64,000 nucleotides of DNA from Eledone cirrhosa (taxonomy: Eukaryota): assembly GCA_964016885.1 (NCBI GenBank), contig OZ024753.1, positions 13,454,001-13,518,000 on the forward strand. Direction: 5' to 3'. The notes beneath the pieces were generated by a model. It saw nothing but the letters and a program-made list of their open reading frames with translations. It did not search any database and had not been told where the DNA came from. Numbering within the stretch: position 1 is the stretch's first letter; each line of letters opens with the position of its first letter. The translations under genes were made by a program, and so were the position numbers. This document shows, piece by piece, positions 1 to 64,000 of this stretch.

Positions 1-70
1 TTCCAGTATTGGCAGATAATGGAATTGAACCATCAAGACAGTTGAGGTATGTCATACATCAATTCATGTA

Positions 71-132
71 TTTTATCTGACGAGGACGTACTGAAAAAAC
101 AGCACAGTACCTTCGAAATATATATAATAAAA
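71..132 (+). ncRNA. Minimal type-I hammerhead ribozyme (Penelope-like/retrozyme family 1)
   Basis: UUUUAU-CUGACGA-stem II (GGACGUACUG...CAGUACCUUC)-GAAA-U-AUAU-A-UA-AUAAAA; stem I 71-76/127-132; predicted cleavage after AUA at 126. Confidence 0.8.
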
Positions 133-172
133 CATATTTTGATTATGTGAATGTCTTCATTTATTAATATTC

Positions 173-232
<60 letters not shown>

Positions 233-234
<2 letters not shown>

Positions 235-432
235 ATGTATAATAAACAATACAATATAATTACCTCATTACCAGAGGTTTCCCGAATAAGACGAATACAA
301 GAAACGTCCGCATTCGTTCGTCAGACAAGGAATTGCCTTGTCTGACGAACGAATGCGACGTTTCTTGTATTCGTCTTATTCGGGAAACCTCTGGTAATGA
401 GGTAATTATATTGTATTGTTTATTATACATTA
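233..432. repeat. ~200-bp near-perfect palindrome carrying mirror-image hammerheads
   Basis: Arms are reverse complements apart from a 1-nt indel; centre AATTG near 333; next to a (TA)n tract. Confidence 0.9.
336..402 (+). ncRNA. Type-I hammerhead ribozyme (mirror copy on minus strand at 263-330)
   Basis: CCUUGU-CUGACGA-stem II-GAAA-CC-UCU-GG-UA-AUGAGG; stem I pairs with G-U wobbles; GUA cleavage triplet. Confidence 0.7.
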
Positions 433-664
433 AATTTAGCTCTGTAACTTACATGGAGCACTCTTCACTCTTCCAATTTTCAACGGAAACTTCAATACTT
501 ATATATATATATGCGAGGGGGTTTCAAAGGGTTCGTGGAAAAAGTACATAGTTAAAAATCATATGCAGGGATTGTGATCTCAAATGAAATTGATAACAAA
601 AACAAAATTGAAGGCCGTGCCCCAGTATGGTCGAGGTCTAATGACTGAAACCAGTAAAAATAAA

Positions 665-850
665 TTAATTGTTTCTACTTTAGGCACAAGGCCAGCAATT
701 ACCCAGTGCATTACTGGTACTTTATTTTATCGACCCCGTAAGGATGAAAGGCAAAGTCAACCTCGGCGGGATTTGAACTTAGATCGTAAAGGGACGTAAC
801 TATGATGGAAAGCATGGCGTCCGACCCTCTACCGATACTGACAATTCACA
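665..850 (-). mobile_element. Short SINE, octopus-type family (copies at 8558-8745, 8770-8960, 23277-23425, 30617-30785)
   Basis: Reverse complement contains a B-box-like AGTTCAAATCC and the body CTTTGCCTTTCATCCTTACGGGGTCGATAAAATAAAGTACCAGT shared with the other copies. Confidence 0.75.
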
Positions 851-2220
851 AAATAAATGAATGTTTATATACAGACTTAAACTTCACACCGGCAGATAAG
901 AAGATATTGAATTATATACAATTTTCTTTTGTTTTAATAGTCTTTACTGTCCCCAAAAATACTTTAAATCATTTGAGAAAATTGTTGACTCAATGAGGAA
1001 AATATATTTAAAATTGTAAATATAAATGGACAAATATTTCTGGGAAAAGACGAGAGAATCATGGTGGGCATTGGAACTTAAATAAGAAGTGGATTATAAT
1101 ATAAATATAGATACAGATTTATATATAAACTGCGTAATGACGTCGTTGGGAAATAAATTAAGTTAAATGTTCATCGAGAAAAATATTTGCAATGGTAATT
1201 AATATAGAAAATAGAAGAAAAATAAAACTAGCACGAAGCTGGCTATAAAGTGAGTGTTTGTTTCAACGTTATAATAAGGGTTAATTTGATCCCCGACTTT
1301 ATGGCATACTACGAAAACAATGACGTTAACATCGGTGAACGAACGTAAGCTCAGATCGTAGATACCTATCAAAGAAAGATGTTGATCTTTCTACTTCTAT
1401 AGACAAAGTATAAATTAGCGTAGATAACATTTTACTTACCCTATATATCTATCCTGTTGAGAAAACATAGGTTGGTCTTGTTAAAGAGCGAGTATGAGAC
1501 ATTATTGATAAAATAATGAAGATACAATTGCATCAACATCCACAGTTTCTGTACAGACACATATACACGTTTATCACAACGAGGCTTCAATCGATTAGTC
1601 ACGTCTCTCTCTCTTTAATTAATTAGTACTAGTTATGCAAGTTGGTTACTATTTTTCTCAATCACCGTACTCTGATACAGCACTTGTTTTATTTTATATT
1701 TTATTTTTGTACACTCTGTTCATAGGTATTTAATGCTGTCTGTTAATATTTGAATTGAATGCTTTAAGTACACTGTCATTTTAAACACCCACTTCAGTAT
1801 GTATATACATTTTTTATTATATACAGGTTCTTTTGTTATCTTAGCAATTTAATTTGCTTTCTTATGCATTGTTTAGTTTTCAAAATTATTTAAATTTGTG
1901 TTTCATATATATACATTTACTATAGAAATGGCTTCTACAGGATTAGAACTGTTTCATTCGGAGGAAATCATCAGAAAAGATGACTGTCAATGTAATATAG
2001 TGGTATTTACACATTTTTTGGTGATTGGGATGGGTGGAGGTTATTGGCTGATGGATTTAAAGAATGGGGATTCTTTAAAAAAACTATATTTAGAGAAAAA
2101 TGTATAGTGATACAAAGACAAAAGTAAATTCACGCTAAGTTTTATAGACAAACACATACACACTGACAGACATTCCTAATTGAACTCGGGATAAACATTT
2201 ATATCTATCTATATATATAT

Positions 2221-4056
2221 ATCATCATCATCATCACCGTTTAACACCTACTTTTCTGCACTGGCTGGGTTAGGACAAGTTATCCTGTTATGAATAATGT
2301 CATGGTAGGTGTCCATGTCATGTTCATACAGGACCGATTTTGGCTTGGTTTCTATGACTGGATGCCCTTCCGAGCACCAACCTCATTTGCAGTAAGTACT
2401 GGGTGCTTTTTTGCTGTGACGCCTCCACAACTACTTTACAGTGTGGACTGGGTGCTTTTTGCCATGACACCTACTCGACCACTTTACGGTGTGGACTGAG
2501 CGCTTTTTGTTGTGTTGCCAACACGACCACTTTATAATGTGGTCTGGGCATTTTTTGTCTTGTCGCCGACATGACCACTTTACAGCATGGGTTGGAGGCT
2601 TTACTGGATATAACTTCAGTTTGTCCTCATGGAAGGTGTATGGGAGTGGGTGGGGTGGTGCATAATATATATATGCTTCAGGTACATGGCTTATGCCCAT
2701 GGGAAGTTGGGTTCTCTGTATTACTGCATAATGCCAGAGATATCGGTTCTGTGTCATCGTCTTTGAGAGGTGCAATTGGGCAAGGTCAGCTTTTATCACC
2801 TCATCCCAGGTCTTCCGGAGTTTCCCCACTCCACAGCTGCCATTGACTTTGAGCGCTCTGCACCTTTTTATACAGCTGTCACCCTTCATACGCATCACAT
2901 GTCCATACCAATGCAATCTCTTCTCCTGCACACAGCATTTGATTCCTCTTATGCTTAGTCTCTCTCTCAATTCATTTATGCTTTGCGATTCGCATACTTC
3001 TCTAAGACAATGTCTCTGGACCGAGATCTTTGGCGCTATGCAGTAATACAGAAGACCCGCCTTGCCTATGTACAAAGCGAAACCTACAGTCAGTAGACAC
3101 CTCTTAACCAAATATTCACCCCAATCCACTACCCCTACCCTATCCTCCCACTCCCACCAACAGCACGAGATAATGAGATCGAGATCGTGTAGGTGTCACG
3201 ACAAAAAAACACACACAGTCCACGCTGTAATGTGGCCGTGTAGGTAACACGGTAAAAAGTTCCCAGTTCCACACTGTAAATGAGGTTGGTGTTAGGAAGG
3301 GCATCCAGCCGTAGAAAACCTGCCAGATAGTCCTATATGAGCGAGACACGGTCACCCGACCAGCCTTGCCTCAAGTGGGACAACTCCCGTCTAAACCCAT
3401 GCTAGCGTGGAAAATGGACGTTAAACGAAGATGATGATGATGATATATTACTATTACACATCCATCAGAGCATGCAAGCTTCATTTCTTTCTCATCTATG
3501 TAAGTCTTCTGCACACAGCACCCAGGACTCACTACCATGCAACATTGCTGTTCATATACATGCATCATACAATCTGCCTTTCATTTTGAAGGAAAGACCT
3601 TTTGTAGCTAGCGGTGTAGTAGCTCCCTGAACTTCTTCCATCCCGTTTTTACCTTGGTTACTGTACTTTCAGAACACCCACCTCCGCTGTTAATTTGGTC
3701 AGCAGAAGCTGTCTACTGTTTCTTCCCAGAATTTGTTTCCTGTAGTTGTTGCTGTCCAGTATAACCGCTAAATGTAAAGCCTACATTCTTAGCTAAACTT
3801 CCTGAGATCCCACTGCATTTCTTGTGTACCCATAGTTTACATTTGGGGCAGAGCATGGAATTCCTACCTACACCTCTCCTATAAACAGAGCAAGGCCACT
3901 TCCATGAGAGGAACAAGGTACTGTTTTCTCTTCTACTTGCGAGGACCTTACTCTTTGTCAGGTTGACTTTAAGATCCCTTCTTTCTAGGCCCTGCTTCCA
4001 AGTTTGGAATTTCTTCTCTAGTTCCACCATAGATTCCGCTATGAGTGTAAGTTCAT
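2221..4056 (-). mobile_element. RTE-clade LINE 3' fragment (subfamily B), interrupted at ~2999-3447 and internally deleted
   Basis: (CAT)n tail at 2221; translated fragments RLHWYGHVMRM, KTWDEVIKADL, WPCSV...WVHKKCSG; coding sequence resumes across the insertion. Confidence 0.85.
2999..3447 (+). mobile_element. RTE subfamily A 3' end nested in opposite orientation inside the RTE-B copy
   Basis: Matches the ORF end and 3'UTR of 6450-6902 and 33950-34425; ends in (GAT)n. Confidence 0.85.
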
Positions 4057-4091
4057 ATTATGTGTATATATATGTATATATATATATACAT

Positions 4092-4520
4092 ATCATCATC
4101 ATCGTTTAACGTCTATCTTCCATGCTAGCATGGGTTAGACAGGAATTGTCCCACTTGAGGCAAGATTGATCGGGTGACCGTGTCTCGCTCATATAGGACT
4201 GTATCGGGCAAGTTTTCTACAGTTGGATGCCCTTCCTAACACCAACCACACTGGGAGCCTTTTTACTGTGACTCCTACACGACCACTTTACAGCGTGGAC
4301 TGTGTGTTTTTTTGTCATGACACCTACACGACCTCTTTAGTTTGGACTGGATGTTGCGGTGCCAACATAACTTTACAGAGAAAGAGTGATGTGGGTGGGA
4401 GTGGGAGGATGAAGTAGGGGTAATATTTTGGGGTGTATATTTGGTTAGGAGGGGCCTACTGTATGTAGGGAAGGCAGGTCTTCTGTATTACTGCATGGCG
4501 TCAAAGATCTCGATCCAGTG
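4092..4520 (-). mobile_element. RTE 3'UTR fragment
   Basis: (CAT)n tail followed by the CGTTTAACGTC...GGATGCCCTTCCTAACACCAACC 3'UTR shared with other copies. Confidence 0.8.
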
Positions 4521-4671
4521 ACATATATATATATATATATATATATATACAAATTTTGCACTCCTTCACATCTGTGCCCAAAGTAAGCTAGATCCCAGAA
4601 GGGGGTTGTTGGAGGGACTACTCCCCACCACCACCACACTCTATTATACTTCTAGTACAACCATGACTATT

Positions 4672-4812
4672 CTAGATCTTTTTCATCATTCATCTAGATC
4701 TTTTTCATCACTCATCTAGATCTTTTTCATCACTCATCTAGATCTTTTTCATCACTCATCTAGATCTTTTTCATCACTCATCTAGATCTCTCATCATTCA
4801 TCTAGATCTTTC
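4672..4812. repeat. 22-bp minisatellite TCTAGATCTTTTTCATCACTCA, ~6 copies
   Basis: Direct tandem copies visible. Confidence 0.9.
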
Positions 4813-5059
4813 GTCATTTTTTCTGTGACATTTTGAGATACAAACTCATCATTGGGAGTGTATAGAAGAAAACTTGTGACTAAGCAAACTTAAAACTTTC
4901 ATGAAAGAAAGTCTAATATAATTTGTATTGTCCCACCTACTTTACTAACTGTAATTTTACTAATATAATAGGTATACAGGTATAAATACCTGTCTATTTC
5001 TAATTGTTAATCTTACTGCCGACACTGCTCTTCATTAAAATCAAAATCTTATTTCATTT

Positions 5060-5195
5060 ATTACTGTCTATATATATATATATATTATTACTGTCTATAT
5101 ATATATATATTATTACTGTCTATATATATATATATTATTACTGTCTATATATATATATATTATTACTGTCTATATATATATATATATATATATAT
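5060..5195. repeat. TTACTGTC(TA)nTTA compound tandem repeat, ~5 copies
   Basis: Direct tandem copies with variable TA length. Confidence 0.85.
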
Positions 5196-5197
5196 TA

Positions 5198-5451
5198 ATT
5201 CAAAATATTAACAAAAAATAGACATTCATGTGATCAAGTATATTTTATTATACATAATTCAGAGGTACTAAGCTATCTTCAACAGTACGTCCTCATCAGG
5301 TAAAATAAGATGATGCATGACATACCCTGACTTAGTAGATGGTTAAGATTCAGTCATGGTAGTACTGTTGAAGATAGCTTAGTACCTCTGAAATATGTAT
5401 AATAAAATATACTTGATCACAAGAATGTCTATTTTTGTTAATATTTTGAAT
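5198..5451. mobile_element. Penelope-like inverted-repeat element with hammerhead (minus strand 5241-5307, GAAA mutated to GAAU; plus arm has an intact 3' half)
   Basis: Arms 5198-5289 and 5362-5451 are inverted; minus strand reads UAUUUUAC-CUGAUGA-GGACGUAC...GUACCUCU-GAAU-UAUGUAUA-AUAAAAUA; same family as 1-176. Confidence 0.7.
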
Positions 5452-5622
5452 CAATATTAATAACTCTGGAAAACCATTTTTGTTGAGTGCTTCCAATCTA
5501 TTGTAAAACTCATTCTTTGATTTATTCATTGAACATTGTTTAACCTTTAAATATATATATATATATTTTAGTTAGTTGTTCAACAACAGTTACAGGTGGC
5601 AAGCCATTATATATATATATAT

Positions 5623-6902
5623 ATGGAAGCACGGCCTAGAATCAAAAGGCCTTAAAATTAATCTGGCTAAGACCAAAGTTCTAGTTTGTAGGAAAGAAAA
5701 TAAGGCGGCGGTCCCTTCCGGGAAGTGGCCATGCTCAGTGTGTAGGAAAGGCGTAGGTAGAAACTCCATTTTGTGTCAGAAATGCAAAGTATGGGTGCAT
5801 AAAAGATGTAGTGGGATCACAGGTAAGCTAACTAAGAACATAGATTTCACATGTGGCCGGTGCTCTGGTGCAATAAGTAGCAGCAAGTGCCCAAAAAATA
5901 CTAGCTCTTTCAACTGCGCAGAGGGCTCTATAGAAATAGTGGACAGCTTCCGTTACCTGGGTGACAAAATCAGCAGTGGGGGAGGGTGCTCTGAAAGTAC
6001 AGTAGCTAGAGTCAGAACTGGATGGAAAAAGTTCAGAGAGCTTATACCACTATTAGCCGCTAAAGGGTTCTCCCTAAAAACGAAAGGCAGGTTGTATGAT
6101 GCCTGCATACGAACAGCAATGTTGCATGGCAGTGAGACCTGGGCATTGTGTGCAGAGGATATACGCAGACTAGAGAGGAACGAAGCTTGCATGCTCCGCT
6201 GGATGTATAATAGTAATATACGTGAACGGCAAAGCATAAACGAACTAAAGAAAAAATTAGAAATAAGAGGGATCAGATGTTGTTTACTCGAGAGAAGGCT
6301 ACGTTGGTATGGACACGTGATGCGCATGAAAGTCGATAGCTGTATAACAAAGTGCAGGGCAATAAAGATAGACGGTAGCCACGGAATAGGCAGACCTAGA
6401 AAAATCTGGGACGAGCTGATAAACTCAGACCTCACACACTTACACCTCTCCAAGACAATGTCACTGGACCGAGACCTTTGGCGGTACTCAGTAATAGAGA
6501 AGACCCGCCTTACCTAAATACATAGTAAAACCTACTACAGTCAGTAGGCATCTCTAACAAAATACACCCCGTCCCACCACCCCCACCCCATCCACACCAC
6601 CCCCTTCTATGTAAAGTTATGTTAGTGCCACACCATCCAGGCCGAAATAAATGAGATCGTGTAGGTGTCACGACAAAAAAAACACACAGTCCACGCTGTA
6701 ATGTGGCCGTGTAGGCAACACGGTAAAAACCTCCCAGACCCACACTGTAAATGTGGTTGGTGTTAGGAAGGGCATCCAACTGTAGAAAACCTGCCAGACA
6801 GTCCTATGCGAGCAAGACAATCACTCTTGCCTCAAGTGGGAAAACCCCCGTCCAAACCCATGCAAGCGTGGAACACGGACGTTAAACGTTGATGATGATG
6901 AT
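5623..6902 (+). mobile_element. RTE subfamily A, 5'-truncated (PHD finger, RT thumb, C-terminus, 3'UTR)
   Basis: Open frame to 6517 with C4HC3 finger, VDSFRYLG and RLRWYGHVMRM; (GAT)n tail; 5' end abuts (TA)n. Confidence 0.92.
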
Positions 6903-7708
6903 ATATATATATATATATATATGTACACTCCCTTGCTAGTAGAGAAAGAAAATGGACATTAAATGATGATGATGATGACTGTGATGAAATGCATATGTGT
7001 GTGTGTATGTGTTTATGCGTGTGCGTGTGTTTTTTTCTTTGTATATTGTACTATTTCAACTTGTCTCAACAACTTGTACATCTATCTAGGTTGCTTGCAT
7101 GTTCAATATAAGAATTCCCAGGAAAACCCACAGATTTTTTTTTTAACACAGAGACAAGTCTGTGAGATTTTACCACTCACTTTTACACAATATTCCTCTC
7201 TTACGTAGGTACAAAGTTTTCAGGCTTATAATTGGGAAGAAATGTTGTTCAGTGACTTCTGTGCATTTTTTACAAAGAAATGGGCCACTTAAATGAAGTA
7301 TTTTACACATAAAAATCCTATAGTGCAGTATTTTTCAAATTATTTTTACTGTGGCCCACAGCAAGTGCTATGCTCTCTATTGTGACCCAGTATCCCTACA
7401 TGTCATTCACACTTGCTTATTTATTTTTGTAGACTGTTTCTTAACGTCATGACCCATTTTATTTATTTCACAACCTACTAAGGGACCAAGACTGCTGTTT
7501 GAAACAAAACCCTGTCATAGAGGATTAGATCTTGAAATAAGCATGTCTTGCATAGGAAGTTACAACTGACACAAGTCCAACTCATTTTGACGTTTATAGG
7601 CATTTTTATGAACCATGTCCAATATTCACAGTTTTTCACTCTTTGCAGGTGCTCTAGGAATGCAAACCACACGAATAGTGGGGAACAGCTGTGTATGTGT
7701 GTATATAA

Positions 7709-7742
<34 letters not shown>

Positions 7743-7743
<1 letters not shown>

Positions 7744-8015
7744 GAAGCACGTGGCCTAGTGGTAAGGGTGTTGGACTTATGATCATAATGTTGTGGGTTC
7801 GATTCCTGAGTTACGTTTTGTGTTCTTGAGCAAAACACTTCATTTCACATTGCCCCAGTATACTCAGCTGAAAATGAGTACCAGCAATAGCTGGAGGTTT
7901 AACCCTGTGATGGACAGGCATCCTGTCCAGGGGGGAGTCTTATACTCTCAGTCGCTTCACGCCATGAAACTGGGATAAGCACCAGTCAAATGAGCCTTCT
8001 GGCTTAAGACAGACT
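7743..8015 (+). mobile_element. tRNA-derived SINE
   Basis: A box TGGCCTAGTGG, B box GGTTCGATTCC, then a SINE-like body; lies between (TG)n and (TA)n. Confidence 0.8.
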
Positions 8016-8026
8016 ATATATATATG

Positions 8027-8420
8027 AAGGCACATGGCTTAGTGGTTAGAGCATTGGCCTTGCAATCGAAAGGTTGTGAGTTCAATTCTCAGACCGGGCG
8101 ATGTGTTGTTTCCTTCAGCAAGGCACTTTATTTCACGTTGCTCCAGTTTACTCAGCTGTAGAAATGGGATGATAGGGACTGGGGTCTCTATCATTCCACT
8201 GCAAAGTGGTCGTGGAGGTACCACGGCAAAAAAAGCACCCAGCCCACACTGTAAAGTGGACATGCAGGTGCCAGGGAAAAAAAAGCACCCGGTACTCACT
8301 GTAAATGAGGTTGGTGTTAGGAAGGGCATCCAGCTGTAGAAATCAAGCCAGAATCAGTTTCCATCCCACCCTTGCAAGCAGGGAAAAGCGGACGTAAAAT
8401 GATCATGATGATGATGATGA
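8027..8420 (+). mobile_element. tRNA-derived SINE with RTE-derived 3' tail
   Basis: A box TGGCTTAGTGG, B box AGTTCAATTCT; 3' end CCCACCCTTGCAAGCAGGGAAAAGCGGACGTAAAATGAT matches the RTE-C 3' end; second copy at 35551-35943 (-). Confidence 0.85.
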
Positions 8421-8441
8421 TATATATGTCATTACTACAGA

Positions 8442-8525
8442 GGTCCGACGAGCTTTTGATTCCAGAGTCAGGCCAGATCGACACAGATTGAACCTGAGCT
8501 GATCAGTAGCGAAACATATGTCACC
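8442..8525 (+). ncRNA. Hammerhead ribozyme, CCGACGA (U4C) core variant
   Basis: GGU-CCGACGA-GCU...AGC-GAAA-C-AUAU-G-UC-ACC; GUC triplet; palindromic AUAU loop; long stem II. Confidence 0.65.
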
Positions 8526-8557
8526 AACCAATAAACGTGTTGAAGGAGTAACCATTC

Positions 8558-8960
8558 GGTGGATTGGCAGTATCGGTAGAGGGCCAGACGCCATTCTTTG
8601 CACCATAGAGTTACGGCCCTATACGATCTGAGTTCAAATCCCGCCAAGTTTAACTTTGCCTTTCATCCTTACGGGGTCGATAAAATAAAGTACCAGTAAT
8701 ACACTGAGTTAATTGCTGGCCTTGTGCCAAAAATTAGAAACAATTATTATATATATATGTATATAAGGGAGATGGATTGGCAGTATCAGTAGAGGGTTGG
8801 ATGCCATGCTTTCCAGCATAGAGTTACGCCCCTTTACAGTCTGAGTTGAAATCCTGGCAAGGTTAACTTTGCCTTTCATCCTTATGGGGTCGATAAAATA
8901 AAGTACCAGTAATACACTGGGATAATTGCTGGCCTTGAGCCAGAAGTAGAAACAATTATA
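8558..8960 (+). mobile_element. Two tandem copies of the octopus-type SINE
   Basis: GGATTGGCAGTATC...GAGTTCAAATCC...GGGGTCGATAAAATAAAGTACCAG...AGAAACAATT occurs twice, separated by (TA)n. Confidence 0.8.
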
Positions 8961-9256
8961 CATATATATATATAGTTTAAGATGGTAAGATGGACAAAAC
9001 AAGAGAAGAACCCCTTCATCAGCTGTTAACTGCAGATCATAGATGTTATATTTATATGTATATATATATAAGCAAAGGGATATTTAATTTGTTGGTTATT
9101 CAACAAATTTATTTATAACAGATTCGAAGCACTCTACAGATTTTTCTGAAGTATAATATCAATGATATTAATAAATGGAGACTATATTTATAAAACCATA
9201 TTTATTTATATATTTTATATATTTTGGTGCCCTTGAAATATATATAATAAAATACA

Positions 9257-12037
9257 TATCATCATCATCATCATCATCATCAACGTTTAACGTCCATTTT
9301 CCACGCTTGCATGGGTTTGGACGGGGGTAGTCCCACTTGAGGCAAGAGTGATTGTCTTGCTCACATAGGACTGTCTGGCAGGTTTTCTACAGTTGGATGC
9401 CCTTCCTAACACCAACCACATTTACAGTGTGGGTCTGGGAGGTTTTTACCGTGTTGCCTACACGGCCACATTACAGCGTGGACTGTGTGTTTTTTTGTCG
9501 TGACACCTACACGATCTCATTTGTTTCGGCCTCGATGGCGCGGCACCAACATAACTTTACATAGAACGGGGTGGTGTGGATGGGGTAGGGGTGGGGGTGG
9601 TGGGACGGGGTGTATTTTGTTAGGGATGCCTACTGGCTGGAGCAGGTTTTACTATATATTTAGGTAAGGCGGGTCTTCTCTGTTACTGAGTACCGCCAAA
9701 GGTCTCGGTCCAGTGACATTGTCTTGGAGAGGTGTAAGTGTGTGATGTCGGAGTTTATCAGCTCGTCCCAGGTTTTTCTAGGTCTGCCTATTCCGTGACT
9801 ACCGTCTATCTTTATTGCCCTGCACTTTGTTATACAGCTATCGACTTTCATGCGCATCACGTGTCCATACCAACGTAGCCTTCTCTCGAGTAAACAACAT
9901 CTGATCCCTCTTATCTCTAATTTTTTCCTTAGTTCGTTTATGCTTTGCCGTTCACGTATATTACTGTTACACATCCAGCGGAGCATGCAAGCTTCGTTCC
10001 TCTCTAGTCTGCGTATATCCTCTGCACACAATGCCCAGGTCTCACTGCCATGCAGCATTGCTGTTCGTATGCAGGCATCGTACAACCTGCCTTTCATTTT
10101 TAGTGAGAACCCTTTAGCAGCTAATAGTGGTATAAGCTCTCTGAACTTTTTCCAACCAGTTCTGACTCTAGCTACAGTACTTTCAGAGCACCCTCCCCCA
10201 CTGCTGATTTTATCGCCCAGGTAACGGAAGCTGTCCACTATTTCTATAGAACCCTCTGCGCAATTGAAAGAGCTAGTAGCTTGTGGGCACTTGCTGTTAC
10301 TTATTGCACCAGAGCACCGGCCACATGTAAAATCTATGTTCTTAGTTAGCTTACCTGTGATCCCACTACATCTTTTATGCACCCATACTTTGCATTTAGG
10401 ACATAAAATGGAGTTTCTACCTACGCCTTTCCTACACACCGAGCACGACCATTTCCCAGAAGGGACCGCCGCCTTGTTTTCTTTCCTACAAACTAGTACT
10501 TTGGTCTTAGCCAGGTTAATTTTAAGTCCTTTTGACTCTAGGCCGTGCTTCCATGTTTGGAATTTCTTCTCTAGCTCGGCCATTGATTCCGCTATGAGTG
10601 TCAGGTCGTCTGCGTATAGGAGTTCCCATGGGCAGCCTGTCTTGAACTCCTCTGTTATAGCCTGAAGGGCAATAATAAATAGTAGTGGGCTGAGAACAGA
10701 GCCCTGATGGACGCCAACTTTTACGCTAAACTCTTCACTATATTCGTTGTTAATTCTAACCTTGCTGACTGTTTCTTTATACATGGCTTGTATAGCCCTC
10801 ACAAGCCATTCGTCAACGCCTAGTTTTCTAAGAGCCCACCAGATAATGGAGTGGGGGACTCTGTCGAAGGCTTTCTCCAAGTCGACAAAAGCTAAGTAGA
10901 GGGGTTTACCTTTAGCTAGGTACTTCTCCTGTAGTTGTCGTACTATGAAAAGAGCGTCTGTGGTACTTTTGCCTGACACAAACCCGAACTGCATTTCATC
11001 TAGGTCAATTCTCTCTCTGATTAGTTGCGCTATTACTTTTTCCGTGACCTTCATGACCTGGTCGATTAATTTAATGCCTCTATAGTTACTCCTATCTAGG
11101 GCGTCTCCTTTACCCTTATAACAGTTAACGATGATGCTGCTATGCCAGTCCTTCGGAACAACCCCATTCTGTACGACTTGGTTAACTATGCGGGTGACCA
11201 TGGTGTGTCCCACCGTGCCAGATGCCTTCAGCATCTCAGCAACTATTTCCGAAGGCCCAGCCGCCTTACCCGTCTTCATATCCTTGATTGCCTTACTTAT
11301 TATACTCCCCTCGACTAACACTGCTGGTCCCTCTATTGGGTCGATATGGGGGAGACTGCCTTTCTCCCAATTATTCTCCTCATTTAGTAGCCTTTCATAG
11401 TGACACTTCCAAGCTACCTTCTTATCAGCGTCGGTGATGGCAAGTGTGCCATCGTCGTTTAGTACACACTTCTCCCCGACAATATCACGGTTTTCCTTGA
11501 CGCATTGCCTAGCAATCCTGAACACCTCACGTTTTTGGTCATCGCGTTGTAGAACATGCTTGAACTTTCTTTCCTCAGCTTCCCTTCTTGCTAAGTACAC
11601 TTGTCTCCTAGCTTCCCTCCTGGCCACTTGATAGTCCTCTCTACTTCCCCCATCCCGCCATACTTTCCAAGCCTGCTTTTTGGCCTTAATTGACCCCTCC
11701 ACCTTACTGTTCCACCACCATGTTACTCTCCTCCTGCCTACAGGCCTGCTCCAGCCACAGACTTCGTCTGTCGCCAACAGCAGGTTTGCTTTCAGAAATT
11801 CCCACTCTCCCTCTATATTGTCCGACTCTAAATGTTCTTCCTTACTGTCGAAAGCATCAAGTAATATGCTTTGAAATTTATTCCTGGCTGTGGGGTCCTT
11901 TAGCTTCCATATTTTCCTCCTGAGGATAGTCCTCTTCTGTTGTCGAGTACGTCTCGTCCTGACTATGAGGTCGCTAATTATCAGTCTATGTTGGGAGGTG
12001 CATTCTTCATGGGGGAGGGATTTAGTGTTTACAACAG
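9257..12037 (-). mobile_element. Young 5'-truncated RTE-clade LINE (subfamily A)
   Basis: (CAT)n tail at 9257, 3'UTR, and an uninterrupted ORF2 from the end of the APE domain through RT. Confidence 0.95.
9660..12037 (-). CDS. RTE ORF2 fragment: APE C-terminus, reverse transcriptase, PHD finger (no native start)
   Basis: Motifs SQHRLIISDL, NYRGIKLI, QFGF, FVDLEKAFDRV, GVHQGSVLSPLLF, LLYADDL, C4HC3, FRYLG; ~790 codons without a stop. Confidence 0.9.
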
Positions 12038-12119
12038 ACACTCTGTCATATATGGTTTTATAAATATAGTTTCCATTTATTAATATCATTGATGTATATA
12101 TATATATATATATATTTGT

Positions 12120-12185
<66 letters not shown>

Positions 12186-12274
12186 GAAGTTCTATTTAAA
12201 TTGTTGCGATACAACAAGCAAATATTTTTATAACTGATATAAAGCACTCAACTAATTATTGGAATAAAAATACA

Positions 12275-12630
12275 ATATATTAACAAATGGAAACTATATT
12301 TATAAAACCATATTTATTTCATTATACATATTTCAAGGACACCAAGTTAAATTATGGTGTGCTTTCATCAGATAAAATATAATATAGATCAGTTTTATAA
12401 ATAAATATTGACATACCCTTAAAGAATGCAACCATTTCTGTTGGAAGCTCCCGGGAGCTTCCAACAGAAATGGTTGCATTCTTTAAGGGTATGTCAATAT
12501 TTATTTATAAAACTGATCTATATTATATTTTATCTGATGAAAGCACACCATAATTTAACTTGGTGTCCTTGAAATATGTATAATGAAATAAATATGGTTT
12601 TATAAATATAGTTTCCATTTGTTAATATAT
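12275..12630. repeat. 356-bp perfect palindrome (centre CTCCC|GGGAG at 12452/12453)
   Basis: Arms read as exact reverse complements with no spacer. Confidence 0.92.
12527..12589 (+). ncRNA. Minimal hammerhead ribozyme (mirror copy on minus strand at 12316-12378)
   Basis: AUUUUAU-CUGAUGA-AAGCACACCA...UGGUGUCCUU-GAAA-U-AUGU-A-UA-AUGAAAU. Confidence 0.78.
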
Positions 12631-12786
12631 CGTATATATATATATATATATTTCGTTTCTGAATTTGGCAACATGACCCTCCCAAAGTATAACAATATAT
12701 ATATATATATATATAAGTAAATATGGTGAGAGACTGGGGTCTACAGTGTTTGGTACTCAAATGGAAGACAATACAAGGTTTGAGAT

Positions 12787-13660
12787 ATGATTGTGGTGGA
12801 GTTGGTAGTGATAATGGTGATGGTGGTGGTGGTGCTGTTGGTAGTGATAGTGGTGGTGATGGTGATGGTGCTGTTGGTAGTGATAGTGGTGATGGTGGTG
12901 GTGGTGATGGTGATGATGATGGTGGTTGTGGTGGTAGTGGTGATGAAGGCGGTGATGATGGTGGTGTTGGTGATGATGATGGTGATAGTGGTGATGATGG
13001 TGGTGGTGATGGTGGTAGTGGTGATGATGATGATGGTGGTGGTGGTGGTGATGGTGGTGACGATGATGGTGATAGTGATGGTGGTGGTAGTGGTGGTTGT
13101 GGTGGTGGTGATGGTGGTGACGATGGTGATGGTGGTGGTAGTGGTGGTGATGATGGTAGTGGTTGTGGTGATGGTGGTGGTAGTGATGATGGTATTGATG
13201 GTGGTGGTGATGGTAGTAGTGATGATTGTGATGATGGTGGTGGTGGTGGTGATGGTGGTGATTGTAGACACCATCACCACTACCACCATCACCTCTCTCT
13301 CTCTTCCCCTCTCTCTCTATTTATCTATCTATCTCTCCCTCTCAATCTCTCTCACCCCCTCTCTTTCTATTTATCTATCTATCCCTATTAATCTCTCTCT
13401 ATCCGCCTGCCCCCCTCTCTCCCCCTCCTCTCTCTTTCTCTCCCCCTCTCTCTCCCTCCCTCTCAATCTCTCTCTTCTCTCTCACCCCCGTTCTCTCCCC
13501 CTCTCAATCCCTCTATCTCCCTCTCACCCTCTCAATATCTCTCATCCTCTCTCACCCCCTCTCTTTCTATCTATCTATCTATCTCTCCCTCTTAATCTCT
13601 CTCTACCCTCTCTCTCTCTCTCCCTCCCCGTCTCCCCCGAACCCCCCTCTCTCTCCAATT
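12787..13660. repeat. (GGT/GAT) degenerate trinucleotide repeat followed by a CT-rich low-complexity tract
   Basis: Visible composition; explains the Gly/Asp, Val/Met and Thr/Ile ORFs. Confidence 0.95.
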
Positions 13661-13821
13661 TTCATTAGAGAGACTAGGTGTGATGGTAATAAAAAATAAA
13701 AAACACTAAAACTAAAACTTAAGAATATTCTTCTTCATCGGAATATAAAGAAGATATTGTGAATGTGATGTTTGCAATCTTCTCAACCCAAACTGTACTG
13801 TAGTGTTGAACAACTGTCAAC

Positions 13822-14100
13822 CATCATCATCATCATCATTCTTCGACTACTGTCGAAATGATGGATCTCACTCTCATGCCCCAGAATTCCCTGTCCCCCA
13901 TCGCTTCCCCCAGGCCCTGTCTACTGATTCCCGTATCCCTAGAGATCATTATGATCAGAAACAGGACCCGGGAAAGCAGGGGCTGGACCTATGTCAACAG
14001 GTATCCCATATAGTGTGGCTCCCTGAGGAACAGGAACCCTGGTGCAGTCAGTTGCGAAATCCATCACCTTTTCAAATAGCTAATAATGTGTGTGGGCGCC
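13822..14100 (-). mobile_element. Degenerate LINE (RTE-like) 3' end of a different family
   Basis: (CAT)n tail; minus strand encodes ISRDTGI...DREFW...STVVEE-stop, resembling RTE C-termini. Confidence 0.55.
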
Positions 14101-14209
14101 ACTACTACACACATGTGAAAGAATTTGACAGCGAAGTCTTGAAGAAGGTGCTTTCTCCTCCATAAACATATAACAAGTCAGAGATAACCTCCTTCTATGG
14201 AGTGATATA

Positions 14210-15123
14210 TGAGGGTTGTCTGAACAGTTGATAGGCTGAGCAAGATACTCTCATGGAATGACCACATGAGGTTTATCTTTCAACATAGTCCCTGGAAAGA
14301 AACAATGCAGTTATTAATAAGAAGAGTTGAAATTAATGCTTGCAAAATTTCACAGCTCTAGCATCGCTCCTTCATAGTCTGACCAAGATACTCTCATGGA
14401 ATGACCACATGAGGTTTATCTTTCAACATAGTCCCTGGAAAGAAACAATGCAGTTATTAATAAGAAGAGTTGAAATTAATGCTTGCAAAATTTCACAGCT
14501 CTAGCATCGCTCCTTCATAGTCTGACCAAGATACTCTCATGGAATGACCACATGAGGTTTATCTTTCAACATAGTCCCTGGAAAGAAACAATGCAGTTAT
14601 TTATAAGAAGAGTTGAAATTAATGCTTGCAAAATTTCACAGCTCTAGCATCAATCCTTCATAGTCTGACCAAGATACTCTCATGGAATGACCAAATGAGG
14701 TTTATCTTTCAACATAGTCCCTGGAAAGAAACAATGCAGTTATTAATAAGAAGATTTGAAATTAATGCTTGCAAAATTTCATAGCTCTAGCATCGCTCCT
14801 TCATAGTCTGACCAAGATACTCTCATGGAATGACCAAATGAGGTTTATCTTTCAACATAGTCCCTGGAAAGAAACAATAAAGTTATTGATAAGAAGAGTT
14901 GAAATTAATGCTTGCAAAATTTCACAGCTCTAGCATCGCTCCTTCATAGTCTGACCAAGATACTCTCATGGAATTACCAAATGAGGTTTATCTTTCAACA
15001 TAGTCCCTGGAAAGAAACAATGAAGTTATTGATAAGAAGAGTTGAAATTAATGCTTGCAAGATTTCATAGCTCTAGCATCACTCCTTTCATAGTCAGCCT
15101 ATGAACATTTCAGTCGACCCTTG
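14210..15123. mobile_element. Tc1/mariner-type MITE with six internal 143-bp tandem repeats
   Basis: TA|TGAGGGTTGTCTGAACAGTTGATAGGCTGA ... TCAGCCTATGAACATTTCAGTCGACCCTTG|TA imperfect TIRs; units start at 14236, 14379, 14522, 14665, 14808, 14951. Confidence 0.8.
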
Positions 15124-15592
15124 TACTCTACAATATGCTAGCTTAACCCTTTTGATATCAAACTGTTGAAACTATCCCTGCATCTACAATATAAAGCTGT
15201 TTATTTTTAAATGTTTTTATTTAAACCTTTATTAAGTTATGTCTCAAAAACCAGTTTAATATAGAGAAGGTTAGTTGTTTTACTAAATCCCTCATTATTA
15301 AGCTGATGTTTGGAACATAACTTAATAAAGTTTCTTCCATAAAATTGTGACAGATGGATTTTAGATAATGAAAGACACTGCCTAAGAATTTGTTATTAAG
15401 TTGGTTTTTGGAACATAACTTAACAAGGGTTATTACATAATGTGCATTCTACATAGAAGTGAATCCTCAACATAGTTCTCAGGGAGATTCAGCATAACAT
15501 GCTGTGTGACAAGACTGTCCTTTTAATTACAGGTACAATTTTTTTTTTTTTTTACCAGGTGAGTAGACTGAAGTGGTTAAATAACGGGTCTT

Positions 15593-16270
15593 ATGCAGGG
15601 ACAAATCAACATCTCCGAAACAAAATGTATGACACCCGATAAAAACAATGCCAATCTCCAACTCACAATCTACAACCAGCAAATTGCTCAAGTTACAGAG
15701 TTTGTATATCTCGGTCACAAACTATCATCAAACCACAATGGAATGGTTGCTGCCCAGTATCGCATCGCTCTAGGTTGGGCAGCTTTCAACAGGAACAAGG
15801 AAGTACTAACATCAAAACGAGTTTCTTATCATTTGAAGGCTAAGATCTTTGATACTTACATCGTACCAGTTGTGTTATATGGTCTTGACTGTGTTAATTG
15901 GACGACAAGGTCACTTTAGAAGCTCTCTACATTCCAGAACCACATCATGAGACTTATGACTGGCAAGTGGCTCAGCGATCGTATCTGCATCAGCGAGCTG
16001 CTCAACAATACCAGACTTAGATCAATTGTCAAGTCAAAAGTACTCAAACTATACGGCCATATAAAAAGATCAACTCGTGGTGTGCGTAGGTTATGCCTGG
16101 AAGAAAGGTTGGCTGGTAAGAGAAGCAGAGGTCAGTAGCCAGAACGATGGCTTGACAATGTCAACTTATGGACTGGACTTGATCTTTGAACTCTGCTGTT
16201 GGTGATTGAACTTTGTGGAAAGAGATATCACATGTTGATGCGCAGTCTGCAACTGGTGGAGTTTAGTGTC
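15593..16270 (+). mobile_element. Degenerate RTE-like LINE C-terminal fragment
   Basis: VTEFVYLG, RIALGWAAF, VVLYGLDC, KLYGHIKR, GKRSRG motifs with in-frame stops. Confidence 0.75.
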
Positions 16271-16317
16271 ACAAGAAGACAGGGACACAATACTTAACTG
16301 GAAATCAAACTTACAAG

Positions 16318-16596
16318 CAGTGGTGCATTATTAGGGGTGCGTGGGGGTGCAGCTGCACACCACCCAATAAATTGTCAGAAAAGTTAGTCATTTTTATGAA
16401 AAAATCAGTCATTTTCGTTGAAAAGTTAGTCCTTTTTGTCAAAAAGTTAGTCATTTTTATCTAAAATTAGTCATTTTTGTCAAAAAATTAGACATTTTTG
16501 TTGAAAAGTGAGTCGGTTTTTTTTCAAAAAATTAGATATTTTTATTAGAAAATTATGAATACCTGCACCTCCAAAAATTATAAGAGTAATACCCTT
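16318..16596. mobile_element. Probable MITE with internal ~22-bp repeats (AAAAGTTAGTCATTTTT...)
   Basis: CAGTGG start, GC-rich subterminal motif, ~7 internal tandem units. Confidence 0.4.
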
Positions 16597-17319
16597 ATGC
16601 TTACAATCTTATTATTTGTAACTAATCTTACCTTCACAAGAAGAAGAAAAGACAAACTGAGAAAGTGTGAAAGAAAAGAAGAAGCAACTAGGAATTAATG
16701 TTTCAAGGCTGCAAAGAAAAGCTTCATAAGAGGTTTATCAACCTTGGAAGCAAGTGAAGAAAATACTAGAGACATTCAAATGTCATATGATGTGAGAAGT
16801 AGTAGTGGGGTGACAGTTTTAATAACTGAGAAATGTGTCAGCTGGTGTGTATAGGGAAAGTCTGATACAGAGAAAAGAAAGAAAGAATTATAACTGAATT
16901 CTTATTGCTAGAAAGATTATTACTCAAGGATTTTTAATGTCGCTCAAAAAAAAAGAAATGCAATTCTACATAGCTATCTGTCTGTCTGTCAGTCTATCTA
17001 TCTTTCTATCTTATTTATTTGTCTTTCTATCTAGATCTAGTTCTCTCTCTATCTGCTTGCATGCTTCTCTGCATGTCTACCTACCTATCTATCTGTCTGT
17101 CTATCTACCTATCTCTCTCTCTATCTATCTGTCTGCCTGTAAACTTCCCCCTTTGTATTTGTCCCCTTCTTTTGTGCCCCTGTGGCTAATAAAGAAACAT
17201 ATCTATCTATTTATCTATCTCTCTATCTATCTGTCTGCCTGTCTATCTATTTATCTATCTCTCTATCTCTATCTCTATCTGTCTGTCTGTATGTATGTAT
17301 GTCTATCTAGGCATAGTAA

Positions 17320-18345
17320 CGCTGATCAGGTAAGATGAGAACGAGGGGGGTGAGATAAGCAATTTCAGGCCCATAAATCTGCTCAACACAGAGTTAAAGG
17401 TTTTGGCCAAGGTGTTAGCAACGAGGCTGGCGTTTGTCGTCGAGAACCTGGTAGGGGAAGCGCAAATGTGTGCAATCCCAACCAGGTCCATACATGACAA
17501 CCTCCACCTCATGCGATACATCATAGAGAAGGTAGGGTGTAAACATGGCTTCGGTGGGGCTCTGATCAATCTAGATCAGTCTAAGGCATTTGATAGGTTT
17601 GGCCATCAATACTTGGAAGCAGTTCTCAAGGCGGCCGGCTTCGGTCCCGTCTTCAGAGGCTGGATCACTGCCATGCACACCAGCATCTGCTCGACAGTCA
17701 AGGTGAATGGCTACCTATCGGCGCCATTCCAAATCATGCGTTCCATCCGTCAGGGATGCCCTCTCACCTCCATTCTGTATGTACTGACTCTCGAGCCATT
17801 ACTGCACAAGTTGGAGCTGTTGCAGGGCATACCGATCGAACCAGGACTGCGGAAAGCAGCGTCGGCCTATGCCGATGACATAACCATAATGGTATCGAAA
17901 ACCTCGGAAATCGGGGTAATCGGCAACCTATTACAGGAATACGAAACGTTGACAGGAGCAAGACTAAATCCAAACAAATCTGACGATTTGCAACTAAGCA
18001 CATGGAGAGGCAAACCCATGCCTTCCGACAGTGGCGTTGGATGCTGGACGGAAGGACTGGTGAAATTGCTTGGGGTCTGGTTTGGTCCAGATATCCAGGG
18101 GGACAAGAACTGGAACAAGGTCACGGTGAAGGTGTTTGTACTCACCCAGAAGTAGGCTGAGTGCAATCAGCGGAGACTCCACTTCGACATTCTATAGGGG
18201 ATTAGTGGAGGATAAGTGCGACAACGTTCTGGGAGGAAATCTAGGCATCGAGGAGGACGAACTGACTAGTCTGTTCTGGAGGACTTTCCATCCAGGGCCT
18301 ATGGATAACTTCCAGAGGTCTCTGGCCTGGCAGTGTTACGCTCAA
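17320..18345 (+). mobile_element. L1/Tx1-clade LINE reverse-transcriptase fragment
   Basis: FRPINLLNTELKVLAKVLATRL, LDQSKAFDR, SIRQGCPL, AYADDI, KLLGVWFG; disrupted downstream. Confidence 0.85.
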
Positions 18346-18762
18346 AGTTGATGGAAGCATTGGAGTGGGGTGACCCAGGAAGACTTGGGATGAAGTGATA
18401 AAGCCAACCTTACCCAATTGCACCTCTGGTGTTATGCGGTAATACAGAAAACACGACTTCCCATAGGAACAAACCGAAGCTGAAGCATATTTATAGTATA
18501 CACCACCCCATCCCACCATTCCATACATCTCTCATGAGGATAGGTAGAAACACTGTAAAGTGGTCGTGATGGTGACAAGGTAAAAAAGCACCCAGTGCTC
18601 ACTGCAAATGAGGTTGGCATCAAGCTGTAGAAACCAGGCCTAAATCAGTTATGCATGAGCAAGGCATGGTCACCTGACCTAACATTGCCCACAACAAAAC
18701 AACTCGTCTAACCTATACCAGCGTGGGAAAATCGACGCAAAACGATGATGATGATGATGATG
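18345..18762 (+). mobile_element. RTE subfamily B 3' end
   Basis: RKTWDEVIK remnant and 3'UTR similar to the reverse complement of 2221-2830; (GAT)n tail. Confidence 0.8.
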
Positions 18763-19142
18763 AAGGTTGGACTGGAGATATCCTTTTAAAGTTTTATGGT
18801 TGCAAAAAAACGTTATATTTCAATGGCCTGGTTACATAAGACCCTGGTCACATAATCAGTTACATAATTAGTTAATCAATAAAAAAGATCACAAACAGAG
18901 AATATATTTGATTTGGTGAAGGTCTGTCGCAACAATAACACTGAATTTACGGGCCATCTTTGAATCAAATATATTCTCTGTTCTCAGTTTTCTGTGCGGC
19001 TATAATTCCTTTTATTGATTAATTAATTATGTAATCCCCACCTGATGATGTCTCCATGGTCTTACGTATTGAAGCCATTGAAATATATATAGTCGTTTTT
19101 GCAACAATAAAACTTTAAAAGGATATCTCCAGTCTAGCCTTC
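18762..19142. mobile_element. Diverged inverted-repeat element with hammerhead core (plus strand 19038-19095)
   Basis: 18762-18830 is inverted relative to 19072-19142; CUGAUGA...GAAA-U-AUAU-A-UA present, stem I degenerate. Confidence 0.55.
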
Positions 19143-19210
19143 TGTTATTTTAATCAAATAAATATTTAACTCTGTCCTGCACCAGCCACAGGATTCAACG
19201 GTAGATGAGT

Positions 19211-19629
19211 TGTGTGGTTAGAAAAAGCTACCTCACTTACCACTTTTCACAGGCGCCGCTAGATCCCATGGCTGGTTTCTCCTCTTCCACGTGCGTACAA
19301 TCCAACTCGTTAAAACCGGGAGCTGCAAAACTGACGTCCACCACGTTCCTGATCACCGCTAGAGAGAGGCCGACCGCCTGGCCCTTCCGGTCGAGCACCC
19401 TTCCGGCCAAGCACCCTTCCGGTCAAGCACTCTTCCGGTCGAGCACTCCCCAGCTTCCGGCCACCGCACACCACACCATACCCACAAGTTGCATAATGTA
19501 GATTGCCTTTCTTACTATTACATCGTGGTTAACTAAATGGAATAACCATTTCTATCCCTTGGTGAACCACACAACATAAATAAATATATATAATCCTTAT
19601 CGAGCCCTCTTCGGATTTTAGTCTTCACA
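19211..19629. mobile_element. Possible solo LTR
   Basis: TGTG...CACA ends, CpG-rich, short internal repeats (AGCACCCTTCCGG); no clear TSD. Confidence 0.3.
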
Positions 19630-19652
19630 TATATATATATATATATATATAT

Positions 19653-19896
19653 ATCATCATCATCATCATCGTTTAACGTCCATTTTCCACACTAGCATGG
19701 GTCTGGACGGGAATTTTCCCACTTGAGGCAAGATTGGTTGTCTTGCTCAGGACTGTCTGGCGGGTTTTCTACGGCTGGATGCCCTTCCTAACACCAACCA
19801 CGTTTACAGTGTGGACTGGGAGGTTTTACTGTGTTACCTACATGGCCACATTACAGCATGGACTGTGTGTTTTTTTGTCGTGACACCTACACGACC
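19653..19896 (-). mobile_element. RTE-A 3'UTR fragment
   Basis: (CAT)n tail plus the shared 3'UTR. Confidence 0.8.
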
Positions 19897-19962
19897 ATAT
19901 ATATATATGAATTTGTTTTGCAAGGTTTTTGATATGAAATCGTGTGTCGAAACAAATATTGT

Positions 19963-20641
19963 TATACTTGGGGAGGGTCATATTGTTGTAATAATATTGC
20001 CAGAAATAATAACAGAACACACTCACTGTTTGGTTGGTTTTCGCTTCTGTATCTTTTATATCTCCATAGTTAATTCATTTGGCAATCAATGTTTATCATT
20101 GATTGACCAACAGTTAAAAATACAGATATAAAATATATATATATATAGTCTATCAAAGTTCTTTCGTTGCACATCTGCAACATCATCAGTGATACTATTA
20201 TGTTTCCCCCTATTGTATTGTATTGTATGTCTACGCCATTTTTATTTTTATTTTTATTTATTTATTTATTTATTTATTTCTTCTTGTCTCCGTCTCTGTG
20301 CATGCGTTTGTGTGTGTGTATAATGTTTGGTGTGTGTGTTTGCATTTGAGTGTACGTGTTTTTGTTTTTGTATTCTATCTTTGTTTACTAGTGTGTGTTT
20401 ATATGTGTTTGTTGTTATTGTACTTGTGTATATATTTATTTATTTATATTTCCCTTAAGTAAGTATTGTTTGTTTGGGTATGGTTGTTGTTGTTATTCCA
20501 TTCATTTTTTCTGTTTATTGACAAATGAATTAACTATGGAGATATAAAAGATAGAGAAGCGAAAACCAACCAAACAGTGAGTGTGTTCTGTTTTTATTTC
20601 TGGCAATACTATTACAACAATATGACCCTCCCCAAGTATAA
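19963..20641. mobile_element. Inverted-repeat element (~120-bp arms) enclosing a hammerhead at 20151-20194 (-)
   Basis: 19963-20086 is the reverse complement of 20518-20641; minus strand UAUCA-CUGAUGA-UGUUGCA-GAUG-UGCAAC-GAAA-GAAC-UU-UGAUA (stem III loop shortened). Confidence 0.6.
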
Positions 20642-21104
20642 TATATATATAAATATGTATATATTATAAAGTGAAATGACAGGAGACCAAATATGTTGAA
20701 TTTCCTTAATTCTTTATTCCTGCAAACACTATGCACATTTCAGTGGCCAGGTTACATAAGAACCCGGTGACCTCATCAGGTGTAAATTGCATAATAGATG
20801 TATACCAATGGAATGATGGTAAACTTTAAGGAAACAAGCAAAGAAAAGACAGAGAGGGAAAAGTGTGTGTGTATGTTCTTTGACCCAGAGACGGACGTAG
20901 TAGCATGCTGCCACCTTGCTGCCCCATTCCTCTATAATACATTTACTCTGTTCCCGCACCACCAACATGATTCAACATCAGGGATGGATGAGTTGCATAA
21001 TGTTGAGTGCTTTCTCTCATATTACATCATCATTAACATTGCAGAATGACCAATTCTACCCAGTGACAAACCACCAAATTTAAACGTATATATATATATA
21101 TATA

Positions 21105-21958
21105 ACCCTGATTCCATCAGGGAAATGGCCATGTTCGATATGCAGAAAAGGAACTGGCATAAATTCTATAAAATGCACACAATGCAGGTCCTGGGTACAC
21201 AAGAGATGTAGCAGGATAGCAGGCAAACTAACAGGTAGGGAGAAATATGTATGCAGTAGATGTACAGGGAAATTAGACAGTAGAAGTCGCACTGATAGAC
21301 ACATTTTTCAAATGCGAGAGGGCGCTATAGAAGTGGTGGATAGCTTCCGGTACCTAGGAGATCAGATTAGCATGGGAGGAGGGTGTTCCGAGGCCATAGT
21401 ATCTAGAATAAGGATGGGTTGGAAGAAGTTTAGGGAGCTGCTTCCTCTGTTGACGAAGAAGGGTTTCTCCCTGCGTATGAAAGGCCGGTTGTATGATGCC
21501 TGTGTGAGGAGTGCGATGCTGCATGGTAGTGAGACATGGGCAGCAACCGCAGAAGATATGCGACGGCTGGAGAGAAATGAGGCAAGCATGCTCCGTTGGA
21601 TGTGCAGTGTAAATGTGCATGAACGACCCAGCATAAATGTGTTGAGAGAGAAACTGTGTCTGAGAGGGATAGAATGTAGTGTACGGGAGAGGAGACTGAG
21701 GTGGTATGGACATGTGATGCGCATGGAGGATGACCGATGGGTGAAGAAGTGCCAGGAAATGCCAGTTGAAGGAAGACGTGGTAGAGGTAAACCACGAAAA
21801 ACATGGGCGGAGGTGGTGAGAACAGACCTCAGATCATTGAAGCTCACGGTGGAGATGACGAGGGACCGTGACGAGTGGAGAGATGCTGTGCTGAATAAGA
21901 CCCGTCCCACCCTTGCAAGCAAGGAAAAGTGGACGTAAAATGATGATGATGATGATGA
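21105..21958 (+). mobile_element. RTE subfamily C 3' fragment with PHD finger and almost no 3'UTR
   Basis: WPCSICRKG...WVHKRCS...CSRC, VDSFRYLG, RLRWYGHVMRM; the stop is followed directly by (GAT)n. Confidence 0.9.
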
Positions 21959-22077
21959 TATATATATAATAAATGTAATCTGAGTTTTTCGAATATTAAT
22001 AACATTCGATCTCAGATTACATTTATACATTTATTGTATTCAGCCATGTAGAGCGAAATTTTCTTTTTCTTTTATAC

Positions 22078-22115
<38 letters not shown>

Positions 22116-22238
22116 TTAATGGTAGCTATGATGCTTCCATAGGCGGTATGCCAGTTGAGCACTCTATGTTCTTACAGAGCAGAGTGTGATATAATATAAA
22201 ATGAAAAATCAGTGATGCATCTGGACTCAATTTATTGT

Positions 22239-22326
22239 GTGTTACAATTGTTTCGCCGGCAGACAGCTCGAGACACGATCATTGTATGGATCTGTCTGAT
22301 TCTAGAACTGCAGGTTCGTCGGACAC
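22239..22326 (-). ncRNA. Hammerhead ribozyme, CCGACGA variant with extended stem II
   Basis: GUGU-CCGACGA-...-GAAA-C-AAUU-G-UA-ACAC; palindromic AAUU loop; GUA triplet. Confidence 0.6.
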
Positions 22327-22788
22327 TGGCAATAATTTCGGAACAAATTTTATATATATATATATATATATCCATGTCCTGTTTGAGATTAGAAAATCTG
22401 CATATTTACTTCTAAGATCAATCTTGTAGATGTCACACACATGCATTTAGGTATACATATGTGTGTGTCAGTCTGTGCATTTATGTGTCTGTCAGTCTGT
22501 GTGTAGTGTGTGCGTGTGTGTGTGGTGAGTGGGGGAAAAACTTGACTCATTTCAGACTATCCTTGCAATTTCAAGATCAAACTTCTCTTTAGAGGAGTGT
22601 TCATTTCATGGAAAGCAAACAAGGGAGGTAACTGCTATAGCTGATCCAAGCATTTTGTAACAATTTAAGATAATGCAGTGGGAGTCAGTAGATCTTATCT
22701 GTAAGCTAACTTGATGAAAACAATGTACCAATCTTATGAAACCTCCTCAGCAAAGCATATTTACTTTACAAATTAGCATGATTTAGAT

Positions 22789-23100
22789 CAGCGTTTCTCA
22801 ACCTTTATGGAACCCTCGAAGTAGTTTTCATGTCTCAGGGAACCCTACATAAAAATTATTATATACCTTTATTACGGTTAACGACCTAGTTTTAAATAAT
22901 ATAAGAGGTTGAAGCCTTTATTATAATAACAAAGGATTTTCCAACAATATTCCATATGTGTCTAGTGAAATTACAAATATAAAATTAAACAAAAATTACT
23001 AAAAAATGCATTAGATTGTTTATTACTGTTTCTCACAGAACTTCTAGTGACTTCTTGTAGAACCCTAGGGTTTTGGGGGAACACTGGTTGAGAAACCTTG
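22789..23100. mobile_element. hAT-type MITE
   Basis: TIRs CAGCGTTTCTCAACC / GGTTGAGAAACCTTG; subterminal GAACCCT motifs; degenerate 8-bp flanks ATTTAGAT/ATTAAGGT. Confidence 0.7.
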
Positions 23101-23119
23101 ATTAAGGTAGTCAGATACA

Positions 23120-23275
23120 TTGAAGTTCCGACATCTGGCAACTGACTTGGTAAACACCCACAAAATTATCAGTCATTTTGCCAACAACAACCCTGAGCAT
23201 CTTTTTGAATTCCATATGTCTAACACCCATGGACATGCTTACAAAGTCAGAAAACAGCACATCTCCCATGACTGC
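23120..23275 (+). mobile_element. CR1/L2-type LINE 3' remnant
   Basis: Encodes TDLVNTHKII...THGHAYKVRKQH, resembling the TRGH motif of CR1-group ORF2 ends. Confidence 0.45.
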
Positions 23276-23709
23276 TCGGTGAATTGGCAGAGTTGTTAGA
23301 ACATTGGATAGAATGCTTTATGGCATACGTTATGGCTCTCTGCTCCCTGAGTTCAAATCCCGCCAAGGTCAACTTTGCCTTCCATCGAGGTTGATAAAAA
23401 AGTACCAGTCAAGTACTGGAGTTGATTCTTCCTCTATAGCTCTTTCTCACACCCTCTCTCTCTCACTTTCTCTACCCTTCTCTGGAAGAAATCTGTTGTA
23501 TTAAGATTTGGAGAGGAGATGGGCTCTGCCAGGTTTTTAAATGCTCTAGAAATGCTGTGAGTCCATACGGCACCCCAACGATTCCCTCAGGAGTTAAGGG
23601 ATCATGCAGGCATGCAGTTAATTTACATAGAGGCTTGTTTTTTTGTGGGATATTTTTACATTACTTTTTATATGACTGTATTTAAGTGTGTTTTTTACTG
23701 CATATGTCA

Positions 23710-24550
23710 GCATCTGGGGTAACGAGGTTTTTACTGCATGCATCAGGATCTGGGGGTAACGAGGATTTTACTGCATACATCAGGATCTGGGGTAACAAGG
23801 GTTTTACTGCGTAAATCAGGATCTGGGGTTATGAGGTTTTTACTGCATACATCAGTATTTGGGGTCCATCTATCAATCCATCCATATCCAGTTTTGGTCT
23901 TTAGGGTGCTGCTGTTGTCCCGGACTCCAAGGTAGGCAACACCAGGCCATGTCTCACAGCCGCTCTCCATGAATTTCTGTCCATAGTATCGACATCATCC
24001 AAGTTCCATTTATACAAATCACTCATCACGCACTCCAACCACGTCTTCCTTGGTCTGCTGTGATCTCTAGTGCCAGGGATTGCCAAGTGAGTGATGGAGT
24101 TGATGCATGACGTGGCTCGCTGTACATGTCCGTACCAACAGAGACGTTGTGTGCAAAAGACAGCAGTGATCTCATCCACACCCAGCTTCTGGTGGAGCAT
24201 GGTCGAAGGGGTCTCTTCCTTCAATTTGGTGCCACAGATCCACCTAATCATGGCACGATCATTTCGCCTGAGCCGTTGCAGATCTGAGGCAATCAGAGCC
24301 CATGTCTCGCTGCCATGAAGCACGGCGGAGCAAACGCAAGCAGAAAACACTTTACCACGAACCTTGAGAGAGATGTGCCTTGAAGTAAGGATGGGCAACA
24401 GCTTTCTGAATTTGCCCCATGCAACGCAGCAGCGAGAAGCAACAGCACGTTCACAGCCACCTCCAGCACAGATCATGTCACCCAGGTAGCAGAAGGGGTA
24501 ACAAGGTTTTTACTGCGTACATCAGGATCTGGGGGTAACGAGGTTTTTAA
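23710..24550. repeat. ~37-bp minisatellite (CATCAGGATCTGGGGTAACGAGGTTTTTACTGC) split by an RTE insertion
   Basis: ~4.5 units at 23710-23870 and ~1.5 units resuming at 24496-24550. Confidence 0.8.
23875..24495 (-). mobile_element. RTE subfamily D 3' fragment
   Basis: FCYLGDMI, AWGKFRKLLP, LHGSETW, RLCWYGHVQR, RPRKTW. Confidence 0.85.
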
Positions 24551-24733
24551 ATCAAAGAAGTGATCATCCAATTTAAAACAAATCAAAATTAAGAGAGAGA
24601 GAGAAATAAAATAAAATTAGAAAGTTACTTTTAATGTGGTGTAAGCTGATAAAACTATTAAACTGATCATGTGTGTTTTATGTATTTTTTTATTTATTTA
24701 TTTAAATAAAGTCGATGTACGTAGGCGTGATTG

Positions 24734-24773
<40 letters not shown>

Positions 24774-24850
24774 ACGAAGGAGTTGTGGTAAGGAACCAGA
24801 TGGACCATAACGCACCAGAGTACTCAATACTTAGGGTAGTAGAGTGGGTA

Positions 24851-24970
24851 ATAGGAAAATGTATGACGCCGACGGCAGAGCTCAAGCCGTTTCGACGGCT
24901 ATTTCTGGACGGCTAGTCCAGAAATAGCCGTCGAAACGGCTTGTGCTCTGCCGTCGGGGTCATACATTTT

Positions 24971-24975
<5 letters not shown>
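24851..24975. repeat. ~125-bp near-perfect CpG-rich palindrome next to (TA)n
   Basis: ATAGGAAAATGTATGAC...GTCATACATTTTCCTAT; contains CGAAAC but no CUGANGA. Confidence 0.85.
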
Positions 24976-25027
<52 letters not shown>

Positions 25028-25029
25028 TT

Positions 25030-26090
25030 ACAGACGTACACACATATACATACTCACTGACGTAATCGCACGCGCGCACACTGAAGTGCTGGCGCACACA
25101 CAGGAGTGCTCGCACGCACAGATACGTGCTGACACACACACAGACGTTCTGGCTTACACACACACACACAGGAGTGCTCGCACGCGCACACACGGACGTG
25201 TAGGCACACATATAAACTCAGACGTGCAGGCACACACATACACACCCTCGCACATCCATACATATAAACACGGACCTGCAGGCATACACACACACAACAC
25301 TCATTTATATATATATAAACACCGACGTGCACATACATATATATACACACAGTGGTGCAGGCACACACACACACATACGCAAATACATATAAACACACGC
25401 ACGTGCGGACGGACACACACACACATACACATATTCAGATAAACACACGGACGTGCAGGCACACACACGCGCGCGCGCGCACACATACACATATTCATAT
25501 AAACACACAGACGTGCTGGCAGACACACGCACATATTCATATAAACACGCGGACGTGGTGGCAGACACACACACACACACGCATACACATATTCATATAA
25601 ACACACGGACGTACTGGCAGACACACACGCACATACACATATTCATATAAACACACGGACGTGGTGGCAGACACACACACACACGCATACACATATTCAT
25701 ATAAACACACGGACGTGGTGGCAGACACACACACACACACACACGCATACACATATTAATATAAACACACGGACATGCTGGCAGACACACACATACACAC
25801 ATATTCATATAAAGACACGGACGTGCGGGGACACACACACACATACACATTCATATAAACACACGGACGTGCTGGCAGACACACATACACAACACACATA
25901 TCCATATAAACACACGGACGTGCTGGCAGACACACACATATTCATATAAAGACACGGGCGTGCGGACACACACACACACATACACATATTCATATAAACA
26001 CACGGACGTGCTGGCAGACACACATACACAACACACATATCCATATAAACACACGGACGTGCTGGCAGACACACACACACACATACATAT
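25030..26090. repeat. CA-rich ~45-bp minisatellite (ATATTCATATAAACACACGGACGTGCTGGCAGACACAC...)
   Basis: Tandem units with variable (CA)n. Confidence 0.9.
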
Positions 26091-26434
26091 ATATTATATA
26101 TATAAACACAACCTTATGTTTGACGTCATGTACTTATCTCTCTGTTTGTAAGTGGTCTTGTCTTTCAGTCGCGTGAAAAGCAATTCAATTTAATTTCACA
26201 TCGCAGGTGGATCTATATTATTTATCAAACGTTCTCTTATTATATATCTTATATATATCTTATTATATATCTTATATATATAAGATATATATCTAACAAC
26301 GTTTCCACACCTCATGTTTTCTTATATGAAAGATTTAACCAGGAATCTAACTTTTAACCGACTGTCGTCGTTTCAATCAATTAAAAAAGGAAGTTGAACG
26401 AAAGATTTTTTTATGTTAGCAGAGATTTTAAAAC

Positions 26435-28420
26435 AGATTTTAGCACACTCACTCTCTCTCCATGATTTTAACATATACACACTCTCTCTCTGATTTTAAC
26501 ATACACACACTCTCTCTCTGATTTTAGTACACACACTCTCTTCCTGATTTTAGTACACACACTCTCTCCCTGATTTTAACATACACACCACTCTCTCCCT
26601 GATTTTAACATACACACACTCTCTCTCTGATTTTAGTACACACACTCTCTCCCTGATTTTAACATACACACACTCTCTCCCTGATTTTAGTACACACACT
26701 CTCTTCCTGATTTTAACATACACACTTTCTTCCTGATTTTAGCACACACACACTCTCTCCCTGATTTTAACATATACACACTCTCTCCCTGATTTTAACA
26801 TACACACACACTCTCTCCCTGATTTTAACACACACACACACACTCTTTCCCTGATTTTAGCACACACACATTCTCTCCCTGATTTTAGCACACACACACT
26901 CTCTCCCTGATTTTAGCACACACACACTCTCTCTCTGATTTTAGCACACACACACACACACACTCTTTCCCTGATTTTAGCACACACACACACACACACA
27001 TACTCTTTCCCTGATTTTACCACACACACACTCTCTCCCTGATTTTACCACACACACACTCTCTCCCTGATTTTAGTACACACACTCTCTCCCTGATTTT
27101 AACACACACACACTCTCTCCCTGATTTTAACATACACACACTCTCTCCCTGATTTTAACACACACACACTCTCTCCCTGATTTTAACATACACACACACT
27201 CTCTCCCTGATTTTAACATACACACACTCTCTCCCTGATTTTAACATATACACACTCTCTTCCTGATTTTAAAACACACACACTCTCTCCCTGATTTTAG
27301 CACACACACACTCTCTCCCTGATTTTAACACACACACACTCTCTCCCTGATTTTAGCACACACACACTCTCTCCCTGATTTTAGTACACACACTCTCTCC
27401 CTGATTTGAACACACACACTCTCTCCCTGATTTTAACATATACACACTCTCTCCCTGATTTTAACATATACACACACTCTCTCCCTGATTTTAGTACACA
27501 CACACTCTCTCTCCCTGATTTTAACATATACACACTCTCTCCCTGATTTTAACACACACACGCGCACTCCCCCTGATTTTAGCACACACACACATACACT
27601 CTCTCTCCCTGATTTTAGCACACACACACACACTCTCTCCCTGATTTTAACACACACACACTCTCTCCCTGATTTTAACATACACACACACTCTCTCCCT
27701 GATTTTAACATACACACACTCTCTCCCTGATTTTAACATATACACACTCTCTTCCTGATTTTAAAACACACACACTCTCTCCCTGATTTTAGCACACACA
27801 CACTCTCTCCCTGATTTTAACACACACACACTCTCTCCCTGATTTTAGCACACACACACTCTCTCCCTGATTTTAGTACACACACTCTCTCCCTGATTTG
27901 AACACACACACTCTCTCCCTGATTTTAACATATACACACTCTCTCCCTGATTTTAACATATACACACACTCTCTCCCTGATTTTAGTACACACACACTCT
28001 CTCTCCCTGATTTTAACATATACACACTCTCTCCCTGATTTTAACACACACACGCGCACTCCCCCTGATTTTAGCACACACACACATACACTCTCTCTCC
28101 CTGATTTTAGCACACACACACACTCTCTCTCCCTGATTTTAACATACACACACTTACTCTCTCTCTCTGATTTTAGCACACACACACACTCTCTCTCTCT
28201 CTCTCTCTCCCGGATTTTAGCACACACACACTTTCTCTCTCTCCCTGATTTTAGCACACACACACACACTCTCTCTTTCTCTCCCTCCCGGATTTTAGCG
28301 CAAACACACTTACTCACTCTGATTTTACTACCCAGTCTTGCTCTATTTGCTTAGAGAGATTTTAGCATACTCACACACTGTGTGTGCATGTCTCTCTCTC
28401 AATATAGAGAGATTTTAGAA
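26435..28420. repeat. ~28-30-bp minisatellite CTGATTTTA(A/G)(CA)nCTCTCTCC with a 492-bp internal duplication
   Basis: Dozens of tandem units; the rare variant CTGATTTGAA recurs at 27401 and 27893. Confidence 0.92.
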
Positions 28421-28672
28421 CATAAACACACATACTCTATCTATCTCTCTATCTCTCTCACTTGTTCGCTCGTTCTTTATATATCTCTCTAATTTGCTCT
28501 CTCGCTCTGCGTTAACGTCGAACACGGTAGAAATTAGTTTCTATTTCTAGCTGCTCAAGTAATATGAAATGCACTCGGAAGACTTCACCAAGAATTGAAC
28601 CCAATTTTCTATTTGAAAGCATCAGGCGGAGAGAGCGGGCTAATTCAGTGCAGGTGCTCCGTTTCTCACAAG

Positions 28673-28821
28673 ATGGCTGCTCATAATAACGAGAACAGGA
28701 GAAATACTACAGCTATGGAACCGTCTTCTAACCACAACACATTGCCACCACCACGAATTGAAGTGTGTGGACCTCCGCCCAACAACCAAATATTACTGTC
28801 AGAACCACAAGATCATCAACT

Positions 28822-28856
<35 letters not shown>

Positions 28857-29059
28857 AACAACAGCAGCAACAACAATCAGAGGAAATGTGCCAAACAGAC
28901 CACCTCAACAAACAACTGTTGGAGGCTTTCCTTAAAAGAATAAATGATTCGTCGCGGTTTCGATCTGAAAGTAACGACCCGGCTATAAGCGACGATTCAG
29001 GAGACCCTCTTGCTTCTAGCAACGGATCTAACACAAACAATGCTACTGATACATTCTGA
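28673..29059 (+). CDS. Small (128-aa) single-exon polyQ protein, uncharacterised; candidate host gene
   Basis: ATG lies in CAAGATGGCTGC (YY1-like start context); CpG-retaining, non-TE sequence; 18-Gln CAA/CAG tract followed by the amphipathic helix QTDHLNKQLLEAFLKRIN; AT-rich 3' flank. Confidence 0.6.
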
Positions 29060-29413
29060 TCGTTATATTGTGATTATCATTGCTATTATTAACATCGTTA
29101 ATATAATTGTTGTTATTGTTGTTGTCTGCGAAAGAAAGATGTGATATTTTATTATAAATTATGATAATTCATCATTAACTGTTTTGTTTTTTAAACACTA
29201 AAAAGAAAGGCATTCTTTGTTACCTCTATACCTCTATCTCTATCGTTTCTCTTATTAATTTCACATCGTTATTAATATTTAGTTATATAGTTATATATAC
29301 TCCTGCTTGGGTGAGCGATGGTTTATTTTCACTAATAATTTAATAATTTGCTTCATATTCGTCTTTACACAGGGATATATATATATATATATACTCACAC
29401 ATACATATATATG

Positions 29414-29466
<53 letters not shown>

Positions 29467-29773
29467 TACATATATATTTATATATACACACATACATATA
29501 AATATATATAGATATACACATACATATATATATATATATAGTAAAAAAAGCATATATATAAATATATATATATATATATAAAAGAGTTTATATATATATA
29601 TACATAAATAATATTAAATATATGTATATAGTATATAATATAGTGTATATAGTATATATATATATATATATATTTGTATGTAGGTCTATTTGTATGTATG
29701 TTTGTATAAAACTTGTAATGATTAGGACATGAACAGAATCATATACAAACATCCATCGTTAAACTGTTGCTGA

Positions 29774-29817
<44 letters not shown>

Positions 29818-30170
29818 CCTGTTAATGTTTCATACATGTTTTTCGCTCCCCACCCCCTTTTTTTAGTGGATACATTGACGAAGATGATCACATTTTAATA
29901 TCTTTTCACAAATCTTTATTTTGTATTTTTTAAAGTATTATGTTTAACGTATGTGGAAGGTTTTTTGGGAAGCGAATATTATCTTTTATACATACACCTC
30001 ATTATTAATATCTTCGTTTGGTGTGGTTGGGGAGGGAGGGAGGGTACACAACACACACACATATATATGTATGTATGTACATTATTTTATGTACTATACA
30101 TGCACCTTTGATGAGTTGTAGTGCACCTGAGCACTGTACACAATAATTTCATTATTATATATATATAGAG

Positions 30171-30553
30171 AGAATAAGAAAATGTGAAGTAGTTTCAGGT
30201 GTTAAAGTCCTTTATTGATAAAGCTGTGATACATATTTAAATGACGACATTGGTCATGCGATTCCGCGTATCCAGTGTCATGATCTCATCAGACAGCTTC
30301 TTACATAATAAGGTTAGTTACGTTCTCGAGGCAATCCAAGTTAAAACGGGGGAACGGGCGAAGGCTTCCCTTGTCGTTTTAACTTGGATTACCTCGAGAA
30401 GGTAACGTTATTATATAAGAAGCTGTCTGGTGAGATCGTGGCACAGAGTACACGGAATACGTGGCCAGTGTCGTCATTAGAATATGTATCGGAGCCTTAT
30501 CAATAAAGGACTTTAACTTTAACATCTGAAACTACTTCGCATTTTCTTATTCT
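30171..30553. repeat. ~380-bp diverged palindrome with degenerate hammerheads on both arms
   Basis: Inverted arms with many mismatches; minus arm AGCUGU-CUGAUGA...UAAA-U-AUGU-A-UC-ACAGCU; plus arm CUGGUGA...GAAU. Confidence 0.75.
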
Positions 30554-30839
30554 ATATATACTCCGTCATTCCGATGTGGAAATTGAGTGCTTGAATTGAA
30601 TTGCATTAATATTATATGAATTGGCAGTATCGGTGGAGGGTTGGACATGCTTTCCAGCATAGTTAGGTCCCTTTACGATCTGAGTTCAAATCCTGCCGAG
30701 GTTAACTTTGCCTTTCATCCTTACGGGGTCGATAAAATAATGTACTGGGTAATTGCTGGCCTTGTGCCAAAAGTAGAAACAATTAATATTGTATATATAT
30801 ATAATCAGTGCTGGATTTAGACTTGGTGAGGGCCCTAAG

Positions 30840-30870
<31 letters not shown>

Positions 30871-31164
30871 GTTGACGGCTGAGGAATAGAAGTACTCAAT
30901 ACTGAAGTAGACTTCTAATCATTTATATTAAAGTGAAACTCCAGAGAATCAAGATTCACATTTTAGCCATAATATAAATGAATATATATATATTGAAGTC
31001 CTAGTGTTAGCTTAGCCTAAATCCAACACTGAATATATGTAATACAAAGACACACACACATATATGTATATATATATATATATATTTTTTTTTTTTTCTT
31101 ACGACAGGCTGAATGATTTTGGGGTCCAAAACCCAAACTTAAGTACCTGTTTATGTTAGTGTTG

Positions 31165-31230
<66 letters not shown>

Positions 31231-31536
31231 CACACACACACACACATATATATACATACTGAACAAATCAAACTTTCATAATTCTACGTCTTCTGGTACT
31301 TGTTCGTCGCACCTGTTTGTTATTGCTGTTCTATTAAACTGCGACTCTTGTCATTTTCACACACACAAAATATTTCAAGGACCTGTTACATCGTTAAGAT
31401 CATCCGTCATTATTCTGTCACCAACGACTCTCATTATATACACAAGAAAATATCTACATCTACTGCGCCCTCTTTCTACATTACAATCTTAATTATGTCT
31501 GTATAAATAAACAGACATACACACACACACACACAC

Positions 31537-31567
<31 letters not shown>

Positions 31568-32398
31568 CACACACATATATATATACACATATATATATAT
31601 ACACACATATATATATACACACAAATATATACATATATATACAAACACACACATATATATATATATACACACAAATATATAACAATATATACACATATAT
31701 ACACACAAATATACTCATATATATATATATACGCACACACACACATACATAACCTACACACACATAAATATACATACACTACACGTACACATATATATAC
31801 ACACATATATACATACACCTGTATATAACGACCAAAAAAAAAAAGAAAATTAAAAGAAATTATATAAACCGTTGATAGAAATAAATTTTAATTTAAAAAA
31901 AAAATACGAAAAAACTATTAAAAAATATTCAAAAAACCTGTTAAAACACCGAAACACTGACAAGGTTTTTTACATTAAAGATCTCTCCATGTTTTTCCCT
32001 CCTTGTAACTTGTGTTTTTTTTCCTTGTGAATATTGAAGAAAATTATTGTATTGATTGAGATTAACGAAATCCGATATCGATATTTGAAAAAAACAACAT
32101 TACAAATCGTTTGCAATTCCTTCAGAATGAAAATATAAACAGAGCATATAAATAAATTTACAGTAGAATAACATAACAAATATGTTTTAAATATATACAT
32201 AAATAACACTACTAAGGATGATACAATGAAAGATATATTGAAAATATTTTCCGATTGTAGTTTTCGATCTGTCTTCAAGAAACCATTGGTAAATGAAATA
32301 ATTATCTTATGTTGTTTATTACATAACTAATTAATAAGCTCTGTAGCCTACGTAGAGCACTCTCTTTTCCTGTACCATTCTGACGGAATTACTTCTTT

Positions 32399-32433
<35 letters not shown>

Positions 32434-32479
32434 CTATATATGTATATATGTATGTGTGTATATATATATGTATGTATAT

Positions 32480-32738
32480 ATTGCTTTATATCTGGAGATC
32501 TCTCTGCACTTGTCGTCACATAGTACCATGGGCCCAGCACTATGTGTCAATAATAGTGTTTGTACCAGAGTTTTCAAGTCACTGGCTGGACTAAAAAGTC
32601 ACACTTGTTCAGCGCATCGGTAGGGGTTCTCCTATATGGATATAGAGTAGTGGCCGTACTCGAAAACGAGTTGGCAGCCACCATATATGTATGTATATAT
32701 GTATGTATATATATATGTATGTATGTATATGTATATAT

Positions 32739-32789
<51 letters not shown>

Positions 32790-33465
32790 GGAGGTGAGTA
32801 ATATTGTAGAACAATAAAACTATGTATATATCAGCTAAGTAGCACTCAACAGTTGGTAGAACTGGAGTATATATAAAAAAATTAAAAGATGGTTAAAAAA
32901 GTTCCATATATTTTATTATGCGCATTTCGAAAACATCATCCTGGGACAAAAATTGTGTTCTCATCAGATAAAATAAGGTAGCATATGAGGCCTAAAAACA
33001 CTTTCTTGTTCACAAGTGTTTTTAGGCCTCGTATCATGTTACCTTATCAAAACCTGTTAAATGGCAAAGCTCTTAAGAGTCAATGGCCATACAAAATCAC
33101 CAGGAGAGATGACCCCTTACCCTTTGTCAAGGCAGAATACTAGGAGAAGGAAAACTCTGATATAACACCTGCAACTCTGATGGTATCCAATGATGTTGAC
33201 TTGATCTTCTTTTTGGTAAATATCATCTTGGTTAAGAGAGTGGGACTGGCTTTGTGCAGTGCCTTTGCTCACTAGGCATTGCTTTATCACATGGTACCAT
33301 GGGCCCAGCACTATGTATCAGTAATTGTCACAAGTGTAGTGTTTGTACCAAAGTTTTCAAGTCGCTGGCTGGACTAAAAAGTCACACTCGTTCAGCGCAT
33401 CGGTAGGGGTTCTCCTACATGGATATAAAGTAGTGGCTGTACTCGAAAACGAGTTGGCAGCCACC
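32480..33465. repeat. Unclassified dispersed repeat, two close copies (32480-32685, 33290-33465) and a diverged third (~34700-34918)
   Basis: GTACCATGGGCCCAGCACTATG...ACTCGAAAACGAGTTGGCAGCCACC followed by TA-rich microsatellite. Confidence 0.7.
32909..32975 (-). ncRNA. Minimal hammerhead ribozyme
   Basis: UAUUUUAU-CUGAUGA-GAACAC...UGUUUUC-GAAA-U-GCGC-A-UA-AUAAAAUA; palindromic GCGC loop; 8-bp stem I. Confidence 0.8.
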
Positions 33466-33741
33466 ATATATGTATGTATATGTATATAGTTTCGCCAGGA
33501 AGTTGTTGATAAACCATAGGCACTTCCTGGCGAAACAGATCTCTTTGGATTTGTACGCGTGTGTTATATAGTTACAGAGGTGAGTATATACATTTTAATT
33601 TATATTTTTAATTATTGTGTGTCTACCCTGCCTTTCATGGGTTATAGATTCCATACACTGGTGGTTTTCCCTGTTTTATTGATGGCTCACTATCTCTAGT
33701 GTGTTACCTTTTCAACATATTGTATATTTATATATATATAT

Positions 33742-34425
33742 AAGTGAACTAAGTGAGAAATGAGGAATAAGAGGGATCAGGTGCTATTTACTCGAGAGAA
33801 GCCTACGTTGGTATGGCCACGTGATGCGCCTGAAAGACGATAGCTGTATAAAAAAGTGCAGGGCGATCAAAATTGATGGTAGTTACAGAGTAGGTAAACC
33901 CAGAAAAACCTGGGACGATATAAATTCCGACCTTACACACTTGCACCTCTCTAAGACAATGTCACTGGACCGAGATCTTTGGCGCTACGCAGTAATACAG
34001 AAGACCCACTTTGCCTATGTACAAAGCGAAACCTACAGTCAGTAGGCACCTCTTAACCAAATATACACCCCAATCCACTACCCCTACCCTATCCTCCAAC
34101 TCCCACCAACACCACCCTCTCTCTATAAAGTTGGTACCACAACATCCAGTCCAAATAAATGAGATCAAGATCGTGTAGGTGTCACGAGAAAAAACACACA
34201 GTCCACGCTGTAATGTGGCAGTGTAGGTAACACGGTAAAAAGTTCCCAGTTCCACACTGTAAATGTGGTTGGTGTTAGGAAGGGCATCCAGCCGTAGAAA
34301 ACCTGCCAGATAGTCCTATATGAGCGAGACACGGTCACCCGACCAAACCTTGCCTCAAGTGGGACAACTCCCATCTAACCCATGCTAGCGTGGAAAGTGG
34401 ACGTTAAACGAAGATGATGATGTTA
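33742..34425 (+). mobile_element. RTE-A 3' fragment
   Basis: RWYGHVMRL, KPRKTWD, shared 3'UTR and (GAT)n tail. Confidence 0.88.
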
Positions 34426-34527
34426 TATATTTATATATATATATATGTATATTTATATATATATGTCCCAAGGCTCTGATACCATCAACACCATAAACAC
34501 AGAGCTGGCATATCTAAGAACTGACTA

Positions 34528-34583
34528 ACTGCCTGATGAGGTCATAGCCATTCAATGGCTATCATCGAAATATATATAGCAGT
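34528..34583 (+). ncRNA. Minimal hammerhead ribozyme
   Basis: ACUGC-CUGAUGA-GGUCAUAGCCA-UUCAA-UGGCUAUCAUC-GAAA-U-AUAU-A-UA-GCAGU; perfect 5-bp stem I. Confidence 0.8.
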
Positions 34584-35272
34584 AAATAAAGGATTATGAG
34601 TTCATGCAATTGACTTATGTTTCGTCACTAGATATATATTTATATATATATGTATGTATGAGGATAAGAGAACTCAGGAATCTGGGATAATTCCGATATA
34701 AAACCTGCGGCTCAGTAGTTACCGATGATGTTGATCTTTTCTTCTTTTCGGGTTATAGCTACTGTCGCTCAGAGAGTGGGATTGGCTCAGTGCACAGTCT
34801 TTCCTCACTTTTAAAAATATCTTCACGCACAGGCATTGCACGATGGAATTAATTAATAATTATTAATGATGGTATATCGTGCAATGGCCATACTCGATAA
34901 CGAGGGGGCAGCCCTCATATATATATGTATGTATACCCAGACAACCTTTCCCCCACCCCGGAAAAAACCCCCAGTTGATGGATGTGAATCCGAAATATAT
35001 AGGGACAATTAAATCTCTCCCAAGGTAACTCTCTCTCGTGTTGTTATTTTAATTTTATCCTTTATGCTCTTTCCTTCATTCCTCTACACGTCTTATACAC
35101 TCACGCATCTCAACGTACACTCACTTACATCTCTCTCTCCACCACCGGATCTTGTTACCCGGAGATTTACCCATTTGCATTGTCGAGGCTTCCAAACGAC
35201 TTAAAGAAATTTACCTTATCATTCCACAATGCTTCAAGCAAACTTCAATACTCTCCTATATATATATATATG

Positions 35273-35304
<32 letters not shown>

Positions 35305-35490
35305 TATATGTGTATATATATATGTGTATATATATATGTATATTTATATATATATGTATATTTATATGTATGTATATATATATAAATATGTATATGTATA
35401 TATATATATGTATGTATATATATATACATACATATATGTATGTTATGTATCTATATATATATGTATGTATATGTATATAAAACCATATTT

Positions 35491-35549
35491 ATTCTATTAT
35501 ATATATTTCGAGGGTACCAAAACGTTAGTACACTCTCATCAGATAAAAT
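35491..35549 (-). ncRNA. Minimal hammerhead ribozyme
   Basis: AUUUUAU-CUGAUGA-GAGUGUACU...GGUACCCUC-GAAA-U-AUAU-A-UA-AUAGAAU. Confidence 0.8.
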
Positions 35550-35550
35550 A

Positions 35551-35943
35551 TCATCATCATCATCATCATCATCATTTTACGTCCGCTTTTCCCTGTTTGC
35601 AAGGGTGGGACAGGAACTGATTCTGGCTTGATTTCTACAGCTGGATGCCCTTCCTAACACCAACCTCATTTACAGTGAGTGCTGGGTGCTTTTTTTCCAT
35701 GGCGCCTACACGTCCACTTTACAGTGTGGGCTGGGTGCTTTTTTGCCGTGGCACCTCAAAGACCACTTTGCAGTGGAATGATAGGGACCCAGTCCCTATC
35801 ATCTCATTTCTACAGCTGAGTAAACTGGAGCAATGTGAAATAAAGTCTCTTGCTCAAGGAAACAATACATCACCCGGTCTGAGAATTGAACTCACAACCT
35901 TTCGAATGCAAGCCCAATGCTCTAACCACTAAGCCATGCGCCT
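35551..35943 (-). mobile_element. tRNA-derived SINE with RTE tail (second copy)
   Basis: Reverse complement closely matches 8027-8420. Confidence 0.85.
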
Positions 35944-35954
35944 ATATATATATA

Positions 35955-36830
35955 TCATCATCATCATCATCATCACTTTTCCCTGCTTGCAAGGGTGGGA
36001 CGGGTCTTATTCAGCACAGCATCTCTCCACTTGTCACGGTCCTTCGTCATCTCTACCGTGAGCTTCAGCGATCTGAGGTCTGTTCTCACAACCTCCGCCC
36101 ATGTTTTTTGTGGTCTACCTCTACCACGTCTTCCTTCAACTGGCATTTCCTGGCACTTCTTCACCCATCGGTCATCCTCCATACGCATCACATGTCCATA
36201 ACACCTCAGTCTCCTCTCTCACACACTACATTCTATCCCTCTCAGACACAGTTTCTCTCTCAACACATTTATGCTGGGTCGTTCACGCACATTTACAATG
36301 CACATCCAACGGAGCATGCTTGCCTCATTTCTCTCCAGCCGTTGCATATCCTCTGCAGTAGCTGCCCATGTCTCACTACCATGCAGCATCGCGCTCCTCA
36401 CACAGGCATCATATAACCGGCCTTTCGTACGCAGGGAGAAACCCTTCTTCGTCAGCAGAGGAAGCAGCTCCCTAAACTTCTTCCAACCCGTCCGTATTCT
36501 AGATAATATGGCCTCGTAACACCCCCTTCCCATGTTAATCTGATCTAGGTACTGGAAGCTATCCACCGGAACCTTCATGTACTCCTACTTGTATCTGGAA
36601 TTCCTCACTAAACTCCATTCCTACTCTGACTTTACTGACAGTACCTCTGTACAAAGTTTGTATTGTCCTCACAAGCCATTCCTCAACACCTAGTTTCCTT
36701 AGGGACCACCAGATGACAGATCAGGGTACCCTATCAAAGGCCTTCTCTAGGTCAACAAAGGATAAGTATAGTGGCTTATTTTTCTCTAAGAATTTCTCTT
36801 GTAATTGTCTCACCAAGAGAGGGCATCTGT
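35955..36830 (-). mobile_element. RTE subfamily C fragment with internal deletion
   Basis: Matches 21312-21958; upstream FVDLEKAFDRV region is joined to VDSF with the YADD/PHD region missing. Confidence 0.88.
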
Positions 36831-36870
36831 TGTATTCTGTTGTACATCTGTATATATATATATATAAATG

Positions 36871-37171
36871 AAATAACAGGAGGCTGGACTGGTGTAAATC
36901 CTTGAAAGGTTTATTATACTATGATCATTTCAATGACCGGGTTCCATATGAATCCGGTGATATCATCAGGTATTGGAATATAACAAAGGAATATGTAAAA
37001 AGCCATGGGTCCGAGAAACCAGAGATCTCGGACCCATGGCTTTTTACATATTCCTTTGTTATATTCCAATACCTGATGATATCACCGGATTCATATGGAA
37101 CCCGGTCATTGAAATGATCATAGTATAATAAACCTTTCAAGGATTTACACCAGTCCAGCCTCCTGTTATTT
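36871..37171. repeat. ~300-bp perfect-arm palindrome with a 9-nt spacer
   Basis: Mirror ORFs 36902-37117(+) and 36925-37140(-) are identical except at the spacer (37017-37025). Confidence 0.92.
37069..37126 (+). ncRNA. Minimal hammerhead ribozyme (mirror copy on minus strand at 36916-36973)
   Basis: AUAC-CUGAUGA-UAUCACCGG...CCGGUCAUU-GAAA-U-GAUC-A-UA-GUAU; palindromic GAUC loop. Confidence 0.8.
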
Positions 37172-37344
37172 TATTTCATTTATAATTAACTCCGTATTCG
37201 CACCACCAACTACACAAACGAAGATGGGTGAACTGCACTGCGTTGAGTATTCTTCACAATATTACACCAGGATTGACCATACGGAATGACCAGTTCTATC
37301 CAGTGGTGAACCAACAAACCATAAGAATATATATATATATATAT

Positions 37345-37650
37345 AACCAAAGATTAATATGGTTCATTGATTACTCAATGAATATAGTTTTACAATAGAT
37401 TAAAAGCACTCTACAAAGAAGTTTTCTGGAGTTATTAATATTATTCAAAATATTAATAAATGAAGACATTCACATAATCAAAATATATGTTTTATTATAT
37501 ATATTTCGAAGGTACTGTGCTGTTTTTTCAGTATGGCAATACTGGAATTGAACCATCAAGATAGTTGTGGTATGTCATACATCAATTCATGTATTTTATC
37601 TGACGAGGACGTACTGAAAAAACAGTACAGTGCCTTCAAAATATATATAT
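37345..37650. mobile_element. Penelope-like family 1 copy (inverted partial plus direct arm); hammerhead at 37594-37650 with GAAA mutated to AAAA
   Basis: 37527-37650 closely matches window bases 1-125; 37440-37533 is the inverted 3' part. Confidence 0.7.
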
Positions 37651-38245
37651 ATATAAGGGAGCAAAGAATCATTGTGTTGCATCATATATATTATTCAATC
37701 AGCGTGAGGAACAATCTATTAATGATCGAATCTGGCTCTAGAATCGGAAACTCCTCAGATATGTTTTAACCTATATTTTATTTATACTGGGAAAATGTTT
37801 TTTATTTTCACTTGAATATTATTAAAGTCAATTTTATTCACAGTTTATGTCCCTTTTCTCATTCTACCTGTGTTGAAAAGGTTTGGTAGAAATATCCAAA
37901 GGTAAGAGCACTTAGTCCATAAGACGAGTTTAGTATAAATAATTACAACAGTGACATAAAGAGGTACTTAAGTTTCGTTGCAAATATGTTTTAAAGATAT
38001 GTATATTTCTATAAATTCTTCTAAAATAAATCTACAATCATTTTTCAAATTTAATAGCAAACCCTTAAAAAAATGTAAATAAGTATTTAAAATTTATCTA
38101 GCGTCTAAAATTAACGATTTTTTTTCAGGTTTAACGTTATCCTCATTAGCATATTTCCCCTGAATGTTGAACCTTTCTATTCACTATCCTCACTGGACTT
38201 AAGTTCACATGAAGATATGTCACTATCTTAACACCAATTATTATA

Positions 38246-38302
38246 TTTTATCTGACGAAAGCGTAATTAAATATTAGTACCCTTGAAATACGTATAATAA
38301 AA
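38246..38302 (+). ncRNA. Minimal hammerhead ribozyme
   Basis: UUUUAU-CUGACGA-AAG...CCUU-GAAA-U-ACGU-A-UA-AUAAAA; palindromic ACGU loop. Confidence 0.75.
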
Positions 38303-38824
38303 GAACGTAAAGACTTTTATTTATTCGACAAATTTCAATTCGGTTATATAATGTTTGCAATAACAAAAAGAAAAAGAAAGGGGAAAAAAATTAAATAATG
38401 AAAGTAAGGAAAAGTTTTAGGGGAAGGGAAGGGAAGGGAGAAAGGCAATGTTTAAATAAAAGAAGAGAGGAAAAAAAACTGTGTGGAAGCTTAAGAAGGA
38501 ATACCAAACAGTACTAGAACACATAGGTAGTTCCTGAGTATGAAGAAACCTTGATAGGGTTCGATAACCTCAATATAATAAAATAAATATGGTTTTATAA
38601 AGATATTTTCCATTTATTAATATTATTGATATAATACATATATATATATATAATATATATAACTTTGATAACTTTTATAGATTTCGGCAAGTATTGGCCC
38701 AGGCCATGTCTAACTTAATAACACCACCTGGTGAAGTCTTTCAAATCAGGATTTGGGCACCATGGCCCACTTAAGTAGAGAGTTATTGTTTACGGATATA
38801 TATATATAATATATATATATATAT

Positions 38825-39490
38825 GTCATCATCATCATCATCATCATCATCATCGTTTAACGTCCGTGTTCCATGCTTGCATGGGTTTGGACGGAGGGTT
38901 TTCCCACTTGAGGCAAGAGTGGTTATCTTGCTCGCATAGGACTATCTGGCGGGTTTTCTACAGCTGGATGCCCTTCCTAACACCAACCACATTTACAGTG
39001 TGGGTCTGGGAGGTTTTTACCGTGTTGCCTACACGGCCACATTACAGCGTGAACTGTGTGTTTTTTTGACATGACACCTACACGATCTCATTTGTTTCGG
39101 CCTAGATGTTGTGGCACCAACATAACTTTACATTGAAAGAGGCGGTGTGGATGGGGTGGGGGTGGTGGGACGGGGGTGTATTTTGTTAGAGATGCCTACT
39201 GACTGTAGTAGGTTTTACTTTGTATTTAGGTAAGGCGGGTCTTCTCTATTACTGAGTACCGCCAAAGGTCTCGGTCCAGTGACATTGTCTTGGTGAGGTG
39301 TAAGTGTGTGAGGTCGGAATTTATCAGCTCGTCCCAGGTTTTTCTGGGTCTGCCTATTTCGTGGCTACCGTCTATCTTTATTGCCCTGCACTTTGTTATA
39401 CAGCTATCGTCCTTCATGCGCATCACGTGACCATACCAACGTAGCCTTCTCTCGAGTAAACAACATCTGATCCCTCTTATTTCTAATTTT
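38825..39490 (-). mobile_element. RTE-A 3' fragment
   Basis: KLEIRGIRCCLLERRLRWYGHVMRM...EKTRLT, 3'UTR and (CAT)n tail. Confidence 0.9.
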
Positions 39491-39506
39491 TGTATATTAT
39501 TTCTAA

Positions 39507-39581
<75 letters not shown>

Positions 39582-39612
39582 CAATAATCAAAGTTCAGTT
39601 TAAGTCATTTAT

Positions 39613-39661
39613 TTGCTTACAATTGTTTCCTCCAAACCGAGGTTTGGATTCTTCGGAGCAA
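39613..39661 (-). ncRNA. Hammerhead ribozyme, CCGAAGA variant
   Basis: UUGCU-CCGAAGA-AUCCAAACC-UC-GGUUUGGAG-GAAA-C-AAUU-G-UA-AGCAA; perfect stem I and a hairpin stem II. Confidence 0.7.
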
Positions 39662-40542
39662 CTATTTACTGATCTATAACATACTTGACCTCCTTTTCAA
39701 CCCAAGAGACACATAAAACATATGCGCATATTGATCAACAGTGGGGTGACATTCATCAAATGATATAGCATGGCAATATACATGTAAATGTTACAGGATA
39801 AAAATAAAAATAAAAATAAAAGCAAGAATGAAAATAAAGATAAACATGAAGCGTTGGCAGTCTATGAAGATAAAGCAAGAGGAAAGCTTAGAGTAGTCAG
39901 TGTATGAAACAATCTCACGTGTAGCATGCACGCGTGTCTTATTTATACATGATTAGAGTGCGTCAGAATGATATTTGCAGGGTCAGGCAGTTGAAGCAGG
40001 CAATCGATCTTATTATGTGGGCTGAATTATTAAGTCATTTATTCTCATACATCTGTATGATATACAGTCTCGGATGCAGGGAAACACCAAAATATCACAA
40101 ACTTTCAACATACTATAAACCTTATTGTATCGTAGGCAAAGCCGTACCGCTGTCTTCGCTCACATAATCCATGAGACGCAATATATAGAACACGTGTCTA
40201 TCGTATGATTCACGATGGTTCAGCATACAATCAAGTTATAAACCGTATCCAGTCGGTTCTTAATTAATAGATCATGCTGTCCAGATTCCGGAAGTATATA
40301 TATATATATATATATATACAATGGTACCTTGACTTATGAGTTTAAGTAATACACATGTAAAGTTTGAAAAAAATTGGTTGGGTACTTCTCGAGTTTTAGG
40401 GATTCAAACTCACAGACAGACACACACACACACACACAGACAGACATCCTCTGTTTTATATATATATAGATAATGTACAGCATATATCTTGGATATCAGA
40501 CGACTTGAGGATGTTGACGAAGGAGAAAGGCTTAACTGAATC

Positions 40543-41210
40543 TTATTCGCTGATTTTTGCCCTTCTTGCCACACTTTCCTCACTTTTATCTGCAGGAGTT
40601 TTCGATAAAAACCTGTCCAATGAGGTTTGTTTTATCCTCCGCTTCAGAATGGTTCTGAAATGAGTTAGGCAAGTGAGATTAAATAGCGCCGTTGCACACC
40701 CAGTTGCAACTTTTCTGGGTGTTTCTTTTGAATAAAGTGTGAAAGTTTCTCCCACATTCCCAATACTACCTTTATCTCACTATAGAGATAACCTCGTCTA
40801 CGTCACCTATTTCCTGCAAAACCTCCGTGTGCTGCTGCGTCTGTAGTTCCTTTAGCTCCTCCGTTGTCAGTTCCTCGTAGTGCTCTATGATGAGCTCGTT
40901 GATGTCACCTTCATCCATGTCCGGGCCCATGGACTTGCCGAGGGATACAATCCCTTCCACCACTGCCGCTTCCGGTTCGAGTCTTTAAAGGTCCATTTCA
41001 GACACAACCTCAGGCCACTGCTTCTTCCACGCAGAGGTCAAGGTCCTCTTCGTAACACCCTGCCAGGTAATATCGCTAATTCTGAGGCTTATCACTATGT
41101 TATAGTGGTCCTTCCAGAACTCTCGAAGGGTGAGGTTTGTGTTCTCGGCGGAACAAGTGCTTGGTGAAAAGCTTCTTGAAATTAGAAATCACCTACTGAT
41201 ACATGGGATA
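40543..41210 (-). pseudogene. pogo/Tigger transposase pseudogene, C-terminal part
   Basis: Minus strand reads PM(Y)Q*VISNFKKLFTKHLFR...NLTLREFWKDHYNI...AWKK, DEGDINELI...ELTTEEL, HFRTILKRRIKQTSLDRFL, matching TIGD1-like DDE_1 C-termini; stops and frameshifts. Confidence 0.9.
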
Positions 41211-41221
41211 TGGGGGGGGGG

Positions 41222-44200
41222 GGTGTTGGCTGGAAGGTAGAGTGGGCTGTAGGATAGGGGAGGTGTTAGGTGGAAGGTAGAGTGGGCTGTAGGATAGGGG
41301 AGGTGTTGGGTGGAAGGTAGAGTGGGCTGTAGGATAGGGGAGGTGTTGGGTGGATGGTAGAGCAGGCTGTAGGATAGGGGAGGTGTTGGGTGGAAGGTAG
41401 AGTGGGCTGTAGGATAGGGGAGGTGTTGGGTGGATGGTAGAGCAGGCTGTAGGATAGGGGAGGTGTTGGGTGGAAGGTAGAGTGGGCTGTAGGATAGGGG
41501 AGGTGTTGGGTGGAAGGTAGAGAGGGCTGTAGGATAGGGGAGGTGTTGGGTGGAAGGTAGAGAGGGCTGTAGGATAGGGGAGGTGTTGGGTGGATGGTAG
41601 AGCAGGCTGTAGGATAGGGGAGGTGTTGGGTGGAAGGTAGAGTGGGCTGTAGGATAGGGGAGGTGTTGGGTGGATGGTAGAGCAGGCTGTAGGATAGGGG
41701 AGGTGTTGGGTGGAAGGTAGAGCAGGCTGTAGGATAGGGGAGGTGTTGGGTGGAAGGTAGAGTGGGCTGTAGGATAGGGGAGGTGTTGGGTGGAAGGTAG
41801 AGTGGGCTGTAGGATAGGGGAGGTGTTAGGTGGAAGGTAGAGAGGGCTGTAGGATAGGGGAGGTGTTGGGTGGAAGGTAGAGTGGGCTGTAGGATAGGGG
41901 AGGTGTTGGGTGGAAGGTAGAGAGGGCTGTAGGATAGGGGAGGTGTTGGGTGGAAGGTAGAGTGGGCTGTAGGATAGGGGAGGTGTTGGGTGGAAGGTAG
42001 AGAGGGCTGTAGGATAGGGGAGGTGTTGGGTGGAAGGTAGAGAGGGCTGTAGGATAGGGGAGGAGTTGGGTGGATGGTAGAGCAGGCTGTAGGATAGGGG
42101 AGGTGTTGGGTGGAAGGTAGAGTGGTCTGTAGGATAGGGGAGGTGTTGGGTGGATGGTAGAGTGGGCTGTAGGATAGGAGAGGTGTTGGGTGGAAGGTAG
42201 AGTGGTCTGTAGGATAGGAGAGGTGTTGGGTGGAAGGTAGAGTGGGCTGTAGGATAGGGGAGGTGTTGGGTGGAAGGTAGAGAGGGCTGTAGGATAGGGG
42301 AGGTGTTGGGTGGAAGGTAGAGTGGGCTGTAGGATAGGGGAGGTGTTGGGTGGATGGTAGAGCAGGCTGTAGGATAGGGGAGGTGTTGGGTGGAAGGTAG
42401 AGTGGGCTGTAGGATAGGGGAGGTGTTGGGTGGATGGTAGAGCAGGCTGTAGGATAGGGGAGGTGTTGGGTGGAAGGTAGAGTGGGCTGTAGGATAGGGG
42501 AGGTGTTGGGTGGATGGTAGAGCAGGCTGTAGGATAGGGGAGGTGTTGGGTGGAAGGTAGAGTGGTCTGTAGGATAGGGGAGGTGTTGGGTGGAAGGTAG
42601 AGTGGTCTGTAGGATAGGGGGGGTGTTGGGTGGAAGGTAGAGTGGGCTGTAGGATAGGGGAGGTGTTGGGTGGATGGTAGAGCAGGCTGTAGGATAGGGG
42701 AGGTGTTGGGTGGAAGGTAGAGAGGGCTGTAGGATAGGGGAGGTGTTGGGTGGAAGGTAGAGTGGGCTGTAGGATAGGGGAGGTGTTGGGTGGAAGGTAG
42801 AGTGGGCTGTAGGATAGGGGAGGTGTTGGGTGGAAGGTAGAGTGGGCTGTAGGATAGGGAAGGTGTTGGGTGGAAGGTAGAGCAGGCTGTAGGATAGGGG
42901 AGGTGTTGGGTGGAAGGTAGAGCAGGCTGTAGGATAGGGGAGGTGTTGGGTGGAAGGTAGAGCAGGCTGTAGGATAGGGAAGGTGTTGGGTGGAAGGTAG
43001 AGCAGGCTGTAGGATAGGGGAGGTGTTGGGTGGAAGGTAGAGTGGGCTGTAGGATAGGGGAGGTGTTGGGTGGAAGGTAGAGCAGGCTGTAGGATAGGGG
43101 AGGTGTTGGGTGGAAGGTAGAGTGGGCTGTAGGATAGGGGAGGTGTTGGGTGGAAGGTAGAGCAGGCTGTAGGATAGGGGAGGTGTTGGGTGGAAGGTAG
43201 AGCAGGCTGTAGGATAGGGAAGGTGTTGGGTGGAAGGTAGAGCAGGCTGTAGGATAGGGAAGGTGTTGGGTGGAAGGTAGAGCAGGCTGTAGGATAGGGG
43301 AGGTGTTGGGTGGAAGGTAGAGTGGGCTGTAGGATAGGGGAGGTGTTGGGTGGAAGGTAGAGCAGGCTGTAGGATAGGGGAGGTGTTGGGTGGAAGGTAG
43401 AGCAGGCTGTAGGATAGGGGAGGTGTTGGGTGGAAGGTAGAGTGGGCTGTAGGATAGGGGAGGTGTTGGGTGGAAGGTAGAGAGGGCTGTAGGATAGGGA
43501 AGGTGTTGGGTGGAAGGTAGAGCAGGCTGTAGGATAGGGAAGGTGTTGGGTGGAAGGTAGAGCAGGCTGTAGGATAGGGAAGGTGTTGGGTGGAAGGTAG
43601 AGTGGGCTGTAGGATAGGGGAGGTGTTGGGTGGAAGGTAGAGTGGGCTGTAGGATAGGGAAGGTGTTGGGTGGAAGGTAGAGCAGGCTGTAGGATAGGGA
43701 AGGTGTTGGGTGGAAGGTAGAGCAGGCTGTAGGATAGGGAAGGTGTTGGGTGGAAGGTAGAGTGGGCTGTAGGATAGGGGCGGTGTTGGGTGGAAGGTAG
43801 AGTGGGCTGTAGGATAGGGGAGGTGTTGGGTGGAAGGTAGAGCAGGCTGTAGGATAGGGAAGGTGTTGGGTGGAAGGTAGAGCAGGCTGTAGGATAGGGA
43901 AGGTGTTGGGTGGAAGGTAGAGCAGGCTGTAGGATAGGGAAGGTGTTGGGTGGAAGGTAGAGCAGGCTGTAGGATAGGGAAGGTGTTGGGTGGAAGGTAG
44001 AGTGGGCTGTAGGATAGGGAAGGTGTTGGGTGGAAGGTAGAGCAGGCTGTAGGATAGGGAAGGTGTTGGGTGGAAGGTAGAGCAGGCTGTAGGATAGGGA
44101 AGGTGTTGGGTGGAAGGTAGAGTGGGCTGTAGGATAGGGGAGGTGTTGGGTGGAAGGTAGAGTGGGCTGTAGGATAGGGGAGGTGTTGGGTGGAAGGTAG

Positions 44201-47200
44201 AGTGGGCTGTAGGATAGGGGAGGTGTTGGGTGGAAGGTAGAGTGGGCTGTAGGATAGGGGAGGTGTTGGGTGGAAGGTAGAGTGGGCTGTAGGATAGGGG
44301 AGGTGTTGGGTGGAAGGTAGAGTGGGCTGTAGGATAGGGGAGGTGTTGGGTGGAAGGTAGAGTGGGCTGTAGGATAGGGGAGGTGTTGGGTGGAAGGTAG
44401 AGTGGGCTGTAGGATAGGGGCGGTGTTGGGTGGAAGGTAGAGTGGGCTGTAGGATAGGGGAGGTGTTGGGTGGAAGGTAGAGTGGGCTGTAGGATAGGGG
44501 AGGTGTTGGGTGGAAGGTAGAGTGGGCTGTAGGATAGGGGCGGTGTTGGGTGGAAGGTAGAGTGGGCTGTAGGATAGGGGAGGTGTTGGGTGGAAGGTAG
44601 AGCAGGCTGTAGGATAGGGAAGGTGTTGGGTGGAAGGTAGAGCAGGCTGTAGGATAGGGAAGGTGTTGGGTGGAAGGTAGAGTGGGCTGTAGGATAGGGA
44701 AGGTGTTGGGTGGAAGGTAGAGCAGGCTGTAGGATAGGGAAGGTGTTGGGTGGAAGGTAGAGCAGGCTGTAGGATAGGGAAGGTGTTGGGTGGAAGGTAG
44801 AGTGGGCTGTAGGATAGGGGAGGTGTTGGGTGGAAGGTAGAGTGGGCTGTAGGATAGGGGAGGTGTTGGGTGGAAGGTAGAGTGGGCTGTAGGATAGGGG
44901 AGGTGTTGGGTGGAAGGTAGAGCAGGCTGTAGGATAGGGGAGGTGTTGGGTGGAAGGTAGAGTGGGCTGTAGGATAGGGGAGGTGTTGGGTGGAAGGTAG
45001 AGCAGGCTGTAGGATAGGGAAGGTGTTGGGTGGAAGGTAGAGTGGGCTGTAGGATAGGGGAGGTGTTGGGTGGAAGGTAGAGCAGGCTGTAGGATAGGGG
45101 AGGTGTTGGGTGGAAGGTAGAGCAGGCTGTAGGATAGGGGAGGTGTTGGGTGGAAGGTAGAGCAGGCTGTAGGATAGGGGAGGTGTTGGGTGGAAGGTAG
45201 AGTGGGCTGTAGGATAGGGGAGGTGTTGGGTGGAAGGTAGAGTGGGCTGTAGGATAGGGGAGGTGTTGGGTGGATGGTAGAGTGGGCTGTAGGATAGGGG
45301 AGGTGTTGGGTGGATGGTAGAGCAGGCTGTAGGATAGGGGAGGTGTTGGGTGGAAGGTAGAGTGGGCTGTAGGATAGGGGAGGTGTTGGGTGGAAGGTAG
45401 AGTGGGCTGTAGGATAGGGGAGGTGTTGGGTGGAAGGTAGAGCAGGCTGTAGGATAGGGGAGGTGTTGGGTGGAAGGTAGAGCAGGCTGTAGGATAGGGG
45501 AGGTGTTGGGTGGAAGGTAGAGTGGGCTGTAGGATAGGGGAGGTGTTGGGTGGATGGTAGAGTGGGCTGTAGGATAGGGGAGGTGTTGGGTGGATGGTAG
45601 AGCAGGCTGTAGGATAGGGGAGGTGTTGGGTGGAAGGTAGAGTGGGCTGTAGGATAGGGGAGGTGTTGGGTGGAAGGTAGAGTGGTCTGTAGGATAGGGG
45701 AGGTGTTGGGTGGAAGGTAGAGTGGTCTGTAGGATAGGGGGGGTGTTGGGTGGAAGGTAGAGTGGGCTGTAGGATAGGGGAGGTGTTGGGTGGATGGTAG
45801 AGCAGGCTGTAGGATAGGGGAGGTGTTGGGTGGAAGGTAGAGAGGGCTGTAGGATAGGGGAGGTGTTGGGTGGAAGGTAGAGTGGGCTGTAGGATAGGGG
45901 AGGTGTTGGGTGGAAGGTAGAGTGGGCTGTAGGATAGGGGAGGTGTTGGGTGGAAGGTAGAGTGGGCTGTAGGATAGGGGAGGTGTTGGGTGGAAGGTAG
46001 AGTGGGCTGTAGGATAGGGGAGGTGTTGGGTGGAAGGTAGAGTGGGCTGTAGGATAGGGGAGGTGTTGGGTGGAAGGTAGAGCAGGCTGTAGGATAGGGG
46101 AGGTGTTGGGTGGAAGGTAGAGCAGGCTGTAGGATAGGGGAGGTGTTGGGTGGAAGGTAGAGTGGGCTGTAGGATAGGGGAGGTGTTGGGTGGAAGATAG
46201 AGTGGGCTGTAGGATAGGGGAGGTGTTGGGTGGAAGGTAGCGCAGGCTGTAGGATAGGGGAGGTGTTGGGTGGAAGGTAGAGTGGGCTGTAGGATAGGGG
46301 AGGTGTTGGGTGGAAGGTAGAGTGGGCTGTAGGATAGGGGAGGTGTTGGGTGGAAGGTAGAGTGGGCTGTAGGATAGGGGAGGTGTTGGGTGGAAGGTAG
46401 AGCAGGCTGTAGGATAGGGGAGGTGTTGGGTGGAAGGTAGAGCAGGCTGTAGGATAGGGGAGGTGTTGGGTGGAAGGTAGAGCAGGCTGTGGGATAGGGG
46501 AGGTGTTGGGTGGATGGTAGAGCAGGCTGTAGGATAGGGGAGGTGTTGGGTGGAAGGTAGAGTGGGCTGTAGGATAGGGGAGGTGTTGGGTGGAAGGTAG
46601 AGCAGGCTGTAGGATAGGGGAGGTGTTGGGTGGAAGGTAGAGTGGGCTGTAGGATAGGGGAGGTGTTGGGTGGAAGGTAGAGTGGGCTGTAGGATAGGGG
46701 AGGTGTTGGGTGGAAGGTAGAGTGGGCTGTAGGATAGGGGAGGTGTTGGGTGGAAGGTAGAGTGGGCTGTAGGATAGGGGAGGTGTTGGGTGGAAGGTAG
46801 AGTGGGCTGTAGGATAGGGGAGGTGTTGGGTGGAAGGTAGAGTGGGCTGTAGGATAGGGGAGGTGTTGGGTGGAAGGTAGAGCAGGCTGTAGGATAGGGG
46901 AGGTGTTGGGTGGAAGGTAGAGTGGGCTGTAGGATAGGGGAGGTGTTGGGTGGAAGGTAGAGCAGGCTGTAGGATAGGGGAGGTGTTGGGTGGAAGGTAG
47001 AGTGGGCTGTAGGATAGGGGAGGTGTTGGGTGGAAGGTAGAGCAGGCTGTAGGATAGGGGAGGTGTTGGGTGGAAGGTAGAGTGGGCTGTAGGATAGGGG
47101 AGGTGTTGGGTGGAAGGTAGAGTGGGCTGTAGGATAGGGGAGGTGTTGGGTGGAAGGTAGAGTGGGCTGTAGGATAGGGGAGGTGTTGGGTGGAAGGTAG

Positions 47201-50200
47201 AGTGGGCTGTAGGATAGGGGAGGTGTTGGGTGGAAGGTAGAGTGGGCTGTAGGATAGGGGAGGTGTTGGGTGGATGGTAGAGCAGGCTGTAGGATAGGGG
47301 AGGTGTTGGGTGGAAGGTAGAGCAGGCTGTAGGATAGGGGAGGTGTTGGGTGGAAGGTAGAGTGGGCTGTAGGATAGGGGAGGTGTTGGGTGGATGGTAG
47401 AGCAGGCTGTAGGATAGGGGAGGTGTTGGGTGGAAGGTAGAGCAGGCTGTAGGATAGGGGAGGTGTTGGGTGGAAGGTAGAGTGGGCTGTAGGATAGGGG
47501 AGGTGTTGGGTGGATGGTAGAGCAGGCTGTAGGATAGGGGAGGTGTTGGGTGGAAGGTAGAGTGGGCTGTAGGATAGGGGAGGTGTTGGGTGGAAGGTAG
47601 AGTGGGCTGTAGGATAGGGGAGGTGTTGGGTGGAAGGTAGAGTGGGCTGTAGGATAGGGGAGGTGTTGGGTGGAAGGTAGAGCAGGCTGTAGGATAGGGG
47701 AGGTGTTGGGTGGAAGGTAGAGTGGGCTGTAGGATAGGGGAGGTGTTGGGTGGATGGTAGAGCAGGCTGTAGGATAGGGGAGGTGTTGGGTGGAAGGTAG
47801 AGCAGGCTGTAGGATAGGGGAGGTGTTGGGTGGAAGGTAGAGTGGGCTGTAGGATAGGGGAGGTGTTGGGTGGAAGGTAGAGTGGGCTGTAGGATAGGGG
47901 AGGTGTTGGGTGGAAGGTAGAGTGGGCTGTAGGATAGGGGAGGTGTTGGGTGGAAGGTAGAGCAGGCTGTAGGATAGGGGAGGTGTTGGGTGGAAGGTAG
48001 AGTGGGCTGTAGGATAGGGGAGGTGTTGGGTGGAAGGTAGAGTGGGCTGTAGGATAGGGGAGGTGTTGGGTGGAAGGTAGAGTGGGCTGTAGGATAGGGG
48101 AGGTGTTGGGTGGAAGGTAGAGCAGGCTGTAGGATAGGGGAGGTGTTGGGTGGAAGGTAGAGCAGGCTGTAGGATAGGGGAGGTGTTGGGTGGAAGGTAG
48201 AGTGGGCTGTAGGATAGGGGAGGTGTTGGGTGGAAGGTAGAGTGGGCTGTAGGATAGGGGAGGTGTTGGGTGGAAGGTAGAGCAGGCTGTAGGATAGGGG
48301 AGGTGTTGGGTGGAAGGTAGAGTGGGCTGTAGGATAGGGGAGGTGTTGGGTGGATGGTAGAGCAGGCTGTAGGATAGGGGAGGTGTTGGGTGGAAGGTAG
48401 AGCAGGCTGTAGGATAGGGGAGGTGTTGGGTGGAAGGTAGAGTGGGCTGTAGGATAGGGGAGGTGTTGGGTGGAAGGTAGAGTGGGCTGTAGGATAGGGG
48501 AGGTGTTGGGTGGAAGGTAGAGTGGGCTGTAGGATAGGGGAGGTGTTGGGTGGAAGGTAGAGCAGGCTGTAGGATAGGGGAGGTGTTGGGTGGAAGGTAG
48601 AGCAGGCTGTAGGATAGGGGAGGTGTTGGGTGGAAGGTAGAGTGGGCTGTAGGATAGGGGAGGTGTTGGGTGGAAGGTAGAGTGGGCTGTAGGATAGGGG
48701 AGGTGTTGGGTGGAAGGTAGAGCAGGCTGTAGGATAGGGGAGGTGTTGGGTGGAAGGTAGAGTGGGCTGTAGGATAGGGGAGGTGTTGGGTGGATGGTAG
48801 AGCAGGCTGTAGGATAGGGGAGGTGTTGGGTGGAAGGTAGAGCAGGCTGTAGGATAGGGGAGGTGTTGGGTGGAAGGTAGAGTGGGCTGTAGGATAGGGG
48901 AGGTGTTGGGTGGAAGGTAGAGTGGGCTGTAGGATAGGGGAGGTGTTGGGTGGAAGGTAGAGTGGGCTGTAGGATAGGGGAGGTGTTGGGTGGAAGGTAG
49001 AGCAGGCTGTAGGATAGGGGAGGTGTTGGGTGGAAGGTAGAGTGGGCTGTAGGATAGGGGAGGTGTTGGGTGGAAGGTAGAGTGGGCTGTAGGATAGGGG
49101 AGGTGTTGGGTGGAAGGTAGAGTGGGCTGTAGGATAGGGGAGGTGTTGGGTGGAAGGTAGAGTGGGCTGTAGGATAGGGGAGGTGTTGGGTGGAAGGTAG
49201 AGTGGGCTGTAGGATAGGGGAGGTGTTGGGTGGAAGGTAGAGTGGGCTGTAGGATAGGGGAGGTGTTGGGTGGAAGGTAGAGAGGGCTGTAGGATAGGGG
49301 AGGTGTTGGGTGGAAGGTAGAGTGGGCTGTAGGATAGGGGAGGTGTTGGGTGGAAGGTAGAGTGGTCTGTAGGATAGGGGAGGTGTTGGGTGGATGGTAG
49401 AGCAGGCTGTAGGATAGGGGAGGTGTTGGGTGGATGGTAGAGCAGGCTGTAGGATAGGGGAGGTGTTGGGTGGAAGGTAGAGTGGGCTGTAGGATAGGGG
49501 AGGTGTTGGGTGGATGGTAGAGTGGGCTGTAGGATAGGGGAGGTGTTGGGTGGAAGGTAGAGTGGGCTGTAGGATAGGGGAGGTGTTGGGTGGATGGTAG
49601 AGTGGGCTGTAGGATAGGGGAGGTGTTGGGTGGATGGTAGAGTGGGCTGTAGGATAGGGGAGGTGTTGGGTGGAAGGTAGAGTGGGCTGTAGGATAGGGG
49701 AGGTGTTGGGTGGAAGGTAGAGTGGGCTGTAGGATAGGGGAGGTGTTGGGTGGAAGGTAGAGTGGGCTGTAGGATAGGGGAGGTGTTGGGTGGAAGGTAG
49801 AGTGGGCTGTAGGATAGGGGAGGTGTTGGGTGGAAGGTAGAGTGGGCTGTAGGATAGGGGAGGTGTTGGGTGGAAGGTAGAGTGGGCTGTAGGATAGGGG
49901 AGGTGTTGGGTGGAAGGTAGAGTGGGCTGTAGGATAGGGGAGGTGTTGGGTGGAAGGTAGAGTGGGCTGTAGGATAGGGGAGGTGTTGGGTGGAAGGTAG
50001 AGTGGGCTGTAGGATAGGGGAGGTGTTGGGTGGAAGGTAGAGTGGGCTGTAGGATAGGGGAGGTGTTGGGTGGAAGGTAGAGTGGGCTGTAGGATAGGGG
50101 AGGTGTTGGGTGGAAGGTAGAGTGGGCTGTAGGATAGGGGAGGTGTTGGGTGGAAGGTAGAGTGGGCTGTAGGATAGGGGAGGTGTTGGGTGGAAGGTAG

Positions 50201-53200
50201 AGTGGGCTGTAGGATAGGGGAGGTGTTGGGTGGAAGGTAGAGTGGGCTGTAGGATAGGGGAGGTGTTGGGTGGAAGGTAGAGAGGGCTGTAGGATAGGGG
50301 AGGTGTTGGGTGGAAGGTAGAGTGGGCTGTAGGATAGGGGAGGTGTTGGGTGGAAGGTAGAGTGGGGTGTAGGATAGGGGAGGTGTTGGGTGGAAGGTAG
50401 AGTGGGCTGTAGGATAGGGGAGGTGTTGGGTGGAAGGTAGAGTGGGCTGTAGGATAGGGGAGGTGTTGGGTGGAAGGTAGAGAGGGCTGTAGGATAGGGG
50501 AGGTGTTGGGTGGAAGGTAGAGTGGGCTGTAGGATAGGGGAGGTGTTGGGTGGATGGTAGAGTGGGCTGTAGGATAGGGGAGGTGTTGGGTGGATGGTAG
50601 AGTGGGCTGTAGGATAGGGGAGGTGTTGGGTGGAAGGTAGAGTGGGCTGTAGGATAGGGGAGGTGTTGGGTGGAAGGTAGAGTGGGCTGTAGGATAGGGG
50701 AGGTGTTGGGTGGAAGGTAGAGTGGGCTGTAGGATAGGGGAGGTGTTGGGTGGAAGGTAGAGTGGGCTGTAGGATAGGGGAGGTGTTGGGTGGAAGGTAG
50801 AGTGGGCTGTAGGATAGGGGAGGTGTTGGGTGGAAGGTAGAGTGGGCTGTAGGATAGGGGAGGTGTTGGGTGGAAGGTAGAGTGGGCTGTAGGATAGGGG
50901 AGGTGTTGGGTGGAAGGTAGAGTGGGCTGTAGGATAGGGGAGGTGTTGGGTGGAAGGTAGAGAGGGCTGTAGGATAGGGGAGGTGTTGGGTGGAAGGTAG
51001 AGTGGGCTGTAGGATAGGGGAGGTGTTGGGTGGAAGGTAGAGTGGGCTGTAGGATAGGGGAGGTGTTGGGTGGAAGGTAGAGTGGGGTGTAGGATAGGGG
51101 AGGTGTTGGGTGGAAGGTAGAGTGGGCTGTAGGATAGGGGAGGTGTTGGGTGGAAGGTAGAGTGGGCTGTAGGATAGGGGAGGTGTTGGGTGGATGGTAG
51201 AGCAGGCTGTAGGATAGGGGAGGTGTTGGGTGGAAGGTAGAGTGGTCTGTAGGATAGGGGAGGTGTTGGGTGGATGGTAGAGTGGGCTGTAGGATAGGAG
51301 AGGTGTTGGGTGGAAGGTAGAGCAGGCTGTAGGATAGGGGAGGTGTTGGGTGGAAGGTAGAGTGGGCTGTAGGATAGGGGAGGTGTTGGGTGGAAGGTAG
51401 AGAGGGGTGTAGGATAGGGGAGGTGTTGGGTGGAAGGTAGAGTGGGCTGTAGGATAGGGGAGGTGTTGGGTGGAAGGTAGAGTGGGCTGTAGGATAGGGG
51501 AGGTGTTGGGTGGAAGGTAGCGCAGGCTGTAGGATAGGGGAGGTGTTGGGTGGAAGGTAGAGTGGGCTGTAGGATAGGGGAGGTGTTGGGTGGAAGGTAG
51601 AGAGGGGTGTAGGATAGGGGAGGTGTTGGGTGGATGGTAGAGAGGGGTGTAAGATAGGGGAGGTGTTGGGTGGATGGTAGAGAGGGGTGTAAGATAGGGG
51701 AGGTGTTGGGTGGATGGTAGAGAGGGGTGTAAGATAGGGGAGGTGTTGAGTGGAAGGTAGAGTGGGCTGTAGGATAGGGGAGGTGTTGGGTGGAAGGTAG
51801 AGTGGGCTGTAGGATAGGGGAGGTGTTGGGTGGAAGGTAGAGTGGGCTGTAGGATAGGGGAGGTGTTGGGTGGAAGGTAGAGAGGGGTGTAGGATAGGGG
51901 AGGTGTTGGGTGGATGGTAGAGAGGGGTGTAAGATAGGGGAGGTGTTGGGTGGATGGTAGAGAGGGGTGTAAGATAGGGGAGGTGTTGGGTGGATGGTAG
52001 AGAGGGGTGTAAGATAGGGGAGGTGTTGAGTGGAAGGTAGAGCAGGCTGTAGGATAGGGGAGGTGTTGGGTGGAAGGTAGAGAGGGCTGTAGGATAGGGG
52101 AGGTGTTGGGTGGAAGGTAGAGAGGGCTGTAGGATAGTGGTGGTGTTGGGTGGAAGGTAGAGAGGGCTGTAGGATAGGGGAGGTGTTGGGTGGAAGGTAG
52201 AGTGGGCTGTAGGATAGTGGTGGTGTTGGGTGGAAGGTAGAGCAGGCTGTAGGATAGGGGAGGTGTTGGGTGGAAGGTAGAGCAGGCTGTAGGATAGGGG
52301 AGGTGTTGGGTGGAAGGTAGAGTGGGCTGTAGGATAGGGGAGGTGTTGGGTGGAAGGTAGAGAGGGCTGTAGGATAGGGGAGGTGTTGGGTGGAAGGTAG
52401 AGCAGGCTGTAGGATAGGGAAGGTGTTGGGTGGAAGGTAGAGTGGGCTGTAGGATAGGGGTGGTGTTGGGTGGAAGGTAGAGCAGGCTGTAGGATAGGGA
52501 AGGTGTTGGGTGGAAGGTAGAGTGGGCTGTAGGATAGGGGAGGTGTTGGGTGGAAGGTAGAGAGGGCTGTAGGATAGGGGAGGTGTTGGGTGGAAGGTAG
52601 AGCAGGCTGTAGGATAGGGGAGGTGTTGGGTGGAAGGTAGAGCAGGCTGTAGGATAGGGGAGGAGTTGGGTGGAAGGTAGGGTGGGGTGTAGGATAGGGG
52701 AGGTGTTGGGTGGAAGGTAGAGCAGGCTGTAGGATAGGGGAGGAGTTGGGTGGAAGGTAGGGTGGGGTGTAGGATAGGGGAGGTGTTGGGTGGAAGGTAG
52801 AGAGGGCTGTAGGATAGGGGAGGTGTTGGGTGGAAGGTAGAGCAGGCTGTAGGATAGGGGAGGTGTTGGGTGGAAGGTAGAGCAGGCTGTAGGATAGGGG
52901 AGGAGTTGGGTGGAAGGTAGGGTGGGGTGTAGGATAGGGGAGGTGTTGGGTGGAAGGTAGGGTGGGGTGTAGGATAGGGGAGGTGTTGGGTGGAAGGTAG
53001 AGCAGGCTGTAGGATAGGGAAGGTGTTGGGTGGAAGGTAGAGTGGGGTGTAGGATAGGGGAGGTGTTGGGTGGAAGGTAGAGCAGGCTGTAGGATAGGGG
53101 AGGTGTTGGGTGGAAGGTAGAGTGGGCTGTAGGATAGGGGAGGTGTTGGGTGGAAGGTAGGGTGGGGTGTAGGATAGGGGAGGTGTTGGGTGGAAGGTAG

Positions 53201-56200
53201 AGCAGGCTGTAGGATAGGGAAGGTGTTGGGTGGAAGGTAGAGTGGGGTGTAGGATAGGGGAGGTGTTGGGTGGAAGGTAGAGCAGGCTGTAGGATAGGGG
53301 AGGTGTTGGGTGGAAGGTAGAGCAGGCTGTAGGATAGGGGAGGTGTTGGGTGGAAGGTAGAGCGGGTGTAGGATAGGGGAGGTGTTGGGTGGAAGGTAGA
53401 GCAGGCTGTAGGATAGGGAAGGTGTTGGGTGGATGGTAGAGTGGGGTGTAGGATAGGGGAGGTGTTGGGTGGAAGGTAGAGCAGGCTGTAGGATAGGGGA
53501 GGTGTTGGGTGGAAGGTAGAGCAGGCTGTAGGATAGGGGAGGTGTTGGGTGGAAGGTAGAGCAGGCTGTAGGATAGGGGAGGTGTTGGGTGGAAGGTAGA
53601 GCGGGTGTAGGATAGGGGAGGTGTTGGGTGGATGGTAGAGCAGGCTGTAGGATAGGGGAGGTGTTGGGTGGAAGGTAGAGTGGGGTGTAGGATAGGGGAG
53701 GTGTTGGGTGGAAGGTAGAGCAGGCTGTAGGATAGGGGAGGTGTTGGGTGGATGGTAGAGCAGGCTGTAGGATAGGGGAGGTGTTGGGTGGAAGGTAGAG
53801 TGGGCTGTAGGATAGGGGAGGTGTTGGGTGGAAGGTAGAGCGGGTGTAGGATAGGGGAGGTGTTGGGTGGAAGGTAGAGTGGGCTGTAGGATAGGGGAGG
53901 TGTTGGGTGGAAGGTAGAGTGGGGTGTAGGATAGGGGAGGTGTTGGGTGGATGGTAGAGCAGGCTGTAGGATAGGGGAGGTGTTGGGTGGAAGGTAGAGC
54001 AGGCTGTAGGATAGGGGAGGTGTTGGGTGGAAGGTAGAGCGGGTGTAGGATAGGGGAGGTGTTGGGTGGAAGGTAGAGTGGGCTGTAGGATAGGGGAGGT
54101 GTTGGGTGGAAGGTAGAGTGGGGTGTAGGATAGGGGAGGTGTTGGGTGGAAGGTAGAGCAGGCTGTAGGATAGGGGAGGTGTTGGGTGGAAGGTAGAGCG
54201 GGTGTAGGATAGGGGAGGTGTTGGGTGGAAGGTAGAGTGGGCTGTAGGATAGGGGAGGTGTTGGGTGGAAGGTAGAGTGGGGTGTAGGATAGGGGAGGTG
54301 TTGGGTGGATGGTAGAGCAGGCTGTAGGATAGGGGAGGTGTTGGGTGGAAGGTAGAGCAGGCTGTAGGATAGGGGAGGTGTTGGGTGGAAGGTAGAGCGG
54401 GTGTAGGATAGGGGAGGTGTTGGGTGGAAGGTAGAGTGGGCTGTAGGATAGGGGAGGTGTTGGGTGGAAGGTAGAGTGGGGTGTAGGATAGGGGAGGTGT
54501 TGGGTGGAAGGTAGAGCAGGCTGTAGGATAGGGGAGGTGTTGGGTGGAAGGTAGAGCGGGTGTAGGATAGGGGAGGTGTTGGGTGGAAGGTAGAGTGGGC
54601 TGTAGGATAGGGGAGGTGTTGGGTGGAAGGTAGAGTGGGGTGTAGGATAGGGGAGGTGTTGGGTGGATGGTAGAGCAGGCTGTAGGATAGGGGAGGTGTT
54701 GGGTGGAAGGTAGAGCAGGCTGTAGGATAGGGGAGGTGTTGGGTGGAAGGTAGAGCAGGCTGTAGGATAGGGGAGGTGTTGGGTGGAAGGTAGAGCAGGC
54801 TGTAGGATAGGGGAGGTGTTGGGTGGAAGGTAGAGCGGGTGTAGGATAGGGGAGGTGTTGGGTGGATGGTAGAGCAGGCTGTAGGATAGGGGAGGTGTTG
54901 GGTGGAAGGTAGAGTGGGGTGTAGGATAGGGGAGGTGTTGGGTGGATGGTAGAGCAGGCTGTAGGATAGGGGAGGTGTTGGGTGGAAGGTAGAGTGGGCT
55001 GTAGGATAGGGGAGGTGTTGGGTGGAAGGTAGGGTGGGGTGTAGGATAGGGGAGGTGTTGGGTGGAAGGTAGAGCAGGCTGTAGGATAGGGAAGGTGTTG
55101 GGTGGAAGGTAGAGTGGGGTGTAGGATAGGGGAGGTGTTGGGTGGAAGGTAGAGCAGGCTGTAGGATAGGGGAGGTGTTGGGTGGATGGTAGAGCAGGCT
55201 GTAGGATAGGGGAGGTGTTGGGTGGATGGTAGAGCAGGCTGTAGGATAGGGGAGGTGTTGGGTGGAAGGTAGAGTGGGGTGTAGGATAGGGGAGGTGTTG
55301 GGTGGATGGTAGAGCAGGCTGTAGGATAGGGGAGGTGTTGGGTGGAAGGTAGAGCAGGCTGTAGGATAGGGGAGGTGTTGGGTGGATGGTAGAGCAGGCT
55401 GTAGGATAGGGGAGGTGTTGGGTGGAAGGTAGAGCAGGCTGTAGGATAGGGGAGGTGTTGGGTGGATGGTAGAGCAGGCTGTAGGATAGGGGAGGTGTTG
55501 GGTGGATGGTAGAGCAGGCTGTAGGATAGGGGAGGTGTTGGGTGGAAGGTAGGGTGGGGTGTAGGATAGGGGAGGTGTTGGGTGGAAGGTAGAGCAGGCT
55601 GTAGGATAGGGGAGGTGTTGGGTGGAAGGTAGAGCAGGCTGTAGGATAGGGAAGGTGTTGGGTGGAAGGTAGAGCAGGCTGTAGGATAGGGGAGGTGTTG
55701 GGTGGATGGTAGAGTAGGCTGTAGGATAGGGGAGGTGTTGGGTGGAAGGTAGAGAGGGCTGTAGGATAGGGGAGGTGTTGGGTGGAAGGTAGAGTGGGGT
55801 GTAGGATAGGGGAGGTGTTGGGTGGAAGGTAGAGCAGGCTGTAGGATAGGGAAGGTGTTGGGTGGAAGGTAGAGTGGGGTGTAGGATAGGGGAGGTGTTG
55901 GGTGGAAGGTAGAGCAGGCTGTAGGATAGGGGAGGTGTTGGGTGGATGGTAGAGCAGGCTGTAGGATAGGGAAGGTGTTGGGTGGAAGGTAGAGTGGGGT
56001 GTAGGATAGGGGAGGTGTTGGGTGGAAGGTAGAGCAGGCTGTAGGATAGGGAAGGTGTTGGGTGGAAGGTAGAGTGGGCTGTAGGATAGGGGAGGTGTTG
56101 GGTGGAAGGTAGAGTGGGGTGTAGGATAGGGGAGGTGTTGGGTGGAAGGTAGAGCAGGCTGTAGGATAGGGAAGGTGTTGGGTGGAAGGTAGAGTGGGCT

Positions 56201-59200
56201 GTAGGATAGGGGAGGTGTTGGGTGGAAGGTAGAGTGGGGTGTAGGATAGGGGAGGTGTTGGGTGGAAGGTAGAGTGGGGTGTAGGATAGGGGAGGTGTTG
56301 GGTGGAAGGTAGAGCAGGCTGTAGGATAGGGAAGGTGTTGGGTGGAAGGTAGAGTGGGGTGTAGGATAGGGGAGGTGTTGGGTGGAAGGTAGAGTGGGGT
56401 GTAGGATAGGGGAGGTGTTGGGTGGAAGGTAGAGCAGGCTGTAGGATAGGGAAGGTGTTGGGTGGAAGGTAGAGTGGGCTGTAGGATAGGGGAGATGTTG
56501 GGTGGATGGTAGAGCAGGCTGTAGGATAGGGAAGGTGTTGGGTGGAAGGTAGAGTGGGGTGTAGGATAGGGGAGGTGTTGGGTGGAAGGTAGAGCAGGCT
56601 GTAGGATAGGGAAGGTGTTGGGTGGAAGGTAGAGCAGGCTGTAGGATAGGGGAGGTGTTGGGTGGAAGGTAGAGTGGGCTGTAGGATAGGGGAGGTGTTG
56701 GGTGGAAGGTAGAGAGGGCTGTAGGATAGGGGAGATGTTGGGTGGAAGGTAGAGTGGGCTGTAGGATAGGGGAGGTGTTGGGTGGAAGGTAGAGCAGGCT
56801 GTGGGATAGGGGAGGTGTTGGGTGGAAGGTAGAGTGGGGTGTAGGATAGGGGAGGTGTTGGGTGGAAGGTAGAGTGGGCTGTAGGATAGGGGAGGTGTTG
56901 GGTGGAAGGTAGAGTGGGCTGTAGGATAGGGGAGGTGTTGGGTGGAAGGTAGAGTGGGCTGTAGGATAGGGGAGGTGTTGGGTGGAAGGTAGAGCAGGCT
57001 GTAGGATAGGGGAGGTGTTGGGTGGAAGGTAGAGTGGGCTGTAGGATAGGGGAGGTGTTGGGTGGAAGGTAGAGAGGGCTGTAGGATAGGGGAGATGTTG
57101 GGTGGAAGGTAGAGTGGGCTGTAGGATAGGGGAGGTGTTGGGTGGAAGGTAGAGCAGGCTGTAGGATAGGGGAGGTGTTGGGTGGAAGGTAGAGTGGGCT
57201 GTAGGATAGGGGAGGTGTTGGGTGGAAGGTAGAGAGGGCTGTAGGATAGGGGAGATGTTGGGTGGAAGGTAGAGTGGGCTGTAGGATAGGGGAGGTGTTG
57301 GGTGGAAGGTAGAGCAGGCTGTGGGATAGGGGAGGTGTTGGGTGGAAGGTAGAGCAGGCTGTAGGATAGGGGAGATGTTGGGTGGAAGGTAGAGTGGGCT
57401 GTAGGATAGGGGAGATGTTGGGTGGAAGGTAGAGTGGGCTGTAGGATAGGGGAGGTGTTGGGTGGAAGGTAGAGTGGGCTGTAGGATAGGGGAGATGTTG
57501 GGTGGAAGGTAGAGTGGGCTGTAGGATAGGGGAGGTGTTGGGTGGAAGGTAGAGAGGGCTGTAGGATAGGGGAGGTGTTGGGTGGAAGGTAGAGTGGGCT
57601 GTAGGATAGGGGAGATGTTGGGTGGAAGGTAGAGTGGGCTGTAGGATAGGGGAGGTGTTGGGTGGAAGGTAGAGCAGGCTGTAGGATAGGGGAGGTGTTG
57701 GGTGGAAGGTAGAGAGGGCTGTAGGATAGGGGAGGTGTTGGGTGGAAGGTAGAGTGGGCTGTAGGATAGGGGAGATGTTGGGTGGAAGGTAGAGTGGGCT
57801 GTAGGATAGGGGAGGTGTTGGGTGGAAGGTAGAGCAGGCTGTAGGATAGGGGAGGTGTTGGGTGGAAGGTAGAGTGGGCTGTAGGATAGGGGAGGTGTTG
57901 GGTGGAAGGTAGAGCAAGCTGTAGGATAGGGAAGGTGTTGGGTGGAAGGTAGAGCAGGCTGTAGGATAGGGGAGGTGTTGGGTGGAAGGTAGAGTGGGCT
58001 GTAGGATAGGGGAGGTGTTGGGTGGAAGGTAGAGCAAGCTGTAGGATAGGGAAGGTGTTGGGTGGAAGGTAGAGCAGGCTGTAGGATAGGGGAGGTGTTG
58101 GGTGGAAGGTAGAGTGGGCTGTAGGATAGGGGAGGTGTTGGGTGGATGGTAGAGCAGGCTGTAGGATAGGGGAGGTGTTGGGTGGAAGGTAGAGTGGGCT
58201 GTAGGATAGGGGAGGTGTTGGGTGGAAGGTAGAGTGGGCTGTAGGATAGGGGAGGTGTTGGGTGGAAGGTAGAGCAGGCTGTAGGATAGGGGAGGTGTTG
58301 GGTGGAAGGTAGAGTGGGCTGTAGGATAGGGGAGGTGTTGAGTGGAAGGTAGAGTGGGCTGTAGGATAGGGGAGGTGTTGGGTGGAAGGTAGAGCAGGCT
58401 GTAGGATAGGGGAGGTGTTGGGTGGAAGGTAGAGTGGGCTGTAGGATAGGGGAGATGTTGGGTGGAAGGTAGAGTGGGCTGTAGGATAGGGGAGGTGTTG
58501 GGTGGAAGGTAGAGAGGGCTGTAGGATAGGGGAGGTGTTGGGTGGAAGGTAGAGCAGGCTGTAGGATAGGGGAGGTGTTGGGTGGAAGGTAGAGTGGGCT
58601 GTAGGATAGGGGAGGTGTTGGGTGGAAGGTAGAGCAGGCTGTAGGATAGGGGAGGTGTTGGGTGGAAGGTAGAGTGGGCTGTAGGATAGGGGAGGTGTTG
58701 GGTGGAAGGTAGAGTGGGCTGTAGGATAGGGGAGGTGTTGGGTGGAAGGTAGAGAGGGCTGTAGGATAGGGGAGGTGTTGGGTGGAAGGTAGAGCAGGCT
58801 GTAGGATAGGGGAGGTGTTGGGTGGAAGGTAGAGTGGGCTGTAGGATAGGGGAGGTGTTGGGTGGAAGGTAGAGAGGGCTGTAGGATAGGGGAGGTGTTG
58901 GGTGGAAGGTAGAGCAGGCTGTAGGATAGGGGAGGTGTTGGGTGGAAGGTAGAGCAGGCTGTAGGATAGGGGAGGTGTTGGGTGGAAGGTAGAGTGGGCT
59001 GTAGGATAGGGGAGGTGTTGGGTGGAAGGTAGAGTGGGCTGTAGGATAGGGGAGGTGTTGGGTGGATGGTAGAGTGGGCTGTAGGATAGGGGAGGTGTTG
59101 GGTGGAAGGTAGAGCAGGCTGTAGGATAGGGGAGGTGTTGGGTGGAAGGTAGAGTGGGCTGTAGGATAGGGGAGGTGTTGGGTGGAAGGTAGAGCAGGCT

Positions 59201-62200
59201 GTAGGATAGGGGAGGTGTTGGGTGGAAGGTAGAGTGGGCTGTAGGATAGGGGAGGTGTTGGGTGGAAGGTAGAGTGGGCTGTAGGATAGGGGAGATGTTG
59301 GGTGGATGGTAGAGTGGGCTGTAGGATAGGGGAGGTGTTGGGTGGAAGGTAGAGCAGGCTGTAGGATAGGGGAGGTGTTGGGTGGAAGGTAGAGCAGGCT
59401 GTAGGATAGGGGAGGTGTTGGGTGGAAGGTAGAGTGGGCTGTAGGATAGGGGAGATGTTGGGTGGATGGTAGAGTGGGCTGTAGGATAGGGGAGGTGTTG
59501 GGTGGAAGGTAGAGTGGGCTGTAGGATAGGGGAGGTGTTGGGTGGAAGGTAGAGTGGGCTGTAGGATAGGGGAGATGTTGGGTGGAAGGTAGAGTGGGCT
59601 GTAGGATAGGGGAGGTGTTGGGTGGAAGGTAGAGTGGGCTGTAGGATAGGGGAGGTGTTGGGTGGAAGGTAGAGTGGGCTGTAGGATAGGGGAGGTGTTG
59701 GGTGGAAGGTAGAGTGGGCTGTAGGATAGGGGAGGTGTTGGGTGGATGGTAGAGCAGGCTGTAGGATAGGGGAGGTGTTGGGTGGAAGGTAGAGTGGGCT
59801 GTAGGATAGGGGAGGTGTTGGGTGGAAGGTAGAGCAGGCTGTAGGATAGGGGAGGTGTTGGGTGGAAGGTAGAGTGGGCTGTAGGATAGGGGAGGTGTTG
59901 GGTGGAAGGTAGAGTGGGCTGTAGGATAGGGGAGGTGTTGGGTGGATGGTAGAGCAGGCTGTAGGATAGGGGAGGTGTTGGGTGGAAGGTAGAGTGGGCT
60001 GTAGGATAGGGGAGGTGTTGGGTGGAAGGTAGAGTGGGCTGTAGGATAGGGGAGGTGTTGGGTGGAAGGTAGAGCAGGCTGTAGGATAGGAGAGGTGTTG
60101 GGTGGAAGGTAGAGTGGGCTGTAGGATAGGGGAGGTGTTGGGTGGAAGGTAGAGTGGGCTGTAGGATAGGGGAGGTGTTGGGTGGAAGGTAGAGCAGGCT
60201 GTAGGATAGGGGAGGTGTTGGGTGGAAGGTAGAGCGGGTGTAGGATAGGGGAGGTGTTGGGTGGATGGTAGAGCAGGCTGTAGGATAGGGGAGGTGTTGG
60301 GTGGAAGGTAGAGTGGGCTGTAGGATAGGGGAGGTGTTGGGTGGAAGGTAGAGTGGGCTGTAGGATAGGGGAGGTGTTGAGTGGAAGGTAGAGTGGGCTG
60401 TAGGATAGGGGAGGTGTTGGGTGGAAGGTAGAGTGGGCTGTAGGATAGGGGAGGTGTTGGGTGGAAGGTAGAGCAGGCTGTAGGATAGGGGAGGTGTTGG
60501 GTGGAAGGTAGAGTGGGCTGTAGGATAGGGGAGGTGTTGGGTGGAAGGTAGAGCAGGCTGTAGGATAGGGGAGGTGTTGGGTGGAAGGTAGAGCGGGTGT
60601 AGGATAGGGGAGGTGTTGGGTGGATGGTAGAGCAGGCTGTAGGATAGGGGAGGTGTTGGGTGGAAGGTAGAGTGGGCTGTAGGATAGGGGAGGTGTTGGG
60701 TGGAAGGTAGAGCAGGCTGTAGGATAGGGGAGGTGTTGGGTGGAAGGTAGAGTGGGCTGTAGGATAGGGGAGGTGTTGGGTGGAAGGTAGAGCAGGCTGT
60801 AGGATAGGGGAGGTGTTGGGTGGAAGGTAGAGTGGGCTGTAGGATAGGGGAGGTGTTGGGTGGAAGGTAGAGTGGGCTGTAGGATAGGGGAGGTGTTGGG
60901 TGGAAGGTAGAGCAGGCTGTAGGATAGGGGAGGTGTTGGGTGGAAGGTAGAGTGGGCTGTAGGATAGGGGAGGTGTTGGGTGGAAGGTAGAGCAGGCTGT
61001 AGGATAGGGGAGGTGTTGGGTGGAAGGTAGAGTGGGCTGTAGGATAGGGGAGGTGTTGGGTGGATGGTAGAGTGGGGTGTAGGATAGGGGAGGTGTTGGG
61101 TGGAAGGTAGAGCAGGCTGTAGGATAGGGGAGGTGTTGGGTGGAAGGTAGAGTGGGCTGTAGGATAGGGGAGGTGTTGGGTGGAAGGTAGAGTGGGCTGT
61201 AGGATAGGGGAGGTGTTGGGTGGAAGGTAGAGCAGGCTGTAGGATAGGGGAGGTGTTGGGTGGAAGGTAGAGTGGGCTGTAGGATAGGGGAGGTGTTGGG
61301 TGGAAGGTAGAGCAGGCTGTAGGATAGGGGAGGTGTTGGGTGGAAGGTAGAGTGGGCTGTAGGATAGGGGAGGTGTTGGGTGGATGGTAGAGCAGGCTGT
61401 AGGATAGGGGAGGTGTTGGGTGGAAGGTAGAGTGGGCTGTAGGATAGGGGAGGTGTTGAGTGGAAGGTAGAGTGGGCTGTAGGATAGGGGAGGTGTTGGG
61501 TGGAAGGTAGAGCAGGCTGTAGGATAGGGGAGGTGTTGGGTGGAAGGTAGAGTGGGCTGTAGGATAGGGGAGGTGTTGGGTGGAAGGTAGAGTGGGCTGT
61601 AGGATAGGGGAGGTGTTGGGTGGAAGGTAGAGCAGGCTGTAGGATAGGGGAGGTGTTGGGTGGAAGGTAGAGTGGGCTGTAGGATAGGGGAGGTGTTGGG
61701 TGGAAGGTAGAGTGGGCTGTAGGATAGGGGAGGTGTTGGGTGGAAGGTAGAGTGGGCTGTAGGATAGGGGAGGTGTTGGGTGGAAGGTAGAGCAGGCTGT
61801 AGGATAGGGGAGGTGTTGGGTGGAAGGTAGAGTGGGCTGTAGGATAGGGGAGGTGTTGGGTGGATGGTAGAGCAGGCTGTAGGATAGGGGAGGTGTTGGG
61901 TGGAAGGTAGAGTGGGCTGTAGGATAGGGGAGGTGTTGGGTGGATGGTAGAGTGGGGTGTAGGATAGGGGAGGTGTTGGGTGGATGGTAGAGTGGGCTGT
62001 AGGATAGGGGAGGTGTTGAGTGGAAGGTAGAGTGGGCTGTAGGATAGGGGAGGTGTTGGGTGGAAGGTAGAGCAGGCTGTAGGATAGGGGAGGTGTTGGG
62101 TGGAAGGTAGAGTGGGCTGTAGGATAGGGGAGGTGTTGGGTGGAAGGTAGAGTGGGCTGTAGGATAGGGGAGGTGTTGGGTGGAAGGTAGAGCAGGCTGT

Positions 62201-62547
62201 AGGATAGGGGAGGTGTTGGGTGGAAGGTAGAGCAGGCTGTAGGATAGGGGAGGTGTTGGGTGGAAGGTAGAGTGGGCTGTAGGATAGGGGAGGCGTTCGG
62301 TGGATGGTAGAGCAGGCTGTAGGATAGGGGAGGTGTTGGGTGGAAGGTAGAGTGGGCTGTAGGATAGGGGAGGTGTTTTGGTGGAGGTAGAGTGGGCTGT
62401 AGGATAGGGTAGACGTTGGGTGGATGTTAGAGTGGGCTGTAGGGTAGGGGAGGTGTTGGGTGGATGGTAGCGCAGGCTGTAGGATAGGGGAGGCGTTGGG
62501 TGCAAGCTAGAGTGGGCTGTAGGATACGGGAGGCGTTGAGTGGAAGG
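41222..62547. repeat. ~21.3-kb satellite of a 40-bp unit (~530 copies): GGTGTTGGGTGGAAGGTAGAG(TG/CA)GGCTGTAGGATAGGGGA
   Basis: Uninterrupted tandem array; minus-strand unit CTCTACCTTCCACCCAACACCTCCCCTATCCTACAGCCCA encodes LYLPPNTSPILQP plus 1 nt. Confidence 0.98.
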
Positions 62548-63514
62548 ATGTCATCTTCAAGGTTAGGTGGATGAACAGGTGCATTGTACAGGAGAAGAAG
62601 GGCTTGCAGGGTAGGTTATTTTCCTGGAGATATTTCTTAACATCAAGACCAAAGACCAAATTCACCAACTCCACAAAGGATTGCCTGGGAAGCCACGCCC
62701 TCGGGTTTGCCCTCCACACAACCTGCAGTTTTTTTCTTTCAGAATCTTATGTGACTTAAAAGCTCTGAGGTTTCCTGAGTGATAAACGAGCAGCGGCTTA
62801 ATCTTGCAGTCGCCGCTCGTATTAGCACACAGTGTGAAGGTTAACCTGTCCTTCATGGGTTTGTGGCCAGGCATCCTCTTCTCGTCTGCCGTTATATAAG
62901 TCCTCCTTGGCATCTTCTTCCAAAAAAGTCCTGTCTCATCACAGTTGAAGACTTGCTGAGGGATGCATCCTTTGGCTGCTATAATTCCTGCAAAAGTTTT
63001 GAGCTAATCCTCATCTGCCTTCATATCCACACTCGCTGCCTCACCATGTCTGAAAACGGAGTGAATGCTGGTCTTCTTTTTAAAATTCTTGAACCAGCCC
63101 CGACTGGCTTTAAACGGCTCGCCCGATGCCTTGTCCGTCGAAGTACCTGGGGTCTGCTGCAGCAAATCAGCGTAAGTAGCTCCTGCTTTCTCGCAGATTA
63201 TAGCCTCCGTCGCGGTATCTCCTGCGAGCTGCTTCTCCATCAACCACACTATCAGTAGCTTTTCCATATTTTCATGGATAGATGTCCGCTGTTTAGAAAT
63301 TATTTTAAGTCCCTTAGCTGGGGTTATAGCCTTTATCTACTCTTCCTGCTTCAGTATGGTGCAAATTGTAGAAATGCTACGCTCGTACTGCTTCGCCAAG
63401 TCGACTACATGCATACCATGGTCGTTTGTCGATAATTTCTTTCTTTAATTCAATGCACATCATCCGCTTCTTCTTCTCAGCCCTGCCCTTCGTGCTCACT
63501 TTCTTCGGACTATT
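62548..63514 (-). pseudogene. pogo/Tigger transposase pseudogene, N-terminal part (CENP-B-type HTH domains and first part of DDE_1)
   Basis: PKKVS...LAKQYERSISTICTILK, MEKLLIVWL, FKASRGWFKNFKK...RHGEAAS, VFNCDETGLFWKKMPRRTYI, KDRLT...ANTSGDCKIKPLLVYHS, LLLL(Y)NAPVHPPNLEDDIL; start codon lost, stops and frameshifts. Confidence 0.92.
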
Positions 63515-64000
63515 TCAATATATATATTCGTGTACAGATATATTTGCATACACAAAAACAAAAACCTATTTATTTCACGAAAGCACAGACGGCCTATCGT
63601 CATTGTTACTGTTCGAGGTTAGAGGACCACAGTCTTTCCAAGATAGGCCCCCATAACCATATATATTCTGAAACTACATTGCCCAGGGTACTTGGATAAG
63701 TATATTTCATTTTAATCAAAGGGTTCCCTGGGGGCACAAACCCCTGCTCAAAATTGTTTCCCTTCGATTTATATGAAATTTAAACCATAGGTAAATGACA
63801 AGATATAATGCCTATTCACAAAATTTCAGCAAATTTCAATAATATTAATACACCCTAATGGTGAAAATTTTGGAAGCCCAAATAAAATAATGCTTTACAC
63901 AAAAATGAAATGATCAAGTTTTGAATTGATATTTTGAAAAAAATGATTTACAAGAAGCAAAATAAGAATAAGATTTAATAATGTAATTTTGATTTGATAT

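Follow-up and report, generated by a model that had tools for sequence, protein, structure and literature searches.

The birth of tandem repeats from transposon coding sequence is ordinary, and the class is known. The human catalogue of transposon-derived minisatellites includes 125 Tigger entries (Ahmed and Liang 2012, PMC3389668). In the sections of it available to us, a piece of a transposon is duplicated locally at its own position, some repeats occur at several loci, elements have internal hotspots, the multi-locus cases are ascribed to transposition, and the Tigger repeats have 2 to 20 copies (32 of the 125 rows). One of the latter, a 63-bp, 4-copy repeat from Tigger1, reads by eye I-D-N-A-P-V-H-P on the reverse strand, which is the motif of the second catalytic Asp. 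In maize, CRM1TR and CRM4TR are arrays from similar regions of related elements, located at two loci that share an origin; the accessible part of that report offers, as one explanation, conversion into a resident element (PMC3648361). In Drosophila, Rsp-like repeats were inserted by repair into the existing arrays of another satellite, 1.688, and so colonised arrays elsewhere, with interlocus conversion or reintegration of circles being proposed in the portion of the paper at hand (PMC7403614). Human CEB1 is a minisatellite with a G-rich strand whose instability in yeast depends on its G-quadruplex potential, according to the excerpt available (PMC2673046).

The array described here lies in a window of 64,000 nucleotides from Eledone cirrhosa (contig OZ024753.1) and is a transposon-derived minisatellite, whose unit corresponds to the sequence of the host element at the very place where the array lies (Table 1). 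Its head-to-tail units fall within the 10- to 100-bp minisatellite range and expanded locally; it occupies two loci, with 21 kb and 1.1 kb of array, as against the megabase arrays or many loci, with centromere association, of a centromeric or heterochromatic satellite family. Judging by the accessible parts of the sources compared, 534 is a high copy number for a repeat of this kind. Whereas the maize arrays come from retrotransposon LTR/UTR sequence, have long monomers and lie 1.4 Mb apart on one chromosome, the present unit comprises 40 bp of coding sequence from a DNA transposon and is found on two chromosomes. The Drosophila case joins unrelated satellites by microhomology at many loci, whereas here donor and recipient would be homologous transposon copies at two loci only; the transfer would be between non-sister copies, in contrast to the transposition invoked for human repeats. 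G-quadruplex formation was shown for CEB1, while here it is only marginally predicted. The new observation is that a second copy of the element, on contig C28, shares the site, the 40-bp junction and a marker base, with both of these features present at two loci only. In the literature searched, mostly outside subscription journals, we found no case of non-sister copies sharing an array that derives from a DDE transposase frame.

Table 1. Features of the host transposon copy and its array (window positions)
Feature	Position	Strand	Remarks
3' terminal inverted repeat	40317..40346	minus	TIR from 40319, TA target site 40317-40318
Foreign sequence, ~120 bp, replacing most of the 3' UTR	40347..40469	.	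alignment gap
Transposase pseudogene, 3' part, and start of 3' UTR	40470..41203	minus	further deletion of ~21 bp
Degenerate last unit with poly-C run	41204..41242	minus	followed by a Tyr codon in place of the third Asp, then a stop
40-bp tandem array, 533.5 copies	41217..62547	minus	unit = native LYLPPNT(T/S)PILQP codons
Diverged edge units 1-7	62273..62547	minus	~13 private changes in 275 bp, counted by hand
3-bp microhomology (CCT)	62545..62547	minus	at the 33-bp deletion; 5' flank joined to truncated first unit
Transposase pseudogene, 5' part	62548..63510	minus	start region, HTH_Tnp_Tc5 (63010-63336), NCDETG

The host is a decayed minus-strand transposon of the pogo/Tigger type. A 270-aa frame from a paralog, which aligns to both flanks of the array, contains the DDE_1 domain (PF03184; E 1e-17), and the 5' part of the window copy matches HTH_Tnp_Tc5 (PF03221; E 6e-08). 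Tigger elements are defined by DDE_1, by HTH_Tnp_Tc5 with or without CENP-B_N, by short TIRs with a TA target duplication, and by a DD29-36D spacing of the last two catalytic residues (PMC7386202). This spacing is 36 (DD36D) in three of three paralogs, a value that fits the pogoR range of DD29-59D as well. The C28 copy, which is full length, has both TIRs with TA, and the 3' TIR of the window copy, also with TA, matches both of them. The Atlas neighbours are DDE_1 clusters, one of them named tigger-derived; a search of solved structures with the HTH piece gave 0 hits. The 5' part of the pseudogene, 84-89% identical to 39 other places among the matches listed, retains the first catalytic Asp motif (NCDETG) and contains stops and frameshifts; the codons of the second and third catalytic Asp are both mutated to Tyr. 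The element is truncated at ~63510, with the 5' UTR and the 5' TIR gone. Displacement of this TIR by an insertion was rejected, as it is absent from the window and the next 29 kb. No host gene was identified around the array, and most of the long frames in positions 1-40300 belong to retrotransposons or simple repeats.

The initial annotation described ~530 copies of a 40-mer over 21 kb, with parental coding sequence preserved on either side, and this description stands. TRF reports a single array with period 40, 95% matches and no excess of indels, and decomposition gives 534 units of 52 sequence types; both copy numbers are assembly counts, with the 5' junction alone confirmed by reads. On the minus strand, the flank on the 5' side ends in ...LLLYNAPVHPPNLEDDIL and the one on the 3' side reads ...PMYQ*VISNFKKLFTKHLF, both being transposase coding sequence; the stop after the degenerate last unit is common to part of the family. 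The short segment noted as deleted at the array edge amounts, by comparison with three paralogs, to 33 bp, with the ends joined over a 3-bp microhomology. The plus strand of the array is G-rich. One reading frame of the unit does give LYLPPNTSPILQP, as had been proposed, but with a unit length that 3 does not divide, the array does not encode a single repeated peptide. A coding role was rejected, since each unit shifts the frame and the host copy is itself a pseudogene; most likely, the array has no function. The unit equals the family majority at 38 of 40 bases, in register with both flanks, the two fixed changes being A to T at base 22 and G to A at base 33. Units 1-7 at the 5' edge are 4.7% diverged (95% interval, 2.5-8.1%), and the variants form regional domains, a pattern of local growth.

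The single-copy parent state is preserved elsewhere in the genome. Other copies of the family carry the 40-mer once at exactly the array's place (VLYLPPNTTPILQP, before the third Asp), with paralogs reading DDILEEFKFIKVLYLPPNTTPILQPxDQQVIS; the claim that the unit is the native sequence of that position is borne out. Copies of this family were inserted in a burst and have since decayed, each being ~5-12% from the majority sequence. Among 32 independent same-family copies examined, two have arrays, both at the LPPNT site; none was found in the 30 others or in the C25 cluster.

The emphasis initially placed on the catalytic core and CENP-B was overstated, given the pseudogene host, the skewed site, the human precedents, and the derivation of CENP-B from pogoR, not Tigger (PMC7386202). 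The location at a catalytic motif and the tie to CENP-B both seem incidental, and the 40-mer is simply the element's most C/G-skewed stretch: in 15 of the 17 tested copies, the proline-rich LPPNTTP codons are the most skewed 40 bp, and, also in 15 of 17, the G4Hunter score of the 40-mer is among the highest 1% of all 40-bp windows. The array as a whole scores 1.27 and contains just 8 three-tier motifs across its 21 kb, and no structure was predicted for two units by ViennaRNA with G4 enabled. Small indels at the site (6 events, where the mean is 3.8; ninth of 47 bins) do not make it a significant hotspot. In the model of minisatellite birth in the available sections of PMC3389668 and PMC6947457, the parent unit is bordered by direct repeats 5-10 bp long; none were found here, the parent flanks sharing 1 base, which is also the junction microhomology of the 40-mer duplication.

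As for the choice between a single locus and dispersed arrays, the genome-wide search shows two loci only. The C28 copy has a 1.1-kb array, spanning C28:86837716-86838815, at the same transposon site, with the identical 40-bp junction and marker base. The junction pattern occurs 504 times in reverse and 7 times in forward orientation, exactly the window's 504 and C28's 7, and the marker T pattern 443 and 2 times, again the window's 443 and C28's 2. Base 22 is A in 21 of 24 paralog rows (3 are unreadable), while the base-33 change recurs in 5 of the 24, so that base 22 is the sole clean marker. The chance of finding the marker among C28's own 6-8 changes is 0.03-0.04, and that of finding both changes is 0.003-0.006. 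The C28 array includes family-type, intermediate and marked units and is a mosaic, because its units 1 and 5 are identical to the major unit of the window and the others retain family alleles. It is likewise old, with several private changes in unit 2. In addition, the C28 copy has its own private 65-bp repeat at the same site, with all 12 genome-wide matches to that junction on C28 and none in the window. Other array-like matches (C17, C18, C20 and C357; four stretches fetched around six places) were rejected as unrelated: none contained a transposase match, and TRF on three of them gave units of 12, 20 and 38 bp.

The two hosts differ by 11.0% and have 0 private shared substitutions in 1584 sites. 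C28 carries 9 of 11 covered bases diagnostic of its subfamily, versus 1 of 9 in the window, with the members behind the diagnostic sites chosen from the tree; C28 also carries a 15-bp deletion absent from the window. Clade support for this subfamily is 94/97 in one tree and 88 in another, and its 5 other members have one 40-mer each. Outside the two elements, the flanks share short dispersed-repeat matches only, three of them of 89-183 bp; a segmental duplication between the loci was rejected, the flanks being unrelated.

We tentatively favour the view that 40 native coding bases were amplified ~534-fold in a dead Tigger-type copy that shares its junction and marker with C28, likely by ectopic conversion. 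Ectopic gene conversion between these loci is the likeliest cause of the sharing, and the repeat was probably born at the window locus. Of the local birth first proposed, local growth is retained, and a first duplication at the window locus is only somewhat more likely than not, because a non-sister copy shares the junction and the private marker base. The C/G skew would favour stalling or breakage here, perhaps via G-quadruplex folding. The window copy would have duplicated the 40-mer soon after insertion, over the 1-base microhomology, and repeated unequal exchange and conversion may have expanded the array, whose 5' edge is old and whose 3' edge is even, with variants that differ by region. 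A broken C28 copy could then have been repaired off the window array, gaining one unit with its junction.

Several observations bear on the direction of transfer. The window has no unit bearing the family alleles at both markers and has lesions at both array edges (the 33-bp deletion and the degenerate last unit), which would fit a recipient as well; and, against the favoured view, the two fixed changes must predate an array nearly as old as the element.

The same observations enter into an unlikely alternative, in which the 40-bp junction arose at C28, break repair copied a seed into the window, and expansion followed, making the array native in sequence and position but born elsewhere. The co-occurrence of family-type, intermediate and marked units at C28, the age of the C28 array with its private changes in unit 2, the lack of a family-type unit in the window, and the microhomology deletion and degenerate unit at the window edges all agree with it. 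Yet the 65-bp junction of C28 is untraceable in the window, templates number 534 in the window versus 20 at C28, and C28 unit 1 equals the window's major unit unchanged, despite the age of the window array. A 65-bp unit losing its 25-bp tail is a possible route to the 40-bp unit at C28.

Somewhat less likely still, the same 40 bp might have been duplicated twice, with the G-rich tract fixing the breakpoints and the shared base a coincidence. The unit does match the element's most skewed window almost to the base, and C28 made a second, private duplication at this site, but the junction microhomology is a single base, the same phase and the same transversion would be required (0.03-0.04, as above), and the 30 other copies and the C25 cluster have no array.

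We consider it rather improbable that a non-autonomous parent already carrying a two-unit duplication begot both insertions, as was proposed for human LTR12 repeats in the part of PMC3389668 available. Each array is almost of the age of its host (edge 4.7% versus 6.0% for the element), a sister relationship of the two hosts is not rejected by an AU test (p = 0.084), and both hosts fall within one 11-row starred clade. On the other side are the complete lack of private shared substitutions and the subfamily of C28, which excludes the window and whose other members have no duplication; given this placement, recombination between parents would be needed anyway.

The arrival of a new tandem repeat on another chromosome can seldom be observed, since its parent sequence and the markers have mostly been lost. 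In the present case, ~30 independent paralogs still show the single-copy parent state, and the hosts can be placed in different subfamilies; with the junction and base as a tag, conversion, transposition and parallel origin are therefore separable by orthologous loci from related species. A bolder and somewhat doubtful extension is that the pogo-type proline codons before the third Asp are a G-quadruplex-prone minisatellite nursery, whose arrays seed homologous fossils elsewhere by conversion. If so, the two loci would show, with markers still in place, how a single-locus repeat sets out to become a dispersed satellite family without transposition.

With respect to the assembly, contigs of runs X19 and X20 (one sample, possibly the assembled one) span positions 62400-62635 with 0 differences and hence confirm the 5' junction and nothing beyond. 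One reduced-representation run gave no cover on the array edge, and in four runs compared with a single-copy paralog, no joint going back 40 bases was listed, even in the run that contains the array edge, so that this comparison says nothing about other species. Small-share runs were left out of the evidence. Although no read in the runs examined spans the array and the 5' junction alone is confirmed, an assembly artefact, with a true array far below 21 kb, is highly improbable in view of the 52 unit types in regional domains, the repeated runs of types of at most 16 units, and a summed contig depth over edge units 2-4 that is ~250-280x that of a locus-specific contig (X19, X20), a value that does not give a copy number.

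The period-40 array found by TRF in the window (G000:C13:13454001-13518000; G000 is the handle of this genome, assembled to 3.0 Gb, and C13, like C2, C4, C25 and C28, one of its contigs) shows 95% matches and a + strand GC skew of ~0.89, with 0 N bases in the whole window. The initial annotation had read both minus-strand flanks as transposase, and their translation agrees, with stops and frameshifts. The 5' flank contains an HTH_Tnp_Tc5 domain, a DDE_1 domain is present in the reading frame of a paralog (another genomic copy of the host family), and one full-length copy is bounded by short TIRs with TA ends. In 3 of 3 paralogs, a spacing of 36 separates the last two catalytic Asp residues, inside the Tigger range of PMC7386202. 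From its sequence, the host family is putatively labeled Tigger rather than pogoR; CENP-B is pogoR-derived (PMC7386202), so the link to CENP-B named at the outset shrinks to superfamily-level kinship. The window copy is without all sequence upstream of its start codon (~63510), and a very high-copy repeat adjoins this truncated end (contig depth near 100,000 versus ~1,000 on the transposon body).

Paralogs carry a single 40-mer at the array site, reading DDILEEFKFIKVLYLPPNTTPILQPxDQQVIS, which bears out the claim that the unit is native sequence at its own position. The predicted loss of a short segment at the array edge was also found: 33 bp are missing at the 5' edge, with a CCT microhomology at the join. 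The last unit is degenerate, and the major unit departs from the majority sequence of the family in 2 bases, 22 (A to T; the marker) and 33 (G to A). The array is almost certainly an in-place amplification of the family's own 40-mer. Birth models of tandem repeats are summarized in PMC6947457; because a 40-bp duplication would find no more than 1 base of microhomology in the parent sequence, the flanking-repeat model (5 to 10 bp) is inapplicable.

The 40-mer owes its high skew to the proline and threonine codons that run there. Among 17 copies of 1400 bp or more, there are 15 in which its absolute G4Hunter score ranks within the top 1% of 40-bp windows, mostly within one or two bases of the element's maximum. 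On the array, the G4Hunter mean is 1.27, with 8 three-tier motifs; ViennaRNA predicted no structure for two units, and small indels showed no clear excess at the site (rank 9 of 47 bins). A G-quadruplex reading of the 40-mer is accordingly weak; the C/G skew itself is evident and may contribute to repeat formation, by analogy with CEB1 (PMC2673046).

The best match to the array elsewhere in the genome lies at C28:86.84 Mb, in a full-length member of the host family whose corresponding site carries a 1.1-kb array. This second array has 20 units: 7 measure 40 bp, 12 measure 65 bp, and one is terminal; the 65-bp junction is exclusive to C28 (12 of 12 matches), and the 40-bp junction is identical to that of the window. 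In whole-genome totals, the 24-base junction pattern (one mismatch) has 504 + 7 matches, exactly the 504 of the window and the 7 of C28, and the base-22 marker pattern 443 + 2, confined to the same two places. The array junction thus occurs at two loci, contrary to the single-locus option of the initial annotation. The major unit of the window is that of C28 units 1 and 5, base 22 included, whereas paralogs have A at this base in 21 of 24 rows (unreadable in 3). No array was found at 38 further sites, 9 of the same family, 9 more distant and 20 (20 of 20) at the same LPPNTT site of a second pogo-type family, which is more uniform and 71 to 76% identical to the first. Arrays are present in 2 of the 32 independent copies examined (the C25 cluster and one close C4 pair counted once each); 32 is a lower bound for the copies in the genome.

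Judging from their sequences, which are 11.0% divergent over 1584 sites, the two hosts do not form a sister pair. C28 clusters with five single-unit copies (support 94/97) and has their 15-bp deletion as well as 9 of the 11 diagnostic bases that it covers; the window copy has 1 of 9 and no deletion. The five were taken from the tree, which weakens the diagnostic-base evidence, and the deletion is weakened as a group character by its presence in other branches. This in-frame deletion lies just 5' of the 40-mer, between short direct repeats, in at least three branches (e.g., L002, L006 and L072, stretches fetched for comparison). The flanks of the hosts are unrelated except for three short dispersed-repeat matches. 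Since the flanks are unrelated and no private substitution is shared, the shared characters are restricted to one unit and the junction.

Conversion, in either direction, probably accounts for the sharing, and the first duplication probably took place, slightly less surely, at the window locus. Taken together, birth in the window followed by conversion into C28 is a tentative reading, just short of even: the window copy would have duplicated its 40-mer, and an array unit would later have been converted into the C28 copy. It is favored because marked units stand beside family-type ones in C28 and because the window could supply 534 templates. The opposite course, import of the repeat into the window from C28, is unlikely. 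Parallel origin of the same repeat in both copies is slightly less likely still: under the family substitution spectrum, the 6 to 8 changes of C28's own would include the base-22 change with a probability of 0.03 to 0.04 and both changes with 0.003 to 0.006, the chance of the same phase being additional. A transposed seed, with the duplication already in the parent element, gains from the AU test, which does not reject sister hosts (p = 0.084) and so counts against the non-sister reading; with 0 private substitutions common to the hosts, it is improbable.

The 534 units sort into 52 types, with private changes concentrated in units 1 to 7 and a 3' end uniform until the last unit. By hand count, the 275 bp of edge units contain ~13 private changes, or 4.7% (interval 2.5 to 8.1%), versus 6.0% divergence of the host from the family majority, and the array is therefore only slightly younger than the insertion. 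The mean difference between interior units is 4.4%, adjacent units are closer than shuffled ones (1.56 to 1.66 versus 1.78 +/- 0.04 differences), variants are regionally grouped, and repeated runs of unit types do not exceed 16 units. We infer a long-lived array rearranged through local exchange; the same variation makes an assembly artefact of length very improbable. Reads back the 5' junction alone: contigs of two runs from one sample, possibly the assembled one, span 62400-62635 with 0 differences.

The array, real and well described at the outset, belongs to a known class; what is added is the marked second locus on C28. In human, about 23% of minisatellites and satellites trace back to transposons, hotspots and multi-locus cases included; the human table has 125 Tigger rows, and the 32 examined have 2 to 20 copies, versus 534 here, and by our own reading a Tigger1 row covers the second-Asp motif (PMC3389668). 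A review lists satellites tied to retrotransposon reading frames and reports that no part of an element is preferred (PMC9659126). Maize CRM1TR is a two-locus case with conversion among the options (PMC3648361), and Drosophila Rsp-like spreads into arrays already present (PMC7403614). The literature searched, with partial coverage, describes no transposase-frame array common to non-sister copies.

Features of the window and of related copies
Feature	Location	Strand	Remark
40-bp array	window 41217-62547		533.5 copies
3' TIR of window copy	starts at window 40319	minus	retained; matches TIRs of full-length C28 copy
High-copy repeat	window 63511-64000
843-codon open frame	window 9660-12191	minus	RVT_1 + PHD-like match
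163-codon frame, poly-Q run	window 28568-29059	plus	sub-threshold Pfam match only
Minisatellite, 143 bp x 6	window 14231-15095		TRF
Minisatellite, 36 bp x 4.8	window 23692-23865		TRF
Minisatellite, 28 bp x 61	window 26436-28195		TRF
Second pogo-type family	L090-L097, L099-L101, L103-L105, L110-L113, L115, L124
Native-site matches	G000:C25:19.16-23.85 Mb
Telomeric units	L067:1453-1498 (C2:371.99 Mb)
5'-end duplication	L059:6313-6654 (C25:25.44 Mb)

On C25, at least 88 exact matches to the transposon's native site (100 matches listed) mark a fossil carried within tandemly clustered C2H2 zinc-finger frames 404 to 600 aa long (4 in the 70 kb sampled, L128-L134). Three cluster copies are 2.6 to 3.0% apart versus 8.1% to the nearest outside relative; the 4.7-Mb cluster therefore likely expanded after transposon decay, by which it may be datable. 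One transposon copy contains ~7 TTAGGG-type telomeric units, possibly a break-repair scar, and another has ~340 bp of its own 5' end duplicated inside its 3' part. In the window, where tandem repeats are abundant, the 843-codon frame is a young-looking non-LTR retrotransposon with related fragments elsewhere in the window, and the poly-Q frame is possibly a host exon.
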